A DNA stretch of 64,000 bases, from NCBI GenBank assembly GCA_043827405.1, contig JBDRPD010000053.1, forward strand, positions 20,826 through 84,825, in the 5' to 3' direction. Shown here one piece after another: positions 1 to 64,000 of this stretch. Positions within the stretch are counted from its first letter, which is position 1, and each line of letters opens with the position of its first letter. Origin of the DNA: Elusimicrobiota bacterium (GTDB taxonomy: Bacteria > Elusimicrobiota > Elusimicrobia > UBA1565). The notes beneath the pieces are model-generated. The model was given only the letters and a program-made list of their open reading frames with translations. It did no database searches and was not told the origin of the DNA. The translations under genes were made by a program, and so were the position numbers.

Positions 1-216
1 ACGGCGACCGCGACGCTGCGGCCGGCGTCGTGGATCCGGCGGATGGACTTTTCCAGGGCCCGCATATCCGGCAGATTGAAGTAGACGCTGTTGGAGCGGT
101 CATTGATCGAATTCCCGGGATGCACCACGCCGCAGTAGAAGCTGTCGGCGCCGGCCTCGATAAGCGGCGCCAGCTCGTCCGGATGGCGGAACGGGACATG
201 GATGCGCATCCCCATC
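1..216 (-). CDS. Partial CDS (N-terminal part only; the gene continues off the window start), peptidase U32-like
   Basis: Reverse-strand translation from ATG at about 216 gives MGMRIHVPFRHPDELAPLIEAGADSFYCGVVHPGNSINDRSNSVYFNLPDMRALEKSIRRIHDAGRSVAVA with no stop before the window edge. The pattern L.AP...AGAD.(F/V)Y.G followed by a hydrophobic beta-strand resembles the N-terminus of U32 family proteins. It is not in the ORF track because it runs off the edge. Confidence 0.4.
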
Positions 217-1399
217 AGGGCGCGAAAGCCTGTTCGCGGCGGTAAACTTCCACCGCCTCGGCGTCGGTCTTTTTGTACTCCGACTTCTTGCGGATGATCA
301 GACGCACGGTGCCGGAAACGCCGGCCGCCTCCGGCAGCTCGAACTCGCGGGCCAGCGGCTCGGACAGGCCGAGAGAAACCAGCTCGCCGGTGGGATTGGT
401 GGGCCGGACCGATTCCTCGCTGCGCCCGCTTTCCTTGGTCGGATCGTAGAGGCGCAGATCGGCGGCGAAAACCTCCCGGCCTTCGGGATCGAGAACTGCA
501 AAGCGCAGCAGGTAGATTTTGGGCGTATCGGGGAGCAGCGGATGCGGCATGAAGTCGGTCGGCCAGCGCACGGCCAGGAAATTGCGGCCCTCCCGCCGCC
601 GCACCTCCAGCGTCAGCGTGTCGAACATGGGCGCGATGACGTGCTTGATCTTCTGCGGGTTGGCGGACCAGTAATAGTAATGCGTTCCCCGGCCGTCCGG
701 GCCATGCTCCATATGGCATTGCTCGCAGCTCAGGTAGGGTTTCTGCCGCTGCGCCGGATCGAGCCGGAACTTCTCCGCGTATCCCTCGACGATGGTGCTG
801 TGGCAGCTGACGCAGTTGTAGATATGCGCGAACGTCGTCGACGGGATAGGGTTGCAGAAGCCTTCCGGCGGCTGGAAGCCTGCCGGCGGAGCGTAATCCG
901 GCCGCGTCACCACGCGGTCTCCCTTGCGGTGACAGGTGATGCAGTCGACGCCGCTGGTCAGCTCCAGCCAGGCCGGGCCGCCGAAGTCCTCGTACCTGAT
1001 CCGCGATTTCCCGTCCCACTCCGCCGGGATCGAGTCCTCGTATACGCTGCGGGACGGCGCATGGCATTCCACGCACTCCTGTTTATAAATCTTGATTTTT
1101 TTCTTGCGCTCGCGCTTGGACAGGCCCTCGGCGGGGCCGACGGAATCGCGCATCGACCGCGCCATCATCTCGAACGCATGCGCATGCGGCCCGCGCTTCC
1201 ACTGCTCATAGACGCGCGGATGGCAGGCGGCGCAGCGCTGGATATCCTGCTTCCTTTGCCGGTCCTTGCGCAGCACGGCTTCGCTGCGCTTATAGAGAAC
1301 GATGCCCGCGTCCTCGTCCTCATCGGCGAAGGCCGCGGCGCAGAGGAACGCCGCGATGCCGGCGCTCAATAGGCCGAGCCGCGCGCACCTCAGCGGCAT
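215..1399 (-). CDS. Multiheme c-type cytochrome (5 CxxCH motifs) with signal peptide and a non-heme C-terminal domain
   Basis: ORF 215..1618(-). The real start is probably the internal Met of MPLRCARLGLLSAGIAAFLCAAAFA (signal peptide; ATG at 1397-1399). Heme motifs: CAACH, CVECH, CITCH, CVSCH, CEQCH. It overlaps the stop of the upstream radical SAM gene by about 10 nt. Confidence 0.75.
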   Translation of the reverse strand: MPLRCARLGLLSAGIAAFLCAAAFADEDEDAGIVLYKRSEAVLRKDRQRKQDIQRCAACHPRVYEQWKRGPHAHAFEMMARSMRDSVGPAEGLSKRERKKKIKIYKQECVECHAPSRSVYEDSIPAEWDGKSRIRYEDFGGPAWLELTSGVDCITCHRKGDRVVTRPDYAPPAGFQPPEGFCNPIPSTTFAHIYNCVSCHSTIVEGYAEKFRLDPAQRQKPYLSCEQCHMEHGPDGRGTHYYYWSANPQKIKHVIAPMFDTLTLEVRRREGRNFLAVRWPTDFMPHPLLPDTPKIYLLRFAVLDPEGREVFAADLRLYDPTKESGRSEESVRPTNPTGELVSLGLSEPLAREFELPEAAGVSGTVRLIIRKKSEYKKTDAEAVEVYRREQAFAP

Positions 1400-2844
1400 C
1401 CCGCGCCCTCCCGCAGGCCGCCCAGCAGCCGCTCCGCCAGGCGCAGGGGAAAGCCCTTGCGCAGCGGCGCGCGCAGCAGCCGGTCGAAGCCGCCGCCCGA
1501 AGGCTGCAGCACGCCGCAGCGCAGCCAGTCGCGGTACGCCTGGCCGTAGCAGTGGCTGAAAAGCATGAACTCGGCGCGCCGCCGGAGCGCGCCCGCCAAA
1601 TGGCGGGAGCGGCGCCACGCGGCCAACGGCGAGTAGAAGCGCCGTATCAGCTCGCGGGCTCCCGCGAACAGCTCTTCCTGCCGCACGCCTTCGGGGACAA
1701 ACGTCAGGTGGTTGCCGTCGAAATCGGACAGCTTTTCGGATATGTAGCGGCCCTTGGTCCGCATCGACTTGTGGATGCGGGCGCCGGGATTGAAGGTCAG
1801 CCAGGTCAGCTTCAGCGCGATAATGCCTACTTCCTCGCAGAAATCGGCGAACTCGACAAAAGAGCTCCGCTCCGTACCGCTCAGGCCGAGGATAAAGCCG
1901 GTGGCGATCTCGATGCCGTGCGCCTGCGCGCGGCGGATGATGCGCCGGTACGAGTCGACCTTGTTCTGCGTCTTATTGACCGTCTTCAGCGCCGCCGGCG
2001 ACAAGCTCTCCAGGCCGCAGTACATGATCCGGCAGCGGCTCGCATGCAGCGCTTCGAGGACCTCGGCATCATCGAGCGTCTCCAGGCAGCACTCCCCCAT
2101 CCAGCCCGCGACCGAGGACTCTCCGAGCGTCCGCGCCGCCGCGAGCAGGTGCTCCTTGCGGCTGCCGATGTTGTAGTCGACGACGTTGACGAATCGGCGC
2201 CGGTTGACCCGCAGGTCTTCAGCCAGCGCGTCCATCCCGCGGTAGTCCGTCTTGCCCTGCATCATATGGACGAGGCAGAAAGTGCAGGCCTCGCCGCAGC
2301 CCAAGGCCGACTCGACCGGCGTCCCCATAAACTGCAGATAGCGGCCCGGATTCTCCACCAGGTCCAGAGCCGGCGGCGGCGACCCGTTGAAAGAGGCGGC
2401 CTGCTCGGCGCGGTAAATCCGGGCGAGCTTGCCGGCGGCGAGGTCGGCGAGAAACGCCGCGGCCTGCGGCTCGAAGCGGCCCTGCACCACGCTGTCGGCG
2501 GTCTTCAGGCATTCGTCCGGCAGCAAAGTCGGCAGCTCGCCGCCCCAGACGATTTGGATATCCGGATGCGCCGCGCGCGCCAGCGCCGACAGCTCTACCG
2601 CTAGGGGCAGGTTCTGCGCGCTCACCTTCAAGCCGCAGACCTGCGGGGCGTCGCCCCGTTCCAGCACCTCGCGGTATTCCTCGGCGGGCACGAAATTCAG
2701 ATCCACGATCCGCACATCACAGACATCGCGCAGACAGGCGGCGACGGCGGGCAAAGACAGGGACAGCCCCCCTTTGGGAAAAGTGGGCGGATCCAGCAGC
2801 AGGATCTTGGTGCGCGCGCGCGCTTGGCCGGACGGCATCTGCAC
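1390..2844 (-). CDS. B12-binding-domain radical SAM protein
   Basis: 484 aa. The N-terminal region resembles a cobalamin-binding domain (KILLLDPPTFPKGGLSLSLPAVAACL). The CGEACTFC segment is a CxxxCxxC radical SAM cluster motif. Same strand as, and overlapping, the downstream cytochrome c gene. Confidence 0.7.
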   Translation of the reverse strand: MQMPSGQARARTKILLLDPPTFPKGGLSLSLPAVAACLRDVCDVRIVDLNFVPAEEYREVLERGDAPQVCGLKVSAQNLPLAVELSALARAAHPDIQIVWGGELPTLLPDECLKTADSVVQGRFEPQAAAFLADLAAGKLARIYRAEQAASFNGSPPPALDLVENPGRYLQFMGTPVESALGCGEACTFCLVHMMQGKTDYRGMDALAEDLRVNRRRFVNVVDYNIGSRKEHLLAAARTLGESSVAGWMGECCLETLDDAEVLEALHASRCRIMYCGLESLSPAALKTVNKTQNKVDSYRRIIRRAQAHGIEIATGFILGLSGTERSSFVEFADFCEEVGIIALKLTWLTFNPGARIHKSMRTKGRYISEKLSDFDGNHLTFVPEGVRQEELFAGARELIRRFYSPLAAWRRSRHLAGALRRRAEFMLFSHCYGQAYRDWLRCGVLQPSGGGFDRLLRAPLRKGFPLRLAERLLGGLREGAGCR

Positions 2845-2889
2845 AGTATATCCATCCAGGCACCACTTGCGCCACTAGCGCGCCGCGCT

Positions 2890-3080
2890 CCGCTGAAAGT
2901 GAGCGGAAGCTGCAGGTGAAAAACGGCACTGTCTTCCCCGAATTCGATCCCTTGACGGATCACGGTTCGCCGTCCATCCGGTAATGAGGTTAGCTCGCGC
3001 GACCACTGATGATCCGTCAAGAGCGCAATTCCGGGCAAGGAACTGCCGTTCTCCGCAGGCAGATTCTTATCGGCACGATA
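2890..3080. repeat. Copy A of a dispersed ~190-bp intergenic repeat family; forms a long imperfect palindrome
   Basis: Shares ...aacggc(a/g)ctgtcttccccgaattc(g/a)atcccttgacggatc... and ggtaatgaggttagctcgcgcg with copies at 4608-4800 and 6222-6410. Internal inverted repeats: ttgacggatca ... tgatccgtcaa, and aacggcactgtcttcc ... ggaactgccgttctcc. Confidence 0.6.
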
Positions 3081-3099
3081 ATGCCAGAATGATCGCACC

Positions 3100-3181
3100 T
3101 ATTTATAGCAATTAAGTACTGGTAATAATGTATTTATTCTAGTATAATATCGATATATCGATATAATATCGGTATAGCGAT
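3100..3181 (+). promoter_or_regulatory. AT-rich promoter/operator region upstream of the XRE regulator gene
   Basis: Local AT-rich island in a ~70% GC genome. It contains two tataat hexamers and palindromic atatcgatat / atatcgatata motifs immediately upstream of the ATG at 3182. These look like sigma70 -10 boxes and an autoregulatory operator. Confidence 0.45.
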
Positions 3182-3958
3182 ATGGATATTGAGACCGCAT
3201 CCAAATACCGGAAGCACATCGGACAGAAAGTCCGGGAGCTTCGCCAACAGCGCCGCTGGACGCAAGCAGCGCTGGCGGAACATCTCGGCTTGTCTCAGAA
3301 CCGGCTCTCCGAGATCGAACGCGGCCAGGGCTCCTTTACCGCGGAGCAGCTCCTGATTATCATCCGGTTATTCAACGTCTCCTTCGATGACTTCCTGCCG
3401 AAGAAAAGAGGGCCCGCTTTATCGCGGATTCAGCAGGCGCTGGCCAGGCTGGGCGCGCGGCACCTGCATGAGCCCGAGGACGCGCTGCCTACCGAAAAGC
3501 TCGGCACCGCCCGCGAGCTCATCCGCGAGGTCCTGGCCTCGGCCGAGTCCGCGCGGCACATCACCTCTTTGGCTCCCGTTATCGTGGAGAATTGCTCGGC
3601 CCTCAATCTACCAGCACTGCGATACGAACTGGCCGGCCTGCGGCTGGACCGGCGCTTCGGCTGGCTGCTGCAAAACGTCCGCGCGGCGATAGATTTGGAG
3701 CTCAAATCCACCCGGCTCTCGCGCCAGTGGGTTTTCAAGTATCGCAAAGCCCGCAAGCTCCTCGACTTCTCGATCGATTACAATCCGCCCCCTCCCGAAG
3801 CGGCGGAAGATCTTTTCGATTCCGACGCCACCACCGACGAATCCGTTGAGGAAATCCGGCAGGAGCGCTCGACGCTGTCCGAGAAGTGGCGCATCCTGAC
3901 CCGGCTTAAGCCCGAAGATTTCGCGTCGGCGTTGAGGCAGGCTCGTGGCGAGGATTGA
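3182..3958 (+). CDS. XRE-family helix-turn-helix transcriptional regulator with an extended C-terminal domain
   Basis: The N-terminal segment QKVRELRQQRRWTQAALAEHLGLSQNRLSEIERGQGSFTAEQLLII is a classic Cro/C1-type HTH. 258 aa. Overlaps the downstream ORF by 14 nt. Confidence 0.8.
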   Translation: MDIETASKYRKHIGQKVRELRQQRRWTQAALAEHLGLSQNRLSEIERGQGSFTAEQLLIIIRLFNVSFDDFLPKKRGPALSRIQQALARLGARHLHEPEDALPTEKLGTARELIREVLASAESARHITSLAPVIVENCSALNLPALRYELAGLRLDRRFGWLLQNVRAAIDLELKSTRLSRQWVFKYRKARKLLDFSIDYNPPPPEAAEDLFDSDATTDESVEEIRQERSTLSEKWRILTRLKPEDFASALRQARGED

Positions 3959-4535
3959 AGATTTCCTGCGCGACATCGACCGCCGCTGGAAGCCCGGCGG
4001 CGGCAAGATCACGCTGCAAGTCCTGGGCTCCTGCGCCCTCATGCTCCAGGCCGACTACGAGCGCGGCACCAAGGACGGCGACGTCTTGGAAACGCGCGAG
4101 TTGACCGGCCCGATCAAGAAGCAGCTCCTGGATCTCGCGGGGAAAGGCACGGATCTCCAGAAGCGGCACCGCCTCTATATCGACATCATCACCGCGGGGC
4201 TGCCGTTTTTGCCGCAACGGCCCGCATTCCACCCGGCCAAGTCGCTCGACGACCTGCGCCACTTCCGCGTCGAGGTCCTGGACGCGACCGACGTCGTCGT
4301 CAGCAAGCTCAAGCGCTTCAAGCCCGACGATATCAAAGACATCCGCGCCATGGTCGTTGAATACGAGCTCGTTGATCATGCCCGCCTCCTGGAGCGCTTT
4401 CGCCGGGCCGTGGACTGGTTCTCGATGGACGCCCGCAGCGAGAGTTTTCCCAAGATAGTCAAGAACCTCAACACGGTCGAACGGGAGTACTTCGACGTTC
4501 CGCCCACCCCGGCAGAACTCCCTGAGTGGGGCTGA
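3945..4535 (+). CDS. Hypothetical protein, possible minimal nucleotidyltransferase fold, coupled to the XRE regulator
   Basis: 196 aa. The segment LQVLGSCALMLQADYERGTKDGDVLE fits the G[SG]x(9-15)DxD signature of polymerase-beta-type nucleotidyltransferases (MNT/abortive-infection-type). Overlaps the stop of the XRE gene. Confidence 0.4.
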   Translation: MARIEDFLRDIDRRWKPGGGKITLQVLGSCALMLQADYERGTKDGDVLETRELTGPIKKQLLDLAGKGTDLQKRHRLYIDIITAGLPFLPQRPAFHPAKSLDDLRHFRVEVLDATDVVVSKLKRFKPDDIKDIRAMVVEYELVDHARLLERFRRAVDWFSMDARSESFPKIVKNLNTVEREYFDVPPTPAELPEWG

Positions 4536-4607
4536 CGGGGCAATAGCCCGGGCCAATCTTGCCCCTGTTTCGCGCGACGTTGGCCCACATGGGGCGCGGT
4601 GCGCGGA

Positions 4608-4800
4608 GAAAGGCTTGGCTGATAGGAAGCTGCTGGCGAGAAACGGCGCTGTCTTCCCCGAATTCAATCCCTTGACGGATCTTCGGCGGTCTTCCATCCT
4701 GTAAAGATGTTCGCCTGCGCGGCGGGAATACGCCAAGGGCGGTTTAGATCGGCGGGAAACGGCGGCTGGAGCGGAACCAAGATACGTAACACCGATTATC
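4608..4800. repeat. Copy B of the dispersed ~190-bp intergenic repeat; 3' end carries a perfect hairpin ccaagata-N21-tatcttgg
   Basis: Begins (ga)taggaagctgctggcgagaaacggcgctgtcttccccgaattcaatcccttgacggatc. The last ~105 bp (gcgcggcgggaatacgccaagggcggtttagatcggcgggaaacggcggctggagcggaaccaagatacgtaacaccgattatcaatattatcttggag) are nearly identical to 6300-6410. Confidence 0.7.
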
Positions 4801-5027
4801 AATATTATCTTGGAGTACAACTGGGAGGTCGCGGAGATCTTGACCCAGCTGGCGCGCAAGGCGGGGCTGCCGTCCGACGGCTGGAAGGAGGGGGCGGAGT
4901 TCGAGGTTTTCGCGGCGCAGATCATTCCGGAGCAGGCGTTAAGCTGCTCCCAAATTCGCTCTTGCTGTCAAATTGAAAATCTAATTTACAACTTGACAAT
5001 ACCCGCTTCCCGCGTTATCCTTACGGT

Positions 5028-6221
5028 ATGATTCAGCGTTCCATAACTCCGAAGCTCGTCTCATTGGCCAAGCAGTTCCCCGCTATAGTGCTCACGGGGC
5101 CGCGGCAGTCCGGAAAGACCACCTTGGCGAAGATGGCTTTCCCAAAGTACGCCTATGTCTCCTTGGAAAATCTGGACAACCGGGACTTCGCGACCCGCGA
5201 CCCCCGAGGCTTCCTCGCCGAGTATCAGAAGCGCGTCATCATCGATGAAGCTCAGCGCGCTCCCGATCTACTCTCCTACATTCAGACCGTCGTCGATGAA
5301 GACGCCTCTCCGGGGCGCTACATCCTCACCGGCTCCCAGCAATTCAATCTGCTCGCGGGAATAAGCCAGTCTTTGGCTGGGAGAGCCGCATACTTGCGGT
5401 TGCTGCCTTTCTCCGTGTCAGAGCTCGCGGGCTCCAAGCCGGTCGACGCTTTCGCGCTTAGTACGCCCGATCACAGACCTCCTCCCAAGGGTCTGGCATT
5501 GGAAACAGTGTTGTTCCAGGGGCTCTATCCCAGGATATACGATCGCAAGCTGGCCGCGCGGGACTTCCTGGCCGCCTATATCGCTGCCTACATCGAGCGG
5601 GATGTCAGGGAAGTCACGCGGGTGGGGGACCTTTCCACGTTCCGGAGATTTCTCCAGCTCTGCGCGGGCCGGTCAGGGCAGATACTTAACCTATCCAACC
5701 TGGGGGCAGATTGCGGGATTTCCCATCCCACAGCTCGTCAATGGCTCTCTGTGCTCGAGGCCAGTTCAATCGTGGTCCTGCTCCAGCCGTTTCACAAGAA
5801 CTTCAACAAGCGCATCGTGAAAAGCCCGAAGCTTTACTTCCTGGATTCCGGCCTAATGTGTCATCTTCTGCGCCTGCGAGACGCGGATGATCTTCGGGGG
5901 CATCCGCTTTACGGCAGCATTTTTGAGACCTTCGTCATGTCGGAGGTTCACAAAGCCTTCGCCCATCTCGGCGAGTCTCCGCCGTTGTATTATTGGCGTG
6001 ACCGGACGGGACATGAGATTGACCTAATCGTGGAGAGCGGGCGTTCACTAACAGCCGTTGAGATTAAATCCGCCAAAACAGTATCTTCCGATTTTTTCAA
6101 GCAGTTGCGGTATTTCGCCGGCTTGAAAGGGGTTTCAGGGGATTCCGTCCTTGTATATGGAGGGGAGGAATCCACGAAACGCGAGGGTGTAAGAATCAGG
6201 ACATGGCATCAAGCCTCTTAG
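5028..6221 (+). CDS. AAA-family ATPase with Walker A motif and a DUF4143-like C-terminal region
   Basis: 397 aa. LTGPRQSGKTTLAK Walker A. The overall layout (ATPase core plus DUF4143-like C-terminus) is typical of the widespread ATPase/DUF4143 family. Flanked on both sides by the dispersed repeat. Confidence 0.75.
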   Translation: MIQRSITPKLVSLAKQFPAIVLTGPRQSGKTTLAKMAFPKYAYVSLENLDNRDFATRDPRGFLAEYQKRVIIDEAQRAPDLLSYIQTVVDEDASPGRYILTGSQQFNLLAGISQSLAGRAAYLRLLPFSVSELAGSKPVDAFALSTPDHRPPPKGLALETVLFQGLYPRIYDRKLAARDFLAAYIAAYIERDVREVTRVGDLSTFRRFLQLCAGRSGQILNLSNLGADCGISHPTARQWLSVLEASSIVVLLQPFHKNFNKRIVKSPKLYFLDSGLMCHLLRLRDADDLRGHPLYGSIFETFVMSEVHKAFAHLGESPPLYYWRDRTGHEIDLIVESGRSLTAVEIKSAKTVSSDFFKQLRYFAGLKGVSGDSVLVYGGEESTKREGVRIRTWHQAS

Positions 6222-6410
6222 GAAGCTGCTGGTGAAAAGCGGCGCTTCCTCCCCCCCATCGCTCCTTTGACGGATCACGGTTCGCCCTGCGCCCTGTAAT
6301 GAGGTTAGCTCGCGCGGCGGGAATGCGCCGAGGGGCGGCTTAGATCGGCGGGAAACGGCGGCTGGAGCGGAACCAAGATACGTAACACCGATTATCAATA
6401 TTATCTTGGA
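6222..6410. repeat. Copy C of the dispersed ~190-bp intergenic repeat with the terminal hairpin
   Basis: Starts right after the ATPase stop (ttaggaagctgctggtgaaaagcggcgcttcc...cctttgacggatcacggttcgccc...gtaatgaggttagctcgcgcggcgggaatgcgcc...ccaagatacgtaacaccgattatcaatattatcttggag). A gataggaag motif recurs about 25 bp downstream. Confidence 0.7.
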
Positions 6411-6457
6411 GCCGCGCTAACCTCGCTTCAGGATAGGAAGTCCCGTCGGCTCAGCCT

Positions 6458-7021
6458 CTAGCGGACCCGGCAGTTGACCTTTTCGCCGCTCTTTGCCAAC
6501 TCCAGGATCGCCTCCCCTCCCTTCATCCAGAAGGTCACCCCGTCCGCTGAGTACTTGGCACCCGATCCGGAAACGGCGCGGGGCAGGACATGCCGGGTCT
6601 TGCCGTAGCTCACGGCGAGCTTATCGCCGGGCAGCAGCTCCACGCCGATGAGGGCGCCGAAGGTCGTGACGTAGTCGAAGCCCTGAGGCACGGGCGTCTG
6701 ACGGGTGAGCGCGTACTTGCCGTCTAGTCCCCTGAATAGCAACAGCTCCATACCGCCGGCCCCGTCGCGGCCCCGGTAGTGGCAGACGAGCCGGTAGTTG
6801 ATGCCAGCGACGACCTGAGTGTGAACTTCGACGAGCTTCTCGCAGCGGAAGCCGCGCTCGGGGGCCTTCTCGTTGACCAGCCTTTCCGCGGTCTCCACGA
6901 TCTCCGCGAACTCGGCGGCGGAAGGGTCCTGCTCCGTGTAGCCGCCCGGCAGGGCCGCCATGGCGGACGCGGCCAGGACGCCGAGCAAAGACAGTCCGAC
7001 GCACGGCTTCCAGATTCTCAT
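6458..7021 (-). CDS. Secreted two-domain inhibitor-like protein: N-terminal cystatin-like domain (QVVAG) and C-terminal MliC/PliC-like lysozyme-inhibitor domain (SGSGAKY)
   Basis: 187 aa. Signal peptide MRIWKPCVGLSLLGVLAASAMA. The QVVAGINYRL motif matches the QxVxG cystatin signature. The C-terminal segment SGSGAKYSADGVTFWMKGGEAILE...C matches the S(G)SGA(K/R)Y hallmark of the MliC family. Confidence 0.55.
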   Translation of the reverse strand: MRIWKPCVGLSLLGVLAASAMAALPGGYTEQDPSAAEFAEIVETAERLVNEKAPERGFRCEKLVEVHTQVVAGINYRLVCHYRGRDGAGGMELLLFRGLDGKYALTRQTPVPQGFDYVTTFGALIGVELLPGDKLAVSYGKTRHVLPRAVSGSGAKYSADGVTFWMKGGEAILELAKSGEKVNCRVR

Positions 7022-7149
7022 GTCGCCTCCTTCACGTCTCCTTCAAGATGTTCCGCAAATAAGAATTGCAAGTAGGGACTTGCATCCTTAAAACCGCGCT
7101 GCATTATCCAAATCGCGTCCATTGAAACCGCAGCGAATCCGCTCCAGCC

Positions 7150-7200
7150 TGTAGAAAGCATAGCTCGCGCGGCGGGAATGCGCCAAGGGGGACGCCGGCA
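7150..7200. repeat. Partial copy D of the dispersed repeat (core atagctcgcgcggcgggaatgcgccaaggg)
   Basis: A 35-40 bp match to the central block of copies B and C. Confidence 0.45.
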
Positions 7201-7255
7201 CGGCGCTCTTGACGCCTCCGGAGAGATCGACTAACCTAGAAAGGCCCCTTCCCGT

Positions 7256-7444
7256 ATGATCAGCAAAGCCATCGGATTTGTCATCTGTCTATTCGCCGTG
7301 CTGCTGCCGTGGCGGCTGCGCATCCTGTTCGCCGAATTTCTCGGCTGGCTCACGCAGCTGATCTACTACACCTACTACGGCATCTTCAACTACATCCTCC
7401 GCGAACTGCGCAAAGCCGAGAGGGAGAGCAAGCGTGCCCGCTGA
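7256..7444 (+). CDS. Small hydrophobic membrane protein (62 aa)
   Basis: MISKAIGFVICLFAVLLPWRLRILFAEFLGWLTQLIYYTYYGIFNYIL: two predicted transmembrane helices. Its stop overlaps the start region of the PP-loop gene. Confidence 0.4.
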   Translation: MISKAIGFVICLFAVLLPWRLRILFAEFLGWLTQLIYYTYYGIFNYILRELRKAERESKRAR

Positions 7445-8264
7445 AGACATGGTCGTGCTCTTTTCGGGCGGGACGGACTCCACTTTGGCCGCCGCGCTGG
7501 CGGCGGAGAGCGGCCGCAAAATCCACCTGGTCACCTACGATCGTTTCGGGCTGTACTCCACCGGCAATACGCGGCGCGCGGCGCAAGGGCTGAGCGAGAA
7601 GTTCGGCGCGGATAAAGTCACCCATACGGTCCTGCGCTATGACGGCCTATTCCGCCATGCCTCCTACGAGCGCTATCTGTCGAACCTGACGCGGCACGGC
7701 TTCTTCGTCCTTTCCACCTGCGGCTTATGCAAGCTCGCCATGCATATCCGCACCATCGTCTATTGCCTCGATCATGGGTTCAAGAACGTCTGCGACGGAG
7801 CGAATAAAGGGATGGACCTTTTCCCCGCGCAGATGGACTGCGTCATCGACGAGCTCAAGAAGCTCTACGCCCGCTTCGGGATCGCCTATACCAACCCGGT
7901 ATTCGATTATGAGCCGCCCGCCGAGGACGGCTTTCTCGAAAAGGACAACCTGGCGCTGATCAAGCCGGCGCAGGAGGAGCCCCGCGCGGACGGAGAGAAG
8001 ACCGCCGGCCGCCGCCTGCGCGAGCTGGGGCTGGCGCCGGCCGACAATATCAAGGGAACCGCGTACGACCGCGAGCGGCAGCCCCGCTGCTTCCAATTCA
8101 TCCTGTTCAACGTCTTCGCCAAAAAGTACTATCTCGCGTCCCATTCGCTGGAGGAGTACCGGGAAGCGACGCTGGGCTTTTTCCGGGACAAGATCAGCCG
8201 CTACGCGGCGCTGCTGCTGGAATACCGGGAGTCCGGGGCGCATAAGGACATACTGAAATCCTAG
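7434..8264 (+). CDS. PP-loop superfamily ATP pyrophosphatase (adenine nucleotide alpha-hydrolase; QueC/LarE/TtuA-like)
   Basis: 276 aa. N-terminal VVLFSGGTDST matches the SGGxDS PP-loop motif. Central Cys cluster STCGLCKLAMH...CLDHGFKNVCDG. Confidence 0.7.
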   Translation: MPAEDMVVLFSGGTDSTLAAALAAESGRKIHLVTYDRFGLYSTGNTRRAAQGLSEKFGADKVTHTVLRYDGLFRHASYERYLSNLTRHGFFVLSTCGLCKLAMHIRTIVYCLDHGFKNVCDGANKGMDLFPAQMDCVIDELKKLYARFGIAYTNPVFDYEPPAEDGFLEKDNLALIKPAQEEPRADGEKTAGRRLRELGLAPADNIKGTAYDRERQPRCFQFILFNVFAKKYYLASHSLEEYREATLGFFRDKISRYAALLLEYRESGAHKDILKS

Positions 8265-8272
8265 AGAGCTCA

Positions 8273-8635
8273 ATGAGCGTATTTGAAACCGGCTGCTGCG
8301 GCGCGGACTTCCGCAGCGAGCGCGTAACCTTCACCGGGCTGTGGACGCTGTCGGTGCCCCTGATCTACTTGACGGCGCCGGCGTCCGCCCTGGGCCCGCT
8401 CCTCGGCCGCGGCCGGACGCGCCGCTTCATCGACATCCTGCTGCGGGCGAATATGGACCTGATCCGGAGAGCGACGCTCATCCCCGGCCTGCGCTGCGCG
8501 CTGGCGGGAGCGCTTTACCCGCTGTCGCCGCGGCTTTCCGGCTTCGCCTACAAGCACTTCAACTTCACTTTACTCTCTTTGCTGTGGGCCGTCGTCCTGG
8601 CCGTCATTTTCCTCCTGGCGCGGCCGCGCGGATGA
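8273..8635 (+). CDS. Hypothetical membrane protein (120 aa), translationally coupled to the cysteine desulfurase
   Basis: Hydrophobic N-terminal and C-terminal segments (LWTLSVPLIYLTAPASALGPLL; LLSLLWAVVLAVIFLLA). The stop TGA overlaps the ATG of the next gene (gATGA at 8631-8635). Confidence 0.4.
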   Translation: MSVFETGCCGADFRSERVTFTGLWTLSVPLIYLTAPASALGPLLGRGRTRRFIDILLRANMDLIRRATLIPGLRCALAGALYPLSPRLSGFAYKHFNFTLLSLLWAVVLAVIFLLARPRG

Positions 8636-9846
8636 GCGCCGCGGACAGCGAACGCCTGCGCGCCGATTTCCCCTCGCTGCAGGCCGCCGGCGGAAAGCGC
8701 CCCGTCTATTTCGACAACGCCTGCACCACGCTGCGGCCGCTGCAGGTCGTCGAGGAGATGAACGAGTACTACCTGCGCCATCCCTCCTGCCACAAGCGTT
8801 CGGTGCACGCCTTCGGCCGGATGACCGACGAGAAGTTCGAGGCCGCGCGCGAAGCCGCGCGCGCCTTCATCAACGCGGAGCATGCCTCCGAGATCATATT
8901 CACCCGCAACACGACCGAGGGGATCAACCTGATCGCCGGCTCCTACCCGTTCAAGGAAGGCGACACGGTGGTGACCACCGATCTCGAACACAATTCCAAC
9001 CTGATCCCGTGGCGCGCGCTGGGGGAACGCAAGGGCGTCCGGCTCACGACGGTGCCGGTGGGACCGGACGGGAATTTCGACCTGGACGCATTGCGCGCCG
9101 CGCTGCGCGGCGGCGTCAAGCTGGTCAGCGTGTTTTCGCATTCCCACGTCCTGGGAATCGCCGCGCCGCTGGCCGAGATCGCGCGCCTGACGCACGCGGC
9201 CGGCGGCAAGCTGCTGGTGGACGCGGCGCAGACGCCGCTGCATGAAAAGCTGGACGTGCGCGCGCTCGCCGCCGATTTCCTCGTTCTCTCCTTCCACAAG
9301 ATGCTCGGGCCGTCGGGGATGGGCCTGCTTTACGGCCGGCGCGCGCTGCTGGAAGAGCTGCCGCAGTTTTTGACCGGCGGCGAGACCGTCGAGGACGTCG
9401 ACGACCGCGGCTATGTCCCCGCCGCGGTGCCGCACCGCTTCGAAGCCGGGCTGCAGAACTACGCCGGCGCCATGGGCGCGCACGCCGCGATCCGCTACCT
9501 CGACCGCGTCGGCTTTTGCCGCCGGGAGCACGAGATCGAGCTCAACGAAATCATCACCGAAGGCCTCGCCGGCCTGGACCGCTTCCGCCTGCTCGGCCCC
9601 CGCGACCCGCGGCGGCGCGGCTCGATCGTCAACTTTTACCTCGACGGCATGGATTCCGGCGAGCTGTCGATCCTCCTCGACAAGACCGAGAGCATAATGA
9701 CGCGCAGCGGCGTCCACTGCTGCCATGCCTGGTACCGCAAGTACCGCCTGCCGCCGACGCTGCGCGCCTCGCTGGCGTTCTACAATACGCGGGAAGAGGC
9801 GGAGCTCTTCGTCCGCACCCTGAAGAACGTCAGCGACTATTTCTGA
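8632..9846 (+). CDS. Cysteine desulfurase, class V aminotransferase (SufS/NifS/CsdA-like)
   Basis: Starts at the internal Met MSAADSERLRADFPSLQ... of ORF 8341..9846. FDNACTT near the N-terminus, a FSFHKMLGP motif (PLP-lysine region) and a C-terminal RSGVHCCHAW motif (catalytic Cys loop) are typical of SufS-type desulfurases. Confidence 0.8.
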   Translation: MSAADSERLRADFPSLQAAGGKRPVYFDNACTTLRPLQVVEEMNEYYLRHPSCHKRSVHAFGRMTDEKFEAAREAARAFINAEHASEIIFTRNTTEGINLIAGSYPFKEGDTVVTTDLEHNSNLIPWRALGERKGVRLTTVPVGPDGNFDLDALRAALRGGVKLVSVFSHSHVLGIAAPLAEIARLTHAAGGKLLVDAAQTPLHEKLDVRALAADFLVLSFHKMLGPSGMGLLYGRRALLEELPQFLTGGETVEDVDDRGYVPAAVPHRFEAGLQNYAGAMGAHAAIRYLDRVGFCRREHEIELNEIITEGLAGLDRFRLLGPRDPRRRGSIVNFYLDGMDSGELSILLDKTESIMTRSGVHCCHAWYRKYRLPPTLRASLAFYNTREEAELFVRTLKNVSDYF

Positions 9847-11033
9847 TTGCGCAGCAGGCGCGCGAGCTCGTCGGCGATGACCCGATGGCCGGCGGCGTTG
9901 GGATGGATGGTGTCGGAGTTCCGATCGACGAAAAGGTACTCGTCCGGGTGCCGGCCGAACGCCGCCGCCGCGTCCGCCAGCGGCACGCCGAGCTCGCGGC
10001 CGAGCTCTTCCATGGCCGCGTTGTAGCGGACGGCGTCGCGGGCGCAGCGGCGCGACTCCGCTTCCTTGACCCGGCGAAAATGCTCGGCGGCGTCCTTGCT
10101 CCGCCCCAGCCTGCGCGCGCACTCGCCCAGGTAGTAGTGCGCCCGGCCGAGATGAGGATCGGCTTCCAGAGCCTGGCGGAAGGCTTCGGCGGCGGCGCGG
10201 CAGTCGCCCTTGTCCATGAGCGTACGCCCCGCCCGCAGGCTGCCGCGGGCGAACTCCGGATCGGCGGGATCTTTTCCCCGCGGCAGGTTCACCGGCATCT
10301 TGACGAAGACCGGCTCGGCGCCGCGCTCGCGGACCAGTTCGACCAGGCGCTTGAGGTTGGCGCGATAATCTTCCAGCGATACGCGCACCTCGCCGGGGCA
10401 AGCCGTCTTTGCGCCGCGCCGCAGCAGCCGCCGCAATAGCCGATACAAGGCCAGCCGCGACACCGCGCCGCGCGCCGCCGTCAGCGCCCCCGGCGCCGGC
10501 CGCAGCGCCTTATCCGGCCCGCCGCCGCTGCGAAAGAAGCGGTAGGAGTCGACGTCGTTGATGACGTAGGCGATAGTGACGATGTCCGGGCGCAGCCGGT
10601 CCCAGTAGCGCTTGAGAAAGCCGAGCCCTTGGTGGGTCGAGTAGCCGATGATCCCGCCGTTGACGACCTCGGCCGCCAGCAGCTCCCGCAGAAGGGCCGC
10701 GTACGTCGCGTCCGCGGGCACGCCCCAGCCGAAAGTCGGCGAGGCGCCCAAGGCCAGGACACGCACCCGGCCGGACCCGCGCGGCGCCGCGGCCAGCCGC
10801 AGCCCCAGGTCGTCGGTGGCCACCGCGGTGCCGAAGAAGTCCGCGCGCAGGCGGGGCTTCTGCGTCCACAGCAGCTCGGAATCCGGCCGCAGCAGCGCCA
10901 GGATATTGTCCAGCCGCGTCGCGGGGACGACGCAGCGCAGCCCCAGCTCCGCCGCGGCGAGCGCCAGCACGCCGACGAGACAGGCGGCGAGGCGGAGGAT
11001 GTACGGACCGGCAACTGGGGGTTTGCGCGGCAT
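9837..11033 (-). CDS. SGNH/GDSL-family hydrolase with N-terminal membrane anchor and embedded TPR-like repeat
   Basis: 398 aa. N-terminal TM (YILRLAACLVGVLALAAA). The block VLALGASPTFGWG is in SGNH block-I position. A TPR-like stretch (AAEAFRQALEADPHLGRAHYYLGECARRLGRSKDAAEHF). C-terminal DTIHPNAAGHRVIA (DxxH catalytic dyad). Divergent from the CCP array. Confidence 0.6.
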   Translation of the reverse strand: MPRKPPVAGPYILRLAACLVGVLALAAAELGLRCVVPATRLDNILALLRPDSELLWTQKPRLRADFFGTAVATDDLGLRLAAAPRGSGRVRVLALGASPTFGWGVPADATYAALLRELLAAEVVNGGIIGYSTHQGLGFLKRYWDRLRPDIVTIAYVINDVDSYRFFRSGGGPDKALRPAPGALTAARGAVSRLALYRLLRRLLRRGAKTACPGEVRVSLEDYRANLKRLVELVRERGAEPVFVKMPVNLPRGKDPADPEFARGSLRAGRTLMDKGDCRAAAEAFRQALEADPHLGRAHYYLGECARRLGRSKDAAEHFRRVKEAESRRCARDAVRYNAAMEELGRELGVPLADAAAAFGRHPDEYLFVDRNSDTIHPNAAGHRVIADELARLLRNQK

Positions 11034-11092
11034 GATCGTCCTATTATACCCTTTAGTGTTCTATCCTCAGAACGCCGCACCTATTAGGGAAA

Positions 11093-14000
11093 ATGTTACA
11101 CAAGCGACTACTGCCGGCGCTTATTATCGCCCTGTTGATGCCCGGCCGGACGCCCGCGGCGTCCGCCGAACCGCAGCCCGCGGTGTGGCGCGGACATGCC
11201 GGCGGGGTGACTGCGGCGGTCTTCTCGCCCGACGGCGAAACCGTGCTGTCGGTCGGCAGCGACGACGCGCTCAAGCTGTGGGATGTGCGCACCGGTACGG
11301 TGCGCGCGAGCTGGGACGAGAGCGCGCTGGAGGTGGACGCCCTCGCCTTCACGCCGGACGGCAAGACGATCCTCGCGGCGGGAAGAGATCACTCCCTGCT
11401 GCTGCTCGACGCGGCGACCGGCGCCGAGCGCGCCGCGCTGCGCGGACACTACGGGGCGATCCGCGCCATCGCCCTGTCTCCCGACGGACAAACCGCGGCG
11501 ACGGCATCCTTCTACGGAGCGATCAAGCTCTGGGACCTGCGGACCAAAAGCGAGCTCGCGACCCTGCACCATGGCCCCGATGCCGGCGCGGTCTGTCTCG
11601 CCTTCTCGCCGGACGGGCGGCGCCTGGTCTCCGGCATGTGGCATAAGGTGCTCTGGGTATGGGACGTCGGCCGGCGCGAACGGATCGCGGTGCTCAAGGG
11701 GCATACCGGCCGCGTGCTGTCCGTCGCCTTCTCGCCGGACGGGAAAAAGCTCCTTTCCGGCGGCCGCGACACCACGCTCCGGCTGTGGGACGCGGACAGC
11801 GGCGCGGCGCTCGGAGTGTGGCGGGGACATACCAGCCATGTCAATTCCGTCGCCTTCTCGCCCGACGGCCGCACCGCGCTTTCGGGCGGCTCCGACTATA
11901 CGCTCAGGAAATGGGACACGGCGACGGGCCGGACGCTCGCCGTATGGCGCGGGCATCAGGGCGACGTGCGCAGCGTCGCCTTCTCCCCGGACGGCGCGCT
12001 CGCCGTCTCGACGAGCGAGGACCGCACGCTCTGGGTGTGGAAAACGGACGGCGCCGCGGGAGCGGCCGCGCCCTCAACGCCGGGCTTCACGCCCGTCCCG
12101 CCGGCGGGCGAAAATCCGGAAGCCTGGCTGGGCCGCCTGCTCTTTTTCGACCGCCGGCTTTCCGGCAACTCGAGCCTTTCCTGCGCCTCCTGCCATGACC
12201 CGCGGCGGGCCTTCACGGACGAGCAGGCGCTTTCCGACGGCTATCCCGATACGCTGTATTTCCGCAACACCCCCACGCTCATCAATGCCGCGAAGCAAAA
12301 GCACCTGTACTGGGACGGCCGCTTCCCCGGCGACGATATGCCGTCCCTCATCCGGGACCATATCTCGGAAGCGCACTTCATGAACGCCGACGGCCGGCTG
12401 CTCGTCGAGAAGCTCCGCCAGGCCCCCGGCTACGTTCAGCTGTTCCAGCAGGTCTACGGGGCGGAGCCCTCATACGGCAAGCTCCTCGAAGCGCTCACCG
12501 CCTTTGTCCGCACGCTCAACTCCGCCGCCGCCCCGTATGACCGGGACGCGCTGACGCCCGCCGCCCGCCGGGGCCTGGCGCTCTTCACCGGCGACGCCGG
12601 CTGCGCGCGCTGCCACCCCCCGCCCCGGTTTACCGATGGGATGCTGCACCGCCGCGGAGTTCCGGAAAACAGCGCCGTCTTCGCCCAGCCGCGCCGCCAC
12701 ATCTCGTTTCGACGCTTTTTCAAAATGCTCGGGGTCGACGACTACCCGGCGCTGCGCGCCGACCCCGGCCTCTATGCCGTCACCAAGCGCGCCGCGGACC
12801 GGGGCCGGTTCAAAACGCCGTCGCTGCGCGAGAGCGCGCGGACCGCGCCCTATATGCACAACGGCGTGTTTGCGACCCTCGCCGCGGCGGTCCGGCACGA
12901 GGATCCGCGCCTCAGCGACGGCCAGGTCGGAGATATCGTCGCCTTCCTCGAATCCCTTTCCAGCGCGACGCCGGCCTATGCGCCGCCCCTGCTGCCGGAA
13001 TTCGGCTTAAGAGATAAACGCCCCGCGGTTCCGGCGCCGGAGGCTCCCGCCCGCGCCGCGGCGGCGGCGCACGAGTTTCCCCCCTTGGCGCCGCTTCCCC
13101 CGGTCCCCGTACCCGAGGATAATCCGCTGACGCCGGAAAAGATCGCACTGGGCGGCATGCTGTTTCATGATTTTCGCATCGCGGGCGACGGCGAGACCTA
13201 CTGCATGGCCTGCCATGAGCCCGCCATGGGCTGGGGCGACAGCAACGACGTGTCGCAGGGACATGCGGGCTCCCTGGACTGGCGCAACACCCAGACCTTG
13301 CTTAACGCCGCCTACTATTCGAAGCTTAACTGGGACGGCGCCAAGATCAGCCTTGAGGAGCAGGCCCGCAGCGCCATCACCTCGAACCTCTCCGGCAACG
13401 GCGACATGGTCATGATCGAGGAGCGTCTGGCCCAGGTGCCGGAATTTGTCGAGCACTTCAAGCGGGCTTTCGGCATCGAGCGCCCGAACTTTGAGAGCGT
13501 GCTCAAGGCGCTGGCCTCCTTCATTCGCGCCGTTCCGCTGTCGCGCGGCGTACCCTTCGACGCCTACATGAAAGGCGATACCTCGGCGCTGTCCGCCGCC
13601 GCGGTGCGCGGCCGGCGGCTTTTCGCGGGCAAGGCCGGCTGCATCCAGTGCCACAACGGCGCCCTGGTCTCCGATCAGGACTTCCACGCGACCGGCGTCC
13701 CGGGAAATCCCGCCTTCGACCATATCGCGCTGCGCTTCCAGCATGCCATCCACGGGGTTCCGGAAGCGGTTTACCGCGACGCCGATGCCGATAGCGGACT
13801 ATACCTCGTTACCCAGCGCGCGGAGGACGCCGGCAAGTTCCGCACCCCGAGCCTGCGCGAGCTCAAGGTCACGGCGCCCTATATGCACAACGGCGTATTC
13901 GCGACGCTGGAGGAGGTCATCGAGTTCTACGATCAAGGCGGCGGCGCGACGCCCAACAAGAGCCCCCGCCTTAAGCCGCTCAAGCTCGCGCCGCAAGAGA

Positions 14001-14119
14001 AACAGGATCTGCTGGCCTTTCTGGAATCGCTCAGCGGAACGGAGACGCCGGCCGAGTACGCGATAGCGCCGGAGCCCGACTACATCACTTTCGACGGCCG
14101 CGGCCGCAGGGTCAAATGA
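11093..14119 (+). CDS. WD40 beta-propeller / tandem di-heme cytochrome c peroxidase (CcpA/MauG-like) fusion protein, paralog 1 of 10
   Basis: 1008 aa. Signal peptide MLHKRLLPALIIALLMPGRTPAASA. Seven WD40 repeats (GHxxxVxxVAFSPDG...LWD). CCP module 1: CASCH ... LYWDGRF ... HISEAHFMNADGRL ... CARCH ... PYMHNG. Pro/Ala-rich linker (PLAPLPPVPVPEDNPLTPEKI). CCP module 2: CMACHEPAMGWGD ... CIQCHNGALVSDQDFHATGVP ... PYMHNG. Confidence 0.9.
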   Translation: MLHKRLLPALIIALLMPGRTPAASAEPQPAVWRGHAGGVTAAVFSPDGETVLSVGSDDALKLWDVRTGTVRASWDESALEVDALAFTPDGKTILAAGRDHSLLLLDAATGAERAALRGHYGAIRAIALSPDGQTAATASFYGAIKLWDLRTKSELATLHHGPDAGAVCLAFSPDGRRLVSGMWHKVLWVWDVGRRERIAVLKGHTGRVLSVAFSPDGKKLLSGGRDTTLRLWDADSGAALGVWRGHTSHVNSVAFSPDGRTALSGGSDYTLRKWDTATGRTLAVWRGHQGDVRSVAFSPDGALAVSTSEDRTLWVWKTDGAAGAAAPSTPGFTPVPPAGENPEAWLGRLLFFDRRLSGNSSLSCASCHDPRRAFTDEQALSDGYPDTLYFRNTPTLINAAKQKHLYWDGRFPGDDMPSLIRDHISEAHFMNADGRLLVEKLRQAPGYVQLFQQVYGAEPSYGKLLEALTAFVRTLNSAAAPYDRDALTPAARRGLALFTGDAGCARCHPPPRFTDGMLHRRGVPENSAVFAQPRRHISFRRFFKMLGVDDYPALRADPGLYAVTKRAADRGRFKTPSLRESARTAPYMHNGVFATLAAAVRHEDPRLSDGQVGDIVAFLESLSSATPAYAPPLLPEFGLRDKRPAVPAPEAPARAAAAAHEFPPLAPLPPVPVPEDNPLTPEKIALGGMLFHDFRIAGDGETYCMACHEPAMGWGDSNDVSQGHAGSLDWRNTQTLLNAAYYSKLNWDGAKISLEEQARSAITSNLSGNGDMVMIEERLAQVPEFVEHFKRAFGIERPNFESVLKALASFIRAVPLSRGVPFDAYMKGDTSALSAAAVRGRRLFAGKAGCIQCHNGALVSDQDFHATGVPGNPAFDHIALRFQHAIHGVPEAVYRDADADSGLYLVTQRAEDAGKFRTPSLRELKVTAPYMHNGVFATLEEVIEFYDQGGGATPNKSPRLKPLKLAPQEKQDLLAFLESLSGTETPAEYAIAPEPDYITFDGRGRRVK

Positions 14120-17112
14120 AGCTGAGCTATATCCTCGCGTTGGTCCTGACCGCGGCCGCGACCGCCGAAGAGGCGCCGCCCGGCATGGTCCTGCGCGGAC
14201 ACACCGATGACGTCAGCGCCGCGGTGTTCACCCCGGACGGCGCCGCCATCCTCTCGGTCGGCGGCGACGACACTTTGCGCCTGTGGGACGCCGCGACCGG
14301 AGCGTCCCGCGCCGTTTGGAAAGCGCCGGAAGGCGAAGCGGATGATCTGGCCATAACACCGGACGGCCGCACCGCGCTCTTGGCCGGAGCGGACGGCGCC
14401 CTGGTCCTCTGGGACCTGACGGCCGGGCGCCGCCTCGCCGCGCTCACCGGCCATAAGGAGCATATCCGCTCGATCGCGCTGTCGCCCGACGGGAGGCATG
14501 CCGCCACCACGTCGTTCGCCGGCGACCTCATCCTGTGGGACATCACGGCGCGCAAGCTGCTCGCGGTCCTGCATCCCGGACCGGGCGCGGGCGCCGTCTC
14601 CGCCGCTTTCTCCCCGGACGGCCGGAAGCTGGTCACCGGGATGTGGCATAAGGTGATCTGGGTATGGGACGTCGCCCGACGCGCCCGCATCGCGGAGTGG
14701 CCGGGGCATCAGGCCCGCGTCCTCGCCGTCGCCTTCTCGCCGGACGGCTCACGGGTCCTTTCGAGCGGCCGCGACAATACCGTCCGGCTATGGGACGCGG
14801 AGAGCGGACAGCAGCTGGGAGCCTGGAAGGGACATGCCGGCAGCGTCAACGACGTAACCTTTTCACCGGACGGGAACCGGGCGCTGTCGGCGGGGGCCGA
14901 CGGTACGCTGCGGCTGTGGGACGCGGCGACGGGACGCGAACTCGCCGTCTGGCGGGGCCACCAGGCTCCCGTGCTGGAAGCGGCCTTCTCGCCGGACGGC
15001 AAGCGCGCGGTCTCGGCGAGCGAGGACGGAACGGTGCGTTTATGGGGCGACGCGCAAAGCCCTGAGCGCAGCGCGGGCGAGTACGCCGCGCCCGACGATG
15101 AAGCCGGCTTGGGCCGCCTGCTCTTCTTCGACCGCCGGCTGTCCGGAAACTCCGGCATCAGCTGCGCCACATGCCATATCCCTGAACAAGCCTACAGCGA
15201 CGGGCTGGCGCTGTCGGCGGGCTATCCCGATACCCGCTATTTCCGCAATACGCCGACCTTGCTCAATATCGCGGGGCAGAAGAATCTGTACTGGGACGGA
15301 CGGTTTTCATCCGCTGATCTGCCGTCGCTGATGCGCGATCACATCTCGGAAGCGCACTTCATGAACGCCGACGGCCGCCTGATCGTCGAAAAGCTGCGCC
15401 AAGCGCCCGGCTACGTGCGGGCCTTCCAGAAGGTCTACGGGAGCGAACCGTCCTACTCCCGCCTGCTCGACGCCCTTGGCGCCTATGTCCGCTCGCTGCA
15501 ATCCGCGCCGGCGCGCTATGACCTCTACCTGCGCGGCGACCCGACCGCCTTGCCGGCGGCGGCGCGCCGCGGCCTGGCGCTGTTCACCGGCGAAGCCGGC
15601 TGCGCGCGCTGCCACCGCGGGCCGCTGCTGACCGACGACAGCCTGCATGCCCGGCAGGTGCCGGAGAATCCGGAGATACTCAAGGATCCTCTGCGCAGCA
15701 TCACCTTCCGGCGCTTTTTCAAGCTGCTCGGGGTGGAAAACTACCAGCAGCTTAAACAGGACGTCGGGCTCTACGCCGTCAGCAAGCAGCCGCGCGACCG
15801 CGGGCGGTTCAAAACCCCGTCCCTGCGCGAGGTCGCGCGCACCGCGCCGTACATGCACAACGGCATATGCGAAACGCTCGACGAGGCGGTCGCCTTCGAG
15901 AACCCGAACCTGAGCAAGCGCCAGCGGCGCGACATCGTCGCCTTCCTCGAGACGCTCTCCAGCGAGACGCCGCCGGCGGCGGCGCCCTCTTTGCCGGAGT
16001 ATGCGCTGCTGAAGCTCGCCCGCGAAAGGCCGGCGGCGCGGCCGCAGCCGGCCGGCGGCGCGAAGCAGGCTCCGCCGCTCGCTCCTCTGCCGCCGGTACC
16101 GGTCCCCGAAGACAACCCCCTGACGCCGGTCAAAATAGAACTCGGCATCCGTCTGTTTCATGACCCGCGCCTGTCCGGAGACGGCCATACCCGCTGCATC
16201 ACCTGCCATGAGCCCGCGATGGGCTGGGGCGACGGCAGCGCGCTCGCCCAGGGACACCCGGGAACGCTGCATTGGCGCAATGCCCAGACCCTGCTCAACG
16301 CCGCCTACCATACCCGCCTGGAATGGGACGGCGCGTGGCCCAGCCTGGAGGAGCAGGCCCGTCACGCCATCACCTCCAACCTCAACGGCAACGGCGATCC
16401 GGTCATGATCGAGGAGCGCTTGGCGCAGTCCCCGGGCTATGTCGAGCTGTTCCGCCGGGCCTTCGGCGTCGAGCGCCCGAACTTCGAAGGCGTGCTCAAA
16501 GCGCTGGCGTCATTTTTCCGCGGCGTCCTGGTATCCAAGAACGTCCCGTTCGACAACTACGCCCGCGGCGACGCGGCGGCGCTCGACGCGGCCGCCCGGC
16601 GGGGACTGACGCTGTTTCAAGGCAAGGCCGGCTGCCTGCGCTGCCATAACGGCCCGCTGGTTTCCGACGGCGAGTTTCACGCCACCGGGGTGCCGCGCAG
16701 CGCCGCGTTCGACGAGGTTCCGCTGCGCCAGGTCGCCCTGCGCTATCAGCACGCGGTCCGCGGCGCCCCCGAAGAGATGTACCGCGCCGCGGGCTCCGAT
16801 CCCGGCCTGTATTTTATGACCCGGCGCGAGCTGGACATCGGCAAGTTCCGCACCCCGAGCCTGCGCGAGCTGAAATACACCGCGCCCTATATGCACAACG
16901 GCGTTTTCAACTCGCTCGCGGAAGTCGTCGACTTCTACGACCGGGGCGGCGGCGAGGCGGCAAACAAAACGCCGCTGCTGCGGCCGCTGAGCCTGACGCC
17001 GGGCGAGAAGCGCGACCTCATCGCCTTCCTCGAATCCTTGAGCGGCGACGAGATCGCGGTCGGCTACCCCATCACTCTGGGACCCTACTACGCGCCCGCG
17101 GAGGAACCGTGA
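14116..17112 (+). CDS. WD40 / tandem di-heme cytochrome c peroxidase fusion protein, paralog 2
   Basis: 998 aa. ATGA overlap with paralog 1. Signal peptide, 7 WD40 repeats. CATCH, CARCH, CITCH, CLRCH heme motifs and 2x PYMHNG. Same linker motif APLPPVPVPEDNPLTP. Confidence 0.9.
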   Translation: MKLSYILALVLTAAATAEEAPPGMVLRGHTDDVSAAVFTPDGAAILSVGGDDTLRLWDAATGASRAVWKAPEGEADDLAITPDGRTALLAGADGALVLWDLTAGRRLAALTGHKEHIRSIALSPDGRHAATTSFAGDLILWDITARKLLAVLHPGPGAGAVSAAFSPDGRKLVTGMWHKVIWVWDVARRARIAEWPGHQARVLAVAFSPDGSRVLSSGRDNTVRLWDAESGQQLGAWKGHAGSVNDVTFSPDGNRALSAGADGTLRLWDAATGRELAVWRGHQAPVLEAAFSPDGKRAVSASEDGTVRLWGDAQSPERSAGEYAAPDDEAGLGRLLFFDRRLSGNSGISCATCHIPEQAYSDGLALSAGYPDTRYFRNTPTLLNIAGQKNLYWDGRFSSADLPSLMRDHISEAHFMNADGRLIVEKLRQAPGYVRAFQKVYGSEPSYSRLLDALGAYVRSLQSAPARYDLYLRGDPTALPAAARRGLALFTGEAGCARCHRGPLLTDDSLHARQVPENPEILKDPLRSITFRRFFKLLGVENYQQLKQDVGLYAVSKQPRDRGRFKTPSLREVARTAPYMHNGICETLDEAVAFENPNLSKRQRRDIVAFLETLSSETPPAAAPSLPEYALLKLARERPAARPQPAGGAKQAPPLAPLPPVPVPEDNPLTPVKIELGIRLFHDPRLSGDGHTRCITCHEPAMGWGDGSALAQGHPGTLHWRNAQTLLNAAYHTRLEWDGAWPSLEEQARHAITSNLNGNGDPVMIEERLAQSPGYVELFRRAFGVERPNFEGVLKALASFFRGVLVSKNVPFDNYARGDAAALDAAARRGLTLFQGKAGCLRCHNGPLVSDGEFHATGVPRSAAFDEVPLRQVALRYQHAVRGAPEEMYRAAGSDPGLYFMTRRELDIGKFRTPSLRELKYTAPYMHNGVFNSLAEVVDFYDRGGGEAANKTPLLRPLSLTPGEKRDLIAFLESLSGDEIAVGYPITLGPYYAPAEEP

Positions 17113-20100
17113 TCCGCCTGCTGGCCGCGCTGCTCGCGCTCGCCGTCTCGGCCGCGGCCGCCCCGCGGCCGCCGCTGCTCGCCACCTGGCGCGGCCTGAC
17201 CAACGACGTCTACGACGTTGCGTTCTCGCCGGACGGCCGCCGGGTGCTGTCCGCCAACAAGGACGGCACGCTGAAGCTGTGGGACGTCGCGACCGGCCGC
17301 GTCGTTGCCGCGTGGGAGGGGCACCGTTCGGAAGTCATCGCCGCCGCCTTCTCGCCGGACGGCCGCACCGCCGTCTCCGGCAGCGAAGACCGGACGTTGA
17401 AGTTATGGGACACAGCCACCGGCAAAGAGCTGGCGACTCTGGGCGCGCACGACGACTTCATCCTCAAAGTCGACATCTCGCGCGACGGAAAAACCGCCGC
17501 CTCGGTATCGTTTGACGGGCTCATCAAGCTGTGGGATCTGGACGCCCGCCGCGAAATCGCGGTCCTCGGCGGCAGCCGGACCGCCCGCGCCCTGGACGCC
17601 TCGTTCTCGCCGGACGGCGAGCGGATCATCGCGGCGCAGTGGGACAAGACGCTGCGGCTTTGGGACGTGAAGACGCGGCGCCTGCTGGCGACCTGGCGGG
17701 GGCACAAGAACCAGGTGCTGACGGCGGCGTTCTCGCCCGACGGCGGCAAGGTTATCTCGGGCAGCCGCGACAATACCCTGCGCGTCTGGAACGCCGCCGA
17801 CGGCCGGACGCTCGCCGTTCTGCGCGGACACCAAAGCCACGTGACCGCCGCCGCCTTCTGCCCGGACAGCCGCACCGCGCTCTCGGCGGGGATGGACTAC
17901 TCGGTACGCAAGTGGGACACCCGAACGGGCGCCGAGCTGGAAGTCTGGAGCGGGCACGACGACGCGGTCTACGCGCTCGCCGTCTCGGCGGACGGGCGGC
18001 TCGCCGTTTCGGCGGGGGAAGACGACACCCTGCGCCTATGGGACATCACGGGCGGCGCCGACGCCGCCGCCTTCACCGCCCCCGTCTACCCCGCCCCGGT
18101 CTACCGTCCGGCGCCGGGCGAAAGCGGCGAGGAGTGGCTCGGGCGCATGCTCTTTTTCGATGACCGGCTCACCGGCGACAACAACACGAACTGCGCCTGG
18201 TGCCATAATCCGCAGCAGGCCTTCACCGACGGCGGCGCCCTCTCCTCGGGCTACCCCGGCTTCTTTTTCCGCAACACGCCGACGCTCATCAACGCCGCGG
18301 GGCAGAAGCACCTGTACTGGGACGGCCGCTTTTCCGCCGACGACCTGCCCTCGCTCATCCGCGACCATATCTCCGAGGCGCACTTCATGAACGCCGACGG
18401 CCGTCTGATCGTGGAAAAGCTGCGCCAGGCGCCCGGCTACGTACAGGCCTTTCAGGAAGTCTACGGCGCCGAACCCGGCTACGGCCGGTTGCTCGATGCT
18501 CTTGCCGCCTTCGTCCGTTCCCTAAAGTCCGGGAAGTCGCCCTACGACCTGGACGCGCTGACGCCCGCCGCCCGGCGCGGCCGCGCGCTCTTCACCGGCG
18601 AGGGCGGCTGCGCGGACTGTCATAGCGGACCGCTCTTCACCGACGGGGAGTTCCATGACCGCGGGGTGCCGGAAAATCCCCTGATCTTCGGCGACTATCT
18701 GCGCCAGGTCTCCTTCCGGCGCTTTTTTAAAGCACTGGGAGTGAAGGGCTACCAGGACCTCAAACGCGATGTCGGGCTCTTCGCCGTCACCAAGCGGGAA
18801 GACGATCGCGGAAAGTTCCGCACCCCGAGCCTGCGCGAGGTCGCGCGCACCGCGCCCTACATGCACAACGGGATATTCCCGACGCTCGACGCGGCGGTCG
18901 CGCATGAAAACCCGAAGCTCACGCCGGAGGAGCGCGGCGACATCGCGGCGTTCCTGGAAGCGCTCAGCAGCGAGACGCGGACCGTCGAGGCGCCGCCGCT
19001 TCCGGCGTATGCGCTGCGTGAACCGCCCCGGCGGAAGGCCGCTGCTACCGGGCCGCGCGAACGGGCCGCGGCGCCCAGCGCGCCGCCGCCTCTGGCTCCG
19101 CTGCCGGCCGTGCCGGTGCCCGCCGATAATCCCTTGACCGCGGCCAAGATCGAGCTGGGCAAGATGCTGTTCTTCGACCCCCGCTTCTCGGGCAGCGGCG
19201 ACTCCGGCTGCGTCAGCTGCCATGAGCCGGCCACCGGCTGGGGCGACGCCAGCGCCCTGGCGCGGGGCTACGAAGGCACGCTGCACTGGCGCAACACCCA
19301 GAGCCTGCTCAACGCCGCCTATTACACCAAGCTCGAATGGGACGGCGCCTGGCCGAGCCTGGAGGAGCAGGCGCGCGGCGCCATCACCTCCAACCTCAAC
19401 GGCAACGGCGATCCCGAGATGATCGAAGAGACGCTGGCGCAGATTCCGCTCTATATCGACCTGTTCAAAAAGGCTTTCGGCGTCGACCGGCCGAACTTCG
19501 AGGGCGCGCTCAAAGCGCTGGCCTCGTTTCAACGCGCGGTTCCCATATCCCGCGACACGCCCTTGGACCGCAGCCTGCGGGGCGACAAGTCGGCGCTCTC
19601 CCGGGCGGCCCGGCGCGGACGGCGGCTGTTCGAAGGCAAGGCCGGCTGCCTGCGCTGCCATAACGGCGCGCTGGCCTCGGACCAAGGCTTCCATGCCACC
19701 GGCGTCCCCCAGAGCCCGGATTTCCGCATCACCCCGCTGCGCCAGGTGACCCTGCGCTACCAGCACGTCATCCGCGGCGTACCCGAGGAAGTCTACCGCG
19801 ACGCCGATACGGACCCGGGCCTCTATTTGACGACGCACCGGGAAGAGGATAGCGGCAAATTCAGGACGCCGAGCCTGCGCGAGCTCAAGCACACCGCGCC
19901 CTATATGCATAACGGCGCCTTCCGCACGCTCGAGGAAGTCGTAGAGTTCTACGACCAAGGCGGCGGCGCGACCCCCAACAAGAGCCCGCTGCTGCGGCCG
20001 CTCGGACTTTCTCCGCGCGAGAAGCGGGACCTCATCGCTTTCCTGCTGGCGCTCTCGGGCGAAGAAATAATCGTCGACCATCCCGAGAAGGTCGGCCCGT

Positions 20101-20126
20101 ATCATACCTCGGTGGAGGGCTATTGA
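17109..20126 (+). CDS. WD40 / tandem di-heme cytochrome c peroxidase fusion protein, paralog 3
   Basis: 1005 aa. ATGA overlap with paralog 2. Signal peptide, 7 WD40 repeats. CAWCH, CADCH, CVSCH, CLRCH and 2x PYMHNG. Confidence 0.9.
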   Translation: MIRLLAALLALAVSAAAAPRPPLLATWRGLTNDVYDVAFSPDGRRVLSANKDGTLKLWDVATGRVVAAWEGHRSEVIAAAFSPDGRTAVSGSEDRTLKLWDTATGKELATLGAHDDFILKVDISRDGKTAASVSFDGLIKLWDLDARREIAVLGGSRTARALDASFSPDGERIIAAQWDKTLRLWDVKTRRLLATWRGHKNQVLTAAFSPDGGKVISGSRDNTLRVWNAADGRTLAVLRGHQSHVTAAAFCPDSRTALSAGMDYSVRKWDTRTGAELEVWSGHDDAVYALAVSADGRLAVSAGEDDTLRLWDITGGADAAAFTAPVYPAPVYRPAPGESGEEWLGRMLFFDDRLTGDNNTNCAWCHNPQQAFTDGGALSSGYPGFFFRNTPTLINAAGQKHLYWDGRFSADDLPSLIRDHISEAHFMNADGRLIVEKLRQAPGYVQAFQEVYGAEPGYGRLLDALAAFVRSLKSGKSPYDLDALTPAARRGRALFTGEGGCADCHSGPLFTDGEFHDRGVPENPLIFGDYLRQVSFRRFFKALGVKGYQDLKRDVGLFAVTKREDDRGKFRTPSLREVARTAPYMHNGIFPTLDAAVAHENPKLTPEERGDIAAFLEALSSETRTVEAPPLPAYALREPPRRKAAATGPRERAAAPSAPPPLAPLPAVPVPADNPLTAAKIELGKMLFFDPRFSGSGDSGCVSCHEPATGWGDASALARGYEGTLHWRNTQSLLNAAYYTKLEWDGAWPSLEEQARGAITSNLNGNGDPEMIEETLAQIPLYIDLFKKAFGVDRPNFEGALKALASFQRAVPISRDTPLDRSLRGDKSALSRAARRGRRLFEGKAGCLRCHNGALASDQGFHATGVPQSPDFRITPLRQVTLRYQHVIRGVPEEVYRDADTDPGLYLTTHREEDSGKFRTPSLRELKHTAPYMHNGAFRTLEEVVEFYDQGGGATPNKSPLLRPLGLSPREKRDLIAFLLALSGEEIIVDHPEKVGPYHTSVEGY

Positions 20127-23005
20127 TGACGCGCGCGCTGGCCCTCGTTTTCCTGCTCGCGACGCCCGCCGCCGCTTCCCCCCTGCTCGCCACCTGGCGC
20201 GGCGGCGGCGGCGACACGCACGACGCCGTCTTCACCCCGGACGGGAGCAAGGTGCTGACGGCGTACGAGTTTCCCTTCCTGAAAATGTGGGACACGGCCA
20301 GCGGCGCGGAGCTCGCCGTCTGGAACGGCCACGCCGGACAGGTATTCGCCGTCGCCCTGACGCCGGATGGAAAGCGCGCCCTGTCCGGCAGCGAGGACGA
20401 GACGCTCAAGCTGTGGGACACCGCCAGCGGCCGGGTGCTCGCGACTTTGCGCGGACACCGCGACGAAATCAATTCGCTCGCCGTCGCTCCGGACGGCCGG
20501 ACGGCCGCCAGCGTCTCCTACGACGGCACGATAATCTTCTGGGACCTCGAAAAACAAACGCGGCTCGCCGTCCTGGCGGAGGACTCGGGCGCCTTGTCCT
20601 GCGCCTTCTCGCCGGACGGCAAGCGGCTCATCACCGGCCATTGGGACAAGACCCTGCGGCTCTGGGACGTCGCGGCTCGCCGGCCGGCCGCGCGCTGGCG
20701 GGGCCACCGCAGCCAGGTCCTGGCCGCGGTCTTCTCGCCGGACGGCTCGCAGGTTCTGTCGGGAAGCCGCGACAATACCGCGATACTGTGGGACGCGGCA
20801 TCCGGCCGGCCGCTGTCCGTCTGGCGCGGACATGACAGCCACGTAAACACCGTCGCTTTTTCGCCGGACGGGCGCACGGCGCTCACCGGCAGCTCCGATT
20901 ATACGATCCGCAAGTGGGAGGTGGAAACCGGACGCGAGCTGGCGGTATGGCAGGGGCATCAAGGCGCGGTGTTCCAGGTCGCGTTCTCGCCCAACGGCGC
21001 CTTGGCCGTTTCCACCGGAGAGGACGACACCGTCCGGGTCTGGGACGCCGACGGTTCGGCGCGCGGCTCGGTCAAAGACCCGCCGCGGCCGCGGCCGGAC
21101 AGTCCGGGCAAGGCTGGCGCCGCGGAGCTTGGGCGCGTACTCTTTTACGATACCCGGCTCACCGGCGACAACAGCCATAACTGCGCCTGGTGCCATGATC
21201 CGCGGCGCGCCTTCACCAACGGCAACGCGCTCTCTTTGGGCTATCCCGACACCCTGTACTTCCGCAACACGCCGACGCTGATCAACGCCGCGGAGCTGCG
21301 CAGCTTCTACTGGGACGGCCGCGCTCGCGGCGACGGCCTTGCAGCGGTTCTGCGCGAGCATATCGAGACGCATTTCATGAACGCCGACGGCCGCCTGATC
21401 GCGGAGAAGATCCGCCAGGCGCCCGCCTACGAACAGGCCTTCCGTGAGGTGTACGGCGCGGCGCCCGATTACGCGAATATCACGGCCGCGCTCGCGGCCT
21501 TTATCCGCACCCTCAAGTCCGCCGCCGCTGCGCCGCCGCCGTCCCCCGCCGCCCGGCGCGGACAAGAGCTCTTCAGCGGCCAGGGCGGCTGCGCGCGCTG
21601 CCACAGCGGCCCGCTTTTCACCGACGAGAAATTCCATGACCGCCGCGTGCCGAAAAATCCCGAGCTGCTCTCCGAACCCCTGCGCCGCGCTTCCCTGCGC
21701 CGCTTTTTCAAGGAGCTCGGTGTGCCGGACTTCGCGCGCCTGCGGGAGGACGTCGGACGCTATGCCGTTACCAAGGACCCGGGCGATCGCGGCCGCTTCC
21801 GGACGCCCTCCCTGCGGGAAGCGGCGCGCACGGCGCCCTATATGCACAACGGCATGTACAAGACGCTCGAGGAAGCCGTGGCGCATGAAAACTCCCGTCT
21901 CAGCGCGGCGGAGGTCGGCGACATCGCCGCGTTCCTGCGCTCGCTGTCGAGCCCGGCCGGCGAGTTCCCGCCGCCGCCGATTCCCGAGTACGAAGTGCGC
22001 GCCGAGCCGCCGCCCCGGCGCCGGCCGCTCGCGCCGCCGGCGGCGGGGACGTTCCCGCCCCTGGCGCCCCTCACGCCGGTCCCCATCCCCGGCGACAATC
22101 CGCCGACCCCGGAGAAGATCGAACTGGGCGCCCGGCTGTTTCATGACCCGCGCATATCCGGCAGCGGCGACATCCGCTGCGCCTCCTGCCACGAACCGGC
22201 GCTGGGCTGGGGCGACAACGGCGATCTGGCGCAGGGATTTTCCGGGACCCTGCACTGGCGCAATGCCCCGTCGCTCCTCAACGCCGCCCGCTACCGACGG
22301 CTCGGCTGGAACGCGACGGCCGCGGGGCTGGAAGAGCAGGTCCGCGAGATGCTCGCCTCGAACCTGACCATGAACGGCGCTCCGGCGATGATTGAGGAAA
22401 CCCTGACGCTTTCGCCCAGGTACACGCGGCTGTTCAAGCAGGCCTTCAACGTGGAGCGTCCGCACTTCCGCGGGGTTATCCTGGCGCTCTCTTCCTATCT
22501 GCGCACGGCGCCAGCGACGCGGGAAGCGCCGCTCGATGAATTCCTCAAAGGCGGCGCGGCAGCGCTATCCGCCGCGGCCGTCCGCGGCCGGGGCCTGTTC
22601 GCCGGCCAAGCCGGCTGTCTCCGCTGCCACAATGGACCGCTCGCCACGGATCAGGCGCTGCGGGCATCCGGCGTGCCGGAAAACCCCGCTTTCGACCGCA
22701 TCCCGTTGCGCCAGGTGGCCCGGCGTTATCAGCGCGCGCTGCGCGGCCTCAGCGACGAAGACCGCGAGACTTTCCGCACCCCGAGCCTGCGGGGGCTGAC
22801 ACATACGGCGCCCTACATGCACAACGGCGTATTTAAAACGCTGCGCGAAGTCGTGGAGTACTACGACCGCGAGGCGCGGCTCGGGCTGTCGCCGCGCGAC
22901 AAGCAGGACCTGATCGCTTTCCTGGAATCGCTCTCCGGCGCGGAGATCCCGGTCGAGCACCCTGGCGGAATCGGCCCGTATCATACTTTCCTGGAGGACC
23001 GCTGA
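20123..23005 (+). CDS. WD40 / tandem di-heme cytochrome c peroxidase fusion protein, paralog 4 (shortest, most divergent)
   Basis: 960 aa. ATGA overlap with paralog 3. CAWCH, CARCH, CASCH, CLRCH and 2x PYMHNG. Module 1 has a shortened LREHIETHFMNADGRL segment. Module 2 lacks about 30 residues present in the other paralogs (RYQRALRGLSDEDRETFRTPSLR). Confidence 0.85.
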   Translation: MMTRALALVFLLATPAAASPLLATWRGGGGDTHDAVFTPDGSKVLTAYEFPFLKMWDTASGAELAVWNGHAGQVFAVALTPDGKRALSGSEDETLKLWDTASGRVLATLRGHRDEINSLAVAPDGRTAASVSYDGTIIFWDLEKQTRLAVLAEDSGALSCAFSPDGKRLITGHWDKTLRLWDVAARRPAARWRGHRSQVLAAVFSPDGSQVLSGSRDNTAILWDAASGRPLSVWRGHDSHVNTVAFSPDGRTALTGSSDYTIRKWEVETGRELAVWQGHQGAVFQVAFSPNGALAVSTGEDDTVRVWDADGSARGSVKDPPRPRPDSPGKAGAAELGRVLFYDTRLTGDNSHNCAWCHDPRRAFTNGNALSLGYPDTLYFRNTPTLINAAELRSFYWDGRARGDGLAAVLREHIETHFMNADGRLIAEKIRQAPAYEQAFREVYGAAPDYANITAALAAFIRTLKSAAAAPPPSPAARRGQELFSGQGGCARCHSGPLFTDEKFHDRRVPKNPELLSEPLRRASLRRFFKELGVPDFARLREDVGRYAVTKDPGDRGRFRTPSLREAARTAPYMHNGMYKTLEEAVAHENSRLSAAEVGDIAAFLRSLSSPAGEFPPPPIPEYEVRAEPPPRRRPLAPPAAGTFPPLAPLTPVPIPGDNPPTPEKIELGARLFHDPRISGSGDIRCASCHEPALGWGDNGDLAQGFSGTLHWRNAPSLLNAARYRRLGWNATAAGLEEQVREMLASNLTMNGAPAMIEETLTLSPRYTRLFKQAFNVERPHFRGVILALSSYLRTAPATREAPLDEFLKGGAAALSAAAVRGRGLFAGQAGCLRCHNGPLATDQALRASGVPENPAFDRIPLRQVARRYQRALRGLSDEDRETFRTPSLRGLTHTAPYMHNGVFKTLREVVEYYDREARLGLSPRDKQDLIAFLESLSGAEIPVEHPGGIGPYHTFLEDR

Positions 23006-23012
23006 AAACCGC

Positions 23013-25979
23013 ATGAGGCTCGCCATTCTTCTCTCTTGCCTGCTGCCGGGGACCGCGGCGTGGGGCGCTTTGCTCGCGACCTGGGAAGGTCACACCGATG
23101 AGGTGGCCAGCGTCGCCTTTACCCCCGACGGCGGCCGGGCGCTGTCGGCCGGCGGCGACCAGACCATCCGGCTGTGGGATGTTGCGGCCGGCCGTACGCT
23201 CGCCGTCTGGCGCGGACATGCGGCGGACATCGGCGCCGTCGCGGTGACGCCGGACGGCAAGCGCGCGATCTCGGGCAGCGAGGACTCCGCGCTCAAGCTC
23301 TGGGATATCGCCTCGGGCCGCGAACTCGACGAGATCAAGGAGCATGGGCTGGAGCTGCGCACCGTTGTGCTGTCGCCGGACGGCCGGACCGCGGCGCTCA
23401 TCTCCCTCGACGGCGAGCTCAAGCTGTGGGATATCGAGAAGCGCCGCGAGCTCATCGCGCTCAACGGCGGGAAGACCGTGCGCGCGTTGTGCGCCGCCTT
23501 TTCTCCGGACGGACGGCGGCTGCTCACCGGGCAGTGGGACTACCATATCCGCCTATGGGATGTGCGCTCGGGAACGGAGCTGGCGCTCTGGCAGGGACAC
23601 GACAACCCGGTATTCGCTCTGGCGTTCATGCCGGACGGGACCCGCGCCGTATCCGGCAGCCGGGACAATACGCTGCGGCTGTGGGACGCCGGCAGCGGAC
23701 AGACGCTTGCCGTCTTCAAGGGGCACCGCAGCCACGTCCACGCCGTCGCCGTCTCGCCGGACGGGAAGACCGTGCTTTCCGGCGGGCGGGACCGCGTGCT
23801 GAGAAAGTGGGATGCGGCGACGGGCCGCGAGCTGGCCGCCTGGCGCGGACACCGCAGCACCATCCGCGCCATCGCCGTCTCGCCGGACGGCCGCCGCGCG
23901 ATTTCGGGCGGCGAGGACAAAACCGTCCGGCTGTGGGCGCTGGATGCGGATCCGGACGCCGGGCGAACGCCGGAGGCCCCGCGCTCCTTCAAGCTCCGGC
24001 TGAACTCCGAAGCGGACGCCCAAGCCGAACTCGGCCGGCTGCTGTTCTTCGACGAACGGCTCTCGGGCGACAACACCCTCAGCTGCGCCGCCTGCCACAT
24101 CCCCGAACGCGCCTTCGCCGACGGCGAGGCGCTGGCCGAAGGCTACACCGAGACGCTGTACTTTCGCAACACCCCCTCGCTCTTTAATATGGAAGGGCAG
24201 GCCCAGCTGTACTGGGACGGCCGCTTCGCGGCCGGAGACCTGCCCTCGCTGATGCGCGATCACATCTCGGAAGCCCACTTCATGAACGCGGACGGCCGGC
24301 TCATCGTAGAGAAGCTGCGCCAGGCGCCCGGCTACATCGACGCCTTCCAGCAGGTGTACGGCGGCGAACCCTCCTACAGCCGGATCCTCGAGGCGCTATC
24401 CGCCTTCGTCCGCACGCTGAAATCCGCCGCGGCGCCCTACGACCGGGACGAGCTTTCGCCCGCCGCCCGGCGCGGACGCGAGCTCTTCAACGGCAAGGGC
24501 GGCTGTGCGCAATGCCACAGCGGACCGCTCTTTACCGACGGGAAATTCCACGATCGCGGCGTCCCGGAGAATCCCGACATCTTTTCCCACCCCATGCGGC
24601 ATATCACCTTCCGCCGCTTCTTCAAGGTCTTCGGCATCGAGAACTACCCGCAGCTGCGCCGGGACCTGGGCCTCTTCGCCGTAACAAAAGCGCCCCGGGA
24701 CCGCGGGAAGTTCAAGACGCCGCCGCTGCGCGAGGTCGCACGTACCGCTCCCTACATGCACAACGGCATGCTCAAGACGCTCGATGACGCCGTAGCGCAT
24801 GAGAATCCCGAGCTGTCGCGCGGGGAGCGGCGAGACATCGTCGAGTTCCTTAAGGCCCTCACCAGCGACACCGGGGCGGTCGCGGTTCCCATTCTCCCTG
24901 ATTACGCCGTACGCAGCCGGACCCGGCCGCCGCCGCCGACCACCTACGCTCCGCGCCCGGAAAAGAAATCGTTTCCCCCGCTCGCCCCGCTGCCCCCCGT
25001 CCCCGTCCCCGCGGACAACCCCCTGACGCCGGATAAAGTCAAGCTGGGGACCCTGCTCTTTTTCGAAGCCGACGTCTCGGGAGACGGCGACACCTACTGC
25101 GGCTCCTGCCACGTCCCGCCGATGGGCTGGGGCGACAACAGCGACGTCGCCCAGGGCTATGCCGGCACGCTGCACTGGCGCAATACGCAGACCCTGCTCA
25201 ACGCCGCCTACTACAGCAAGCTGGAATGGAACGGCGCCTGGCCGAGCCTGGAGGAGCAGGCCCGCGGCGCCATCACCTCCAACATCAACGGCAACGGCGA
25301 CCCGCTGATGATCGAGGAGCGCCTGGCCCAGTCGCCGCTGTACGTCGCCTTGTTCAAAAAGGTATTCGGCGTGGACCGCCCCCACTTCGAGGGAGTGCTT
25401 AAGGCGCTGGCCGCCTTCCAGCGCGCGATCCCGATCTCGCGCAATGTCCCGTTCGACAATTACCTCAAAGGCGACCGGGAAGCCCTCTCCGCCGCGGCCC
25501 GGCGCGGACGCGAGCTGTTCGAGGGACGGGCCGGCTGCATCCAATGCCATAACGGCCCGCTCGCCTCGGACCAGGACTTCCACGCCACCGGCGTGCCCCG
25601 CAACCCCGTATTCGACGAGGTCCCCCTGCGCCAGGTCACCTTGCGCTACCAGTACGTCATCCACGGCGCTCCCGAGGAAGTCTACCGGAGCGCCGACTCG
25701 GACCCGGGCCTGTACTTGACGACGCACAAGGATGAAGATAGCGGCAAGTTCCGGACGCCGAGCCTGCGCGAGCTGAAATATACCGCTCCCTACATGCATA
25801 ACGGAGTATTCGCGACGCTGCGGGAGGTCGTGGCGTTCTATAATGAAGGCGGCGGGGAGACTCCCAACAAGAGCCCGCTGCTCAAACCCCTGCGGCTGAA
25901 ACCTGATGAAATGGAGGACCTGACCGCCTTTCTCGAAGCGCTCTCCGGCGACAAGATCGCGGTCCGGCCGTACGAATGA
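23013..25979 (+). CDS. WD40 / tandem di-heme cytochrome c peroxidase fusion protein, paralog 5
   Basis: 988 aa. 7-nt gap after paralog 4 with ggagga upstream. Signal peptide. CAACH, CAQCH, CGSCH, CIQCH and 2x PYMHNG. Confidence 0.9.
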   Translation: MRLAILLSCLLPGTAAWGALLATWEGHTDEVASVAFTPDGGRALSAGGDQTIRLWDVAAGRTLAVWRGHAADIGAVAVTPDGKRAISGSEDSALKLWDIASGRELDEIKEHGLELRTVVLSPDGRTAALISLDGELKLWDIEKRRELIALNGGKTVRALCAAFSPDGRRLLTGQWDYHIRLWDVRSGTELALWQGHDNPVFALAFMPDGTRAVSGSRDNTLRLWDAGSGQTLAVFKGHRSHVHAVAVSPDGKTVLSGGRDRVLRKWDAATGRELAAWRGHRSTIRAIAVSPDGRRAISGGEDKTVRLWALDADPDAGRTPEAPRSFKLRLNSEADAQAELGRLLFFDERLSGDNTLSCAACHIPERAFADGEALAEGYTETLYFRNTPSLFNMEGQAQLYWDGRFAAGDLPSLMRDHISEAHFMNADGRLIVEKLRQAPGYIDAFQQVYGGEPSYSRILEALSAFVRTLKSAAAPYDRDELSPAARRGRELFNGKGGCAQCHSGPLFTDGKFHDRGVPENPDIFSHPMRHITFRRFFKVFGIENYPQLRRDLGLFAVTKAPRDRGKFKTPPLREVARTAPYMHNGMLKTLDDAVAHENPELSRGERRDIVEFLKALTSDTGAVAVPILPDYAVRSRTRPPPPTTYAPRPEKKSFPPLAPLPPVPVPADNPLTPDKVKLGTLLFFEADVSGDGDTYCGSCHVPPMGWGDNSDVAQGYAGTLHWRNTQTLLNAAYYSKLEWNGAWPSLEEQARGAITSNINGNGDPLMIEERLAQSPLYVALFKKVFGVDRPHFEGVLKALAAFQRAIPISRNVPFDNYLKGDREALSAAARRGRELFEGRAGCIQCHNGPLASDQDFHATGVPRNPVFDEVPLRQVTLRYQYVIHGAPEEVYRSADSDPGLYLTTHKDEDSGKFRTPSLRELKYTAPYMHNGVFATLREVVAFYNEGGGETPNKSPLLKPLRLKPDEMEDLTAFLEALSGDKIAVRPYE

Positions 25980-28957
25980 TGAGGCGCGCGCTGATTTCCG
26001 CCTTATGCGGCCTGCTCGCCGTCCCCGCGGCGGCGGGCGACGACCCGCTCGCTACCCTCCGGGGCCACACCGCCGAGGTCGGCGCCGTAATATTCCTGCC
26101 GGACGGCAAGCGCATCCTCTCGGCGAGCGATGACCATACCCTCAAGGTTTGGGACGCGGCCGACGGCCATGAACTGGCCGCCTGGAGCGGACATACGGCC
26201 GAGGTCGGCGCCGCGGCGGCCGCGCCGGACGGCGGCCGCGTTGTTTCGGGCAGCGAGGACCGGACGCTGCGCATCTGGGACGCGAAGACCGGAAAAGAGA
26301 TCGCCGTACTGAAGGGGAGCGGCGGCCAATACCGCGTCGTTGAGCTGTCCGCCGACGGGCGCACCGCCGCCGCGCTCACCTACGACGGAGAAATCGAGCT
26401 TTGGGACCTGCCCACCCGCACCCGCCGCTCGCTCCTCGACCGGAAGATCCCGCATACCATGGACATCGCTTATTCGCCGCGGGAGGACAAGCTTGTCACG
26501 GCCAACTGGGACAATGCCCTGCGCCTATGGGACCTGAGCTCGGGCAAGCTTATCGCCCGCTGCGCCGGCCATAAAAACGTCGTGCTCACCGCCGCCTTCT
26601 CGCCCGACGGCAGCAAGGTCCTATCGGCCGGCCGCGACAATACCCTCCGCCTCTGGGACGCAACCGACTGCCGCCCGCTGGCCGTCTGGAAAGGACATGA
26701 CAGCTACGTCTATGCCGCCGCCTTCGCGCCGGACGGCCGCACCGCGGTTTCCGGCGGCGCGGACTACACCGTACGCCGGTGGGATACGGCGACCGGCCGC
26801 GAACTCGCCGTCTGGCGCGGACACCAGGGCGACATCCGCGCGGTCGCCTTCTCGCCGGACGGGACCTTGGTCGTCTCGGCCAGCGACGACCGCACGCTCA
26901 AACTGTGGCGTGCGTCGCCCGGCCCGGCTTTCGTGCAAACGCCCGCCGCCGCGGCTCCCCCCGCCGCCGCCCGCCCCCATGATGCCGAGGCGGCGCTCGG
27001 CAGGATGCTGTTCTTTGACCGCCGGCTCTCGGGAGATAATACGGTCGACTGCGCCGTCTGCCACATTCCCGACCGGGCCTACGCGGACGGACTGGCGCTC
27101 TCGATCGGCTACCCCGACACCCTCTACTTCCGCAACACCCCGACTTTGCTCAATACCGCGGCGCAAAAGTATCTCTACTGGGACGGCCGCTTCACCGGCG
27201 GCGATCTCCCGTCGCTCATTCGCGACCATATCGCCGAGGCGCACTTCATGAACGCCGACGGACGGCTGGTGGTCGAAAAGCTGCGGCAGGCGCCGGGCTA
27301 TATCGCGGCTTTCCGCGAGGTCTATGGAGACGAACCCACCTACGGCGGAGTATTGAACGCCTTGGCGGAATTTGTCCGCACCCTCAAATCCGGCCCGGCG
27401 CCGCAGGCGCTCGCGGGCGCCGCCAAGCGGGGCCGCGAATTATTTGCCGGCGCAGGCGGCTGCGCCGGGTGTCACAGCGGGCCGCTCTTCACCGACGGCG
27501 AATTCCACGACCGCGATGTTCCCGAGCACCCCGGCATCTTCGCGCAACCGCTGCGCCGCATCTCCTTCCGGCGCTTCTTCAAGCTCGCGGGCGTCAAGGA
27601 CTATCAAAACCTCAAGCGGGATCTCGGGCTATACGCGGTTACCAAACGCGAAGGCGATCGCGGCAAGTTCAGAACGCCGAGCCTGCGCGAAGCCGGCCGC
27701 ACCGCCCCGTACATGCACAACGGCATGCTAAAGACGCTGGCGGACGCGGTACGGCATATGAATCCGCGGCTCAGCCGGCGGCAGGTCCGCGACCTGACGG
27801 CGTTTATCAAGACCTTAAGCAGCGAGACGGTAATCCACCAGGCGCCGGCGCTTCCTGGTTATGCCGTTCGCGTGCGGGAGAAGCGGACGCCGCCGAGCGC
27901 GCGGCCCGCCGGCGCGACGGCTCCCGCGCCGGATTACCCGCCGCTCGCGCCCCTGCCGCCGGTCCCGGTCCCCGAAGACAATCCTCTCACCCCGGCAAAG
28001 ATCGAGCTGGGCAAGATGCTCTTTTTCGACCCCCGCCTGTCGGGCAACGGCGAGACCTACTGCGGCTCCTGCCACGAACCGCCGATGGGCTGGGACGACG
28101 ACAGCGATCTCGCTCAAGGCTACGAAGGGACTTTGCACTGGCGCAACTCGCAGACGATCATTAACGCCGCCTACTACAGCAAGCTCAATTGGGACGGCGA
28201 CAAACCGAGCCTGGAAGAGCAGGCGCGCTCCGCCATCATGACCAATATCTCCGGCAACGGCGACCCCGCCATGATCGAGGAGCGGCTGGCCGACTCGCCG
28301 CGCTACGTCGAGCTGTTCAAGAAAGCCTTCGGCGTGGAGCGGCCGTTCTTCGAAGGCGTGCTCAAGGCCATCGCCTCGTTTGAGCGCGCCGTACCCATCT
28401 CCCGCAATGTTCCGTTCGACCGGGGCGTCCTCTCCCCCGCCGCCCGCAGGGGCCAGGCGCTCTTCGAGAACAAAGCCGGCTGCATCCGCTGCCATAACGG
28501 GCCGCTCGCCTCGGACCAAGGCTTCCATGCCACCGGCGCGCCGCCCAATCCCGCCTTCGACCAAGTGGCCTTGCGGCAGGTGACGCTGCGCTACGAGCAC
28601 GTGATCCGCGGGGTCCCCGAAAAGTTCTACCGCGACGCCGGCACGGACCCCGGCCTGTTCCTGACGACGCTGCGCGAAGAAGACAGCGGCAAATTCCGCA
28701 CCCCGAGCCTGCGCGAGCTCAAGTACACCGCTCCCTACATGCATAACGGAACGCTGCCGACACTGGCGGACGTGCTGGATTTTTACGACCGGGGCGGCGG
28801 CGAGACGCCCAACAAGACCCCCCTGCTCAAGCCGCTGGGCCTGACGCCCGGCGAGAAGCGGGACTTGATCGCCTTTCTCGAATCCTTGAGCGGCGACGAA
28901 ATTCTCATTGCGCTCCCCGTGACGCCCGGACACGACGACTCCCGGGGGTACCGATGA
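25976..28957 (+). CDS. WD40 / tandem di-heme cytochrome c peroxidase fusion protein, paralog 6
   Basis: 993 aa. ATGA overlap. CAVCH, CAGCH, CGSCH, CIRCH and 2x PYMHNG. Confidence 0.9.
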   Translation: MMRRALISALCGLLAVPAAAGDDPLATLRGHTAEVGAVIFLPDGKRILSASDDHTLKVWDAADGHELAAWSGHTAEVGAAAAAPDGGRVVSGSEDRTLRIWDAKTGKEIAVLKGSGGQYRVVELSADGRTAAALTYDGEIELWDLPTRTRRSLLDRKIPHTMDIAYSPREDKLVTANWDNALRLWDLSSGKLIARCAGHKNVVLTAAFSPDGSKVLSAGRDNTLRLWDATDCRPLAVWKGHDSYVYAAAFAPDGRTAVSGGADYTVRRWDTATGRELAVWRGHQGDIRAVAFSPDGTLVVSASDDRTLKLWRASPGPAFVQTPAAAAPPAAARPHDAEAALGRMLFFDRRLSGDNTVDCAVCHIPDRAYADGLALSIGYPDTLYFRNTPTLLNTAAQKYLYWDGRFTGGDLPSLIRDHIAEAHFMNADGRLVVEKLRQAPGYIAAFREVYGDEPTYGGVLNALAEFVRTLKSGPAPQALAGAAKRGRELFAGAGGCAGCHSGPLFTDGEFHDRDVPEHPGIFAQPLRRISFRRFFKLAGVKDYQNLKRDLGLYAVTKREGDRGKFRTPSLREAGRTAPYMHNGMLKTLADAVRHMNPRLSRRQVRDLTAFIKTLSSETVIHQAPALPGYAVRVREKRTPPSARPAGATAPAPDYPPLAPLPPVPVPEDNPLTPAKIELGKMLFFDPRLSGNGETYCGSCHEPPMGWDDDSDLAQGYEGTLHWRNSQTIINAAYYSKLNWDGDKPSLEEQARSAIMTNISGNGDPAMIEERLADSPRYVELFKKAFGVERPFFEGVLKAIASFERAVPISRNVPFDRGVLSPAARRGQALFENKAGCIRCHNGPLASDQGFHATGAPPNPAFDQVALRQVTLRYEHVIRGVPEKFYRDAGTDPGLFLTTLREEDSGKFRTPSLRELKYTAPYMHNGTLPTLADVLDFYDRGGGETPNKTPLLKPLGLTPGEKRDLIAFLESLSGDEILIALPVTPGHDDSRGYR

Positions 28958-31900
28958 AGGGAGCGCTGCTGGCCGTATGGCTTGCGGCCGCCGGGCCTGC
29001 CGGCGCCGTCGAAACGCGCCCGCTGGCGACCTGGAAGGGGCATACCGACCAGGTCTCCAACGCCGCCTTCACCGCGGACGGCGCCGGCGTCCTCTCCGCC
29101 AGCGACGATTACTCCCTGAAGCTCTGGGAGGTAAAAACGGGACGGGTAAAAAAGACGATCCGGGGCGAAAACGGATATCAGTTCGGGCTCGTCTACTATT
29201 CGGGAGGTACGCGCTCGGCCGCGGTCAACGAAGCCCTGACCTTCAAGCTCTACGATGCGGCGGCCGGCAAGACCGTGGCCGTCTTCACCGGCTACGACAA
29301 GCTGCTCAACACCTTGGTCCTGTCGCCGGACGGACGGACGGCCGCGGCGACGGCCTGGGACGGCGAGCTCACGCTGTGGGACGCGGCGACGGGAAAAAAG
29401 ACCGCGACCCTGCAGTCCGGGGACGCCGCGAGCGCCCTGGGCATCGCCTTCTCTCCGGACGGCAAAACTCTGCTCTCCGGCCACGGCGACCGCACCGTCC
29501 GGCTGTGGGACGCCGCCTCCGGAAAGCCGCAGGCCGTATGGCACGGCCACAAGCGCCACGTCCTCGCCGTTGCGTTCTCGCCGGACGGCAAGCACGCCCT
29601 ATCGGGCGGCAAAGACAATACGCTCCGCTATTGGGACGCGGCGAGCGGCCGGACCCTGGCGGTATGGCGCGGACATACCAGCTACGTCTATACCCTGGAG
29701 TTCTCGCCGGATGGGCGGCGGGCGCTTTCCGGCGGCTCCGACTTCACGGCCCGGCTGTGGGACACGGCCAGCGGCGAACTCCTGGACACGCTGCGCGGCC
29801 ATCAGGGAGGAGTGCTCGATGTCGCATTTTCCCCGGACGGCACCCGCGCGGTTACCGCGAGCGAAGACCGCACGCTCAAGCTGTGGGACTTGACCGGAAA
29901 ATCCGGCCCCGCGCCGGACGCGCCGGACGCGGTCTCCTATCTCCCCCCGCCGCCGGGCACCCCGGAAGAGCGCCTGGGCCGGCTGCTGTTTTTCGATCAG
30001 CGGCTGTCGGGAGACGAGTTTCGCGACTGCGCGTCCTGCCATATGCCGGAAAAGGCCTATAGCGACGGGAGCGAGCTCTCGCTGGGCTATCCCGATACCC
30101 TGTATTTCAGAAACACCCCCTCGCTGCTCAATCTCTCCGGCCAGAAGCACCTGTACTGGGACGGGCGCTTCCCGTCCGACGACCTGGCTTCGCTGATCAG
30201 GGATCATATCGCGGAAGCCCACTTCATGAACGCCGACGGCCGCCTCATCGTCGAGAAGCTGCGCCAAGCCCCCGGCTACCTGCAGGCCTTTCAGGAAGTC
30301 TACGGAACGGAACCTTCCTATGCGAAGATTCTGCAAGCGCTTACCGCCTTTGTCCGTTCGCTCAAATCCGGGGAGGCTCCGTTCGACCGTTTCCTCGCCG
30401 GCGATGCGCGCGCGCTGTCCCGCGCGGCGCGGCGCGGGCGGCAGCTGTTCAACGGCAAGGGCGGCTGCGCCGCATGCCACAGCGGCCCCCTGCTCACGGA
30501 CGGCGGCCTGCACAACCGCGGCGTGCCGGAAAATACGCGGATTCTGACCGAGCCGCCGCGCCGCGTATCGCTGCGCCGCTTCTACAAGCTCTTCGGCGTC
30601 AAGGACTACGCCGACTTGCGCGGCGACACCGGGCTCTACGCCGTGACGATGCGGCCGGAAGACCGCGGGAAGTTCAAAACTCCCAGCCTGCGGGAAGCCG
30701 CGCTGACGGCGCCCTATATGCATAACGGGATGATCGCGACGCTGGCAGAAGCGGCGGGTTTGATGAACCCCGGGCTGTCCCGGCGGGAACGCCGCGACCT
30801 CGCGGCATTCATGGAATCTCTCACCAGCGGCTCGCCGGCGTTCGCCTACAAACCGCCGCCGCTGCCGGAGTACGCGGTGCGCCCCGGAAAAGAGCATCCC
30901 CCTGCCGGCAAACCCGCCCCGGCGCCGGCCGCGTCGCGGCGCGAGTTTCCCCCGCTCGGGCCGCTCCCTCCGGTCCCGGTCCCGGACGATAATCCGCTCA
31001 GCGATGAAAAAGTGGAGCTCGGCCGGCTGCTGTTCTTCGATCCCCGCCTTTCCGGCGACGGCAGCACGTTCTGCGCCGCCTGCCATGAATCCGGCATGGG
31101 CTGGGGCGACGGCAGCGATCTCTCCCTGGGCTATCCCGGCATGCTGCACTGGCGCAACTCCCAGACGCTGCTGAACGCCGCCTACTACTCGAAGCTCGAA
31201 TGGGACGGCGCCTGGCCGAACCTGGAGGAACAGGCACGCGGCGCCATCACCTCCAACATCAACGGCAACGGAGACCCGGAGGTGATCGAGGAGCGCCTCG
31301 CCGAATCGCCGGAATATATGCGGCTGTTCAAGCGGGCCTTCGGCGTTGAGCGGCCGAACTTCGAGAGCGTACTTAAGGCGCTGGCCTCCTTCCAGCGCGC
31401 GGTCCCGATTTCGCGCAATGTTCCGTTTGACCGCGACGACCTCTCCCCCGCCGCCCGCAAAGGCCGGGCGCTCTTTGAAGGCAAGGCCGGCTGCCTGCGC
31501 TGCCACAATGGGCCGCTGGCCTCCGATCAAGGGTTCCACGCCACCGGGGTGCCGCGCAATCCGGCCTTCGACCATGTGGCGCTGCGCCAGGTGGCGCTGC
31601 GCTATCAGCACGTGACGCGCGGCGTCCCCGAGGAGGTGTACCGGAACGCGGACTCCGATCCGGGGCTCTACCTGAAGACGATGCGGGAAGAAGATATCGG
31701 CAAGTTCCGCACGGCGAGCCTGCGCGAGCTTAAGCACACCGCGCCCTACATGCACAACGGCACCTTGGCGACGCTCGCGGCGGTCGTGGACTTCTACGAC
31801 CGGGGCGGCGGCGATACGCCCAACAAGACTCCCCTGCTCAAGCCGCTCCGGCTCACGCCGCAGGAGAAGCTCGATCTCATCGCTTTCCTCGAATCGCTCT

Positions 31901-31977
31901 CCGGCGACGAGATTCTCATCGAGCCGCCGGCCACGCCGGGCCCGCGCATTTCGGGCCGGGGGCTGGAGATCAAATGA
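28954..31977 (+). CDS. WD40 / tandem di-heme cytochrome c peroxidase fusion protein, paralog 7
   Basis: 1007 aa. ATGA overlap. CASCH, CAACH (module 1), CAACH, CLRCH (module 2) and 2x PYMHNG. Confidence 0.9.
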   Translation: MKGALLAVWLAAAGPAGAVETRPLATWKGHTDQVSNAAFTADGAGVLSASDDYSLKLWEVKTGRVKKTIRGENGYQFGLVYYSGGTRSAAVNEALTFKLYDAAAGKTVAVFTGYDKLLNTLVLSPDGRTAAATAWDGELTLWDAATGKKTATLQSGDAASALGIAFSPDGKTLLSGHGDRTVRLWDAASGKPQAVWHGHKRHVLAVAFSPDGKHALSGGKDNTLRYWDAASGRTLAVWRGHTSYVYTLEFSPDGRRALSGGSDFTARLWDTASGELLDTLRGHQGGVLDVAFSPDGTRAVTASEDRTLKLWDLTGKSGPAPDAPDAVSYLPPPPGTPEERLGRLLFFDQRLSGDEFRDCASCHMPEKAYSDGSELSLGYPDTLYFRNTPSLLNLSGQKHLYWDGRFPSDDLASLIRDHIAEAHFMNADGRLIVEKLRQAPGYLQAFQEVYGTEPSYAKILQALTAFVRSLKSGEAPFDRFLAGDARALSRAARRGRQLFNGKGGCAACHSGPLLTDGGLHNRGVPENTRILTEPPRRVSLRRFYKLFGVKDYADLRGDTGLYAVTMRPEDRGKFKTPSLREAALTAPYMHNGMIATLAEAAGLMNPGLSRRERRDLAAFMESLTSGSPAFAYKPPPLPEYAVRPGKEHPPAGKPAPAPAASRREFPPLGPLPPVPVPDDNPLSDEKVELGRLLFFDPRLSGDGSTFCAACHESGMGWGDGSDLSLGYPGMLHWRNSQTLLNAAYYSKLEWDGAWPNLEEQARGAITSNINGNGDPEVIEERLAESPEYMRLFKRAFGVERPNFESVLKALASFQRAVPISRNVPFDRDDLSPAARKGRALFEGKAGCLRCHNGPLASDQGFHATGVPRNPAFDHVALRQVALRYQHVTRGVPEEVYRNADSDPGLYLKTMREEDIGKFRTASLRELKHTAPYMHNGTLATLAAVVDFYDRGGGDTPNKTPLLKPLRLTPQEKLDLIAFLESLSGDEILIEPPATPGPRISGRGLEIK

Positions 31978-34925
31978 AGGCCCTGCTTCTCGCCCTGCTC
32001 CTGCCGCCGGCCGCGGCCGCCCAGCCGCCCGTCGCGGTGCTCGAAGGGCATAACGATCACGTATTCCGGGTGCTGTTCTCGTCCGACTCCCGCCGCGTCA
32101 TCTCCGCCTCCGAAGACGGCACGGTCAAGGTTTGGGGAGCCGCGGATGGGAACGAAATCCTAACCTACCGCTCGACGGAAATCATCGCCGGCTTATTCGC
32201 GATCGACGGCATCAAGGTCGCCGTCAACCTAAACGATCACGGCGTCCGCATCCGCGACCTTTTTTCCGGGGAGGAGACCGCCGCCCTGCGCGGGCTGCCG
32301 GACGAACTGCGAACGCTCGCGATTTCTCAGGATGGGCGCCTGGCGGCCACCATTGTCTTCAACGGGCCGCTTCAGCTGTGGGCGGAAGGCCGTCCCGTTG
32401 TTCTGCGCCGGACCGAAGACGCGCACGCTTTTGCCATGGGACAGACCGTGCCGGGCCAGGAACCCTGCCTTGCCTTCTCCCTGGACGGCAGCGGGCTTTT
32501 GGCGGGACTCGGAGACGAGACCCTGCATTTTTTCAATACCGCCTCCGCGCAGCAGATCGCGAGCTGGCGCGGACACCGGAATCAGGTGATGGCCGCCGTC
32601 TTCTCCCCCGACGGACGCACCGCGCTCTCGGGAGGCAGCGACAATACCATCCGCCGCTGGGACGTCGCGACCGGCGAAACGCTGGCGGTGTGGCGGGGAC
32701 ATACCAGCCATATTTATTCGCTGGCCTTTTCTCCGGACGGCAAAAAGGCGCTGTCGGGCAGCGCCGATCATACCGTACGGCTGTGGGACGCCGCTTCCGG
32801 CAAGGAGCTCCGCGTCGGCTGGGGGCATCAGGGCATCGTCCGCCACGTCGCTTTCTCTCCTGACGGAAAGCTCGCGGCTTCCGCCGGCGAGGACCGCGCG
32901 GTCATGCTGTGGAGCATGGACGGCTCACGCCGCGCCGCGCCGGCGCAGTCCCCGACGGCGCCGGAGATCGGCAGCCGCGAAGACCTCGGACGGCACCTGT
33001 TCTTCGACCGCCGGCTCTCCGGGGACAGCACGCTCAACTGCGCCGACTGCCATGACCCGCGAAAGCACTACACGGACGGGCTCGCGCTCTCTACCGGATA
33101 CCAGGACACCCTGTATTTCCGCAACACCCCCTCGCTGCTTAATCTGGCGGGGCAGAAACATCTTTACTGGGACGGACGCTTCCCGTCCACCGACCTGCCT
33201 TCATTGATCCGCGACCATATCGCGGAGGCGCATTTCATGAACGCCGACGGCCGCCTCATCGTGGAGAAGCTCCGCCAGGCGCCCGGCTACGTCGACGTTT
33301 TTCGCAAAATATACGGCGACGAGCCGTCCTACAGCCGCATTCTCGACGCGCTGACGTCCTTTGTGCTCTCGCTCAAGTCCGCTGATCCCGGGGAGCTCTC
33401 CGCCGCCGCCCGGCGCGGTCAACAGCTGTTCGCGGGCAAAGGCGGCTGCTCCGCATGCCACAACGGACCGCTGCTGAGCGACGGGAAGATGCACGACCGC
33501 GGCGTACCGGATAACCCCGAGATTTTCCACGACCCCTTGCGCCGCATATCGCTGCGGCGCTTTTTCAAGCTCCTCGGCGTCAAAGACTATGCGAGCCTGC
33601 GGCGCGACCCGGGGCTCTACGCGATCAGCAAAAACCAGGCGGACGCCGGAAAATTCAGAACGCCCAGCCTGCGCGAAATCGGCCGCACCGCCCCGTATAT
33701 GCATAACGGCATGTTCGCGACGCTGGAGGAGGCGGTGCATTTCGAGAATCCCGAATTGGCGGAGCCGGAGCGGCGCGATATCGTCGCCTTCCTGGAATCG
33801 CTCGGCAGCGAACTTCCCGCCGCCTCCATGACGCCGCCGCGCCTGCCCCGCTACGCCGTACGGCCGGCCGGCCCGCACCCGGCCCCGCCGAGCACCGCCC
33901 CCCCGGCCGCGCGCCCTAAAGCGCCGCCGCTCGGTCCGCTGCCGCCGGTCCCGGTGCCGAAAGACAATCCGCTCACCGCGGAAAAAGTGGAGCTGGGGAA
34001 GCTGCTCTTCCACGACCCGCGGCTGTCGGGCGACGGCTATACCTTCTGCGCCACCTGCCATGCGCCCGCCATGGGCTGGGGCGACGGCAGCGATCTGGCG
34101 CAAGGCTATCCCGGCACGCTGCACTGGCGCAACTCGCAGACCCTGCTTAACGCCGCCTACTACTCGAAGCTTGAATGGGACGGCGCCTGGCCGAGCCTGG
34201 AAGAGCAGGCGCGCGGCGCGATCACCTCCAACATCAACGGCAACGCCGATCCGACCATGATCGAGGAGCGGCTGGCGGAGTCGCCGGAATACGTCGAGCT
34301 GTTCAAGAAAGCCTTCGGCGTGGAGCGGCCGAACTTCGAGAGCGTACTCAAGGCGCTCGCCTCCTTCCAGCGCGCGGTACCGATCTCGCGCCATGTCCCG
34401 TTCGACCAGGGAACCCTTTCGCCCGCCGCCCGGCGCGGCCGCCGGCTGTTTGAAAACAAGGCGGGCTGCATCGCCTGTCATAACGGGCCGCTGGCATCCG
34501 ATCAGGGCTTTCACGCCACCGGCGTGCCCCGCCATCCCGCCTTCGAACACATCGCCCTGCGCCAGATCACCCTGCGCTACCAGCACGTAACGCGGGGGGT
34601 GCCGGAAGAGGTTTATCGGGACGCCGACACCGATCAGGGGCTGTACCTGTCGACGCTGAGGAAAGAAGATATCGGCCGCTTCCGCACGCCGAGCCTGCGC
34701 GAGCTCAAATACACCGCGCCCTACATGCACAACGGCATATTCCAGACTCTCGCCGAGGTGGTGGACTTTTACAATGAGGGCGGAGGCGAGACGCCCAACA
34801 AGTCGCCCCAGCTCAAGCCCTTGGCGCTCACCGCGGCGGAGAAAGACGACCTGATCGCCTTTCTCGAAGCGTTATCCGGCGATGAGATTCTGCTCGCCCC
34901 GCCGCCGGCGGAAGACGGCCGCTAG
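31974..34925 (+). CDS. WD40 / tandem di-heme cytochrome c peroxidase fusion protein, paralog 8 (divergent N-terminal propeller)
   Basis: 983 aa. ATGA overlap. The first half of the propeller is degenerate (only 3-4 canonical WD repeats near the C-terminal side of the propeller region). CADCH, CSACH, CATCH, CIACH and 2x PYMHNG. Confidence 0.85.
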   Translation: MKALLLALLLPPAAAAQPPVAVLEGHNDHVFRVLFSSDSRRVISASEDGTVKVWGAADGNEILTYRSTEIIAGLFAIDGIKVAVNLNDHGVRIRDLFSGEETAALRGLPDELRTLAISQDGRLAATIVFNGPLQLWAEGRPVVLRRTEDAHAFAMGQTVPGQEPCLAFSLDGSGLLAGLGDETLHFFNTASAQQIASWRGHRNQVMAAVFSPDGRTALSGGSDNTIRRWDVATGETLAVWRGHTSHIYSLAFSPDGKKALSGSADHTVRLWDAASGKELRVGWGHQGIVRHVAFSPDGKLAASAGEDRAVMLWSMDGSRRAAPAQSPTAPEIGSREDLGRHLFFDRRLSGDSTLNCADCHDPRKHYTDGLALSTGYQDTLYFRNTPSLLNLAGQKHLYWDGRFPSTDLPSLIRDHIAEAHFMNADGRLIVEKLRQAPGYVDVFRKIYGDEPSYSRILDALTSFVLSLKSADPGELSAAARRGQQLFAGKGGCSACHNGPLLSDGKMHDRGVPDNPEIFHDPLRRISLRRFFKLLGVKDYASLRRDPGLYAISKNQADAGKFRTPSLREIGRTAPYMHNGMFATLEEAVHFENPELAEPERRDIVAFLESLGSELPAASMTPPRLPRYAVRPAGPHPAPPSTAPPAARPKAPPLGPLPPVPVPKDNPLTAEKVELGKLLFHDPRLSGDGYTFCATCHAPAMGWGDGSDLAQGYPGTLHWRNSQTLLNAAYYSKLEWDGAWPSLEEQARGAITSNINGNADPTMIEERLAESPEYVELFKKAFGVERPNFESVLKALASFQRAVPISRHVPFDQGTLSPAARRGRRLFENKAGCIACHNGPLASDQGFHATGVPRHPAFEHIALRQITLRYQHVTRGVPEEVYRDADTDQGLYLSTLRKEDIGRFRTPSLRELKYTAPYMHNGIFQTLAEVVDFYNEGGGETPNKSPQLKPLALTAAEKDDLIAFLEALSGDEILLAPPPAEDGR

Positions 34926-34933
34926 AAAGCGGC

Positions 34934-35365
34934 CTACTCTTTCTTCTTGAGCTTCATGCCGCACTTGGGGCATTTGCCCGGCGCATGCCCTTTATGGCAG
35001 CCCATCGGGCAGACGTAAACCTGGCCCGGCTTCTTGTCCTTTTTCTTGAGCAAGCAGCTCTTGCAGGTGCATCCTTCCTTGCAGCCGCTCTTGGCGTAGG
35101 CGGCCTGAATCTTCTCGACCACCGCCTTGTCCTTGGACGTGATGCGGATAATGATACCGTCGGCGGTATTTTCGAACTTGGTCTCAGCGCCCTTTATCGA
35201 CATAGGGCAGACATGAGCGTCCTTCTTGACGAGCTTCCCGTCTTTCGCGGCGGCATGCGCTTCTCCCACGCCGCAGGAACCGCAATGGGACCATGACGCT
35301 CCCGGGGCGCACAGCAGCGCCGCGGCCAAACCGGCGGCGATCCAAAGTCCTTGATATTTTTTCAT
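34934..35365 (-). CDS. Secreted small metal-binding protein with heavy-metal-binding-domain (YxCPM...GKCPxCGM) motifs
   Basis: 143 aa. Signal peptide MKKYQGLWIAAGLAAALLCAPGASWS. Motifs HVCPMSIKG and YVCPMGCHKGHAPGKCPKCGMKLKKKE match the HMBD (YTCPMHPE...CPxCGM) pattern of Cu/Ag/Zn resistance proteins. Also GCKEGCTCKSC. Convergent with paralog 8 with only an 8-bp gap. GC content is visibly lower than the flanks. Confidence 0.65.
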   Translation of the reverse strand: MKKYQGLWIAAGLAAALLCAPGASWSHCGSCGVGEAHAAAKDGKLVKKDAHVCPMSIKGAETKFENTADGIIIRITSKDKAVVEKIQAAYAKSGCKEGCTCKSCLLKKKDKKPGQVYVCPMGCHKGHAPGKCPKCGMKLKKKE

Positions 35366-35450
35366 GATGAGCCTCTTTGGTGAAGAATCAAATCCAGTAC
35401 AGAATAGACGAAGTCTTTCAACGCAAGCTTAACACGGTCTTAATTCCTTC

Positions 35451-36173
35451 TCAACAACACCCCTTGTCCGAGCATCCCTCATCCGTACACCCTTTATCCG
35501 AGCACCCCTCATCCGTACATCCGCACCCTTTATCCGCGCATCCATGCCCCGAGCCTGCGGGCGGACGAACGGCGATAAAAATCGGACAGAGCCCGTCCGC
35601 GGTCTTTTCGCCGGCATGGACTTCCTTCATCTTCACCGTCTCCGGCCGGTCGATGACCGCGCCGCGGCCCCGCCAGTCGATCTTCTGCAGCACCGCCTCC
35701 ACATGTTCGGACAAGCCGCGGATGACGAGCTTGAGGGTCGGCGAGGCGTGCTCGCTCTGGTAGCGCTCGAGCGCGATTCCCAGCCGCAGCATCCCGGCGA
35801 CGGCCCGGTCTTTCTCCGCGGCGCTCAAACCGTAATGCCCGAGCTGATTTTCCAGCGTCTGGAGAGCTTCCCCCTCGAGATCGAGCTTAAGCTCCTTGCT
35901 GCGCTCGCCCGCGGTTATTTTCACCGCGTCTTTGGGCGTCATGCCGGTCAAAGTAAAAACGTCGCCGAGGTCCTTGAAGGGAACTTCGCTGACGTCGAGA
36001 AAGACCAGGCGGCAGTTGCCGTTGATCGCGGTAAACAGATCGGTCGTATAGTTGAAACAGCCGATAACGGCATTGGCCAGAAAGCCGTCCACGTCTTTCT
36101 CCGGCTTCGCTTCCCAATCTTTTCCGATCAGCTCTTGCAAAACGGAAACCGGTATCTTCCCGACCACTGCCAT
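35451..36173 (-). CDS. Hypothetical protein with C-terminal Cys-rich tandem repeats (GC[AGST]DKGC / DEGCSDKGC), possible metal-binding protein
   Basis: Real start probably MAVVGKIPVSVLQEL (ATG at 36171-36173) within ORF 35451..36296. The C-terminus GSGHGCADKGCGCTDEGCSDKGCTDEGCSDKGCC is encoded by a ~27-30 bp tandem nucleotide repeat. Confidence 0.55.
   Translation of the reverse strand: MAVVGKIPVSVLQELIGKDWEAKPEKDVDGFLANAVIGCFNYTTDLFTAINGNCRLVFLDVSEVPFKDLGDVFTLTGMTPKDAVKITAGERSKELKLDLEGEALQTLENQLGHYGLSAAEKDRAVAGMLRLGIALERYQSEHASPTLKLVIRGLSEHVEAVLQKIDWRGRGAVIDRPETVKMKEVHAGEKTADGLCPIFIAVRPPAGSGHGCADKGCGCTDEGCSDKGCTDEGCSDKGCC
35455..35545. repeat. Tandem ~27-30 bp direct repeat (about 2.5-3 units) inside the coding sequence, encoding DEGCSDKGC-type repeats
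   Basis: ccctcatccgtacaccctttatccgagcac / ccctcatccgtacatccgcaccctttatccgcgcatcc read directly on the + strand. Confidence 0.6.
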
Positions 36174-36253
36174 AAGCCCCTCCCGGACGCAAGAGTTCCT
36201 CCTTCGCGTCGGCACACTCTTTGTATCATATCTTCCGGCCGCATTCCGAAGCC

Positions 36254-39200
36254 ATGCCCAGCATTCACGCCGCCATAACGGCCTTTCTGTTCGCACTGCT
36301 CGCGCCCCGCACCCTGGCGGCGGAGAGCGCGCTTATCGGCACGCTGGAGGGCCATACCGATCACGCCGTCAACGCCTATTTCACGCCGGACGGGAAACAG
36401 TTGCTGACCATCGGCGAAGACCATACGGTCCGCCGCTGGGACGCCGCCTCCGGCGCCGAGCTCGTCGTCCACAGATTCCACGATCCCGTTTCAGGCCTGT
36501 TCTATAAGGACGGCTACAAAGCCGCGGCCTTCCCGGAGCCCCACCGCCTGCAGATATGGAACCTCGCGACGGAAAAGCTGTTCGCCGACATCGAGGACTA
36601 CAACGGCAAGATCCGGACTTTTCTTCTCGCACCGGATGGGCGCACCGCCGCGCTGCTGTCCTGGCAGGGAGAGGTTTCGCTGTGGGACCTGGACAAGCTC
36701 GACAGAATTGCGGTCCTCAACAGCGACCAGAAAGAGCGCGCCTGGTCCATTTCCCTCTCCCCGGACGGCCGGCACCTGTTCGCCGGCGCCGGCGAGAAGG
36801 CGCATGTCATCATGCGGTGGGAGCTCGGCACCGGCAAGCTGCTGAGCTCCTGGACCGGACATACCAACAAAGTCCGCGACATCGCCTTCACTCCCGACGG
36901 CGCCAAGGCGCTCTCCGCCAGCGCGGACCATACGCTGCGGCTATGGGACATTTCCTCCGGCAAGACGCTGGCCGTCTGGAAGGGGCATACCAGCCAGATC
37001 TGGGCCGTCGACATCTCTCCCGACGGGAAGCGCGCGATATCGGCCGGCGCGGACTACGCCGTACGGCTATGGGAGGTGGAGACCGGACGTCAGCTGGCGG
37101 CCTGGTGGGGACATCAGGCCATCGTCCGCGACGTCACGTTCTCCCCCGACGGCACGCTGGCGGCCTCCGCGAGCGAGGACCATACGGTAAAACTCTGGAA
37201 CGTCGAGGGACACGCGCGCATCGCCGCCTACCCCATACCTGAGCCGCCGCCCCCGCTCCCCGCGGGGCCGGGCACGCCCGAAGAGCGGCTGGGGCGCATG
37301 CTGTTTTTTGATCAGCGGCTTTCCGGCGACACCCACCGGGACTGCGCCGTCTGCCACGCTCCCGAACTGGCCTTCGCGGACGGCCTGGAGCTGTCTTTGG
37401 GCGCGCAGAACGTGCTGTATTTCCGCAACACCCCTTCGCTCTACAACCTCGACGAGCTGAAGCTCCTTTATTGGGACGGCCGCTTTCCCGCCGACGACCT
37501 GCCATCGCTGATCCGCGATCACATTTCCGAGGCGCATTTCATGAACGCCGACGGCCGCCTTATCGTGGAAAAGCTGCGCCAGGCGCCCGGCTATATCCGC
37601 GCCTTCCAGGAGGTATACGGCGAGGAGCCTTCCTATACCAAGGTCCTCGCCGCGCTGACCGCCTTCGTCCGTTCCATCAAATCCGGCGCGTCGCCCTATG
37701 ACCGGTATTTGGCCGGCGACGGCGACGCCCTGTCTCCCGCCGCCCGTCGAGGCTACGAGCTGTTCCTGGGCGATGCCGGATGCGCCCCATGCCATAGCGG
37801 CCCCATGCTCACGGACGGCAAGCTGCACGACCGCGGAGTGCCGGAGAACGAAGAGATCTACGATTCGCCCATGCGCCTCATATCGCTGCGCCGCTTCTTC
37901 AAGCTCCTCGGCGTAGAGGACTACGCCAATCTCCACCGCGACGTGGGCTTCTACGCTATATCGAAAAAACAGGAGGACATGGGCCGGTTCAGGACGCCCA
38001 GCCTGCGTGAAGTCGCACGTACGGCGCCGTACATGCATAACGGCCTGCTGCCTTCGCTCGATGACGCCGTTGCCCACCAGAATCCGCGGCTGAGCCCGAG
38101 CGAGCGAAAAGACATCACGGCTTTCCTGGAATCTCTCACCAGCGCCACCACCGCCTATGTCTCCCCGCCGCTTCCGCGTTATGAACTGCGCCGTCGTGCC
38201 GCGGACAAGAGAACCGCGGCCGCCGCCGCTGCGGCAGAGGAACCGAAGTCCGCCTTTCCGCCCCTGGGCCCGCTGCCCCCGCCGCCGGTCCCTGCGGACA
38301 ACCCGCTGACCGAGGAAAAAATCGAGCTCGGCAAGTTCCTGTACTTCGACAAACGTCTCTCGGGCAACGGCTACACGTCCTGCGACACCTGCCACGAGCC
38401 GCCCAAAGGCTGGGCCGACGGCAGCGACCTGGCGCAAGGCTACCAGGGCACGCTGGACTGGCGCCATGCGCAGACCTTGCTCAACGCCGCCTATTACACG
38501 AAGCTGGAATGGGACGGCGGCCAGCCGACCCTCGAGCAGCAGGCCAACGGAGCGATCACCTCGAATATTTCGGCCAACGGCGATCCGGAGATGATCGAGG
38601 AGCGGCTCGCCGCCACCCCGGAGTACGTCGCCATGTTCAAAAAGGCCTTCGGCGCCAAGCGCCCGACCTACGAGAACGCGCTGAAGGCGATCGCATCTTT
38701 TGTCCGCGCCGTTCCGGTATCGCGCAACGTGCCGTTCGACAAGGGCGCTCTTTCCCCCGCCGCCCGGCGCGGCCGCAAGCTGTTCGAAGGCAAAGCCGGC
38801 TGCATCCAGTGCCACAACGGGCCGCTGGTCTCCGCTCAGGGATTTCACGCCACCGGCGTCCCCCGCAACCCCGGCCTGGACCACCTGCTGCTGCGGCAGA
38901 TCACCGTGCGCTTTATGCATTCCAGCCGCGGCGTGCCGGAGGACATCTACCGGAACGCGGACTCCGATCCGGGCCTATACCTCAACACCCTGCGCCAGGA
39001 GGATATCGGTAAATTTCGCGCCCCGAGCCTGCGCGAGCTAAAGTACACCGCGCCGTATATGCATAACGGCATATTCCCGACGCTGGAAGCGGTGGTGGAC
39101 TTTTACAATAAGGGCGGAGGCGAGACGCCCAACAAGACCCCGCTCCTTAAACCCCTGGAGCTCAACGCCGGCGAGAAACAGGACCTGATCGCCTTTCTGC

Positions 39201-39331
39201 TGTCTCTCAGCGGCGACGAAGTGCTGATCACGCCGCCGCTCATTCCGCGCTTCCACCCCGGTCATGGAGACGACGATGACGAGAAGGAGGACCCGCATGC
39301 GGGCCGGGACGATGACCATAATGCGCATTGA
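36254..39331 (+). CDS. WD40 / tandem di-heme cytochrome c peroxidase fusion protein, paralog 9 (divergent propeller, acidic His-rich C-terminal tail)
   Basis: Start at MPSIHAAITAFLFALLAPRTLAAE (signal peptide) within ORF 36221..39331. Fewer canonical WD repeats at the N-terminus. CAVCH, CAPCH, CDTCH, CIQCH and 2x PYMHNG. C-terminal tail HPGHGDDDDEKEDPHAGRDDDHNAH. Confidence 0.85.
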   Translation: MPSIHAAITAFLFALLAPRTLAAESALIGTLEGHTDHAVNAYFTPDGKQLLTIGEDHTVRRWDAASGAELVVHRFHDPVSGLFYKDGYKAAAFPEPHRLQIWNLATEKLFADIEDYNGKIRTFLLAPDGRTAALLSWQGEVSLWDLDKLDRIAVLNSDQKERAWSISLSPDGRHLFAGAGEKAHVIMRWELGTGKLLSSWTGHTNKVRDIAFTPDGAKALSASADHTLRLWDISSGKTLAVWKGHTSQIWAVDISPDGKRAISAGADYAVRLWEVETGRQLAAWWGHQAIVRDVTFSPDGTLAASASEDHTVKLWNVEGHARIAAYPIPEPPPPLPAGPGTPEERLGRMLFFDQRLSGDTHRDCAVCHAPELAFADGLELSLGAQNVLYFRNTPSLYNLDELKLLYWDGRFPADDLPSLIRDHISEAHFMNADGRLIVEKLRQAPGYIRAFQEVYGEEPSYTKVLAALTAFVRSIKSGASPYDRYLAGDGDALSPAARRGYELFLGDAGCAPCHSGPMLTDGKLHDRGVPENEEIYDSPMRLISLRRFFKLLGVEDYANLHRDVGFYAISKKQEDMGRFRTPSLREVARTAPYMHNGLLPSLDDAVAHQNPRLSPSERKDITAFLESLTSATTAYVSPPLPRYELRRRAADKRTAAAAAAAEEPKSAFPPLGPLPPPPVPADNPLTEEKIELGKFLYFDKRLSGNGYTSCDTCHEPPKGWADGSDLAQGYQGTLDWRHAQTLLNAAYYTKLEWDGGQPTLEQQANGAITSNISANGDPEMIEERLAATPEYVAMFKKAFGAKRPTYENALKAIASFVRAVPVSRNVPFDKGALSPAARRGRKLFEGKAGCIQCHNGPLVSAQGFHATGVPRNPGLDHLLLRQITVRFMHSSRGVPEDIYRNADSDPGLYLNTLRQEDIGKFRAPSLRELKYTAPYMHNGIFPTLEAVVDFYNKGGGETPNKTPLLKPLELNAGEKQDLIAFLLSLSGDEVLITPPLIPRFHPGHGDDDDEKEDPHAGRDDDHNAH

Positions 39332-42329
39332 GCGCTGGGGCCTCCTGGCCTGCGCGCTGCTTCTCTCCCGGCCCGCCGCCGCTGCCAGCGGACCGCTGCT
39401 CGCCGTCTTGGAAGGCCATACCGACCTGGTCCGGCAGGCGGTCTTCACCCCGGACGGCACCCAGGTCCTGTCGATCGGCAACGACCATGCGGTGCGCCGA
39501 TGGGACGCCGCCGCAGGCCGCGAGCTCTCGGCCTTTCTCTCCGCGGACCCTGTGCTGAGGGTATTCGCGCAAGGAGCGCCGAAATTCGCCGCCTACACCC
39601 CGGATTACGCCATCATCATGCGCGATCTGACCTCGGGCAAGCGCCTGGCCGCTCTGCGCCGGCTCAACGACGAAACGGAAGCCGTCGCGCTGACCCCGGA
39701 CGGCCGCACCGCGGCGACGCTCTCCTACGAGGGCGAGGTCATCCTTTGGGATCTCAAGAAGGAACGCCGGCTCGCGGCGCCGGAAGCCAACGGCTCCGCC
39801 ATCGCCTTTTCACCGGACGGCGGCAGCCTGCTGGTCGGCAAGCGCGACCATACCCTGCAGCTCTATTCTCTGCCGGGAGAACCGGCGGCGCCGGCCTGGC
39901 GCGGCCACCGCGGCGAGATCCTTGCCGTCGCCTTCTCGCCGGACGGCGGAAAAGCGCTCTCCGGCGCGCGCGACAACACCCTCCGCCTCTGGGACGTGAA
40001 GACCGGAGCGGCGCTCGGCGTCTGGCGCGGCCATACGAGCCACGTCCTCGCTTTGGCGTTCTCCCCGGACGGGCGCCGGGCGCTTTCCGGCGGAGCGGAC
40101 TACACCGTCCGGCTATGGGACGCCGCGGCGGGCCGGGAGCTCGCCGTCTGGTGGGGACACCAGGGAGCGGTCCGCGACGTGGCTTTCTCTCCCGACGGAA
40201 AGCGCGCCGTTTCCGCCGGCGAGGACCGGAGGCTCATGCTGTGGGACGCACGGGACGGCGCGGTGAGCAGCCGGCCCGGCGCCGGCGAGCAGGCGGCTCT
40301 TCCCCCCGGTCCGGGAACGCCCGAAGAACGGCTCGGCCGCCTGCTGTTTTTCGACAAGCGGCTGTCCGGCGACGAGGACGCCGACTGCGCCTTGTGCCAT
40401 AACCCCGCCACAGCCTATACCGACGGCCTGCCGCTGGCCGAAAGCTATACCGCGCTCTACTTCCGCAATACGCCGACCCTGCTCAATCTCGCGGCGCAAA
40501 AGCACCTGTACTGGGACGGCCGCTTCCCGGCCGACGACCTGCCCTCGCTTATCCGCGACCACATATCCGAAGCGCATTTCATGAACGCCGACGGCCGCCT
40601 GATCGTGGAAAAACTGCGCCAGGCGCCCGGCTACGTGCACGCCTTCAAGGAAGTCTACGGCGGCGAGCCGTCTTACTCCAGGATTCTTGCAGCTCTCAGC
40701 GCCTTCGTCCGGTCGCTGAAATCCGGCGCCCCGGCGGACGTTCTGACGCCCGCGGCGCGGCGCGGCCGGGACCTGTTCAACGGCGAGGCCGGCTGCGCCG
40801 GCTGTCACGCCGGCTCCGGCTTCACCGACGGCAAGCTGCACGCCCGCAAGGCTCCGCCCAATAAAGAAATTCTCCGGGAACCGCTGCGCCGCATCGCCCT
40901 GCGGCGTTTTTGCAAGGTCCTGGGCATCGAGAACTATGCCGAGGTACGCGAGGACCCGGGTCTCTACGCCGTCACCAAGCGCCGGGAGGATAGCGGCAAG
41001 TTCAAAACGCCCGGCCTGCGGGAAGTCGCCCGCACCGCTCCCTACATGCACAACGGCTCGATCCGCAAGCTGGCAGACGCGGTCAAGCATGAAAATCCCC
41101 GGCTCAGCCGGCGCGAGCGAAAGGACATCGTCGCTTTTCTCGAAACGCTGTCCAGCGAGACGCCGCGATTTGATCCGCCGCTCGTGCCGCGCTACGCGGT
41201 CCAACCCCGGGACCTCCCCCCCGCGGCGGGAGCGGACTCGACCTGGGACGACGCCCCGGCGCCCGCACCCATCCGGGCCCGGGACTACCCGCCGCTTGGC
41301 CCGCTCCCGCCGGTCCCGGTCCCGGAGGACAACCCGCTCACCGACGAGAAAGTCCGGCTGGGAAAGCAGCTGTTTTTCGACGTGCGCCTGTCCGGCTCCC
41401 TGAGCCGTTCCTGCGCCTTCTGCCATGAGCCGGCGCTGGGCTGGGGAGACGGCAGCGACCTCTCGCAGGGCTACCGCCGGATGCTGCACTGGCGCAACTC
41501 CCAGACGCTGTTAAACGCCGCCTATTACAGCAAGCTGGAATGGGACGGCGCCTGGCCGAGCCTGGAGGAGCAGGCGCGCGGAGCGATCACCTCAAACATC
41601 AACGGCAACGGCGACCCGGCCACGATCGAGGAGCGCTTGGCCGAATCGCCGGAGTATGTGCGGATGTTCAAGCGGGCTTTCGGCGTGCAGCGGCCGAACT
41701 TCGAGAGCGTACTCAAGGCGCTCGCCTCCTTCCAGCGGGCGATCCCGATCTCGCGCAACGTCCCGTTCGATCAAGGAGCCCTCTCTCCCGCCGCGCGGCG
41801 CGGCCGCGAGCTGTTTGCCGGCAAGGCGGGCTGCATCGCCTGCCATAATGGACCGCTGGCCTCCGATCAGGGCTACCATGCCACCGGCGTCCCGCGCAAT
41901 CCGGCATTTGATCACATCGCCCTGCGCCGGATCGCCCTGCGCTTCCAGCATGTGACCCGGGGAGTTCCTGAGGAGGTGTTCCGGCGCGCCGAAACGGATC
42001 CGGGGCTGTATCTAAATACGCTGCGCAAGGAAGATAGCGGGAAGTTCCGGACCCCGAGCCTGCGTGAGCTCAAGTATACCGCGCCCTATATGCATAACGG
42101 CGTATTCCCGACCCTGCAGAAAGTAATAGACTTTTACGACCAGGGCGGCGGAACGGCGGACAATAAAAGCCCGCTGCTCAGATCGCTGGGGCTGACCGCG
42201 GCGGAGAAGCTGGACCTGATCGCCTTTCTGGAAGCGCTCTCGGGCGAGGAAATCATGGTCACCGCGCCGGACGCGCTGGGACCGCACATAACGGCGACGG
42301 GACGCGCCGCGGATACGCCGCACCATTAA
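39321..42329 (+). CDS. WD40 / tandem di-heme cytochrome c peroxidase fusion protein, paralog 10
   Basis: ORF 39264..42329. The probable start is MRIERWGLLACALLLSRPAAAASGP (signal peptide) at about 39312-39321, overlapping the end of paralog 9 by about 10-20 nt. CALCH, CAGCH, CAFCH, CIACH and 2x PYMHNG. Confidence 0.85.
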   Translation: MRIERWGLLACALLLSRPAAAASGPLLAVLEGHTDLVRQAVFTPDGTQVLSIGNDHAVRRWDAAAGRELSAFLSADPVLRVFAQGAPKFAAYTPDYAIIMRDLTSGKRLAALRRLNDETEAVALTPDGRTAATLSYEGEVILWDLKKERRLAAPEANGSAIAFSPDGGSLLVGKRDHTLQLYSLPGEPAAPAWRGHRGEILAVAFSPDGGKALSGARDNTLRLWDVKTGAALGVWRGHTSHVLALAFSPDGRRALSGGADYTVRLWDAAAGRELAVWWGHQGAVRDVAFSPDGKRAVSAGEDRRLMLWDARDGAVSSRPGAGEQAALPPGPGTPEERLGRLLFFDKRLSGDEDADCALCHNPATAYTDGLPLAESYTALYFRNTPTLLNLAAQKHLYWDGRFPADDLPSLIRDHISEAHFMNADGRLIVEKLRQAPGYVHAFKEVYGGEPSYSRILAALSAFVRSLKSGAPADVLTPAARRGRDLFNGEAGCAGCHAGSGFTDGKLHARKAPPNKEILREPLRRIALRRFCKVLGIENYAEVREDPGLYAVTKRREDSGKFKTPGLREVARTAPYMHNGSIRKLADAVKHENPRLSRRERKDIVAFLETLSSETPRFDPPLVPRYAVQPRDLPPAAGADSTWDDAPAPAPIRARDYPPLGPLPPVPVPEDNPLTDEKVRLGKQLFFDVRLSGSLSRSCAFCHEPALGWGDGSDLSQGYRRMLHWRNSQTLLNAAYYSKLEWDGAWPSLEEQARGAITSNINGNGDPATIEERLAESPEYVRMFKRAFGVQRPNFESVLKALASFQRAIPISRNVPFDQGALSPAARRGRELFAGKAGCIACHNGPLASDQGYHATGVPRNPAFDHIALRRIALRFQHVTRGVPEEVFRRAETDPGLYLNTLRKEDSGKFRTPSLRELKYTAPYMHNGVFPTLQKVIDFYDQGGGTADNKSPLLRSLGLTAAEKLDLIAFLEALSGEEIMVTAPDALGPHITATGRAADTPHH

Positions 42330-42333
42330 AACT

Positions 42334-42531
42334 ATGACCGAGAAAAAGCACAAGCCGCTGGGACACCGCCTCAAGGAGAACCTGGAGGTCCTGAAGGAAA
42401 TATACGCCCTGATCAAGCTGCATAAGCGCTGGGCGCTTCTGCCCGTCTTTCTCGTCCTGGCCGTGCTCAGCCTGTTTATCACTTTGGCGGGCGGCAGCTC
42501 CGTCCTCCCGGCGATCTACGCGCTGTTCTAA
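42334..42531 (+). CDS. DUF5989-like small membrane protein (65 aa)
   Basis: MTEKKHKPLGHRLKENLEVLKEIYALIKLHKRWALLPVFLVLAVLSLFITLAGGSSVLPAIYALF. A basic N-terminus, one TM helix and a C-terminal ...AP.IY.LF match the DUF5989 family pattern. Starts 4 nt after paralog 10, and its stop overlaps the ATG of the next gene (TAATG). Confidence 0.5.
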   Translation: MTEKKHKPLGHRLKENLEVLKEIYALIKLHKRWALLPVFLVLAVLSLFITLAGGSSVLPAIYALF

Positions 42532-43505
42532 TGGTCCGGCTCCTGCTTTTTGCCGCGGCCGCTTTCGCTTTCGCCGCCGAAACAGACAGCGCCCTAATAC
42601 GATCCTTCGCCGGCCACCGGGACCTCGTTAACAGCGTCGCCGTGTCGCATGATGGACGGAGGATGGCATCCGGCAGCGCCGACCTCACCATCCGGCTGTG
42701 GGACATCGCGACCGGCAAGCAGCTATCGCTGTGGAAAGGGCATACGGTCGAAGTGAACATGGTCGTTTTCTTCCCCGACGACAAGAAGCTGCTGTCCGCC
42801 GGCGCCGACAACAACATCTACCTGTGGGACGCCGCGACGGGAAAAAATCTCGCGATCTGGCACGGCCATACCGACGACGTCAATGCTATCGCCGTCTCAC
42901 CCGACGGCACCAAAGCGCTTTCCGGCGGCCACGACGGCTACGTGCGGCTATGGGACACGGCGACCGGGAAACTGCTCGCCTCCTGGCTGGTCGACAACTT
43001 CGTCTACGCCGTCGCCTTCTCTCCCGACGGCAGCAAAGCGCTTTCCGGACAATGGGACAAGACGCTCAAGCTGTGGGACGTCGCGACCGGGAAGCTCCTC
43101 GCCACCTGGAGGGGCCATACCGACAAGGTCTACGCCGTCGACTTTACTCCCGACGGGAAAACCGCGCTGTCGAGCAGCAAGGACAAGACCGCGCGGGTAT
43201 GGGATGTCGCCAGCGGCCGGACGCTGCATATCCTCCGGCAGCCGCGCGGCATCGACGCCGCGGCCTTCTCCCCCGACGGCAGCAGGATACTGACCGGCAA
43301 CCGGGACTGGACGCTGACGCTCTGGGACACGGCCAGCGGAAAAGAGCTGCGCGCGTTCCACGGCCACCAAGACTACATCTACAGCGTCGCCTTTCTTCCC
43401 GACGGCCGCCGCGCCGTTACCGCCAGCGTCGACCGGACCATCAAGCTGTGGGACCTCGATGCGGCGTTCGTGAAGACGGATAAAGAAACGAACGGCTATC
43501 GCTGA
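42531..43505 (+). CDS. Secreted stand-alone WD40-repeat beta-propeller protein (7 repeats, no heme domain)
   Basis: 324 aa. Signal peptide MVRLLLFAAAAFAFAAETD. Seven canonical WD40 repeats (GHRDLVNSVAVSHDG...IRLWD etc.). No CxxCH. Confidence 0.85.
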   Translation: MVRLLLFAAAAFAFAAETDSALIRSFAGHRDLVNSVAVSHDGRRMASGSADLTIRLWDIATGKQLSLWKGHTVEVNMVVFFPDDKKLLSAGADNNIYLWDAATGKNLAIWHGHTDDVNAIAVSPDGTKALSGGHDGYVRLWDTATGKLLASWLVDNFVYAVAFSPDGSKALSGQWDKTLKLWDVATGKLLATWRGHTDKVYAVDFTPDGKTALSSSKDKTARVWDVASGRTLHILRQPRGIDAAAFSPDGSRILTGNRDWTLTLWDTASGKELRAFHGHQDYIYSVAFLPDGRRAVTASVDRTIKLWDLDAAFVKTDKETNGYR

Positions 43506-44878
43506 GCGGCCAGCTCCGCGTAGACGTTATCCGCCAGCACCCGGTTCCCGGCCGGCGTCAGGTGGTCGTTGTCCTCGAGGTAGTCGCCGCGCCCCGCACG
43601 CTCGATCAAAGCGCCGAATACGGCGCGGTTGTCGATCAGCGGCAGCTTATGCTTCTCGGCGATCCGCTGGATGGCCGTATTGGCGCTCTGGTACGCCACC
43701 GGATAGTTCTGCAGCACCAGGCGCACGCCTTTCTCCCGGCATAGCCGCACCATCTCATCCCAGCTCTCCATACGCAGACGGTTCACGTAGCGCTCGACTT
43801 CCTCGCGGTCGGTGAGCAGCTTATGGAAGCTGCGGAAGTCCTTATTCTCTCCCAGCCCCGGATGCTCGCGCCGCGAGCGATCCAGCACCCGCAGGACGTC
43901 CGCCGCCGTGTACCGGCTCTGCACCTGATAGGTCTGGACGAACTGGAAGTTCGCGCCGTCGAAGGCGTCGGTCCAAAAGCCGGCGGGAAACGCCCCGGCG
44001 ATCTCCAGCAGCAGCGCGAAATAATCGTCGTAGCGCGACTGCCGGGTATAAACGCGGCCCGCATAGTCGGCCAGCAGCTCCATAAAGTCGCCGGCGCGGC
44101 GCAGGTCCAGCTCATAGCGCCGCGCCTCCGCTCCGAAGACGGGCCGCAGCCGCGCCGTCAGCTCCGGCGCCAGGGCGCGCTGAGGATCGCCGGCCATGAG
44201 CTTCCGGTGCTCGCGATAAACGCCCAGCAGCAATGCGAACTTTTCGTCCGAGTTTGGCTCCGTCTTCCCGCCCGCCCGCCGATGCCGCCACCGCAGCCGC
44301 AGGTGGCGGAAGACTTTGTAGATGCGCAGGCGGTAAAGCCAGCCGGCGGGCAGAACGTCGTGCCACCGCCCCCCTTCCTCACGCATTCGCTCCCGCATCA
44401 GGGGCAGATTGAAGATATCCGCGGCGCCCACGAGAACGACGACGGCATCCGGCGGCCGCTGCGCGCCCTCGGTTTCAAGGTAGCGCTTGAGCTTGGCGGC
44501 CGCGCCGAAGGTGCTCTCCTCGCACTTCCCCATATTATAGACCGCGGCCGGCATTCCGGCGTCGATGAACCGCCGGTACAGGAAATACGGAAAGCTGTGG
44601 TAGCTTTTGACGTTGGTGCCGTTGGTGAGCGAATCGCCGAAGGCGAGGATCAGCCGCGTCCGGCCGTTCGGCGGGCGGTAACGCTCGAACGTGTCGTCGG
44701 CGTCGTGCTCCCCCTCATCATAGGGCGGCAAAAACTCCCGCTGCCGCGAGGCGGTGAGAGCGAAACCGGTCGCCCGCAGACCCGCTTCCAGCAGCGCCAG
44801 GCAGATGAGCAGGCTGACCAGAAATACGGTCAGCTTGACGCCGGGCGAATGTTTGTATTTATTTAGGAATCTCTTCAC
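43496..44878 (-). CDS. Membrane-anchored SGNH/GDSL hydrolase family protein (paralog of the 54189-58348 cluster)
   Basis: 460 aa. N-terminal TM (VKLTVFLVSLLICLALLEAGL). GDSL block LILAFGDSLTNGTNV. C-terminal DNDHLTPAGNRVLADNVY (DxxH). Convergent 10-nt overlap with the WD40-only gene. Confidence 0.75.
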   Translation of the reverse strand: MKRFLNKYKHSPGVKLTVFLVSLLICLALLEAGLRATGFALTASRQREFLPPYDEGEHDADDTFERYRPPNGRTRLILAFGDSLTNGTNVKSYHSFPYFLYRRFIDAGMPAAVYNMGKCEESTFGAAAKLKRYLETEGAQRPPDAVVVLVGAADIFNLPLMRERMREEGGRWHDVLPAGWLYRLRIYKVFRHLRLRWRHRRAGGKTEPNSDEKFALLLGVYREHRKLMAGDPQRALAPELTARLRPVFGAEARRYELDLRRAGDFMELLADYAGRVYTRQSRYDDYFALLLEIAGAFPAGFWTDAFDGANFQFVQTYQVQSRYTAADVLRVLDRSRREHPGLGENKDFRSFHKLLTDREEVERYVNRLRMESWDEMVRLCREKGVRLVLQNYPVAYQSANTAIQRIAEKHKLPLIDNRAVFGALIERAGRGDYLEDNDHLTPAGNRVLADNVYAELAAQR

Positions 44879-44934
44879 GGGCGACAGAGTCTGAAGCGGC
44901 GGTGTTTTTGTATTGTAGTATAAACACCGACGCC

Positions 44935-45855
44935 ATGCCTGAAGCCTGGGAAGCCGAATGCCTGCTGGACGCGGACAAAGTCCGCCGGCTCCTCGACGCC
45001 CAGCTCCCCGACCTGAAAGACGCCCCCGTCGCCTACTTCAACGAAGGCTGGGACACCTGGATCTACGAGGTCGGCGGGAAATATCTGTTCCGCTTCCCCA
45101 AGCGCGAGTCCGCCGACGGCACTTTGCGCATGGAGCTGCGCCTCCTGCCCGAGCTCGAGGAGGCGGTGCCGCTGCCTATCCCGTCGTTCGAGTTTATGGG
45201 CCGGCCGTCGAAGCCCTATCCCTTTCACTTCGCCGGCTACGAGAAGATGCCGGGAATCACCGGCTTCGATGCCAAAGCCGCGCCGCCGGAGCCCGCGAAG
45301 ATCGCGCGCCAGCTCGGCGGCTTTCTCACGCGGCTGCACTCTTTTTCGCGCGCGGCCGCGAAGAAGCTCGGGGTGCCGATCGATGAGAATCTCGGCGCCC
45401 TGCCGCTCATCCAAAAGGACGCCCTGGGACGCCTCGACGCGGTGCGCGGGATCCTGCCGCGCAAGTTCTTTCAGCCGCTGAAAAAGGTCCTGAGCCGGGA
45501 CACCGCCCTCCTCGGCGGCCCCGCGGGCCCGTCGCGGCTGATCCACAACGATCTCTGCAGCGAGCATATCCTCCTCGCTGCGGACCGGCGGCGCGTCACC
45601 GGCATCATCGACTGGGGCGACGCGGAGTTCGGCGACCCGGCCATGGACTTCGCCGGCCTGCTGCAGTGGCTCGGCCCCGAGTTCATGGGAAGCGTGCTCG
45701 ACGCCTACAAGCTGGACATCGACGCCGACCTCCGGGAGCGGGCGCGCTTTCTCGCCTGCAGCGAGGGCGTCCAGGATATGCACTACGGGATGGACACCGG
45801 CCGCAAAGAGTTCGCCCTGGCGGGCGCCGCGGCGGCGCGCAACGCCTTGAAATAG
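44935..45855 (+). CDS. Phosphotransferase-family kinase (aminoglycoside phosphotransferase/APH-like fold)
   Basis: Start at MPEAWEAE within ORF 44902..45855. Catalytic loop LIHNDLCSEHILL and IDWGDAEFGDPAMDFA (HxDxxxxN ... DWG/DFG-like) are typical of APH/choline-kinase-like enzymes. Confidence 0.65.
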   Translation: MPEAWEAECLLDADKVRRLLDAQLPDLKDAPVAYFNEGWDTWIYEVGGKYLFRFPKRESADGTLRMELRLLPELEEAVPLPIPSFEFMGRPSKPYPFHFAGYEKMPGITGFDAKAAPPEPAKIARQLGGFLTRLHSFSRAAAKKLGVPIDENLGALPLIQKDALGRLDAVRGILPRKFFQPLKKVLSRDTALLGGPAGPSRLIHNDLCSEHILLAADRRRVTGIIDWGDAEFGDPAMDFAGLLQWLGPEFMGSVLDAYKLDIDADLRERARFLACSEGVQDMHYGMDTGRKEFALAGAAAARNALK

Positions 45856-45910
45856 TCGCCGAGGCTGTTTTGTACAATGGGCTGCGCCCCGCCAGGGGGC
45901 GGAGGTCCAC

Positions 45911-48900
45911 ATGACAGCACCCCAACTCGTTCGCGTCGCATGCGCCATCGCCATCACCCTCGCACCCGCCGCCGCGTTCGCGAATCCGGGCGACGGCTCC
46001 TACGAGCTCACGGCGCAGATCAGCAAGACCGCTTTCAAAGTAACGGGAAAGAAGTGGTATGCGAAGACCCTCCAGTTTTCGGCCGACGGCGGCATCCTGA
46101 TCGCCTCCGGCGCCAACTCGGAAGACAACGTTTTCCGCTTTTGGGACGTCGCGTCGGGGAAGCTCGTGGCCGAGATTCCCGAGATGCAGAACGACAGCAA
46201 GCTGGCGGTCACGCCCGACGGCCAGTTCCTAGTGCTGCGCTCGCCGACGACGCTCGTGCTCGCCCGCGCGGCCACCGGCAAGATCATCCAACGGGTCGTC
46301 ATCGATCCCAAGGCGTGGTCCCTTTCCACCACCCGGCTCGCCCTAACCAAGGACGGCGGCACCGTCGCGACGCAGCACGGCGCGAAGGTCAGATCGTGGG
46401 ATGTCGCATCCGGCAAGGAACGCAAGCCGCTCGCCGCCGCCAGCGGCAAAAAGGACAGCGAGGTGACGGCGCTGGCCTTCACGCCGGACGGCGGCACTTT
46501 GATCGGCGGCATCAACGATGACGACCGGCTGCACTTCTGGGACATGCGGACGCGGAAACTGCGCCTGGCCGCGCCCGAGCCGTGCGCGCTCCACGTGACG
46601 CAGATGGCCGTCAGCGCCGACGGTGCGCGGCTGATCACCGTAAACCTCAAAGGCCTGCTCTGCGCATGGGATCCGCGGACGCTGGCCATGGAAGGAGTGC
46701 TGACGCGGGACGTCCGCGTCGAGAGACCGCTATTGATGTCCCCGGACGGAAACACCTTGCTCTATTTCGACGCCAACCATGCGTTCACGCTTTGGGATAT
46801 CGAAAAGGAGCGAAAGAAGGCTTCTTTTGCCACCTCGTACGGCACGAACTTCGCCGTGTCGTCCGACTGGAAAACCGCCGCCGTAATAGGCCCCATCGGC
46901 GACAAGAGCGTCCGCGTCTTCGATGTCGCCTCCGGAGCGCTGCGCGGAGTCTTCAGCTCGGAGCCCGAGACGATCGATTTCACACTCGACGGCAAGACCC
47001 TGATAACCGGCGGCTACACCTCGAACCTTTGGGAGGTATCCACGGGCCGCCGGCGCGAGTTCTCAAGCGGCAACTCCTACTACTCGCTGGCCATCGCTCC
47101 GGACGGCAAATCGTTCGCGGCCTGCGAGCTTTACGGGACCGCCCATTTCTACGGCATCACCGCCGCCCCGACCCCGCAGGTCCCCGCGCCGACAGCCCCC
47201 GCCCTTCTCAGCGCCGAGCACGCTTTCAGCGAGCCGTCCGGCGACGGCGTTCTCGCGGCGGGCGAAAGCGGCACTCTGCGCGTGACCCTCCGCAACACGG
47301 GACGGGGCGCCGCCCATGCCGTCCGTGTAATACCGCGCCTGGAACCCTTCGCCCCCGGGATTCAGCTCTCGCCGGAGATCGTGCTGCAGACTCTCCCGCC
47401 GGCGGCGACCGCCGCGCTCGACATCGTGGTCCGCGCCACGCCCGAACTCGCATCCGGCGAGGCGAAGATCGTCGTGTCCGTGACCGAAGGCAACGGCTTC
47501 GACGCCCCCCCGTTCGCGGCGGCCGTCAAGACGCGGGGCTTCGCTCCCCCCCGCCTGGGCATCGCCGGCGTCAGCCTCGCCGGCGGCGGCAGCGTCAAGA
47601 AGCTGGCCACCAACCGCGTCGCCGTCACCATCCGGAATTCCGGAGAAGGCCCGGCGCAGGGCGTTCGCGCCGCGCTGGCGGTCGCCGATCCCAACATCTT
47701 CCTCGAATCCAAAGAGCCGGTCGCGCTCGGGGACCTGGAGCCGGGCGGCTCCAAGGAGGCGGAGTTCGGCTTCTTTATCAACAACCGCTACAGCGGAGCC
47801 AAAGAGCTTCCGATCACGGTCGGCATCGAAGAGGCGGCGGGCAAGTACGGGGTGAAGCCCGTTTCCCTGCGCCTCGCCTTGGATGAGCCGGCGCCCGACT
47901 GGTCGCGCGCCGCCGCGGCATCCGGCGCAGAGTTCAAGCTCAAGCGCATGACTCTTCTGCGCGGCGACGATGAGCTGCGCTACCCGGTCAGCTCGCGCGA
48001 CGGCAAGTGGGCGGCGGCCGGCAGCGGCGGCGGCTCGATCCTCGTATGGGACACGGCGACCGGCGAGCGCCGGGCGGCGCTGAAGATCAAGCTCGGCAAG
48101 CATTCGGAGCTCAAGCCCCAGGCTTTCACGCCGGACGGGGACGGCCTGTACGCGATCGCGGACAACAACGTCTACCTCCTGGACCTGGTCAATGAGCGCA
48201 GCCGGCCGTTCTGGAGCGGAACCCGCACCCGCTACGAGACGCGGGAGACCGGCAGCGCCTTCCAGCCGATCGCGACATTTTCCTACAACTTACTTGAAGC
48301 CGCGGCGCTCTCGCCCGACGGGCGAATGCTGGCGCTGGGCGGCTGCTACGAGAAAGACGAGGAATCGATCCTGCTCGACGTCGAGACCAAGGCCGAACGC
48401 GTGCTGCCCAGCGGCAGCGGCTGCGTGCGGCACGCCGTTTTCTCCCCGAAAGGGCGCCACCTCGCGCTCGGCCGCGAAAGCGGCGGCATGGTCGAAGTAT
48501 GGGATCCCGCCGCCGCCAAGCGCGTCAGCTCCTGGACGACCGGCAAGGACGCCGCGCGCGCTTTGGCCTTTTCCCCCGACGGGCAAACCCTGGCGACCAG
48601 CTTCGGCGAAAAAGACATCGCGCTGTGGGACCCGGCTACGGGCGCCCGCAAGGGCGTGCTCAAAGGAGACGGCTATGCCATCGGTCATCTGGCCTATTCC
48701 CCGGACGGCAGCTGGCTCGTTTCCACCTCCTACAACAATATGACGATATGGGATGCGCCCGCCTCCGCGCCCAAGGAAAAGCTCTCCACCGGCTATTACC
48801 GCGCCTTCACCTTCCTGCCGGACGGCACCTTGGCCGCGGCCAACGCGAAATCGCTGATCCTATACAGCCTCTACGGCGGCAAAAAAGCGGCACCCAAGCC

Positions 48901-50473
48901 GAAGGCCCCGGCCCGCCTGGAATTGGACGTCTCCTTTCGCGAGCCGTCCGGCAACCGGGCCTTGGACGCCGGCGAGGAAGGCGAGCTCGTCGTGAAGATC
49001 GCCAACCGCGGCAAGGGGAGCGCCTACGCGGTAAGGCTTCTCGCCGCGCTCGAGAAGCCGGCTCCGGGGCTGCGGCTCCCCCAGCCCCTGCTGGCGGGCG
49101 AGATCGCTCCGGGCAAATCGGTGACGCAGACATTGACGCTGCGCGCGACCGCCGGCATCGGCGCGCAGACGGTCACGCTTAAGATCGAAGCGCGTGAAGG
49201 CAACGGGTTCGACGCCGCTCCCCAGGTCATCGAGTTCCAGTCCCGCGCGCTGGAGGCGCCGCGACTGGAGATCGCCGGCCTGTCGCTGGCGGGCCAAGGC
49301 GTGGTCAAGGTCAACATGGTCAATAAGCTGACGGTCAAGGTGCGCAACAGCGGCCGCGGCGCGGCGCGGGACGTCAAGGCCGAGCTTGCGCTCGGCAGCC
49401 CGGAGATATTCCCTTCCGGCGAGACCGCGTACGCGCTGGGCACGCTCGCGCCCGGACAGACGGCGAAGGCGGACTTCGAGTTCTTCGTCAACGCCCGCTT
49501 CAAGGGCAAGAAGCTGCCGCTCGCGCTGAGCCTCAGCGAGTCGTTCGGACGCTTCGGCGTGCGGGAACAGCCGCTGCACCTGGCATTGGACGAGGCGCCT
49601 TCAGCGGCGCTGATTCAAGTACAGGAGCGCGAGCGCGAGGGAGCGCCGGCCGCGCCGGCGACGGCGGACGTGGACGCGCCCCCGCATACGGAGACCGCGC
49701 GTGATCCGGCGGCCTACGCCGTCGTCGTCGGCGTCGAGAAGTACCGGGAGAGCGGCCTCCCCGCCGTGGACTACGCGGCGCGCGACGCCCAGGCCGTGCA
49801 CGCTTACTTGACGCAGTCCATGGGGTTCGACTCCCGCAATGTCATTTTGCTGCAGAACGAGAGCGCGGCGAAGACCGATCTGGAAAAGTACCTCGGCGCG
49901 TGGCTCAACAACCGCGTGACGAAGAAGAGCCGGGTATTCGTATATTTTGCCGGCCACGGCGCCCCCGACCCCGCCACCGGAGAGGGCTACCTCATCCCGT
50001 ACGACGGTGACCCATCTTATACGAAGGAGACCGCCTATCCGCTCAAGAAGCTCTACGCGTCGCTGGCGAGCCTGCCCGCCGAGGAGGTGACCGTGGTCCT
50101 CGACTCCTGCTTCTCGGGCCGCGGCAAGCGGTCGGTCATCGCCAAGGGCGCGCGGCCGCTGGTGCTGACCAAATCCGAGAAGACGGCCGGGGAAAACACC
50201 GTCGTACTCAGCGCCGCCGGCGCCGACCAGATCAGCACCTTTCAACAGGACGCCGAGCACGGCCTGCTGACGTATTATCTGCTGCGCGGCCTGCGCGGGG
50301 ACGCCGACGCGGACGGCAACGGCCGCATCACGACCGGCGAGCTCTTCGCCTACACGCAGCCGGCGGTGGAGCGGGAGGCGCGGCTGCAGAACGTATCCCA
50401 GACGCCGACGCTGGACCCCGCGCTCGACGCGCTCGGGCGCCGCGCGAACCATGTCTGGATACGCCTGAAGTGA
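45911..50473 (+). CDS. Giant secreted protein (1520 aa): 2x [beta-propeller (WD-like) + two CARDB/DUF11-like Ig domains] + C-terminal caspase-like (peptidase C14) domain
   Basis: Signal peptide MTAPQLVRVACAIAITLAPAAAFA. WD-like repeats (FWDVASGK, SWDVASGK, FWDMRTRK; later WDTATGE, VWDPAAAK, LWDPATGA, TIWDAPA). Four CARDB-like segments (GTLRVTLRNTGRGAAHAVRV; VAVTIRNSGEGPAQGVRA; ELVVKIANRGKGSAYAVRL; LTVKVRNSGRGAARDVKA). C-terminal caspase domain: YAVVVGVEKY...VFVYFAGHGA...VTVVLDSCFSG (His/Cys dyad). SD ggaggt 6 nt upstream. Confidence 0.8.
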   Translation: MTAPQLVRVACAIAITLAPAAAFANPGDGSYELTAQISKTAFKVTGKKWYAKTLQFSADGGILIASGANSEDNVFRFWDVASGKLVAEIPEMQNDSKLAVTPDGQFLVLRSPTTLVLARAATGKIIQRVVIDPKAWSLSTTRLALTKDGGTVATQHGAKVRSWDVASGKERKPLAAASGKKDSEVTALAFTPDGGTLIGGINDDDRLHFWDMRTRKLRLAAPEPCALHVTQMAVSADGARLITVNLKGLLCAWDPRTLAMEGVLTRDVRVERPLLMSPDGNTLLYFDANHAFTLWDIEKERKKASFATSYGTNFAVSSDWKTAAVIGPIGDKSVRVFDVASGALRGVFSSEPETIDFTLDGKTLITGGYTSNLWEVSTGRRREFSSGNSYYSLAIAPDGKSFAACELYGTAHFYGITAAPTPQVPAPTAPALLSAEHAFSEPSGDGVLAAGESGTLRVTLRNTGRGAAHAVRVIPRLEPFAPGIQLSPEIVLQTLPPAATAALDIVVRATPELASGEAKIVVSVTEGNGFDAPPFAAAVKTRGFAPPRLGIAGVSLAGGGSVKKLATNRVAVTIRNSGEGPAQGVRAALAVADPNIFLESKEPVALGDLEPGGSKEAEFGFFINNRYSGAKELPITVGIEEAAGKYGVKPVSLRLALDEPAPDWSRAAAASGAEFKLKRMTLLRGDDELRYPVSSRDGKWAAAGSGGGSILVWDTATGERRAALKIKLGKHSELKPQAFTPDGDGLYAIADNNVYLLDLVNERSRPFWSGTRTRYETRETGSAFQPIATFSYNLLEAAALSPDGRMLALGGCYEKDEESILLDVETKAERVLPSGSGCVRHAVFSPKGRHLALGRESGGMVEVWDPAAAKRVSSWTTGKDAARALAFSPDGQTLATSFGEKDIALWDPATGARKGVLKGDGYAIGHLAYSPDGSWLVSTSYNNMTIWDAPASAPKEKLSTGYYRAFTFLPDGTLAAANAKSLILYSLYGGKKAAPKPKAPARLELDVSFREPSGNRALDAGEEGELVVKIANRGKGSAYAVRLLAALEKPAPGLRLPQPLLAGEIAPGKSVTQTLTLRATAGIGAQTVTLKIEAREGNGFDAAPQVIEFQSRALEAPRLEIAGLSLAGQGVVKVNMVNKLTVKVRNSGRGAARDVKAELALGSPEIFPSGETAYALGTLAPGQTAKADFEFFVNARFKGKKLPLALSLSESFGRFGVREQPLHLALDEAPSAALIQVQEREREGAPAAPATADVDAPPHTETARDPAAYAVVVGVEKYRESGLPAVDYAARDAQAVHAYLTQSMGFDSRNVILLQNESAAKTDLEKYLGAWLNNRVTKKSRVFVYFAGHGAPDPATGEGYLIPYDGDPSYTKETAYPLKKLYASLASLPAEEVTVVLDSCFSGRGKRSVIAKGARPLVLTKSEKTAGENTVVLSAAGADQISTFQQDAEHGLLTYYLLRGLRGDADADGNGRITTGELFAYTQPAVEREARLQNVSQTPTLDPALDALGRRANHVWIRLK

Positions 50474-50492
50474 CGCCCGGATCGCGTTAGGA

Positions 50493-52766
50493 TCAGCGCG
50501 GGCAGCCGCCCGGCGGGCGCAGCGGCAGGGCCGCGGCCCGCTGCGCACCGAGCCGCGCTTCCAGCTCCTTCTTATCAGCGGCGCCGATCTCGACGCAGGT
50601 TACGGCCGCCAGCGGAAAGGAGCGGAAAATCTTCGCTTCGAGATAAGCATCCGTTTCCTCATCGATCAGGCGCCAAAGAGCGTCATCCGCGGACTCCGCG
50701 GCGAGGCGCAGGCGCTCGCGCGACTGCGCCTGCTCTCGATATCCGGCGACGGCCAGCGCCGCCAGCGCTTTGCCGTAGTCCGCGGCGACAACCGCGTCTT
50801 CGGCGAAGGCTTGGCGGGCGCGCGACAGCTGCTCTCCGGCGGGGCGGCTTTGCGGATCGATCCCCATGCGGCCGAGCAGGTTGGCGCCGGACCGGCGGGT
50901 CGCGAAGGAATTCTTCCAGGCCGCGCTCGACAAGTGCACGACGATCGGCCCATACATCTCCGCCCAATCATTTTGCCCGGCCCCCGCGAACAAGTAGTCC
51001 GCCGCGCCGTACAGCGCGTCTTCTCCGGCCGGTATCAGACCGGTCTTTACCTGGGACGCCCCCTTAAGACCGGCCACCTGCTTGGGCGATAAAGCCAGGC
51101 CGTCTTCCGCCAGCAACGCGAACCGCGCGGCCCAGGTGCGAAAGAGGACGGGGGGATTGGAGGAGGAGACGCGCGCGACGAACGCTTTCTCGATAGCGCT
51201 GAGCGGCCTCAGCGCGTCGAGCATTTCCGCGACGGCCGGCGAAGAGAAGTCCGCCAGCGGCCGCTGCAGGGCTTCCTCCAACGGATGCCGGTAGGCGCGT
51301 TCTCCGGCTTCCAGCCGGAGCTTAAGGCGCTTGGCATAGGCGCGGGCGCCTGCATGACGCAGCACGGCGCGGGTCTCGGCTAGACGATGGTGCTTGAGCA
51401 CGGGTTGCGGTTCGGGATAATCGGTGATAAGGTAAGCCGTTCCCAGACGCAGGCCCTTATCGGCGGCCGCCTTGGCCAGCGCGAAACCCTCGACATCGAC
51501 CGTATCCGCGAGCGCCGCGGCACGTCTTAGAAACCGGCGCGTCTCAAGCAGCGGGCTCTCGACGGCGATATGGCAGGGCGGGCGGGCGTCGCCGGAAAGC
51601 TCGTTGGGGATATCCAATCGCTCGCCCGCTCGGGAGAGATAGCATGCGGGGTAAGCCAGGGAATAGGGAGGGAGATAGGTCAGGGCGCCCGCCGACCCGG
51701 CGAAATAAAGGGTCTCAAACTCCACGCCCGATTCCACCAGGCGGGCGATGGATGCGCCGAGGCTTTCGCCGTACCAGCTGTCTTCAACAGCGACGGCGAC
51801 CAAAGTAGTCGTCGCGACGCGGACGGTGAACGCTCGCCAGCCTTCCCCGCTCAGCTGCGCGGCGGGCGCGAGCTCTTCCTTGAGCTCATCGTAATAGCCG
51901 AGAGCGAGAACGTCGAATCGCCGCGGCAGCCCGGAGTTCTCCATAAACGGCGCGAGCAGCAGATCATCTCTCGATCGGGGAGCGTGATCGTCAAGCCGGA
52001 AGACCCGCGGCGCGGCGCCTGCGAGAAGCACTTTAAGCAGCGCCAGCTCGTGCAGGTAAAGAGAGCGGTTCGCGAAACCGTCCAGGACGAGGGCGTATCC
52101 CCCCTCCCGGCAAGCGGAGAACCTGGCCCGGAACCCATTGGTGGTTCCCGGGAAATTGAGCAGGCGGGGAGCCGCGGCGGCGCAGTGCGGAGGCCAGGGA
52201 ACGTCCGCCGCGGGAGAAGCCGCGATACGCAGGCCCTCTTCCGACGCCGACGAAGCCAAAGCGCCGAGCGCTCCCAGCCGGGAGTCCGCATAGCCGCGGG
52301 CATCCTCCATCGGCAGATCGGCCGGATCCGCCGCCGCGATTTCCTCCGGCCAGCCTTCCCGCAGCTCCCGCGAAGTCGACGCACCGGCGATGAACGGCGC
52401 GAAGAGCCGGACATCCGGCCGGCCGAAGTAGCGGAGAGTCCGCCGGCCCGCCTCCGCGAGGGCGGCGCGGCCGGCCGCATCCGATCCGGCGGCATAGCCC
52501 TCTTCGACACGGCGGATTAACTCGCGAATGGTGGGGTTGCCGGACCGCGTCTTCGCCTGGGCGGGCTCCAGACCTGCGGCCAGTTCGGGCGCGAGGCCAT
52601 AGCGTCCCAGATAGTATTTAAGGCTCCAGGCGGCATCGATCGCGGCCCGGCGGACCGCGGCGTCCTCGGGATTCTTTCCCGCCGGCGTCCGCACCGGAGC
52701 CGCTGCGCAGCCGGCCGCCAGCAGGACCGCGAGCGGGAGGAACAGCCGGCCGCGGGTCATTTGCAT
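50493..52766 (-). CDS. Large hypothetical lipoprotein (about 757 aa)
   Basis: Start at MQMTRGRLFLPLAVLLAAGCAAAPV (lipobox LAAGC) within ORF 50493..52820. No recognisable catalytic motif. Overlaps the end of the phosphatase gene by about 10 nt. Confidence 0.5.
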   Translation of the reverse strand: MQMTRGRLFLPLAVLLAAGCAAAPVRTPAGKNPEDAAVRRAAIDAAWSLKYYLGRYGLAPELAAGLEPAQAKTRSGNPTIRELIRRVEEGYAAGSDAAGRAALAEAGRRTLRYFGRPDVRLFAPFIAGASTSRELREGWPEEIAAADPADLPMEDARGYADSRLGALGALASSASEEGLRIAASPAADVPWPPHCAAAAPRLLNFPGTTNGFRARFSACREGGYALVLDGFANRSLYLHELALLKVLLAGAAPRVFRLDDHAPRSRDDLLLAPFMENSGLPRRFDVLALGYYDELKEELAPAAQLSGEGWRAFTVRVATTTLVAVAVEDSWYGESLGASIARLVESGVEFETLYFAGSAGALTYLPPYSLAYPACYLSRAGERLDIPNELSGDARPPCHIAVESPLLETRRFLRRAAALADTVDVEGFALAKAAADKGLRLGTAYLITDYPEPQPVLKHHRLAETRAVLRHAGARAYAKRLKLRLEAGERAYRHPLEEALQRPLADFSSPAVAEMLDALRPLSAIEKAFVARVSSSNPPVLFRTWAARFALLAEDGLALSPKQVAGLKGASQVKTGLIPAGEDALYGAADYLFAGAGQNDWAEMYGPIVVHLSSAAWKNSFATRRSGANLLGRMGIDPQSRPAGEQLSRARQAFAEDAVVAADYGKALAALAVAGYREQAQSRERLRLAAESADDALWRLIDEETDAYLEAKIFRSFPLAAVTCVEIGAADKKELEARLGAQRAAALPLRPPGGCPR

Positions 52767-53449
52767 CCCGCCGCTGCCAGCCGCTGCAGCAGCGCGCGCT
52801 GCGCCGGGTGCCAGGCGCATGCGGGCCGGGCCGCGACGATCATACTCTCCGCCTCGGCGACATCCTTGGCCACGCCGCGCAGCAGCAGCACCGCCGCCGC
52901 CAGAGCCGCCGATCGCCCATGACCGTTAGCGCAGTGGATGAATACGCCCCCCTCAGCCGACGCCGCCTGGCGTGCGAGCTCCATGAACGCGCCTTCCTCC
53001 GGCACAAAGGCATCAAGAGTCGGCAGTGACTTATACCCGCGGCGCGGCGCGTATTTAAGCCGGGGGAACTCGCTGGTCATATCGATAATTAATGTCACCG
53101 CCTCCGGGAGCTCCCTTTCGTAAGCGCGCCGCCCTAAAAACAAACCGGGAACGATCTCGTCCAGCACGTTTTCTCGTGAGAAAAATATCTGCGCGTGCCA
53201 GGTCGCCCAATTGATGAGCAGAAAGGGCAGCATGAGGACAACGATCCACCAGCGCATGGTGCCGTCATCGCGCTTGCCGAATACCCGTCCTGCCAAACCG
53301 AAATAAGCGCTGCCGACGGCCAGGCAGTTGGCGGCGGGCCACAGCATCAGCTGCTTCCAGCCGCCGCCGTCAAGCGACCAATAGACAAGCAGGGCGCCGA
53401 TCGAGAGGAAGGCGGCGGCTATCAGTTGGTGGGGGCGCTTGCGGCGCAT
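52757..53449 (-). CDS. Membrane-anchored dual-specificity/tyrosine phosphatase-like protein (CX5R)
   Basis: 230 aa. Three N-terminal hydrophobic helices. The P-loop VFIHCANGHGRSAA matches HCxxGxxR(S/T) of DUSP/PTP-type phosphatases (also PTPMT1/lipid-phosphatase-like). Confidence 0.7.
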   Translation of the reverse strand: MRRKRPHQLIAAAFLSIGALLVYWSLDGGGWKQLMLWPAANCLAVGSAYFGLAGRVFGKRDDGTMRWWIVVLMLPFLLINWATWHAQIFFSRENVLDEIVPGLFLGRRAYERELPEAVTLIIDMTSEFPRLKYAPRRGYKSLPTLDAFVPEEGAFMELARQAASAEGGVFIHCANGHGRSAALAAAVLLLRGVAKDVAEAESMIVAARPACAWHPAQRALLQRLAAAGCK

Positions 53450-53460
53450 GCTTTACACCC

Positions 53461-54192
53461 TCAAGCGGTCTTTTTCGCCGTCTTTTTCAGCTCACGGTCC
53501 CAGTGCTTGTTGGCGTTGCGGATATAGACATCGTGCGCGATGAGCGGCTTCTCGAGCACGGCGCGGGTCGGCTCGGAGATCGCGCCGTTTTCGACGACTT
53601 CCCGTCCCGCCGCCCGCACGGCCTTCATGTAGCCGCGCAGCATGAACCGCAGCATCGCCGACTCCACCCTGAGGAGCTCGCCCTCCCCGCGGTAGATCTC
53701 GGCGATGACCTCCGAGTGCATATTGCGCGCGATCCGCCGGAACAGCAGCTTCAGCACCTGGAAATGACTCTGCTCGGGGAAGCCGCAGTTGGAGATGACG
53801 ACGATCTTCGGCACGCCGACGGCCTTGACGTGCCGGTACTCGCCCGCCGAATCCTTCGCAAAATGAGGATCAATGAGCGGCACCATCCGGTCCATGAAAT
53901 TCTTCATCAGGCCCGAGACGTTGTCGACGTAGAGCGGCGTCGCGAAGACTACGATGTCGCTGTGCGCGAACCGGGGCAGCAGCTCGGCCATATCGTCCGG
54001 CATCGCGCATTTGCCGGGAGTTCGCGTCCAACACTTGAAGCAGCCGCGGCAGTGCTTGATCTTCTTCTCCGCGAGCAGGACATTCTCGACTTCGGCGCCG
54101 GCCGCGGCGGCGCCGCCGAGGAACGCCTCCACGAGAATATGGGTATTCCCCTTGCTTGCGCGCGCGCTGCCGTTGAAGGCCGTGATTTTCAT
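53461..54192 (-). CDS. Flavodoxin-fold NADPH-dependent FMN reductase / iron-sulfur flavoprotein (Isf-like)
   Basis: 243 aa. MKITAFNGSAR...SDIVVFATPLY matches the NADPH-dependent FMN reductase family. A compact Cys cluster HCRGCFKCW is like the Isf [4Fe-4S] motif. Its start overlaps the first SGNH gene (ATGA at 54189). Confidence 0.7.
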   Translation of the reverse strand: MKITAFNGSARASKGNTHILVEAFLGGAAAAGAEVENVLLAEKKIKHCRGCFKCWTRTPGKCAMPDDMAELLPRFAHSDIVVFATPLYVDNVSGLMKNFMDRMVPLIDPHFAKDSAGEYRHVKAVGVPKIVVISNCGFPEQSHFQVLKLLFRRIARNMHSEVIAEIYRGEGELLRVESAMLRFMLRGYMKAVRAAGREVVENGAISEPTRAVLEKPLIAHDVYIRNANKHWDRELKKTAKKTA

Positions 54193-55586
54193 TCGGCGAG
54201 CACCCCCGCTTTCTTAAGGGCCGCATAGACGTTCTGCGCCAGGAGCTGGTTGCCCACGGGTTTGAGGTGGTCGTCGTCTTCCATGTACTTCGTGCGCGGC
54301 TCCTTGGCGAAGAGCTCGGAATAGAACTTCTCATTGTCGATGAGCGGCAGATCGTATTTCTTCGCGACCTGCGCGATAATCCGGTTCGCGCTCTTGTAGG
54401 TCACCGGATAGTTCTGCACCACGACCTTGACGTTCTTCTCCCGGCTCATGCGCACGATCTCGTCCCAGGTCTCGAGCCGCTTGCGGTCGACGTAGCGGTC
54501 CATCTCCTCGCGGTCGAGCAGGATCTTGCGAAAATGGCGAAAGTACTCGTTGTGCGCCAGCTGCGGGTGCTTCTTCTCGGACTCCCGCAGCACCTTGAGG
54601 ACATCGTCCGCCGTATAACGGCTCTGGACCCGGTAGGCCTGGGTGAAGTGGTAGTTCGCCGAGTTGAAGTAGTCGTTCCAGAAATCCTCGGGGAAGGTCT
54701 GCGCGATATCGAGCAGCAGCGCGAAAAGGTCGTCGTAGCGGTGCTGCAGCTGGTAGAACCGGCCGGCGTAATCGGTCAGCAGGTCGGTAAAATCGCCGAT
54801 GACCTCGATGTCGAAATCCGCCTGCTGGATATCATCGGCGAAGGCGGTCTCAATCTTCGCCGCGAGCTCCGGGGCTAGATTTCTGTGCGGATCCCCGTCC
54901 AGGCTTTTTTTGTGCTGCTCGTAGACGTCCAGCAGCAGCTTAAACTTCTCCTCGTTGCTCGCGGGAGCTCCCCCCGCGTCGATCCCGTGCCGCGCCGCCA
55001 GGTTCAGCTTGATGTGCCGGTAGACCTTATAGAGCCGCAGCGTATACAGCCATCCGCGCGGCAGCACGTCGTACCAGAAGGTATCGTCCTTGAGCTTGCG
55101 CTCGCGGATCAGCGGGATATTGAACATGTCGGCGGCGCCGACCAGGATGACGACCGCATCGGGGAGCTGCTCGGGCGGATTCGTCTCCAGGTAGTGCTTC
55201 AGCTTAAGCGCCACCCCGAAGGTGCTGTCTTCGCAGTAGCCGAGATTGTAGACCGCCGTCCACTCTCCGGCGTCGGCGAAATTCCTGTACAGGTAGTATG
55301 GATAGCTGTGGTAGCTCTTGACGTTGCCGCCGTTGGTCAGGCTGTCCCCCAGCGTGAGGATCAGCCGGTCCCGCTTCGCCTCCGGCCGGTACCGCTCGAA
55401 GGTCTCATCGACATGATAGACCCGCTCCTCGAACGGCGGGACGAACTCGCGCTGGCGGGCGGCGGTCACCGCGAAACCGGTCAGCCGCAGGCCGGCCTCA
55501 AGAACCGCGAGACAAAAGAGGAGGCTCCCGCCGAGTACCGCGAACTTGACGCGCATGGAGTTTCGGTATTTAGCCAGCTTTCCCAT
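54189..55586 (-). CDS. Membrane-anchored SGNH/GDSL hydrolase, tandem paralog 1 of 3
   Basis: 465 aa. TM FAVLGGSLLFCLAVLEAGL. LILTLGDSLTNGGNV. C-terminal DDDHLKPVGNQLLAQNVY. Confidence 0.75.
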   Translation of the reverse strand: MGKLAKYRNSMRVKFAVLGGSLLFCLAVLEAGLRLTGFAVTAARQREFVPPFEERVYHVDETFERYRPEAKRDRLILTLGDSLTNGGNVKSYHSYPYYLYRNFADAGEWTAVYNLGYCEDSTFGVALKLKHYLETNPPEQLPDAVVILVGAADMFNIPLIRERKLKDDTFWYDVLPRGWLYTLRLYKVYRHIKLNLAARHGIDAGGAPASNEEKFKLLLDVYEQHKKSLDGDPHRNLAPELAAKIETAFADDIQQADFDIEVIGDFTDLLTDYAGRFYQLQHRYDDLFALLLDIAQTFPEDFWNDYFNSANYHFTQAYRVQSRYTADDVLKVLRESEKKHPQLAHNEYFRHFRKILLDREEMDRYVDRKRLETWDEIVRMSREKNVKVVVQNYPVTYKSANRIIAQVAKKYDLPLIDNEKFYSELFAKEPRTKYMEDDDHLKPVGNQLLAQNVYAALKKAGVLAE

Positions 55587-55595
55587 CGTTAAAGC

Positions 55596-56957
55596 TTATC
55601 TTTTTGCGCCCGCGAGCGCCGCGTAGACGCCGCGCGCCAGCTGCTCATAGCCGGCCGGCGTCAGGTGATCGTCGTCGACCAGGTACGCCTCCCGCCCGTC
55701 CTTGGCGATCAGCTCGCCGAACCGCGAGCGGTTGTCGATCAGCGGCAGGCCGTGCTTCTCGGCGACGCGGCCGATAATCCGGTTGGCGCTCTTGTAGACC
55801 ACCGGATAGTTCTGCAGGATCAGCGTGATCTGCTGCTCCCGCGCCAAGCGCGCGATCTCGTCCCAGGCCTCCATCCGCTTGCGGTCCACGTACTCATTCA
55901 TCTCCTCGCGGTCCTCGAGCAGCTTCATGAAGTGCTGAAAGTGCTCATTGGCCGCGAGCGCGGGGTGCATATCCTTTGATTTTACCAGCGCCGCGCGCAC
56001 CTCTTGCGCCGTAAAGCGGCTCTGCACGCGGTAGGTCTGAATAAGGTTGTAGGATGCGGTATTGTCGGAAACCGCCAAATCGGGCCAAAAATCCCGCGGC
56101 AGGCTGACGGCCATATCCAGCAGCAGCGCGAAGAACTCGTCGTACCTGTGGCGCACCGTATACACGCGGCCCGCGTAATTGGACATCATCTCCAAAAAAT
56201 CCGGAACGCTCTCGAAGTCGAAGTCGCCATGCTGGACGTCGCCGCCGAAAGCCGCCCGCAGTTCCCGCGCCGACGCGGGGGCCAGCGGTCCGCCGTGCTT
56301 AAGCTGCTCGAACACCTTGCGCAGCAGCGCCAGCTTCTCCTCGTTGGTCTTGCGGTCCGCACCCGGAACGGAACGGGGCGTCGCGAGGCTTAGACGAATA
56401 TGCCGGTAGACTTTATAGAGCCGCAGCGAATACCAGCCGCCGCCGGGCGGAACGTCGTGCCAGAAGGCGTCGTCCCGAAGCCGGCGGGCGCGCAGCAGCG
56501 GGATATTGAACAGGTCCGCGGCGCCGACCAGGATGACGATCGCGTCGGGCTTGCGCTCGGGCCCGGCCGTGCGCAGGTAGTTCTTCAGCTTCAATGCCAC
56601 CCCGAAGGTGCTGTCCTCGCAATAGCCGAGGTTGTAAACCGCGGCGCGGCGCCCCGCGTCGGCGAAGCTCTGGTAAAGGTAGTACGGATAGCTCTGGCGG
56701 CTGCGCACATTGCCGCCGTTGGTCAGAGAGTCGCCGAAGGTCAGCACCAGATAATCCCCCTCGCGGCGCGGATTAAAGCGCTCGAAGGAATCGTCGTGGT
56801 GCAGCCCCTCGTCGGGCAGGAACTCCCGCTGCCGCGAGGACGTGACGGCGAAGCCCGTCAGCCGCAGCCCGAGCTCGGCGGCCGCGAGGCATAACAGCAG
56901 GCTGCCCGTAAAAACCGCGAGCTTGGCTCCGCGCGAGTTGCGGTATTTCTCCATCAT
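55596..56957 (-). CDS. Membrane-anchored SGNH/GDSL hydrolase, tandem paralog 2 of 3
   Basis: 453 aa. LVLTFGDSLTNGGNV. DDDHLTPAGYEQLARGVY. Confidence 0.75.
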   Translation of the reverse strand: MMEKYRNSRGAKLAVFTGSLLLCLAAAELGLRLTGFAVTSSRQREFLPDEGLHHDDSFERFNPRREGDYLVLTFGDSLTNGGNVRSRQSYPYYLYQSFADAGRRAAVYNLGYCEDSTFGVALKLKNYLRTAGPERKPDAIVILVGAADLFNIPLLRARRLRDDAFWHDVPPGGGWYSLRLYKVYRHIRLSLATPRSVPGADRKTNEEKLALLRKVFEQLKHGGPLAPASARELRAAFGGDVQHGDFDFESVPDFLEMMSNYAGRVYTVRHRYDEFFALLLDMAVSLPRDFWPDLAVSDNTASYNLIQTYRVQSRFTAQEVRAALVKSKDMHPALAANEHFQHFMKLLEDREEMNEYVDRKRMEAWDEIARLAREQQITLILQNYPVVYKSANRIIGRVAEKHGLPLIDNRSRFGELIAKDGREAYLVDDDHLTPAGYEQLARGVYAALAGAKR

Positions 56958-58348
56958 GACGGGAATTTCAACCCCGCCAGTTTTTCATACACATTGCGCG
57001 CCAGCAGCTCATTGCCGAGCGGGGTCAAATGATCGTCGTCTTCGAAGTACTTGGCACGGCCGTCCTTGGCGATCAGCTCGGCGAAGAACCTTGCGTTGTC
57101 GATGAGCGGCAGCTGGTGGCGCTCGGCGACACGCCGTAAAACCTCGTTGGCGCTCTTGTAGGTCACCGGATAATTCTGCAAAACCACCTGAATGCCCTTC
57201 TCCCGGGCCAGCCGCACAATCTCGTCCCATGCCTCCTCGCGCATGCGGTCGACTTGGCGGTCCACCTTATCCCGGTGGAGCAGGATGCTCTGGAAGTGGC
57301 GAAACGAATCATTGCCGCGCAGGTAGGCATGTTCCGCGGCGGACCGTTCGAGAACTTTGAGAATCTCGTCGGCGGTACGCGCGCTCTGCACCCGGTAGGC
57401 CTGCACCAGGTTGTAGTTCGCCGTGTCCTCGTCATTGACGCCGGGCTCCGCCCAGAAATCGCGCGGGAAGGCAACGGCGACGTCCAGCAGCAGGCCGAAG
57501 AACTTGTCGTAGCGGTGGCTCGCCGTATACACCCGGCCGGCATAGCTGGTCAGCAGATCCAGGAACTCCGCCGTCCTTGAAAAGTCGAGCGGAGAGTAGC
57601 GGAGATCATCGGCGAAGGCCGCCTCGATCTTCTCGACGAGCTCGGGAGCCAACGGCCCTCGCTTCCCCTTATGCCGCTGGTAGGCATCCAGCAGCACCGC
57701 GAGCTTCCGCTCGCTGGCCGTCCGGTCCGCCGGCGCTCCGCCCACGCCGCGCCGAACGCCCAGATTGAGCCGGATATGGCGATAGACCTTGTACAACCGC
57801 AGCGCACGCAGCCCCCCTTGGGGCAGCATATCCTGCCAGTAGGTATCGTCGCGAAAATGCCCCTGCTGGATGAGCGGGATATTAAACATATCCGCGGCGC
57901 CGACCAGGAAGACGGCGGCGTCGGGCAGCTCGTCGGCCGGATGCGTCTGGATATAGGCTTTCAGCTTCATCGCCGAGCCGAATGTGCTGTCTTCGCAGTA
58001 GCCCATATTATAGACCGACGTGCGGCGTCCGGCCTGGGCGAAGTTTTTATAGAGGAAGTAGGGGTAGCTGTGGTAGCTCGCGACATTGCCGCCGTTGGTC
58101 AGCGAATCGCCGAGCGCCAGGATCAGCAGCTCGCGCTTGCCGTCCGCACGGTAGCGTTCAAAAGTAACGTCGTCGTCATCCGCCGCGTCCGCAAACGGCG
58201 GGACAAACCGGCGCTGCCGGGAAGCCGTTACCGCATAGCCGGTCAGCCGCAGGCCGGCTTCAACGACGGCGAGGCAGACAAACAGGCTGGCGCCGAATAT
58301 CGCGAGCTTGACGCCGAGCGAATTATTGAATTTACCGAGCTGTTTCAT
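56954..58348 (-). CDS. Membrane-anchored SGNH/GDSL hydrolase, tandem paralog 3 of 3 (ATGA overlap with the previous gene)
   Basis: 464 aa. LILALGDSLTNGGNV. DDDHLTPLGNELLARNVY. Confidence 0.75.
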   Translation of the reverse strand: MKQLGKFNNSLGVKLAIFGASLFVCLAVVEAGLRLTGYAVTASRQRRFVPPFADAADDDDVTFERYRADGKRELLILALGDSLTNGGNVASYHSYPYFLYKNFAQAGRRTSVYNMGYCEDSTFGSAMKLKAYIQTHPADELPDAAVFLVGAADMFNIPLIQQGHFRDDTYWQDMLPQGGLRALRLYKVYRHIRLNLGVRRGVGGAPADRTASERKLAVLLDAYQRHKGKRGPLAPELVEKIEAAFADDLRYSPLDFSRTAEFLDLLTSYAGRVYTASHRYDKFFGLLLDVAVAFPRDFWAEPGVNDEDTANYNLVQAYRVQSARTADEILKVLERSAAEHAYLRGNDSFRHFQSILLHRDKVDRQVDRMREEAWDEIVRLAREKGIQVVLQNYPVTYKSANEVLRRVAERHQLPLIDNARFFAELIAKDGRAKYFEDDDHLTPLGNELLARNVYEKLAGLKFPS

Positions 58349-58404
58349 CGGTGAGAGAGTATTTTACTATAGCCCTCACCGACGGGCCGTGTCAATGAGG
58401 GCTT
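58349..58404 (-). terminator. Structured intergenic hairpin(s) between the DmpA gene and the first SGNH paralog
   Basis: Inverted repeats tcggtgagag-N16-ccctcaccga and gccctca-N17-tgagggc. There is no clear U-run, so this could be a terminator or an attenuator/processing site. Confidence 0.3.
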
Positions 58405-59514
58405 TTAACCGCGGTACTTGGCAAGCAGCTCGCGAACCCGGTCCAGCGGCAGCGCCGGAGCGAGATGGCCGTCGGCGCCGCGCATGCCGTCGGCCATGCA
58501 CATCGAGTTGAGGATCGCTTCTTCCGTCGCATCGACCGCCGCGGCATACAGCGGGTCCATGCAGTCGTCGAGCAGGACCTTCATCCGGTAGAGCATCTTG
58601 CGGCTGCTGCGCGGAACCGCATTCGCCGTTGAAAAGCCGACGATAATCTCGCCGGAGCCGTGCGCGGCGAACGAACCGGCCCGTCCGATTCCCAGACCGA
58701 CCCGCTTGGCGATGCGGTTGACCTGGTTGGGCAGCAGCGGCGCGTCGGTGGCGAACACGGCGATAATGCTGCCGTAGGTGTCCTCGCGATGCGGCTGCTG
58801 CGTGAAGTCCGGCTTCAGGGAGCGGCCGACGGGGACGCCGTCCATCCGCAGGTCTTCCATGCGGCCGAAGTTGCTCATAACCAGGACGCCCAGCACGTAG
58901 TTCATGTCCGCGGTCTTGATGCGGCGCGACGACGTACCGATCCCGCCCTTGAAGTCGCAGGTAACCATACCCGTGCCGCCGCCGACGCTGCCCTCGATGA
59001 CGCGGCCGCTCTGCGCGCTGTCGATCGCGGCGGCGACGTGGCGGGCATGCACGTGGCGCCCGGCGATATCATTGAGCCAGGAATCGTCGCACTCGCCCAC
59101 CACCGGAATAACAACGTCCTCGCGGTTGCCGATCTCGGGATGCTTGCCGATCATGTACTGGACCAGCGCCTCGGAGCAGCGGCCGACCGAAAGCGTATTG
59201 GTCAGCAGGATCGGCGTCTCGATCAGGCCCCATTCCATCACCTGGGTCAGGCCCGATATTTCCCCGGCGCCGTGCAGGACAAATCCCCCGCCCACAACCC
59301 GGTTCATGAACACGTTCCCGGCCATGGGGAGGATGGCCGTCACTCCGGTGCGGACCGGCCCGCGGCCGCGCACTAGCGGCCCCTCGCCTTCGATGAGGGT
59401 CGTATGCCCGACCTGGACGCCGGGCACGTCGGTAATGGCATTGTAGCGGCCGGCCTGGAACGTCCCGATACGGACGCCCAGGTCACGCACGCGGCATCTT
59501 GATTCGTTATTCAT
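58405..59514 (-). CDS. DmpA/OAT-family aminopeptidase (peptidase S58, P1 family)
   Basis: Start MNNESRCRVRDLGVRIGTF within ORF 58405..59667 (ATG at 59512-59514, sharing one base with the upstream stop: TGATG). GVRIGTFQAGRYNAITDVPGVQVGHTT ... GSVGGGTGMV matches DmpA-type self-processing N-terminal-nucleophile hydrolases. Confidence 0.7.
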   Translation of the reverse strand: MNNESRCRVRDLGVRIGTFQAGRYNAITDVPGVQVGHTTLIEGEGPLVRGRGPVRTGVTAILPMAGNVFMNRVVGGGFVLHGAGEISGLTQVMEWGLIETPILLTNTLSVGRCSEALVQYMIGKHPEIGNREDVVIPVVGECDDSWLNDIAGRHVHARHVAAAIDSAQSGRVIEGSVGGGTGMVTCDFKGGIGTSSRRIKTADMNYVLGVLVMSNFGRMEDLRMDGVPVGRSLKPDFTQQPHREDTYGSIIAVFATDAPLLPNQVNRIAKRVGLGIGRAGSFAAHGSGEIIVGFSTANAVPRSSRKMLYRMKVLLDDCMDPLYAAAVDATEEAILNSMCMADGMRGADGHLAPALPLDRVRELLAKYRG

Positions 59515-61556
59515 CACACCTGCAGCAGCAGCTTCCTTTTTTCTCTGAGCCGGCGGATGGCGGGAGACAGTATCTCGCCGATCAAAGTCCGATAGTCCAT
59601 CCCCGCGCCTTCCGCGATCAGGCAGAGATCGGACCAGCCGGGGGTCAGCCCCGGCAGGGGGTTGCACTCCATGAAGTGCGGACGCCCGTTCGCGTCCAGG
59701 CGGAAGTCAAAGCGCGCGACATCGCGGCAGCCCAAGGCGTAGAATCCCTTGCGCGACATCCGCTCGAGCTCATTCTTGAGCCGGTCATCGATCTGGGCGG
59801 GAGCGTCATAGCCGATCTGCGCGTTCACGTTCAGCTTGGTGACGAACGAGTAGATCGGGAACTTCTCATCGGCGTTGAGGAACTTAACCTCCATCGGCGG
59901 CAGAACGCGCGGCCGGCGCTCGCCGAGCAAGGCCACCGTAAACTCCCGCCCGGGCAGGTACTCCTCGGCCAATGCCGCCTGGCCGTATTTGCCGATGAGA
60001 TCGGCGGCGATCGCCCGGAGCTCGGCCTCATTGTGGACCACGCTGCGGCTGGCCACGCCCTTCGAGCTTCCTTCGGCCACCGGCTTGACGACCATGGGGT
60101 AGTTCATGTGCGCCGGCACCCGCTCTTTCCCCGTCACCAGCAGCAGAAACGCCGGCGTGCGCAGCCCCTCCTCCCGCACAATGCGTTTGGCCATGCCTTT
60201 GTCCAGGGTCAGCGCCATGGTCGCGGAGTCGGAGCCGGTATGCGGGATATTCAGCAGCTCGAGAAGCGCGGGGATCTGGGCTTCCCGGTTGCGGCCGCGT
60301 ATCCCTTCGGCGACGTTAAACACGACGTCGACATTGGACACCGCGAGCAGGTTCGGCAGCTCCGGCGTGGCCTCGAGCTCGACGACTTCATGGCCGTAGG
60401 ACGCGATCGCGTCACTGATGGCGTGAATGGTCTTCGGGGCGTCGAACTCCGCCTCCTGATCCGTGTCGTTGTCCGCCGTGGGAATCAACCGCTTTACGTT
60501 GTAGGTAAAGCCCACACGCAGCTTCTTCGCGCCCGCGCTCCTCGCGGTTCCCGTCCGCAGCGAGAAGCCGTAGCGCTTGGCGGCGCTGGCCAGGATGGTG
60601 TTAAGCACGGCGTCCATGCCGTGCAGTCCGACCGCCTCCGCGGCGAGGTAGATTCCCGCTTCGGGCTCCAGGCTGGGCAAAGCGTTGGCCTCGATGAAAT
60701 AGATATCCTCCTGCGGCGTGATCCGGAAGTCGATGCGGCCTAAATCCCGTATCCCGAGCGCCGGGAATATCTGCTGCGCGTAAGCCAACAGCCGGCGCTG
60801 CGTTTCGGGGACGAGATCGTCGAGCACCTGCGGCGCCACCTGCTCGCTGTTATCGTTTTTGAGCTGATAATCGTAGATCTGCAGGGAGCTGTTCGCTTTT
60901 TCCGGCGCCAGCTGGAAAGCATAGCCCACCGGCGGCAGGATGCCTTTGCTGCGCGGCGCCGCCCCTTCCAGAAAGGCGATCGAGACGTCCCGTCCGGGGA
61001 TGAACTCCTCGGCCAGAACCCCGGCCGCGTAGCGCTCAAGGCCCTGCGCCGTCCGCTCGCGCAGTTCGGCGGCCGTATGCACCACCGAGAGCTCCGTGAT
61101 CCCCTTGGAGCTGCCCTCGAAGTTCGGCTTCACGATCAGCGGGTAGCGCAGCCCGAGACTGACCAGATCGTCCATCCGCGTGATGAACTTGGAGCGCGGG
61201 ACCGGAACGCCCTGGGCCGCCAGGAGGCGCTTGGTCATGTCCTTGTCGAGAGTTATCGTGCAGACATAGGCGTCGGAGCCCGTAAACGGCAGGCCGAGCT
61301 GCTCGAACATCCCCGGGAAGAAGGCCTCGCGGTAGCGCCCCGTCGCCCCCTCGGCGGTATTAAAGACGAGCGACGGGTTGAGCGCCTCCAACCGCGCGAT
61401 GGTCCGCGACGGCGGGCCGCCCACCTCGACCAGATCGACCCGGTGCCCGAGCCGCGTCAGGGAATCTTTAATGGCGTCGACGGTCTCCAGACTGTCGAAC
61501 TCGGCTTCCTCTTCAATGAGACGCTGCCGGAGGTTGTGGGTGAAGGCGATATTCAT
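59514..61556 (-). CDS. Tandem double ATP-grasp protein, two D-alanine--D-alanine ligase-like modules
   Basis: ORF 59514..61637. The likely start is MNIAFTHNLRQ near 61555. Two repeated Ddl-like units (IAFTHNLRQ...VFNTAEGATGRYREAFFPGMFEQLGLPFTGSDAY...; RVGFTYNVKRL...VFNVAEGIRGRNREAQIPALLELLNIPHTGSDSA...), each followed by an ATP-grasp body. Coordinates near the start are uncertain by 1-2 nt. Confidence 0.65.
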   Translation of the reverse strand: MNIAFTHNLRQRLIEEEAEFDSLETVDAIKDSLTRLGHRVDLVEVGGPPSRTIARLEALNPSLVFNTAEGATGRYREAFFPGMFEQLGLPFTGSDAYVCTITLDKDMTKRLLAAQGVPVPRSKFITRMDDLVSLGLRYPLIVKPNFEGSSKGITELSVVHTAAELRERTAQGLERYAAGVLAEEFIPGRDVSIAFLEGAAPRSKGILPPVGYAFQLAPEKANSSLQIYDYQLKNDNSEQVAPQVLDDLVPETQRRLLAYAQQIFPALGIRDLGRIDFRITPQEDIYFIEANALPSLEPEAGIYLAAEAVGLHGMDAVLNTILASAAKRYGFSLRTGTARSAGAKKLRVGFTYNVKRLIPTADNDTDQEAEFDAPKTIHAISDAIASYGHEVVELEATPELPNLLAVSNVDVVFNVAEGIRGRNREAQIPALLELLNIPHTGSDSATMALTLDKGMAKRIVREEGLRTPAFLLLVTGKERVPAHMNYPMVVKPVAEGSSKGVASRSVVHNEAELRAIAADLIGKYGQAALAEEYLPGREFTVALLGERRPRVLPPMEVKFLNADEKFPIYSFVTKLNVNAQIGYDAPAQIDDRLKNELERMSRKGFYALGCRDVARFDFRLDANGRPHFMECNPLPGLTPGWSDLCLIAEGAGMDYRTLIGEILSPAIRRLREKRKLLLQV

Positions 61557-61700
61557 CAGGTTGTGTATTGTACTACGTGTTGAGCCCAAAATGGTTCCTA
61601 CCGGGCATTGGCGCCGCGGACGGATATTGACCAACACGGGCGTTTTTGATATCAGAGATACTCCGGACCCTTATCAACCTAAAACCCTCAACCCAAAACC

Positions 61701-62780
61701 ATGGCCAAAATTGACGCGTTCTTTAAACTGATGTTCGAGCAGGGAGCGTCCGATCTGCACCTGGTCTCAGGACAGCGGCCGATCGTGCGCCTCAACGGCG
61801 AGATGGAACGCATCAAGTACGAAGTGCTCGAAAACGACAAGCTCAAAGACATGCTCTACGAGATCGCCCCCGAGATCAAGTGCAAGCAGTTCGAGGAAAC
61901 CGGCGATGTGGACTTCGGCTACGAGGTCGTGGGCATGGCGCGCTTCCGGGCCAATTTTTTCAATCAGCGCAACGGCTGCGCGGCGGTGTTCCGGCAGATT
62001 CCGAGCAAGGTGCTGACCGCGGAAGATCTGGGCCTGCCGCCGATCCTGCTGCAGGCCGCGATGTACAAGAAGGGCCTGGTCCTGGTAACCGGCCCGACGG
62101 GGAGCGGCAAATCGACGACGCTGGCCGCGATGATGGACCATGCCAACAAGAACCGCCGCGACCACATAATCACCGTTGAGGATCCTATTGAGTTCGTACA
62201 CCAGAGCCAGGGATGTCTCGTCAACCAGCGCGAGGTCGGCAGGGATACCCGGTCCTTCGCGTCGGCCCTCAAGGGCGCCCTGCGCCAGGACCCCGACATT
62301 ATTCTCGTCGGCGAAATGCGCGACCTCGAGACGATCCGTCTGGCGGTGGAGGCGGCGGCGACGGGACACCTCGTCTTCGGCACCCTGCATACCATCAGCG
62401 CCCCCAAGACCGTGGACCGCGTCATCGAGGTCTTCCCGCACGAGGAGCAAAGCCAGATTCGCAACACCTTGGCGACGAGCCTGAAGATGGTCGTGGCCCA
62501 GAACCTCTTCCGCCGCATCGACAAGAAGGGCCGATGCTGCGCCCTGGAGATCATGGTATGCACCAGCGCCATCTCCAACCAAATCCGTGAGAACAAAACC
62601 CATCAGATGCAGTCGTCGATCGATACCGGCAAGAAGCAGGGAATGCAGTCTTTGGACTCCGGGATCATGGAGCTCCTGGACAAGGGCTGGATCAGCGCCG
62701 AGGAGGCTTTCGACAAGTGCATCGACAAGGCCAAATTCCTGCCGCGGCTAACGGAGAAGCCGGCCGACTACTTCGGCTGA
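61701..62780 (+). CDS. pilT: Type IV pilus retraction ATPase PilT
   Basis: 359 aa. MAKIDAFFKLMFEQGASDLHLVSGQRPIVRLNGEM..., Walker A GPTGSGKSTTLAAM, and GEMRDLETI (Asp box/Walker B region) match the PilT family. Confidence 0.85.
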   Translation: MAKIDAFFKLMFEQGASDLHLVSGQRPIVRLNGEMERIKYEVLENDKLKDMLYEIAPEIKCKQFEETGDVDFGYEVVGMARFRANFFNQRNGCAAVFRQIPSKVLTAEDLGLPPILLQAAMYKKGLVLVTGPTGSGKSTTLAAMMDHANKNRRDHIITVEDPIEFVHQSQGCLVNQREVGRDTRSFASALKGALRQDPDIILVGEMRDLETIRLAVEAAATGHLVFGTLHTISAPKTVDRVIEVFPHEEQSQIRNTLATSLKMVVAQNLFRRIDKKGRCCALEIMVCTSAISNQIRENKTHQMQSSIDTGKKQGMQSLDSGIMELLDKGWISAEEAFDKCIDKAKFLPRLTEKPADYFG

Positions 62781-62790
62781 GCACCCAACT

Positions 62791-63957
62791 ATGAGAAAAG
62801 CGCAAATCGACTATATGCTGGGAAGGATGCTGCGCTCCTTTTCCGGCGTCTCGGACCTAAACATCTCGGTCGACCGGCCGCTGCAGGTCGAATCATCGGG
62901 CCAGCTGATGAAGGTGCCCATTCAGCCCGACATCGAAAAACTGACCCCGTTTCAGACCGAGGTTTTTGCCCTCAACCTCATCCATAACGACCAGCGCCTG
63001 TTCAAAAAACTCCTCGAAGAAGGCTCCTGCGACAGCTCGTACGCCTTAGCCGACGCCCGGTTCCGCGTGAACATCTTCTCCCAGCGGGGCAAGTACTCGA
63101 TCGTACTGCGCAAGCTGGAGACCCGGATCGCGACCCTGAAGGACCTCAACATGCCGGACGCCTTCTACAAAATGCCCAAGGAGAAGAACGGGCTCGTCCT
63201 GGTGACCGGAGCCACCGGCAGCGGCAAGTCGACGTCGCTGGCGGCGCTCCTGCGCGAGCTCAACGAAACCCAGTCGATCCACATCGTTACGCTTGAGGAC
63301 CCGGTCGAGTTCGTGCACCGGAATATCAAGGCGACGTTCAACCAGCGCGAGCTCGGCGGCGATTTCGACACTTTCTCCAGCGGCCTGCGCGCCGCGCTGC
63401 GCCAGGGGCCGAAGGTCATCCTCGTCGGCGAGATGCGCGATCGCGAGACCGTCGAGCTGGGGATGAAAGCCGCCGAGACCGGCCACCTCGTAGTCAGCAC
63501 TTTGCACACCATAGACGCCGGGCAGACGATCAACCGCATCGTCGGCATGTTCAGCCAGGAGGAGGAGCTGCAGGTCCGCCAGCGTCTCGCCGAGACGATC
63601 CGCTGGATTGTCGGCCAGCGTCTGGTGCCGAAGACCGGGGGCGGCCGCCTGGCCATCCATGACATCCTGGGCAACAATATGCGGACCAAGGAGTCCATTC
63701 TGCAGGGCGAATGCGAGGGCAAGACCTTCTACGAAATCCAGGAGGCGAGCCAGGCCTTCGGCATGCAGACCTTCGACCAAGCGCTGATCGCGGCTTTCGA
63801 GAAGAATCTGGTTTCCAAAGAAAACGCCGAGCTCTACGCGACCCATAAGCCGGTCGTCCAGCGCGGAATCGACCGCATTAAGCAGGGCCGCGGCGAGAAG
63901 ACAACCGAGATCGAGGGCCTGGTCCTTGAATCCGAAGCGGAAGGGGCCGCGGTATAA
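62791..63957 (+). CDS. pilU: PilT/PilU-family type IV pilus ATPase, second paralog
   Basis: 388 aa. GATGSGKSTSLAALL Walker A, GEMRDRETVELGM. Adjacent to pilT, as is typical for pilT-pilU. Confidence 0.75.
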   Translation: MRKAQIDYMLGRMLRSFSGVSDLNISVDRPLQVESSGQLMKVPIQPDIEKLTPFQTEVFALNLIHNDQRLFKKLLEEGSCDSSYALADARFRVNIFSQRGKYSIVLRKLETRIATLKDLNMPDAFYKMPKEKNGLVLVTGATGSGKSTSLAALLRELNETQSIHIVTLEDPVEFVHRNIKATFNQRELGGDFDTFSSGLRAALRQGPKVILVGEMRDRETVELGMKAAETGHLVVSTLHTIDAGQTINRIVGMFSQEEELQVRQRLAETIRWIVGQRLVPKTGGGRLAIHDILGNNMRTKESILQGECEGKTFYEIQEASQAFGMQTFDQALIAAFEKNLVSKENAELYATHKPVVQRGIDRIKQGRGEKTTEIEGLVLESEAEGAAV

Positions 63958-64000
63958 ACCATGAATATCACCTGCAAATCCTGTGCCGCAGAGCTAAACC

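What the first reader, a model, noticed from the sequence alone, without database searches (positions are those of the whole stretch)
2890..7200. Dispersed ~190-bp intergenic repeat family with a conserved terminal hairpin (MITE/REP-like), 3-4 copies within 4.3 kb
Copies at about 2890-3080, 4608-4800, 6222-6410 and a fragment at 7150-7200 share long identical blocks (aacggcgctgtcttccccgaattc.atcccttgacggatc; gcgcggcgggaatgcgccaaggg; gatcggcgggaaacggcggctggagcggaaccaagatacgtaacaccgattatcaatattatcttggag). They end in a perfect ccaagata-N21-tatcttgg stem-loop. (ga)taggaag appears at or near the boundaries of copies B and C. They occupy every intergenic space around the XRE/NTase and AAA-ATPase genes. 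This could be a miniature mobile element, a family of regulatory RNAs/riboswitch-like leaders, or recombination scars that delivered the ATPase and XRE cassettes.
Basis: seen in the sequence. Interest (0 to 1): 0.6.

Follow-up and report, generated by a model that had tools for sequence, protein, structure and literature searches.

The report
Local junction repeats around inserted gene modules
The repeats are real, but on the evidence available they are not a dispersed mobile element or a riboswitch: they are four to five local copies of one promoter/leader segment that bracket three gene modules inserted into a single intergenic hot spot of an Elusimicrobiota genome.

Summary
The repeats exist and are far beyond chance (blastn E 1e-48 to 8e-10). 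B (4620-4815) and C (6217-6411) are 193-nt units, here called L-M-s3-H, that end in the ccaagata/tatcttgg hairpin. A (2900-3074) is the L block joined to an inverted L, forming a 165-nt palindrome. D (7073-7190) is a diverged L plus the M block.

No further copy lies in the 64-kb window. Pattern scans of three public collections found nothing, and Rfam has no match.

Two related genomes have an empty site. There the radical-SAM gene and the small-ORF/PP-loop operon are about 140-150 bp apart. Here they are 4.4 kb apart, holding A | XRE+DUF6036 | B | PDC-S01 ATPase | C | MliC | D, which is three modules and four copies.

Both foreign modules occur elsewhere at about 79% nucleotide identity without the repeats. 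In D, the M block is a leftward promoter lying back-to-back with a conserved rightward promoter. The copies are mosaics of one another, as gene conversion would produce.

Best reading: these are insertion-junction (att-like) duplications of the resident promoter/leader at an integration hot spot. The recombination mechanism is unresolved. MITE, REP, integron attC and riboswitch readings fail their tests. Interest is modest.

The parts
1390..2838 (-). B12-binding radical SAM gene, the native left flank of the insertion site. The ORF finder extends it to a GTG at 2844; the NCBI and Logan gene calls give 482 aa.
   Evidence: Pfam. 100% match to P0001 from an NCBI Elusimicrobiota MAG. Orthologues sit next to the PP-loop operon in L005 and L010.
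2900..3001 (+). Copy A: L block plus the left half of M. Similarity to C stops exactly after ggttagctcgcgcg.
   Evidence: blastn 79% to B and 83.5% to C. Mosaic: B-like in the 5' part, 95.8% C-like in M-left.
3001..3074 (-). Copy A': an inverted copy of L. With A it forms a 165-nt palindrome (arms 2906-2962 and 3010-3066).
   Evidence: the repeat finder I1. blastn 69% to B on the opposite strand, E 1.7e-6. Fold -76 kcal/mol, z -3.6. Present identically in the independent Logan contig L004.
3113..4536 (+). Foreign module 1. It has its own AT-rich promoter/operator (ATATCGAT repeats at 3142-3183), then an XRE-HTH protein (3182-3958) and a DUF6036 nucleotidyltransferase (3945-4535). It looks like a toxin-antitoxin pair.
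   Evidence: Pfam, NCBIfam and PADLOC. 79.6% nt identity over exactly 3113-4536 to L044, another Elusimicrobia genome with a different neighbourhood and no repeats. GC3 0.77 against ~0.85 for native genes.
4620..4815 (+). Copy B, a full unit. Parts: L (4620-4697), M (4698-4740), s3 (about 4741-4776) and hairpin H (4777-4813).
   Evidence: The 5' hairpin GGAAGC..GTCTTCC has DNA fold z -2.8.
4963..6223 (+). Foreign module 2. It has its own palindromic operator/promoter (TTGTCAA..TTGACAA at 4966-5010; TTGACA-17-TATCCT at 4993-5021) and an AAA_14/DUF4143 ATPase (5028-6221). The ATPase is the PADLOC defence candidate PDC-S01.
   Evidence: Pfam. PADLOC E 6e-112. 78.8% nt identity over exactly 4963-6223 to L042 with unrelated flanks. 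Upstream palindrome conserved in distant homologues. GC3 0.68.
6217..6411 (+). Copy C, a full unit (L-M-s3-H). It starts at the ATPase stop codon.
   Evidence: 5' hairpin DNA fold z -3.2.
6458..7021 (-). Module 3: an MliC/cystatin-domain protein. It is absent from this locus in the relatives, but its codon composition looks native (GC3 0.87).
   Evidence: Pfam. GC3. Absent between rSAM and the small ORF in L005 and L010.
7073..7190 (+). Copy D: a diverged L (about 57-60% identical to the others) plus M (86% to C).
   Evidence: blastn 70.6% to C over 102 nt, E 8e-10. Alignment A4. Segment identities.
7157..7186 (-). P1: a leftward promoter-like site, TTGGCG-N18-TATGCT, made by the M block of D. 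It faces MliC. A terminator-like hairpin lies in the leader at 7084-7067.
   Evidence: One of only 3 matches to TTGRCR-N16-19-TANN[CA]T in 64 kb, against 0.74 expected. The same motif and spacing (ATA[GA]C-N16-CGCCA) is in L005 and L010. Hairpin.
7209..7237 (+). P2: the native rightward promoter TTGACG-N17-TAACCT of the small-ORF/PP-loop operon.
   Evidence: Conserved in L005 and L010. Local alignment beats all but 0 of 300 (L005) and 1 of 300 (L010) shuffles.
7256..8264 (+). Native right flank: a 62-aa ORF (7256-7444) and a DUF7411 PP-loop protein (7434-8264).
   Evidence: Pfam. Same genes next to rSAM in L005 and L010.

Best explanation
The repeats are insertion-junction (att-like) duplications of the resident divergent-promoter/leader segment at one integration hot spot.

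Shown:
- In the ancestral arrangement, still present in two relatives, the radical-SAM operon and the small-ORF/PP-loop operon are divergent neighbours about 140-150 bp apart.
- In this genome three gene modules sit in that gap: an XRE+DUF6036 toxin-antitoxin-like pair, a PDC-S01 AAA ATPase, and MliC.
- Every module boundary carries a copy of the same ~100-nt L-M segment, giving four direct copies for three modules, plus one inverted L.
- Two of the modules are self-contained units with their own promoters, found elsewhere without the repeats.

Inferred:
- L-M is the leftward promoter (M read on the minus strand, TTGGCG-N18-TAxxCT) with its transcribed leader (L).
- Each integration happened at or next to the left end of a resident L-M copy and left a new copy on the other side of the insert.
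- This could occur by single-crossover (Campbell-type) recombination of a circular intermediate carrying the homologous segment, or by an unidentified site-specific recombinase acting in trans, as in tandem accretion of integrase-less elements.
- Later gene conversion between copies produced the mosaics and the 99%-identical 79-nt tract shared by B and C.
- A side effect is that a leftward promoter copy stays in front of whatever lies to the left: MliC at D, antisense to the ATPase and NTase genes at C and B. In A the -35 half is replaced by the inverted L.
For: 1. Empty site. In L005 (rSAM 66% identical) and L010 (61%), rSAM is divergent from and adjacent to the 62-aa ORF/DUF7411 operon. The intergenic gap is 137 bp in L005 and about 150 bp in L010. 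In the window it is 4.4 kb.
2. D's right side is native. TTGACG-N17-TAACCT and its flanks align with both relatives, with 0 of 300 (L005) and 1 of 300 (L010) shuffles scoring as well.
3. Three modules are bounded by four direct L-M copies in one orientation.
4. Module limits are set by outside homologues. 3113-4536 is 79.6% identical to L044, and 4963-6223 is 78.8% identical to L042. Each starts at its own promoter/operator and ends at the stop codon. None of these or 31 further ATPase loci contain L, M or H.
5. Composition looks foreign. GC3 is 0.77 and 0.68 against ~0.85, and GC dips to 0.47-0.59.
6. M of copy D, read on the minus strand, is one of only three strong promoter-pattern hits in 64 kb.
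7. The copies are mosaic. A is B-like at its 5' end and 96% C-like at its 3' end. B and C are 71% identical in L but 92% from M to H.
8. All copies, including the inverted one, share the same left end, (G)ATAGGAAGCTGC, while their right limits differ.
9. The independent Logan assembly of SRR26275510 reproduces A, D and the flanks and breaks only inside the B/C shared tract.
Against: - No recombinase or transposase gene is in the 64 kb.
- No tRNA or tmRNA target is present.
- No block longer than about 6 nt is identical in all four copies, so a crossover core cannot be pinpointed.
- The claim that M and L are 'native' rests on a short motif at conserved spacing. Local alignment of M alone to the relatives is not significant, and L has no detectable counterpart in them.
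- The relatives are distant (61-66% protein identity), so the order and age of the events cannot be reconstructed.
- MliC has native-like GC3, so it may be an old resident rather than a recent insertion.
- The rest of the genome could not be searched, so further copies elsewhere are not excluded.
- The s3-H segment (about 80 nt) has no identified origin.
Confidence: 0.55

Rival explanations
1. The L-M-s3-H unit is itself a small non-autonomous mobile element (MITE, or an IS200/IS605-derived PATE-like element with a hairpin near each end). It has hopped locally into each intergenic space of a pre-existing island.
For: B and C share both ends precisely, from TAGGAAGCTGC to TATCTTGGAG. There is a hairpin near the 5' end with z -2.8 and -3.2, and an 8-bp inverted repeat near the 3' end. 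All five L copies share the left terminus. TAGGAAG recurs at 4623, 6219 and 6435.
Against: There are no terminal inverted repeats and no target-site duplication. The 5' flanks of B and C differ. Only two full-length copies exist, with none elsewhere in 64 kb and none in pattern scans of public collections. No TnpA, TnpB or other transposase is in the window. The 3' hairpin is no better than chance. D merges seamlessly into the conserved native promoter. The 'tag' of TAGGAAG at C is the ATPase stop codon, which is shared with the homologue L042.
Confidence: 0.12
2. The copies are functional promoter/leader or small-RNA genes read on the minus strand: M promoter, then an ~80-95-nt L transcript ending in the terminal hairpin. 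They are kept because they drive or attenuate the gene to their left (rSAM, MliC) or make antisense RNA against the acquired toxin and ATPase genes. This can coexist with the junction-repeat origin.
For: M of D is a strong promoter match facing MliC. A terminator-like hairpin with a T-run lies in that leader at 7084-7067. M is the best-conserved block: 3 copies with at most 1 mismatch in 23 nt.
Against: The -10 or -35 hexamers are degraded in B (GAACAT) and C (TCGGCG), and the -35 is replaced in A (sequence). There is no Rfam family. Folding z-scores are not significant. The consensus structure is weak with almost no covariation. L is only 57-82% conserved between copies. No expression data exist.
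Confidence: 0.2
3. An integron-like cassette array (a CALIN) in which the repeats are attC-type recombination sites folded as hairpins.
For: Cassette-like modules are separated by similar repeats. Copy A is a long imperfect palindrome. Toxin-antitoxin and defence cargo are typical of chromosomal integrons (own knowledge).
Against: There is no RYYYAAC...GTTRRRY core pair on either strand in 2800-7300. B, C and D are not palindromic. The units are 190 nt, longer than the usual 57-141 nt. No IntI or any tyrosine recombinase is in 64 kb. The cassettes carry their own promoters, and the repeat merges into a native promoter.
Confidence: 0.04
4. An assembly or binning artefact: a repeat-induced mis-join in the MAG.
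For: B and C share a 79-nt near-identical tract. The short-read Logan assembly breaks there, so the order B-ATPase-C is not independently confirmed.
Against: A, A', D and all unique flanks are reproduced at 100% in independent contigs. The three Logan contigs are compatible with the MAG order. The only alternative resolution, an ATPase module excised as a circle, would itself imply recombination between B and C.
Confidence: 0.05

Closest known systems
Tandem accretion of integrated elements bounded by att direct repeats, including integrase-less cis-mobilizable elements (CIMEs). Reviewed in PMC5704250. Example: Dehalococcoides ssrA islands, PMC3146451.
   Same: Several unrelated gene modules lie side by side at one chromosomal site. 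Each is bounded by a direct repeat of the target sequence, giving n+1 repeats. The modules lack their own integrase, and related genomes have an empty site.
   Different: The target here is a divergent promoter/leader, not the 3' end of a tRNA, tmRNA or protein gene. The repeats are long (100-190 nt) and only 57-84% identical outside short tracts, with no exact common core. One copy is inverted into a palindrome. No cognate integrase was seen anywhere in the 64 kb.
Campbell-type (single-crossover homologous) integration, which duplicates the homologous segment on both sides of the insert (textbook mechanism, own knowledge).
   Same: Direct repeats of a resident segment flank each insert. The right-hand limits of homology vary. 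Gene-conversion mosaics are seen between copies.
   Different: It needs a circular donor that already carries the local segment. No such donor was seen, and the modules found elsewhere lack the segment.
Chromosomal integron cassette arrays / CALINs with species-specific attC repeats, for example Vibrio VCRs (own knowledge).
   Same: Toxin-antitoxin and defence cassettes are separated by a homogeneous local repeat. One repeat is hairpin-forming.
   Different: There are no R''/R' core sites and no IntI. The repeats are not palindromic apart from A. The cassettes carry their own promoters.
Bacterial MITEs and intergenic repeats such as ERIC, Correia and REP/BIME (own knowledge).
   Same: Size range, intergenic location, an imperfect palindrome (A only) and an outward promoter.
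   Different: No TIR or TSD, not dispersed in the sequence available, and only 2 full-length copies.

Membership tests
MITE / REP-like dispersed repeat | Terminal inverted repeats | tested here: not met
   The B/C unit starts TAGGAAGCTGCTGG and ends TATCTTGGAG. The ends are not complementary.
MITE / REP-like dispersed repeat | Target-site duplication flanking the copies | tested here: not met
   Flanks of B are ..GGCTGA and TACAAC... Flanks of C are ..GCCTCT and CCGCGC...
MITE / REP-like dispersed repeat | Many copies dispersed over the genome | tested here: inconclusive
   There are no copies in the other ~60 kb of the window and no true hits in genome, metagenome or viral pattern scans. The source MAG was not in the searchable collections, so the rest of the genome is untested.
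IS200/IS605-derived PATE | Subterminal hairpins at both ends, a conserved short target 5' of the left end, and a TnpA/TnpB source | tested here: inconclusive
   The 5' hairpin is significant in B and C (z -2.8, -3.2) but not in A. The 3' hairpin is at chance level. The 5' flanks are inconsistent. No transposase is in 64 kb.
Integron attC / CALIN | R'' RYYYAAC and R' GTTRRRY core sites closing an imperfect palindrome of ~57-141 nt | tested here: not met
   No such pair on either strand in 2800-7300. Only A is palindromic.
Integron attC / CALIN | IntI integrase with attI next to the array (for a complete integron) | tested here: not met
   No Phage_integrase or other recombinase family among the ORFs scanned across the window. 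The neighbours of D are conserved housekeeping-type genes.
Riboswitch / structured cis-regulatory RNA | Match to a curated family, or a conserved structure supported by stability and covariation | tested here: not met
   Rfam finds none. z-scores are +0.9, +0.2 and +2.3 for B, C and D. RNAalifold gives -5.5 and -12.3 kcal/mol with a covariation term close to zero.
att repeats of tandemly accreted integrative elements (CIME-like) | Direct repeats at every element boundary (n+1 for n elements) | tested here: met
   A, B, C and D bracket three modules, all in the same orientation.
att repeats of tandemly accreted integrative elements (CIME-like) | Empty site in related genomes | tested here: met
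   L005 and L010.
att repeats of tandemly accreted integrative elements (CIME-like) | An identical core shared by all att copies and a cognate site-specific recombinase | tested here: not met
   No long block is identical in all four copies. No recombinase is in the window. A recombinase elsewhere in the genome could not be tested.
att repeats of tandemly accreted integrative elements (CIME-like) | The element carries its half of the att site when found elsewhere | tested here: not met
   The closest copies of both modules in other genomes lack L, M and H.

The most novel reading that the evidence does not exclude
The locus is a working gene-capture platform that does not use an integron integrase. 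A ~100-190-nt promoter/leader 'adapter' with a defined hairpin-bearing left terminus acts as the recombination site. Each captured defence or toxin-antitoxin module is delivered together with a fresh adapter copy. This would be an integron-like system in Elusimicrobiota that uses an unknown recombinase, or host recombination only, and supplies an outward promoter at every junction.
Probability: 0.08. Interest if true: 0.7.

Novelty: new variant of a known kind. Interest (0 to 1): 0.3.

Why it matters
If the reading is right, the locus gives a clean snapshot of how small defence and toxin-antitoxin modules without their own integrase pile up at one chromosomal hot spot in a poorly known phylum. 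Duplicated promoter/leader copies mark each junction. It also cautions that locally clustered repeats around accessory genes can mimic a MITE or a riboswitch family. It would matter more only if recombination at these repeats were shown to be active and site-specific.

Tried and rejected
- Rfam at gathering score and at E<=10: no relevant match.
- Pattern scans for the L start and the M core:
  - Genome contigs gave one 26-nt chance hit in a Bacteroidales MAG (L002), which extends to only 30 nt at 87%.
  - Viral contigs and metagenome contigs gave none.
- Exact-protein look-ups found the organism only in one NCBI MAG contig (194,892 bp) and in Logan SRR26275510.
- I asked whether s3-H is a diverged copy of the native rightward promoter region, and whether that region is a short L. 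Local alignments were no better than shuffles, so both ideas are rejected.
- I asked whether 6416-6445 (CTAACCT..AGGAAGTCCCG) is a relic of the native -10 box and leader. The alignment looks suggestive, but 31 of 300 shuffles score as well, so it is kept only as a hint.
- I asked whether MliC and the native intergenic region are flanked by inverted repeats (AGGAAGTCCC / GGGACTT). The repeat finder does not recover them and only 7-8 nt match. Rejected as chance.
- Six-frame translation of the four copies shows no shared ORF.
- The spacers 3075-3112, 4537-4620, 4816-4962, 6412-6457 and 7022-7072 have no detectable homologue in the window or in any fetched locus.
- 31 metagenome loci with ATPase relatives (at most 57% identity) share only the ATPase's own palindromic promoter, not the repeats.
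- No tRNA or tmRNA is in the window. There are no relevant tandem repeats, only the XRE operator repeats.
Full report
**Observation**

Reading 2500-7600 and running the repeat finder confirm a repeat family.

A sensitive self-BLAST gave these pairs:

| Pair | Coordinates | Identity | E-value |
|---|---|---|---|
| B vs C | 4623-4815 vs 6219-6411 | 83.5% over 194 nt | 1.4e-48 |
| A vs C | 2905-3001 vs 6221-6316 | 83.5% | 1.5e-21 |
| A vs B | 2900-3001 vs 4620-4721 | 79% | 2.9e-20 |
| D vs C | 7090-7190 vs 6236-6335 | 70.6% | 7.7e-10 |
| A' vs B | 3001-3074 vs 4618-4691, opposite strand | 69% | 1.7e-6 |

- The L block is near-identical only in A and B.
- The 23-nt M core is in B, C and D.
- The 79-nt s3-H tail with the ccaagata-N21-tatcttgg hairpin is only in B and C.

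A is a different object. It is L, then the left half of M, then an inverted L. Together they fold into a 165-nt hairpin (-76 kcal/mol, z -3.6). B, C and D fold no better than shuffled sequence. The terminal hairpin is not exceptional (z -1.3). No other copy occurs in the 64-kb window.

**Genes and source**

From left to right, the genes are:
- a B12-binding radical-SAM gene (1390-2838, minus strand);
- an XRE-HTH protein (3182-3958) overlapping a DUF6036 nucleotidyltransferase (3945-4535);
- an AAA_14/DUF4143 ATPase (5028-6221), which matches the PADLOC candidate PDC-S01 at E 6e-112;
- an MliC/cystatin protein (6458-7021, minus strand);
- a 62-aa ORF and a DUF7411 PP-loop protein (7256-8264).

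The window comes from an NCBI Elusimicrobiota MAG contig of 194,892 bp. The only other sample holding it is Logan SRR26275510. That short-read assembly reproduces A, D and all unique flanks, and it breaks only inside the tract shared by B and C.

No integrase or transposase family was found among the ORFs scanned across the window. No tRNA or tmRNA is present.

**Empty site**

The nearest relatives carrying the radical-SAM gene are distant, at 66% and 61% protein identity, but they are informative. In L005 and L010 the radical-SAM gene is divergent from, and directly adjacent to, the same 62-aa ORF/PP-loop/cysteine-desulfurase operon. The intergenic gap is 137 bp in L005 and about 150 bp in L010. 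In the window these genes are 4.4 kb apart.

The right part of D is native. TTGACG-N17-TAACCT and its surroundings align with both relatives, with 0 of 300 (L005) and 1 of 300 (L010) shuffles scoring as well.

Immediately upstream, all three genomes carry ATA[GA]C-N16-CGCCA at identical spacing. On the minus strand this reads nTGGCG-N18-TATRCT. In the window this is the M block of D (TTGGCG-N18-TATGCT). A scan for TTGRCR-N16-19-TANN[CA]T finds only three sites in 64 kb, against 0.74 expected. They are the ATPase's own promoter, the native rightward promoter, and M of D.

So M is best read as a leftward promoter, back-to-back with the rightward one, and L as its transcribed leader. This step is inferred. 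M alone does not align significantly to the relatives, and L has no detectable counterpart in them.

**The inserted modules are independent of the repeats**

The closest DNA relatives of the two foreign modules define their limits.
- 3113-4536 is 79.6% identical to an Elusimicrobia CG_4_9 contig (L044) and 82% identical to L049 and L050.
- 4963-6223 is 78.8% identical to L042.

Each homologous stretch begins at the module's own AT-rich palindromic promoter/operator and ends at the stop codon. The neighbourhoods differ. None of these loci, nor 31 metagenome loci with more distant ATPase relatives, contains L, M or H.

GC3 of the two modules is 0.77 and 0.68, against ~0.85 for native genes. MliC is native-like at 0.87.

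**Architecture and history**

The layout is A | module 1 | B | module 2 | C | MliC | D. That is three modules and four direct copies, plus the inverted copy in A.
- All five L copies share the same left end, around (G)ATAGGAAGCTGC.
- The right limits differ: after gctcgcgcg in A, after ccaaggggg in D, and after tatcttggag in B and C.
- The copies are mosaics. A is B-like in its first 55 nt and 96% C-like in its last 24 nt. B and C are 71% identical in L but 92% from M onwards, with 79 nt at 99%. This is the pattern left by gene conversion between neighbouring repeats.
- At C, the 'tag' of TAGGAAG is the ATPase stop codon, and TAGGA is shared with the homologue L042. That junction may therefore rest on microhomology.

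**Tests of named families**

- Integron attC: no RYYYAAC/GTTRRRY pair, no IntI, and only A is palindromic.
- MITE/REP: no TIR, no TSD, and not dispersed in the available sequence.
- IS200/IS605-type: a 5' hairpin is significant in B and C (z -2.8, -3.2). The 3' hairpin is at chance level, and no transposase is present.
- Structured RNA: no Rfam hit and a weak RNAalifold consensus with negligible covariation on either strand.

The closest described situation is tandem accretion of integrated elements bounded by att repeats. It includes integrase-less cis-mobilizable elements (PMC5704250) and the Dehalococcoides ssrA islands (PMC3146451). This locus shares the n+1 repeats and the empty site with them. 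It differs in several ways: the target is a promoter rather than a gene's 3' end, the repeats are long and divergent without an exact core, the modules found elsewhere carry no att half, and no recombinase is seen.

**Conclusion**

The repeats are most likely junction duplications of the resident promoter/leader segment. They were created as successive modules entered one hot spot and were later partly homogenised by gene conversion (confidence about 0.55).

I could not decide whether the integrations used homologous single crossovers or an unseen site-specific recombinase. The shared left terminus hints at site specificity. The mosaics and the variable right limits hint at homologous recombination.

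A MITE-like element (0.12), a functional minus-strand promoter/leader or antisense RNA family that could coexist with the main reading (0.2), an integron-like array (0.04) and an assembly artefact (0.05) remain as rivals.

The main gap is that the rest of the genome could not be searched.

Noticed in passing
window 11093-39331 (+): A tandem array of nine ~960-1040-aa paralogous ORFs with 4-nt stop/start overlaps. Each combines a WD40 beta-propeller with a di-haem cytochrome c peroxidase (CCP_MauG) domain. Pfam was run on the first and last only. This is an unusual expansion.
   Followed up: partly
window 45911-50473 (+): A 1520-aa protein combining WD40 propellers, CARDB/NEW3 domains and a C-terminal caspase (Peptidase_C14) domain.
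   Followed up: no
window 3142-3183, and L044 5953-6002: The XRE gene is preceded by tandem/palindromic ATATCGAT-type repeats (TRF period 8 and 19). They are conserved upstream of its homologues in other genomes, so they are probably the autoregulatory operator of the toxin-antitoxin-like pair.
   Followed up: partly
window 4966-5021, and upstream of ATPase genes in L011, L018, L038, L042 and L043: A palindrome TTGTCAAATT..AACTTGACAA overlaps a TTGACA-17-TATCCT promoter. It is conserved upstream of DUF4143/PDC-S01 ATPase genes in unrelated metagenomes, so the module carries its own regulated promoter.
   Followed up: partly
window 7058-7150 (-): Between the leftward promoter (M of D) and the MliC start lies a ~90-nt leader. 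It ends in a terminator-like hairpin plus T-run, TGCAAGTCCCTACTTGCA ATTCTTATTT. This could be an attenuator or a small RNA.
   Followed up: partly
L005 1558-1600 (shown reverse-complemented): In the relative, the small-ORF operon's leader contains a GC-rich perfect palindrome (CCCGCCCCGGGGCGGG) followed by TTTTTT just before the ATG. It looks like a leader terminator/attenuator and is absent from the window's version.
   Followed up: no
window 9837-11033, 43496-44878 and 54189-58348 (-): At least five paralogous GDSL-lipase-domain proteins of ~400-465 aa. Three are in tandem at 54189-58348.
   Followed up: no
many ATPase homologues: Close homologues of the DUF4143 ATPase (68-85% identity) very often sit on contigs of only 1.3-2 kb. 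This may simply reflect the short contigs of the collection. It could also mean the gene is commonly flanked by repeats or is multi-copy in those metagenomes.
   Followed up: no

What the first reader, a model, noticed from the sequence alone, without database searches (positions are those of the whole stretch)
11093..42329. Tandem array of ten paralogous secreted WD40-propeller / double di-heme cytochrome c peroxidase fusion proteins (about 40 c-heme sites)
Ten consecutive plus-strand genes of 960-1036 aa each share one architecture. Each has a Sec signal peptide and a 7-bladed WD40 propeller with canonical GH...VAFSPDG...LWD repeats. This is followed by two complete bacterial di-heme peroxidase (CcpA/MauG-family) modules. 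Each module has two CxxCH motifs, the LYWDGRF and HISEAHFMNADGRL blocks, and the PYMHNG Met-ligand motif. A conserved Pro-rich linker (PLAPLPPVPVPxDNPLTxEKI) joins the modules. This is 4 hemes per protein and about 40 across the array. Single CCP/MauG genes are common. A WD40 fusion, an internal tandem duplication of the CCP module, and a 10-fold tandem amplification are all unusual, and I do not recognise this architecture as a described family. One inferred model is a periplasmic peroxide-reducing or protein/peptide-oxidising (MauG/MbnH-like) enzyme family in which the propeller acts as a diversifying substrate- or partner-binding module. Another is a high-capacity periplasmic electron sink.
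Basis: partly seen in the sequence, partly recalled or inferred. Interest (0 to 1): 0.95.

Follow-up and report, generated by a model that had tools for sequence, protein, structure and literature searches.

The report
WD40-fused iodate-reductase-type tetrahaem peroxidase array
Ten neighbouring genes each encode a secreted protein that joins a seven-bladed WD40 propeller to a fused pair of di-haem enzymes of the kind found beside iodate reductases; the fused haem core is common in public genomes, but the propeller fusion and its multi-copy arrays are rare and undescribed.

Summary
There are ten plus-strand genes (960-1036 aa). Each has a signal peptide, a 7-bladed WD40 propeller, two PF03150 di-haem modules and exactly 4 CxxCH motifs, 40 in all.

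The interpretation needs three corrections.
1. The double module is not a local internal duplication. It is a collinear fusion of the two distinct peroxidase genes of iodate-reductase islands: module A is idrP2-like and module B is idrP1-like. Fused 700-900 aa forms are widespread in metagenomes and MAGs from several phyla; the unfused gene pair also occurs in cultured isolates. The contig that holds the window also carries a propeller-less fused copy next to IdrA/IdrB-like genes.
2. PYMHNG is not a Met-ligand motif, because MauG has it too. Module B carries the MauG Tyr294-equivalent Tyr in all ten copies, which makes it MauG-type. Module A has Glu, Met or Gln at that position.
3. The array is interrupted between copies 8 and 9 by a minus-strand gene for a secreted heavy-metal-binding-domain protein.

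The WD40 fusion is rare: a single 50%-identity cluster, seen in five assemblies. In all four assemblies whose context could be read it lies in tandem arrays. The paralogues are old (about 70% nt identity), and propeller top-face positions vary most.

Best reading: these are periplasmic IdrP-derived, MauG-type haem enzymes whose propellers dock paralogue-specific partners. The chemistry is untested. I class it as a new variant of a known kind, of moderate to high interest.

The parts
11093..14119 (+). Copy 1 (1008 aa). Signal peptide aa 1-25 (nt 11093-11167). WD40 propeller aa ~28-320 (nt 11174-12052). Module A (idrP2-like di-haem) aa ~335-640 (nt 12095-13012). Module B (idrP1-like di-haem) aa ~665-985 (nt 13085-14047).
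   Evidence: CxxCH at aa 364, 504, 704, 850; PYMHNG at 586 and 929; Tyr946 is the MauG Tyr294 equivalent. The ORF start at 11093 gives a signal peptide that NCBI's shorter 993-aa start lacks.
14116..17112 (+). Copy 2 (998 aa), same architecture
   Evidence: CxxCH at aa 350, 496, 694, 840.
17109..20126 (+). Copy 3 (1005 aa)
   Evidence: CxxCH at aa 362, 501, 701, 847.
20123..23005 (+). Copy 4 (960 aa), the most divergent copy, with a shortened C-terminus
23013..25979 (+). Copy 5 (988 aa)
25976..28957 (+). Copy 6 (993 aa). Module A has Met at the Tyr294-equivalent position.
28954..31977 (+). Copy 7 (1007 aa), the copy that was modelled. Module A has Met at the Tyr294-equivalent position.
31974..34925 (+). 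Copy 8 (983 aa), the last gene of the first tightly packed block
   Evidence: A terminator-like hairpin lies at 34917-34934.
34934..35365 (-). 143-aa secreted Cys-rich protein with a C-terminal heavy-metal-binding domain (HMBD), inserted between copies 8 and 9
   Evidence: PF19335 scores 36.4 bits against a cut-off of 23.6.
35451..36296 (-). 281-aa ORF with a C-terminal (D/E)KGC-repeat tail. No family match, and it is uncertain whether this is a real gene.
36221..39331 (+). Copy 9 (1036 aa from TTG; 1025 aa from the ATG at 36254). Module A has Gln at the Tyr294-equivalent position.
39264..42329 (+). Copy 10 (1021 aa as an ORF; the real start is probably 39276 or later)
   Evidence: A terminator-like hairpin lies at 42430-42445.
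9837..11033 (-). GDSL/SGNH hydrolase-like + TPR protein, transcribed divergently from copy 1. The same divergent neighbour (49% identity) lies upstream of the array on contig L002.
42531..43505 (+). Stand-alone secreted 7-repeat WD40 propeller (324 aa), about 40-50% identical to the fused propellers
43496..44878 (-). Membrane-anchored GDSL-like protein (460 aa), one of four ~460-aa paralogues in the window (the others at 54189-55586, 55596-56957 and 56954-58348). A 58%-identical homologue lies between two double-CCP genes on L085.

Best explanation
**What it is (shown)**
- Each gene encodes a Sec-exported protein made of a 7-bladed WD40 propeller followed by a collinear fusion of two different di-haem modules of the bCCP/MauG superfamily.
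- These modules are the counterparts of the two 'peroxidase' genes of iodate-reductase islands: first gene = idrP2-like = module A, second gene = idrP1-like = module B.
- The organism also has a propeller-less fused copy directly upstream of IdrA-like molybdoenzyme and Rieske genes, on the same contig.
- The ten propeller-bearing genes are old, diverged paralogues of that enzyme. They form one clade with the few other known propeller fusions.

**How it most likely works (inferred)**
- In the periplasm, a peroxide-level oxidant reacts at a five-coordinate haem. This would be H2O2, or possibly hypoiodous acid or a related by-product of the Idr/Aio-like enzyme.
- The oxidising equivalents are relayed through the haem, inter-haem Trp and haem chain. 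Module B has the His/Tyr ligation typical of MauG, MbnH and BthA.
- They are discharged onto a protein partner held by the propeller.
- The ten propellers differ most on their predicted binding face, so each copy would serve a different partner. The logic is MauG/MbnH-like 'oxidant-using', not bulk H2O2 scavenging.

**Confidence.** The anatomical and evolutionary identification is secure (about 0.9). The propeller-as-docking-site idea is moderately supported. The chemistry and the partners are not shown.
For: - **Architecture and haem sites:**
- **Module identity:**
  - Module A scores 251 bits on average against the first CCP gene of Idr-type pairs and 168 against the second. Module B scores 304 against the second and 225 against the first.
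  - The module-specific signatures are shared with those unfused genes.
  - Modules A and B of one protein are only 39% identical.
- **Idr context of relatives:**
  - About 50 of 80 GTDB loci have CCP + CCP + Rieske + AioA/IdrA-like Mo subunit.
  - This matches the idrP2-P1-B-A layout and the taxa in PMC8692401 and PMC10989891.
  - Fused forms lie next to Rieske and Mo genes in L004, L005, L086 and L084.
- **Same organism:** P0122 (701-aa fused, no propeller) and P0225 (917-aa IdrA/AioA-like) are on the same 194,892-bp contig. They are adjacent, followed by a TAT-Rieske gene, in an identical Logan contig.
- **Phylogeny:** the propeller fusions form one clade. It is sister to P0122/P0123/P0124/P0128 and nested among Idr-linked pairs and fusions.
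- **MauG-type ligand:** MauG Tyr294 aligns without gaps to the invariant Tyr of module B. His/Tyr versus His/Met at the E haem is the published discriminator (PMC11892367).
- **Conserved core residues:** the inter-haem Trp and the Ca-site Asn are conserved in both modules.
- **Partner binding:**
  - Top-face entropy is 1.85 bits against 1.21 and 1.32 elsewhere.
  - Propellers are 47% identical against 64-69% for the haem modules.
  - IdrP1/P2 co-migrate with IdrA in native gels, so the ancestors already work bound to a protein (PMC10149662).
  - An ankyrin-repeat gene precedes the unfused homologue in L084.
- **Long-term maintenance of the array:** arrays are present in four independent assemblies. 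P0005, from another MAG, nests among the window's paralogues.
Against: - No partner or substrate gene has been identified, and no activity data exist for any member, IdrP1/P2 included.
- The distal residues that canonical CCPs and MauG use (Gln, Pro, Glu) are only partly kept. Module B keeps Gln but not Pro or Glu at the aligned positions. Module A keeps none and has its own RDHISEAHFMN motif. The haem chemistry may therefore differ from both models.
- Module A has lost the Tyr ligand, and the residue there varies (Glu x7, Met x2, Gln x1). Its sixth ligand and its role are unknown.
- Higher variability of top-face positions could reflect relaxed constraint and not specialisation. The positions were assigned from the repeat register, not from coordinates.
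- The published view of IdrP1/P2 is H2O2 detoxification.
- The array is not adjacent to the Idr-like genes within the 64-kb window.
Confidence: 0.4

Rival explanations
1. **Plain detoxifying peroxidases.** The proteins reduce H2O2, or hypoiodous acid or other by-products of the Idr/Aio-like molybdoenzyme, to harmless products using electrons from periplasmic cytochromes, as proposed for IdrP1/P2. The propeller only anchors or oligomerises the enzyme, or docks different electron donors. The ten copies provide dosage or condition-specific isoforms.
For: - The closest characterised context is the idr island, where IdrP1/P2 are assigned H2O2 detoxification (PMC8692401, PMC10149662).
- An Idr-like cluster lies on the same contig.
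- Other members of the fused family carry an N-terminal class I cytochrome c domain where the propeller sits here. That is what a built-in electron donor would look like.
- Two copies (G6, G7) have Met at the module A ligand position, as canonical peroxidases do.
Against: - The detoxifying role of IdrP1/P2 is a proposal and is described as 'still unclear'.
- Module B, and both unfused Idr-linked genes, carry the MauG-type Tyr. In the characterised enzymes this goes with poor peroxidase activity.
- Dosage does not explain ten copies kept at 48-64% identity across lineages, with the propeller face diverging fastest.
- The catalytic Glu of canonical CCPs is missing at the aligned position.
Confidence: 0.3
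2. **Electron-transfer or respiratory modules.** The tetrahaem core works mainly as a wire that passes electrons between periplasmic partners, for example to or from the Idr/Aio-like enzyme or other oxidoreductases. The propeller selects the partner, and there is no peroxide chemistry. This includes the first reader's 'electron sink'.
For: - There are four c-haems per protein.
- IdrP1/P2 co-purify with IdrA.
- Module A has lost both the Tyr and the canonical distal residues and has two conserved His in the distal loop (H423, H428), so it might be six-coordinate.
- A multihaem cytochrome is encoded at 215-1618.
Against: - The whole CCP fold, the inter-haem Trp and the Ca-site Asn are conserved in both modules. 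That is unnecessary for a simple wire.
- Forty haems are far too few to store charge.
- No membrane or quinol-oxidising partner lies in the array.
Confidence: 0.1
3. **Assembly artefact, recent amplification or decaying pseudogene array.**
For: The source is a MAG contig, and tandem repeats are a classic cause of misassembly.
Against: - The copies are only about 70% identical in DNA.
- All ten reading frames are intact with every haem motif present.
- There are no remnants in the gap.
- Arrays of 3-4 copies occur on three unrelated metagenome contigs.
Confidence: 0.02

Closest known systems
IdrP2 / IdrP1, the two di-haem 'cytochrome c peroxidases' of the iodate reductase cluster idrP2-P1-B-A (Pseudomonas sp. 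SCT, Denitromonas sp. IR-12, Azoarcus sp. DN11)
   Same: - Module A matches the first gene of Idr-type pairs best, and module B the second. The order is collinear and the module-specific signatures are shared.
- Both are Sec-exported.
- Fused versions lie directly next to Rieske and IdrA-like genes in several lineages, and in this organism.
   Different: - Here the two are one polypeptide with a WD40 propeller in front.
- There are ten copies in an array.
- They are not adjacent to the Mo enzyme.
- Module A has lost the Tyr that both unfused genes keep.
MauG / MbnH / BthA (MauG-type di-haem enzymes)
   Same: - Module B has the Tyr aligned to MauG Tyr294, the PYMHNG block, the inter-haem Trp and the Ca-site Asn.
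- The best NCBIfam hits are the MbnH and MauG models.
- MbnH (6e1c) is among the top matches in the PDB.
- MauG acts on a protein substrate and MbnH is thought to; BthA's activity is unknown.
   Different: - Identity is only about 25-35%.
- The TIGR03791 score is below its cut-off. TIGR04039 passes only as the sum of two modules.
- There are no mau or mbn genes nearby.
- MauG's Pro107 and Glu113 are not conserved at the aligned positions.
- The protein has two modules plus a propeller in one chain.
Canonical bacterial cytochrome c peroxidases (CcpA, MacA, Nitrosomonas CCP)
   Same: The fold family is the same (PF03150), with two CxxCH per module. These are among the top matches in the PDB (E 1e-30 to 1e-40).
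   Different: - The E haem is not His/Met.
- The distal Gln-Pro-Glu set is incomplete.
- There is no conserved distal His loop.
Hydrazine synthase beta-gamma (a beta-propeller subunit fused to a CCP-like di-haem subunit in some anammox bacteria)
   Same: It is a precedent for a beta-propeller joined to a CCP-fold di-haem module. Weak hits were found to NF052341 and NF052342 and to 5c2v_C.
   Different: Scores are far below the cut-offs (63 bits against 1250). The propeller type, the haem environment and the genomic context all differ.
Triheme YhjA, and the pentahaem members of this same fused family (N-terminal cytochrome c + CCP)
   Same: An accessory domain is added at the N-terminus of the CCP core.
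   Different: The accessory domain there is a redox domain. Here it is a non-redox protein-interaction propeller.

Membership tests
bCCP/MauG superfamily (Pfam PF03150) | Match to the CCP_MauG profile above the gathering score, for each module | tested here: met
   Two stretches per protein, 233-270 bits against a cut-off of 25.6.
bCCP/MauG superfamily (Pfam PF03150) | Two CxxCH haem-attachment motifs per module | tested here: met
   Exactly four per protein, at conserved positions.
bCCP/MauG superfamily (Pfam PF03150) | Inter-haem Trp and Ca-site Asn | tested here: met
   W407 and N392 in module A and W747 and N732 in module B align to Trp116 and Asn101 of Geobacter CcpA and to the same residues in MacA. 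They are invariant or nearly so across the family.
Canonical bacterial cytochrome c peroxidase (CcpA type) | E haem with His/Met ligation (Met about 17 residues after the PYxHxG Pro) | tested here: not met
   Module B has Tyr in 10/10 copies. Module A has Glu x7, Met x2 and Gln x1.
Canonical bacterial cytochrome c peroxidase (CcpA type) | Distal Gln ... Pro ... Glu set at the peroxidatic haem | tested here: not met
   Module B keeps Gln757, but has Ala and Ser/Asn at the Pro and Glu positions. Module A has Leu, His and Phe there.
MauG-type di-haem enzymes (MauG, MbnH, BthA) | E haem with His/Tyr ligation (MauG Tyr294 position) | tested here: met
   Met for module B. An ungapped alignment puts MauG residue 294 on the Tyr of the [ED][FY]Y[DN] motif in all ten copies. 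Not met for module A.
MauG (TIGR03791) / MbnH (TIGR04039) equivalogs | Score above the curated cut-off | tested here: inconclusive
   MauG scores 360 against a cut-off of 444, so it is not met. MbnH scores 368 against 363, but that is the sum of two modules, so each module alone is below the cut-off.
MauG / MbnH systems | Cognate substrate gene nearby (mauA/mauB, or mbnP) | tested here: not met
   Pfam scans of every sizeable ORF in the window found none.
MauG-type di-haem enzymes | Formation of a bis-Fe(IV) state with H2O2 | not testable with these tools
   This needs near-IR or Mossbauer spectroscopy of the purified protein.
IdrP1/IdrP2 of iodate reductase islands | Sequence closest to the CCP pair encoded next to idrB/idrA, with module-specific signatures | tested here: met
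IdrP1/IdrP2 of iodate reductase islands | Encoded in the idrP2-P1-B-A cluster | tested here: not met
   There is no molybdopterin or Rieske gene in the 64-kb window. The propeller-less paralogue P0122 on the same contig does sit next to IdrA- and IdrB-like genes.
IdrP1/IdrP2 of iodate reductase islands | Two separate ~40-kDa di-haem proteins | tested here: not met
   They are fused into one chain with a propeller. Fused forms also exist inside idr-type clusters (L004, L005, L086).
WD40 beta-propeller (PF00400) | Seven blades of four strands with GH...WD repeats | tested here: met
Hydrazine synthase beta-gamma fusion (NF052342) | Score above the curated cut-off | tested here: not met
   63.5 bits against a cut-off of 1250.

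The most novel reading that the evidence does not exclude
The array is a panel of ten MauG-like protein-oxidising enzymes, each with its own WD40 substrate receptor. On this reading it is a periplasmic system that uses peroxide (or hypohalous oxidant from an Idr-like enzyme) to install oxidative modifications or cross-links on ten different target proteins. By extension, the IdrP1/IdrP2 'peroxidases' of iodate reducers would be MauG-type oxidant-using enzymes and not H2O2 scavengers.
Probability: 0.2. Interest if true: 0.85.

Novelty: new variant of a known kind. Interest (0 to 1): 0.6.

Why it matters
- **A rare fusion.** Di-haem CCP/MauG enzymes are studied as single-domain proteins. Only MauG and MbnH have a known or proposed protein substrate. 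Here the haem machinery is covalently tied to a canonical protein-interaction propeller and multiplied ten-fold with diverging binding faces. That points to protein partners and offers a way to find them: pull-downs with ten ready-made baits.
- **A link to iodate reductases.** The core is the fused form of IdrP2 and IdrP1, whose function in iodate respiration is still called unclear. Both Idr-linked genes carry the MauG-type Tyr. This raises a testable doubt about their assignment as H2O2 scavengers.
- **An annotation gap.** Fused tetra- and pentahaem 'double CCP' proteins are common in public data, where they are named only 'cytochrome c peroxidase' or left unnamed. My searches of the held literature, which cover open-access papers and bioRxiv only, found no description of them.

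Tried and rejected
1. **First AlphaFold2 job** with a 61-row alignment failed. A 15-row alignment worked.
2. **Foldseek against the PDB** was swamped by WD40 propellers and gave nothing on the haem modules. The AFDB library was not available.
3. **The exhaustive representative search** with a full-length copy was dominated by giant multi-propeller proteins. It still showed only one full-architecture representative in the top 150. Fusions scoring below about 630 bits would be hidden.
4. **The genome-collection scan** returned no locus covering the propeller part, and the source genome itself was not among the hits. The taxonomic spread of the fusion therefore rests on protein-database hits alone.
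5. **The 1.3-kb gap** was searched for a decayed eleventh copy by tblastn and for RNA families with Rfam. Neither found anything.
6. **Sigma-70 promoter scan** of 34-43.6 kb found no sites.
7. **Propeller as a cis substrate carrying a special modified residue.** I considered this, but the only invariant propeller residues are the ordinary structural GH/WD/Asp positions and there are no conserved extra Cys.
8. **Hydrazine-synthase-like function** was rejected on scores and context.
9. **The sixth ligand of the module A E haem** could not be identified from sequence. No model coordinates are returned, so haem geometry could not be checked.
10. **Exact-sequence look-ups** of P0005 and P0122 found no record. 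P0122's context was recovered indirectly through P0225.
Full report
**1. Observation**

The window holds ten plus-strand ORFs of 960-1036 aa between 11093 and 42329.
- All ten match PF03150 (CCP_MauG) in two separate stretches (E 1e-70 to 1e-81) and PF00400 (WD40) in 4-7 stretches.
- Each has exactly four CxxCH motifs, two PYMHNG motifs and an N-terminus with the look of a Sec signal peptide.
- An AlphaFold2 model of copy 7 (mean pLDDT 73.4, pTM 0.69) has 28 strands before residue 312, i.e. seven four-stranded blades. Its best structural match is a prokaryotic seven-bladed WD40 domain, 5yzv, with TM 0.93 on the target.
- Copies 1-8 are packed with 4-bp start/stop overlaps, or a 7-bp spacer.

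The array is not strictly uninterrupted. Between copy 8 and copy 9 lie 1.3 kb of lower G+C (0.59). This stretch has a minus-strand gene for a 143-aa secreted, Cys-rich protein with a heavy-metal-binding domain (PF19335, 36.4 bits) and a further 281-aa minus-strand ORF with a (D/E)KGC-repeat tail. Terminator-like hairpins lie at the stop of copy 8 and after copy 10. I therefore infer two transcription units.

**2. Not an artefact**

- The copies are 48-64% identical in protein and about 70% in DNA, 74% at most.
- All frames and haem motifs are intact.
- The same architecture occurs in tandem on three unrelated metagenome contigs: L001 (at least 4 copies), L002 (3) and L003 (3).
- P0005, from another MAG, nests among the window's paralogues in a distance tree. 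The duplications are therefore old and have been maintained.

**3. What the haem part is**

A search with the CCP-CCP region alone found more than 100 full-coverage relatives at 45-56% identity.
- One group is 700-750 aa with four CxxCH motifs.
- The other is 850-900 aa with a fifth CxxCH, in an N-terminal class I cytochrome c domain.

The hits span Planctomycetota, Dehalococcoidia, Alpha-, Beta- and Gammaproteobacteria (including cultured Roseibium, Ruegeria, Dinoroseobacter and Photobacterium), Binatia, Lindowbacteria and Rokubacteria.

I clustered the neighbours of the 80 best loci. About 50 have the layout CCP (~370 aa, 2 haems), CCP (~385 aa, 2 haems), Rieske (~190 aa), AioA/IdrA-like molybdopterin subunit (~891 aa). 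This is the idrP2-P1-B-A iodate-reductase cluster, and the taxa match those reported for it (PMC8692401, PMC10989891).

The modules correspond to the two genes in order:
- Module A scores better against the first gene of such pairs (251 bits on average, against 168 for the second).
- Module B scores better against the second gene (304 against 225).
- The peculiar module A block (RD[HM]I[ST]EAH[FT]MN.DGRL) and the module B block (RNSQT..N.AY..LFW.G..SLE.QA.SA...AGNG) are present in the respective unfused genes.
- Modules A and B of one protein are only 39% identical.

The 'double CCP' is therefore a collinear gene fusion of two long-diverged partners, not a local duplication. Fused forms lie next to Rieske and Mo genes in L004, L005, L086 and L084.

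**4. The same organism has the parent system**

The database names the source as an NCBI MAG, 'Elusimicrobiota bacterium', on a contig of 194,892 bp. That same contig carries two further genes outside the window:
- P0122, a 701-aa fused double CCP without a propeller.
- P0225, a 917-aa AioA/IdrA-like large subunit.

An identical Logan contig shows their arrangement. The tail of P0122 is followed after 13 bp by P0225, and then by a 177-aa TAT-signal Rieske protein.

In the tree, the propeller fusions form a single clade. It is sister to P0122/P0123/P0124/P0128 and nested among Idr-linked pairs and fusions.

On L084, a truncated WD40 gene lies divergently next to an ankyrin gene, a double-CCP gene and an IdrA-like gene. 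It is 53% identical, in register, to the propeller of copy 3.

**5. Haem ligands: the main correction**

MauG has the same PYMHNG block. An ungapped alignment of module B with MauG chains places chain residue 294, the known Tyr294 ligand, on the Tyr of the [ED][FY]Y[DN] motif, which is present in all ten copies.
- The Met ligand of Geobacter CcpA aligns to that same position.
- His/Tyr against His/Met at this haem is the published discriminator between MauG-type and canonical enzymes (PMC11892367; PMC6405878).
- Module B is therefore MauG-type by this criterion.

Module A has Glu in seven copies, Met in copies 6 and 7, and Gln in copy 9, in perfect register (AFEN against AFYN).
- Most propeller-less relatives have Tyr in both modules: A in 90/115 and B in 109/115.
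- Both unfused Idr-linked genes also have Tyr: 36/37 and 34/35.
- The loss in module A is shared with the sister group P0122-P0128, so it predates the propeller fusion.

Both modules keep the inter-haem Trp and the Ca-site Asn. Neither keeps the full distal Gln-Pro-Glu set of CcpA and MauG.

NCBIfam ranks the MbnH and MauG models first, but without a convincing pass of either cut-off.

**6. The propeller**

- The propellers are the most diverged part: 47% mean identity, against 64% for module A and 69% for module B.
- I used the GH/PDG/WD register of the seven blades to assign positions. Those expected on the top, ligand-binding face have a mean entropy of 1.85 bits among the ten paralogues. 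Strand cores have 1.21 and bottom loops 1.32.
- Blades 5-7 are better conserved than blades 1-4.
- This is what paralogue-specific partners would give, but relaxed constraint is not excluded.
- A stand-alone secreted propeller of the same kind follows the array at 42531-43505.

**7. Rarity**

- Of 5.8 billion clustered proteins, full-architecture hits are the ten window proteins, P0005, P0009, P0012, P0013 and P0015. P0126 is a truncated further example.
- In the exhaustive search of 1.84 billion 50%-identity representatives, only one full-length representative (P0013) appears among the top 150. More distant fusions could be hidden below about 630 bits.
- My searches of the held open-access papers and preprints found no paper describing a WD40-CCP fusion or a fused IdrP.

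**8. Recurrent neighbours**

- A GDSL/SGNH-like + TPR gene is transcribed divergently from copy 1. Its 49%-identical homologue holds the same position on L002.
- A 58%-identical homologue of the window's ~460-aa membrane-anchored GDSL-like paralogues lies between two double-CCP genes on L085.
- The meaning of these associations is unknown.

**9. Mechanism**

Shown: the proteins are exported. Each has a propeller plus an IdrP2-like and an IdrP1-like di-haem module. Module B has the MauG-type Tyr. The family descends from, and coexists with, an Idr/Aio-like cluster.

Inferred: a peroxide-level oxidant reacts at a haem, and the oxidising equivalents are passed to a partner docked on the propeller, with ten copies serving ten partners. 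I put this at about 0.4.

The main rival, at about 0.3, is the conventional detoxifying role proposed for IdrP1/P2, with the propeller as anchor or donor-docking site. [quoted passage not shown] A pure electron-wire role (0.1) and an artefact (0.02) are less likely.

**10. Verdict**

- The tetrahaem core is a common, merely unnamed, fused form of the iodate-reductase peroxidase pair.
- The new elements are the WD40 fusion, its conserved multi-copy arrays and the paralogue-specific ligand changes in module A.
- I class it as a new variant of a known kind, interest 0.6.

Noticed in passing
Loci L006-L071 (first and second CCP genes of idr-type clusters): Both CCP genes encoded next to Rieske and IdrA-like genes carry Tyr at the MauG Tyr294 position (36/37 and 34/35). 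They lack the canonical distal Gln-Pro-Glu set. By the published ligand criterion, the 'peroxidases' of iodate-reductase islands therefore look MauG-type. The Idr papers I read do not mention this.
   Followed up: partly
window 34934-35365 (-) and 35451-36296 (-): Two minus-strand ORFs lie inside the array between copies 8 and 9. One is a 143-aa secreted Cys-rich protein with a C-terminal HMBD heavy-metal-binding domain. The other is a 281-aa ORF ending in (D/E)KGC repeats with no family match. A metal link, as with MbnH/MbnP and copper, is conceivable but untested.
   Followed up: partly
window 45911-50473 (+): A 1520-aa protein has a signal-peptide-like N-terminus, two WD40 propeller regions, CARDB/NEW3 Ig-like domains and a C-terminal caspase (Peptidase_C14) domain. 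Its propellers are only about 27% identical to those of the array.
   Followed up: no
window 9837-11033, 43496-44878, 54189-55586, 55596-56957, 56954-58348 (all -): Five GDSL/SGNH-hydrolase-like genes. Four are ~460-aa paralogues, 52-60% identical, with an N-terminal membrane anchor, and three of these are in tandem. Homologues lie next to double-CCP genes on L002 and L085, so the association recurs.
   Followed up: partly
window 42531-43505 (+): A stand-alone secreted 7-repeat WD40 protein lies just after the array. It is as similar to the fused propellers (~40-50%) as they are to each other, in effect an eleventh propeller without haem modules.
   Followed up: partly
window 5028-6221 (+); L001 10814-11770 (-): An AAA_14/DUF4143 ATPase gene lies near the array both in the window and on the independent contig L001. 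The two are only 31% identical, so this may be coincidence.
   Followed up: no
window 215-1618 (-) and 1390-2844 (-): A 5-CxxCH multihaem cytochrome (c554/c7/MtrC-like hits) lies next to a B12-binding radical SAM gene. The two ORFs overlap by about 230 nt as listed, so one of the starts is probably wrong.
   Followed up: no
window 11093-11140: The public annotation of copy 1 (993 aa, starting MPGRTP...) begins 15 codons downstream of the ATG at 11093 and so lacks the signal peptide that the longer ORF provides. The longer start is more plausible.
   Followed up: partly
window 58405-63957: A peptidase S58 (DmpA-like) gene, a 707-aa protein with two D-Ala-D-Ala-ligase/ATP-grasp regions, and two tandem T2SSE-type secretion ATPases. 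They have no evident connection to the array.
   Followed up: no
L084 682-1596 (+): An ankyrin-repeat protein gene overlaps by 4 bp the start of the propeller-less double-CCP gene (P0123), which is followed by an IdrA-like gene. This is a second kind of protein-interaction repeat associated with this enzyme clade.
   Followed up: no

Follow-up and report, generated by a model that had tools for sequence, protein, structure and literature searches.

An uncultured member of the Elusimicrobiota carries on one contig of 194,892 bp a ten-gene heme-enzyme array, composed of WD40-fused di-heme peroxidase paralogs. The array is interrupted once, between paralogs 8 and 9, by two minus-strand genes (here geneA and geneB), which are the sole non-paralog genes inside it. 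This arrangement raises the question of what the two genes do there, and of whether they serve the enzymes that surround them. An initial annotation of the locus had offered two answers, a later insertion and a metal-related accessory of the heme enzymes comparable to MbnP with MbnH. The reading favored here, with a probability of roughly 0.5, is that the genes form an independent, lineage-specific unit, possibly acquired later, in which a cytoplasmic geneB product and an exported geneA product would handle a soft, thiophilic metal.

Gene structure and expression signals

The window considered is the whole 64 kb stretch of DNA that was analyzed, and the features of the interruption are collected in Table 1. 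The presence of two minus-strand genes as the only break in the array is confirmed, and both open reading frames have good Shine-Dalgarno sequences, AAAGAGG for geneA and GGGAGGGG for geneB, each 6 nt before the ATG. The length first given for geneA is correct. The geneB reading frame is likewise real, but it has 240 residues and a stop codon, and had been credited with 241. A 3.2-kb segment is present in identical form in run SRR26275510.

Table 1. Coordinates of features in and around the interruption between paralogs 8 and 9 (positions in the window).
Feature	Position	Strand	Description
Terminator-like hairpin	34917-34934	plus	over paralog 8 stop and geneA stop; 7-bp, GC-rich
geneA	34934-35365	minus	ORF, 143 aa
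geneA C-terminal HMBD (PF19335)	34940-35020	minus	aa 116-142, YVCPMGCHKGHAPGKCPKCGMKL
geneA central conserved module	35102-35209	minus	aa 53-88, CPMSIKGAETKFENTADGIIIRITSKDKAVVEKIQ
geneA putative signal peptide	35288-35365	minus	aa 1-26; MKKYQ, hydrophobic stretch, then A-S-W-S before H
geneB-geneA spacer	35366-35450	none	geneB stop to geneA start; 85 bp, AT-rich, 41% GC
geneB	35451-36173	minus	ORF, 240 aa plus stop
geneB C-terminal tail	35454-35567	minus	aa 203-240, RPPAGSGHGCADKGCGCTDEGCSDKGCTDEGCSDKGCC; 38 aa, 8 Cys
geneB core	35568-36173	minus	aa 1-202, no signal peptide
Divergent intergenic region	36174-36253	none	geneB start to paralog 9 probable start; 80 bp

The junctions among paralogs 1-8 are 4-bp overlaps or a 7-bp gap. 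At the end of this series, paralog 8 and geneA converge, and the 8-bp gap between geneA and the paralog 8 stop codon (34926-34933) is as originally described. The hairpin that covers both stop codons has a 56-nt context with a folding energy of -22.3 kcal/mol (z=-2.3), and the T-rich run that follows it on the plus strand is the antisense of the geneA KKKE codons. Judged by its sequence, the hairpin may form a terminator-like end of the paralog 1-8 operon. On the other side of the pair, paralog 9 probably starts at the ATG at 36254, with the signal peptide MPSIHAAITAFLFALLAPRTLAA. The divergent intergenic region must hold the promoters of both units, that of geneB-geneA and that on the paralog 9 side; a scan of this region for consensus sigma-70 promoters gave no site. 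The interruption would represent an operon boundary, at which paralogs 1-8 end at the hairpin and paralogs 9-10 need a promoter of their own.

The AT-rich spacer between the two genes is also real. Searches of it for terminator-like sites, consensus promoters, Rfam matches and stable RNA folds were all negative, and an Rfam scan of the larger region 34600-36600 likewise gave no match. With 85 bp and no terminator-like site between them, geneB and geneA may be co-transcribed, and in the favored reading geneB, followed by geneA, would constitute an independent minus-strand unit in the gap between the paralog 1-8 and paralog 9-10 operons. One 7-mer, CTCTTTG, is common to both upstream regions; it is at chance level by estimate and overlaps the geneA Shine-Dalgarno sequence.

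geneA and its heavy-metal-binding domain

At NCBI the proteins of the pair are MFH2203268.1 and MFH2203269.1, of which MFH2203268.1, 'heavy metal-binding domain-containing protein', is the geneA product. Its secretion had been proposed from the start, and the N-terminus does have the pattern of a signal peptide. In an alignment of the homologues, three of five family members have an (H/N)CGxC motif directly after the cleavage site, and the pattern, kept across homologues, suggests that the protein is apparently exported to the periplasm. The mature protein is rich in Lys and Cys, with 11 Cys and a pI of 9.4.

Two heavy-metal-binding domains (HMBDs) had been assigned to geneA, of which Pfam supports one. 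It covers profile positions 1-28 of 28 with E=5e-9 and 36.4 bits, above the gathering cut-off of 23.6, and the domain is matched in all five family members, including the homologues P0003-P0006. The motif HVCPM (aa 51-55), taken for another such domain, instead opens the central conserved module; no CxxCGM follows it, and its CPM is semi-conserved in the homologues, where CPT and GPG also occur. The module is family-specific, with the pattern CP..GAExKxENTADG..I.IT.K....KIQ, and is duplicated in P0004 and P0005. A TusA-like reading of the module was dropped because the matches were sub-threshold (E=0.049; best E=0.0014, 2/5 members).

Within the HMBD, C119-P-M121...C132-P-K-C135-G-M137 of geneA aligns with C42-P-M44...C56-P-L-C59-G-M61 of Legionella pneumophila CopA (LpCopA; 8ovl_A, 3rfu_A). 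The Ag+/Cu+ ligands of the LpCopA N-terminal domain are M44, C59 and M61, in a site solved by NMR (PMC11970713). Their counterparts in geneA, M121, C135 and M137, are all intact, and the protein is a plausible binder of thiophilic metals. In the proposed mechanism, the exported protein would bind a soft metal of the Cu(I) type through a rubredoxin-knuckle site formed by Met121, Cys135 and Met137, with possible assistance from seven further Cys residues.

The resemblance to the N-terminal domains of LpCopA (PDB 8OVL) and SilB thus extends to the HMBD itself, the CPM...CPxCGM pattern and the Met/Cys/Met trio. However, in LpCopA this domain lies in the cytosol, is joined to a P-type ATPase and has a sensor function in autoinhibition, whereas that of geneA stands at the end of a small, apparently exported, Lys-rich protein. 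geneA also differs from LpCopA in its additional Cys clusters, its uncharacterized central module and the absence of a transporter gene in the vicinity.

geneB: a core shared by a family and a tail that is not

In an exhaustive HMMER search, the core of geneB belongs to an unannotated acidic family of ~200-aa proteins with about 30 members. Three weak matches, P0013 (a repeat protein), P0015 (a simple-repeat ORF) and P0017, were left out of this family. Neither geneB nor the family matches anything in Pfam, NCBIfam, PADLOC or PHROGs. In three proteobacterial loci, a gene for a 184-aa secreted protein precedes the geneB-family gene; it has no counterpart in the window.

A single-sequence AF2 prediction gave a pLDDT of 34, and the model considered here is alignment-based. 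It has a confident core with a tandem ribbon-helix-helix (RHH)-like arrangement, consisting of a twice-repeated strand-helix-helix fold (strand 2-8 with helices 9-16 and 25-51, and strand 92-98 with helices 102-114 and 118-141) that is superposable on known RHH structures. Six residues are invariant in the family: K148, R152, G153, G171 and D175, in a beta-subdomain, and R130, in the helix 118-141.

It may be that such a core belongs to a metal-responsive transcription factor. CopY combines a winged-helix DNA-binding domain with a C-terminal CxCx4CxC hook, and NikR an RHH domain with a metal-sensor domain. By the same logic, metal bound to the Cys-rich tail of geneB would switch an RHH core that controls geneA, the paralog 9-10 operon or both. 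In agreement with this model, the top Foldseek matches in both the PDB and BFVD are tandem RHH proteins, most family members have an (I/L)-P signature at both predicted strand-helix junctions, and geneB lies at the divergent promoter region, upstream of geneA. The CxCx4C in its tail also resembles the CopY hook. However, the Foldseek E-values are not significant, and sequence profiles connect the family neither to RHH families nor to any PDB chain: RHH families are absent among the Pfam matches of 25 family members at E<=1, and the family profile gives chance matches only against PDB sequences. With a pI of 4.1-4.7 (geneB, 5.1), the proteins of the family are strongly acidic; each RHH-like half of geneB has a net charge of -3, and the strand residues that face outward are E, K and D, where RHH ribbons usually have basic or polar ones. 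Most of the invariant residues belong to the beta-subdomain, outside the RHH part, and neither intergenic region contains a convincing operator repeat.

The DNA-binding domain of CopY is a winged helix and the geneB core is RHH-like, and the geneB tail has 8 Cys, with a spacing that is mostly Cx4C. The single-chain RHH proteins TraY (F plasmid), VirC2 and AvtR have no detectable sequence similarity to geneB. Unlike in these proteins, the two units of geneB are separated and are followed by a conserved beta-subdomain, the charge is acidic, and the genomic contexts of the family show no plasmid transfer. DNA binding by geneB is doubtful, and the regulator role is unlikely.

The Cys repeats described at the end of geneB are real and encoded by a tandem repeat; all 8 Cys fall within the last 29 residues (aa 212-240), which contain no aromatics, and the alignment-based model predicts the tail to be disordered. 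The coding repeat has a 15/30-nt period, with 30-nt copies at 35457-35519 that both encode the decapeptide GCTDEGCSDK and differ at four sites, all of them synonymous third positions. Gly-Cys stays in register throughout the repeat units, and each of the two Cys-repeat motifs occurs once in the window. The tail was found in no other member of the family (about 30 compared). A search for metallothionein families, which the initial annotation had suggested for these repeats, gave no Pfam or NCBIfam match.

With no differences between the repeat copies other than the four synonymous ones, it is probable that the tail is translated and that selection acts on it. Alternatively, the repeat may have expanded beyond an ancestral stop codon and produced the tail as a neutral, functionless side effect, in which case geneB would be unrelated to metal. 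The occurrence of the tail in a single sequence, its short tandem repeat and its predicted disorder are all compatible with such an origin, but the chance that four of four copy differences would be synonymous is estimated at roughly 0.004 if about one quarter of random changes are synonymous, and the register of Gly-Cys in every unit also argues against drift of this kind. Neutrality thus seems very unlikely.

With its tail, geneB is a plausible binder of thiophilic metals. Outside geneB the family, which is acidic, shows no connection to metal, and it is therefore to the tail that any metal role of geneB has to be traced. Metal-storage sequences rich in Cys or His are known from SmtA, Hpn and the tails of SlyD and HypB. 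Like these, the geneB tail is short, disordered, free of aromatics and made of regular repeats (~28% Cys) on a folded domain. To our knowledge, no metallothionein motif with the Cx4C pentapeptide register G-C-[ST]-D-[KE] has been described. In the favored reading, geneB would stay in the cytoplasm, and a metallothionein-like 8-Cys tail, gained in this lineage alone by expansion of the 30-nt repeat, would serve to sequester metal of the class proposed for geneA, or to sense it.

Origin of the pair and its relation to the array

The lower GC content cited in favor of an insertion is real, but the contrast is smaller than claimed: the adjacent paralogs have 65-66%, and the insert about 58%. The insert has a GC content of 58.4% (geneA, 58.1%; geneB, 60.2%, with an internal 66% stretch), paralogs 8 and 9 have 66.4% and 64.9%, and the other eight range from 67.6 to 69.7%; the trough grades into paralogs 8 and 9. 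The dip is in part due to amino-acid composition, since geneA contains 26 Lys. With amino acids controlled for, GC3 is below expectation in both genes (geneA, z=-2.2; geneB, z=-3.4), and the codon log-likelihoods give z=-2.1 and -4.1, but GC3 deviates at least as much in five other window genes.

The borders of the insert have chance-level short repeats only, with no target-site duplications, terminal inverted repeats, integrase, transposase or tRNA, and both neighbors of the segment are array paralogs. A tblastn search of geneA and geneB against 72,556 plasmids gave no match, nor were there matches to phage or defense families. Later insertion is plausible from the somewhat atypical composition, but the codon deviation is mild and shared with other window genes, and insertion scars are absent. 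The pair may have reached its position secondarily.

Related loci were compiled as the best 80 from each of two scans, one of 185,579 species genomes and one of JGI metagenomes, giving 160 loci and 2.2 Mb. Among the matches listed, the closest relatives of the array enzymes are mostly the IdrP1/IdrP2-type peroxidase pairs of iodate-reductase clusters and not MbnH, and their conserved partners are AioA-like and Rieske subunits (idrAB). No relative of geneA or geneB occurs within 10 kb of the di-heme peroxidase genes in any of the 160 loci (best 80 per scan). The only HMBDs near these relatives, beside MauG-like genes in two Nitrospirota loci, are taken as coincidence because they belong to a CopA ATPase ~3 kb away. 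Homologues of geneA and geneB are found in unrelated contexts and never together; the nearest homologue of geneA adjoins genes for an alcohol dehydrogenase and a fumarase. By these comparisons, the pair looks lineage-specific, and not like a partner that is conserved with di-heme peroxidases.

These data bear directly on the proposed analogy to MbnP and MbnH. In such a model, geneA would deliver or buffer metal for the periplasmic WD40/di-heme enzymes, especially paralog 9, while geneB would sense it. The pair is embedded in the array, only 80 bp separate it from the divergent paralog 9, the predicted location of geneA is the periplasm, like that of the array enzymes, and paralog 9 alone carries a His/Asp-rich C-terminal tail, a candidate metal binder. 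Additionally, paralog 8 scores best in NCBIfam against the MbnH family, just under the cut-off (359 vs 362.85 bits). Like MbnP with MbnH, geneA is thus a small periplasmic metal-binding candidate beside MauG/MbnH-like di-heme enzymes. However, it has no sequence relationship to MbnP; it matches no MbnP-type model because it matches no NCBIfam family at all (at E<=0.1 there is none for geneA, its homologues or geneB). Trp is the residue modified by MauG- and MbnH-type enzymes, and mature geneA (aa 27-143) contains none, W8 and W25 both being in the signal peptide. The gene is on the opposite strand in a separate transcription unit, geneB has no signal peptide where the array enzymes have one, and the relatives, which have idrAB as partners, show no co-occurrence with either gene. 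An accessory role of this kind is unlikely. The idea of an MbnP-like copper partner is unsupported, and therefore offers no basis for assigning a function to the array enzymes.

The similarity to IdrP1/IdrP2, whose presumed role is to detoxify H2O2 or some unknown oxidant, could also suggest a redox role for the Cys residues. The small, apparently exported geneA protein, with its 11 Cys, would then scavenge reactive oxidants handled by the array, as a periplasmic thiol protein that is either sacrificed or recycled; it would resemble a methionine-rich peptide that the iodate-reduction paper mentions for perchlorate reducers. However, the C-terminal domain of geneA has a defined fold for metal binding in which all three ligands are intact, its homologue is in an unrelated context, no such gene is present in the idr clusters within the best 160 loci, and geneB is cytoplasmic. 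This explanation is very unlikely.

The matches listed from the species genomes and the JGI metagenomes contain no second WD40-fused array for comparison, and conservation tests are consequently blind to a functional link local to this array. Such a link could exist, given the 80-bp distance to paralog 9 and the unusual His/Asp-rich tail of that enzyme. An extended, quite speculative version of the favored reading is that geneB is an undescribed cytoplasmic metal sensor or chaperone, built from an RHH-like scaffold, a beta-subdomain and the 8-Cys tail, that together with geneA couples soft-metal status to the expression or maturation of the neighboring WD40/di-heme peroxidase genes.

Thinking about metal homeostasis is unchanged by an independent two-gene unit unless geneB proves to be a new type of sensor. 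For the protein families concerned, geneA adds a small, apparently exported architecture to those of the HMBD family, and the tandem RHH-like core is a first structural hypothesis for a family annotated in no database. The geneB tail would be a clean case of a Cys-rich tail that was born by tandem repeat expansion and then retained by selection.

Layout of the array and its interruption

The contig carrying the window is 194,892 bp long and comes from an uncultured Elusimicrobiota bacterium. In the WD40/di-heme peroxidase-like array, successive genes of the paralog 1-8 block overlap by 4 bp or lie 7 bp apart, and paralogs 9 and 10 overlap. The sole non-paralog genes within the array are two minus-strand genes between paralogs 8 and 9, encoding an apparently exported HMBD protein (geneA) and a probably cytoplasmic protein with a Cys-rich tail (geneB). 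The initial annotation had described this split, and both ORFs are found, with no other foreign genes inside the array; the 8-bp gap between geneA and paralog 8 and the AT-rich spacer are also as it described, while its 241 aa for the second protein should read 240. The ATG of geneA is preceded by AAAGAGG, and that of geneB, at 36173, has GGGAGGGG 6 nt upstream. Homologue N-termini align to the latter start and, given both features, a longer 281-aa geneB from GTG 36296 is unlikely. The HMBD-like pattern occurs once in 64 kb, as does the Cys cluster, and a degenerate DNA pattern for the G-C-x-D-x-G-C unit gives 5 matches against 0.04 expected.

Coordinates of the array, the interrupting genes and other features of the window
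Feature	Position	Strand	Description
Multiheme cytochrome c and radical SAM genes	215-2844		c554/c7-like; B12-binding radical SAM; left edge of the window
AAA_14/DUF4143 ATPase	5028-6221		GC3 z=-8.8; adjoins HTH and DUF6036 nucleotidyltransferase genes
GDSL-lipase-like genes	9837-11033, 43496-44878, 54189-58348		five paralogous genes on both sides of the array; three in tandem, one with TPR repeats
Ten-paralog array	11093-42329	+	each ~1000 aa: signal peptide, WD40 propeller, two CCP_MauG di-heme units
Hairpin with T-run	34917-34948		GC-rich hairpin, then T-run
geneA	34934-35365	-	143 aa
geneB-geneA spacer	35366-35450		41% GC
geneB	35451-36173	-	240 aa plus stop
Paralog 9 tail	39240-39331	+	His/Asp-rich
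WD40 protein	42531-43505		stand-alone, 7-blade; directly after the array
1520-aa protein	45911-50473		WD40 propellers, CARDB domains, caspase (Peptidase_C14) domain
ORF and phosphatase-like gene	50493-53449		775-aa ORF without Pfam match (z=-6.1); DSP-phosphatase-like gene (z=-4.1)

The hairpin spans the convergent stop codons of paralog 8 and geneA and is followed on the plus strand by a T-rich run, which is the antisense of the C-terminal KKKE codons of geneA. Hairpin and run plausibly form the terminator of a paralog 1-8 operon, and the geneA coding sequence would double as the tail of this terminator-like site. If the operon ends there, the 80 bp between the divergent paralog 9 and geneB would have to contain a promoter for paralog 9. 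Paralog 9, alone among the paralogs, ends in the tail HPGHGDDDDEKEDPHAGRDDDHNAH, a possible metal-binding extension adjoining the two metal-binding genes; read in another frame, its DNA spuriously lengthens the paralog 10 ORF at the N-terminus.

The two encoded proteins

Pfam HMBD (PF19335) covers residues 116-142 of geneA over its full profile (E=5e-9, 36.4 bits vs 23.6). The same residues align to the N-terminal CopA domain of Legionella (8OVL, 3RFU), which by NMR has a rubredoxin-knuckle fold and binds Ag+/Cu+ via M44, C59 and M61 (PMC11970713); M121, C135 and M137 of geneA occupy these positions. Two HMBD motifs had been proposed for the protein. The C-terminal one stands, and the other, 'HVCPM', is instead the start of the central module (CP..GAExKxENTADG..I.IT.K....KIQ in the family), whose likeness to TusA is sub-threshold only. 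The mature protein is very basic (pI 9.4, 24 Lys) and contains 11 Cys. Among 5.8 billion cluster representatives, a word-indexed search returned only five relatives at E<=0.001. P0003-P0006 share the architecture of signal peptide, one or two module copies, Lys-rich linker and C-terminal HMBD, with the linker Cys cluster present in some family members only, and P0007 is nothing but three tandem HMBDs. The closest relative, P0003 (48% identity), neighbours an unrelated 187-aa secreted protein, an alcohol dehydrogenase and a fumarase, and its locus has no MauG-like gene or geneB relative.

geneB is nearly an orphan. A word-indexed search returned only geneB itself, exhaustive HMMER over 1.84 billion representatives gave 11 matches (7 convincing and full-length, at 25-33% identity), and a profile search raised the relatives to 25; three shorter matches are probably fragments. 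Family members are mostly ~200 aa, one with an extra N-terminal TPR region, and carry no signal peptide or annotation; no family in Pfam, NCBIfam, PADLOC or PHROG matches geneB or its relatives. Elsewhere, these genes occupy ordinary chromosomal neighbourhoods with no metal genes or peroxidases. In three proteobacterial loci (L004 4361-4915, L005 5260-5814, L168 4379-4933), a conserved 184-aa secreted protein (59-76% mutual identity, no Pfam family on record, no window counterpart) precedes the geneB-family gene.

An AF2 model from the 25-sequence alignment has a confident core (pLDDT 80, pTM 0.72) and a tail disordered from residue 208. The predicted secondary structure can be read as two strand-helix-helix units (2-51, 92-141) and a beta-subdomain (55-71, 147-201). 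Of the six residues invariant in the family, K148, R152, G153, G171 and D175 lie in this subdomain and R130 in helix 118-141. The best Foldseek matches among PDB and viral models are tandem ribbon-helix-helix (RHH) proteins, at non-significant E-values. An RHH-type metal-responsive regulator is nonetheless an unlikely identity for geneB: its family is a strongly acidic one, with pI 4.1-4.7 (5.1 for geneB), each RHH-like half of geneB has a net charge of -3, and the second strand exposes E/K/D.

Within its family, geneB alone extends past the C-terminal P.FF.F motif. The extension, RPPAGSGHGCADKGCGCTDEGCSDKGCTDEGCSDKGCC, contains 8 Cys and matches no described family in Pfam or NCBIfam; in composition it is similar to Cys segments of the metallothionein-like or CopY-hook-like kind. 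At the DNA level it corresponds to a 30-nt tandem repeat (2.1 copies, 90% match). Both full copies specify the decapeptide GCTDEGCSDK, and the four sites at which they differ are all synonymous third-codon positions. From this pattern, translation of the tail and purifying selection on it are more likely than a recent neutral read-through, and a functionless tail is quite improbable. A thiol-redox role is given little credence.

Composition of the interruption

A GC contrast of 55-58% against about 70% had been reported. The dip is real but smaller, with 58.4% in the insert (geneA 58.1%, geneB 60.2%) against 66.4% and 64.9% in paralogs 8 and 9; the remaining eight paralogs have 67.6-69.7%. It grades into both flanking paralogs, and geneB includes a 66% GC stretch. 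When the codons of each gene were simulated from its own amino acids with window-wide synonymous usage, both genes fell below expected GC3 (geneA: 0.761 observed, 0.826 expected, z -2.2, codon log-likelihood z -2.1; geneB: 0.745, 0.829, -3.4 and -4.1, respectively). The codon-usage difference is present but mild: five other genes of the 35 are as deviant in GC3 or more so (215-1618, 3182-3958, 5028-6221, 50493-52820, 52757-53449), and paralogs 8-10 are also slightly negative. geneA and geneB are therefore mild compositional outliers, not clear foreigners. The strongest codon-usage outliers of the window, more atypical than either, are the ATPase gene and the ORF/phosphatase-like region (table).

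No direct or inverted repeats beyond chance flank the insert, no mobility genes were found, and plasmid, phage-family and defence-family searches gave no match. The paralogs are 48.5-64% identical to one another. Since paralog 8 is nearest to paralogs 7 and 10 (64%), with paralog 9 as sister to them, the interruption lies within one sub-clade, as it might if the pair arrived once the duplications had taken place.

Related loci and the possible role of the pair

Paralog 8 was scanned against one genome per GTDB species, and a ten-paralog profile against JGI metagenomes. The 160 loci kept are the best among the matches listed, and rarer fused relatives may lie outside this set. All match only residues ~260-980, the two peroxidase units; the WD40 part, geneA and geneB occur in none of the 160. 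The tenfold WD40-fused array appears, among the same matches, unique to this lineage.

The C-terminal ~650 aa of each paralog (two CCP_MauG units) match neighbouring di-heme peroxidase genes of the related loci at 40-60% identity. By neighbour clustering, 78 of the loci have an AioA-like molybdoenzyme and 67 an AioB-like Rieske subunit, the layout of idrABP1P2 iodate-reductase clusters (PMC8692401, PMC10149662). The window has no idrA or idrB. Given this layout in their relatives, the array enzymes look like peroxidase pairs of the IdrP1-IdrP2 type that have become fused, and not like MbnH. The suggested parallel with the copper-binding MbnP and its MauG-like partner MbnH fails on every testable feature; the enzymes look IdrP1-IdrP2-like, and mature geneA has no Trp. 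A dedicated accessory role for the array is a candidate, if a doubtful one, because this array is the only one known among the matches listed and the neighbouring paralog 9 has its unusual tail; the conserved partners of the enzymes' relatives, however, are not small metal-binding proteins.

The preferred reading, at a probability of about one half, is that geneB and geneA form an independent unit that deals with a soft metal, for example Cu(I). geneA would be its exported HMBD protein, and geneB would act in the cytoplasm, where its lineage-specific Cys tail may bind or sense the metal. The unit would lie where two operons of the array meet, and probably arrived there secondarily.
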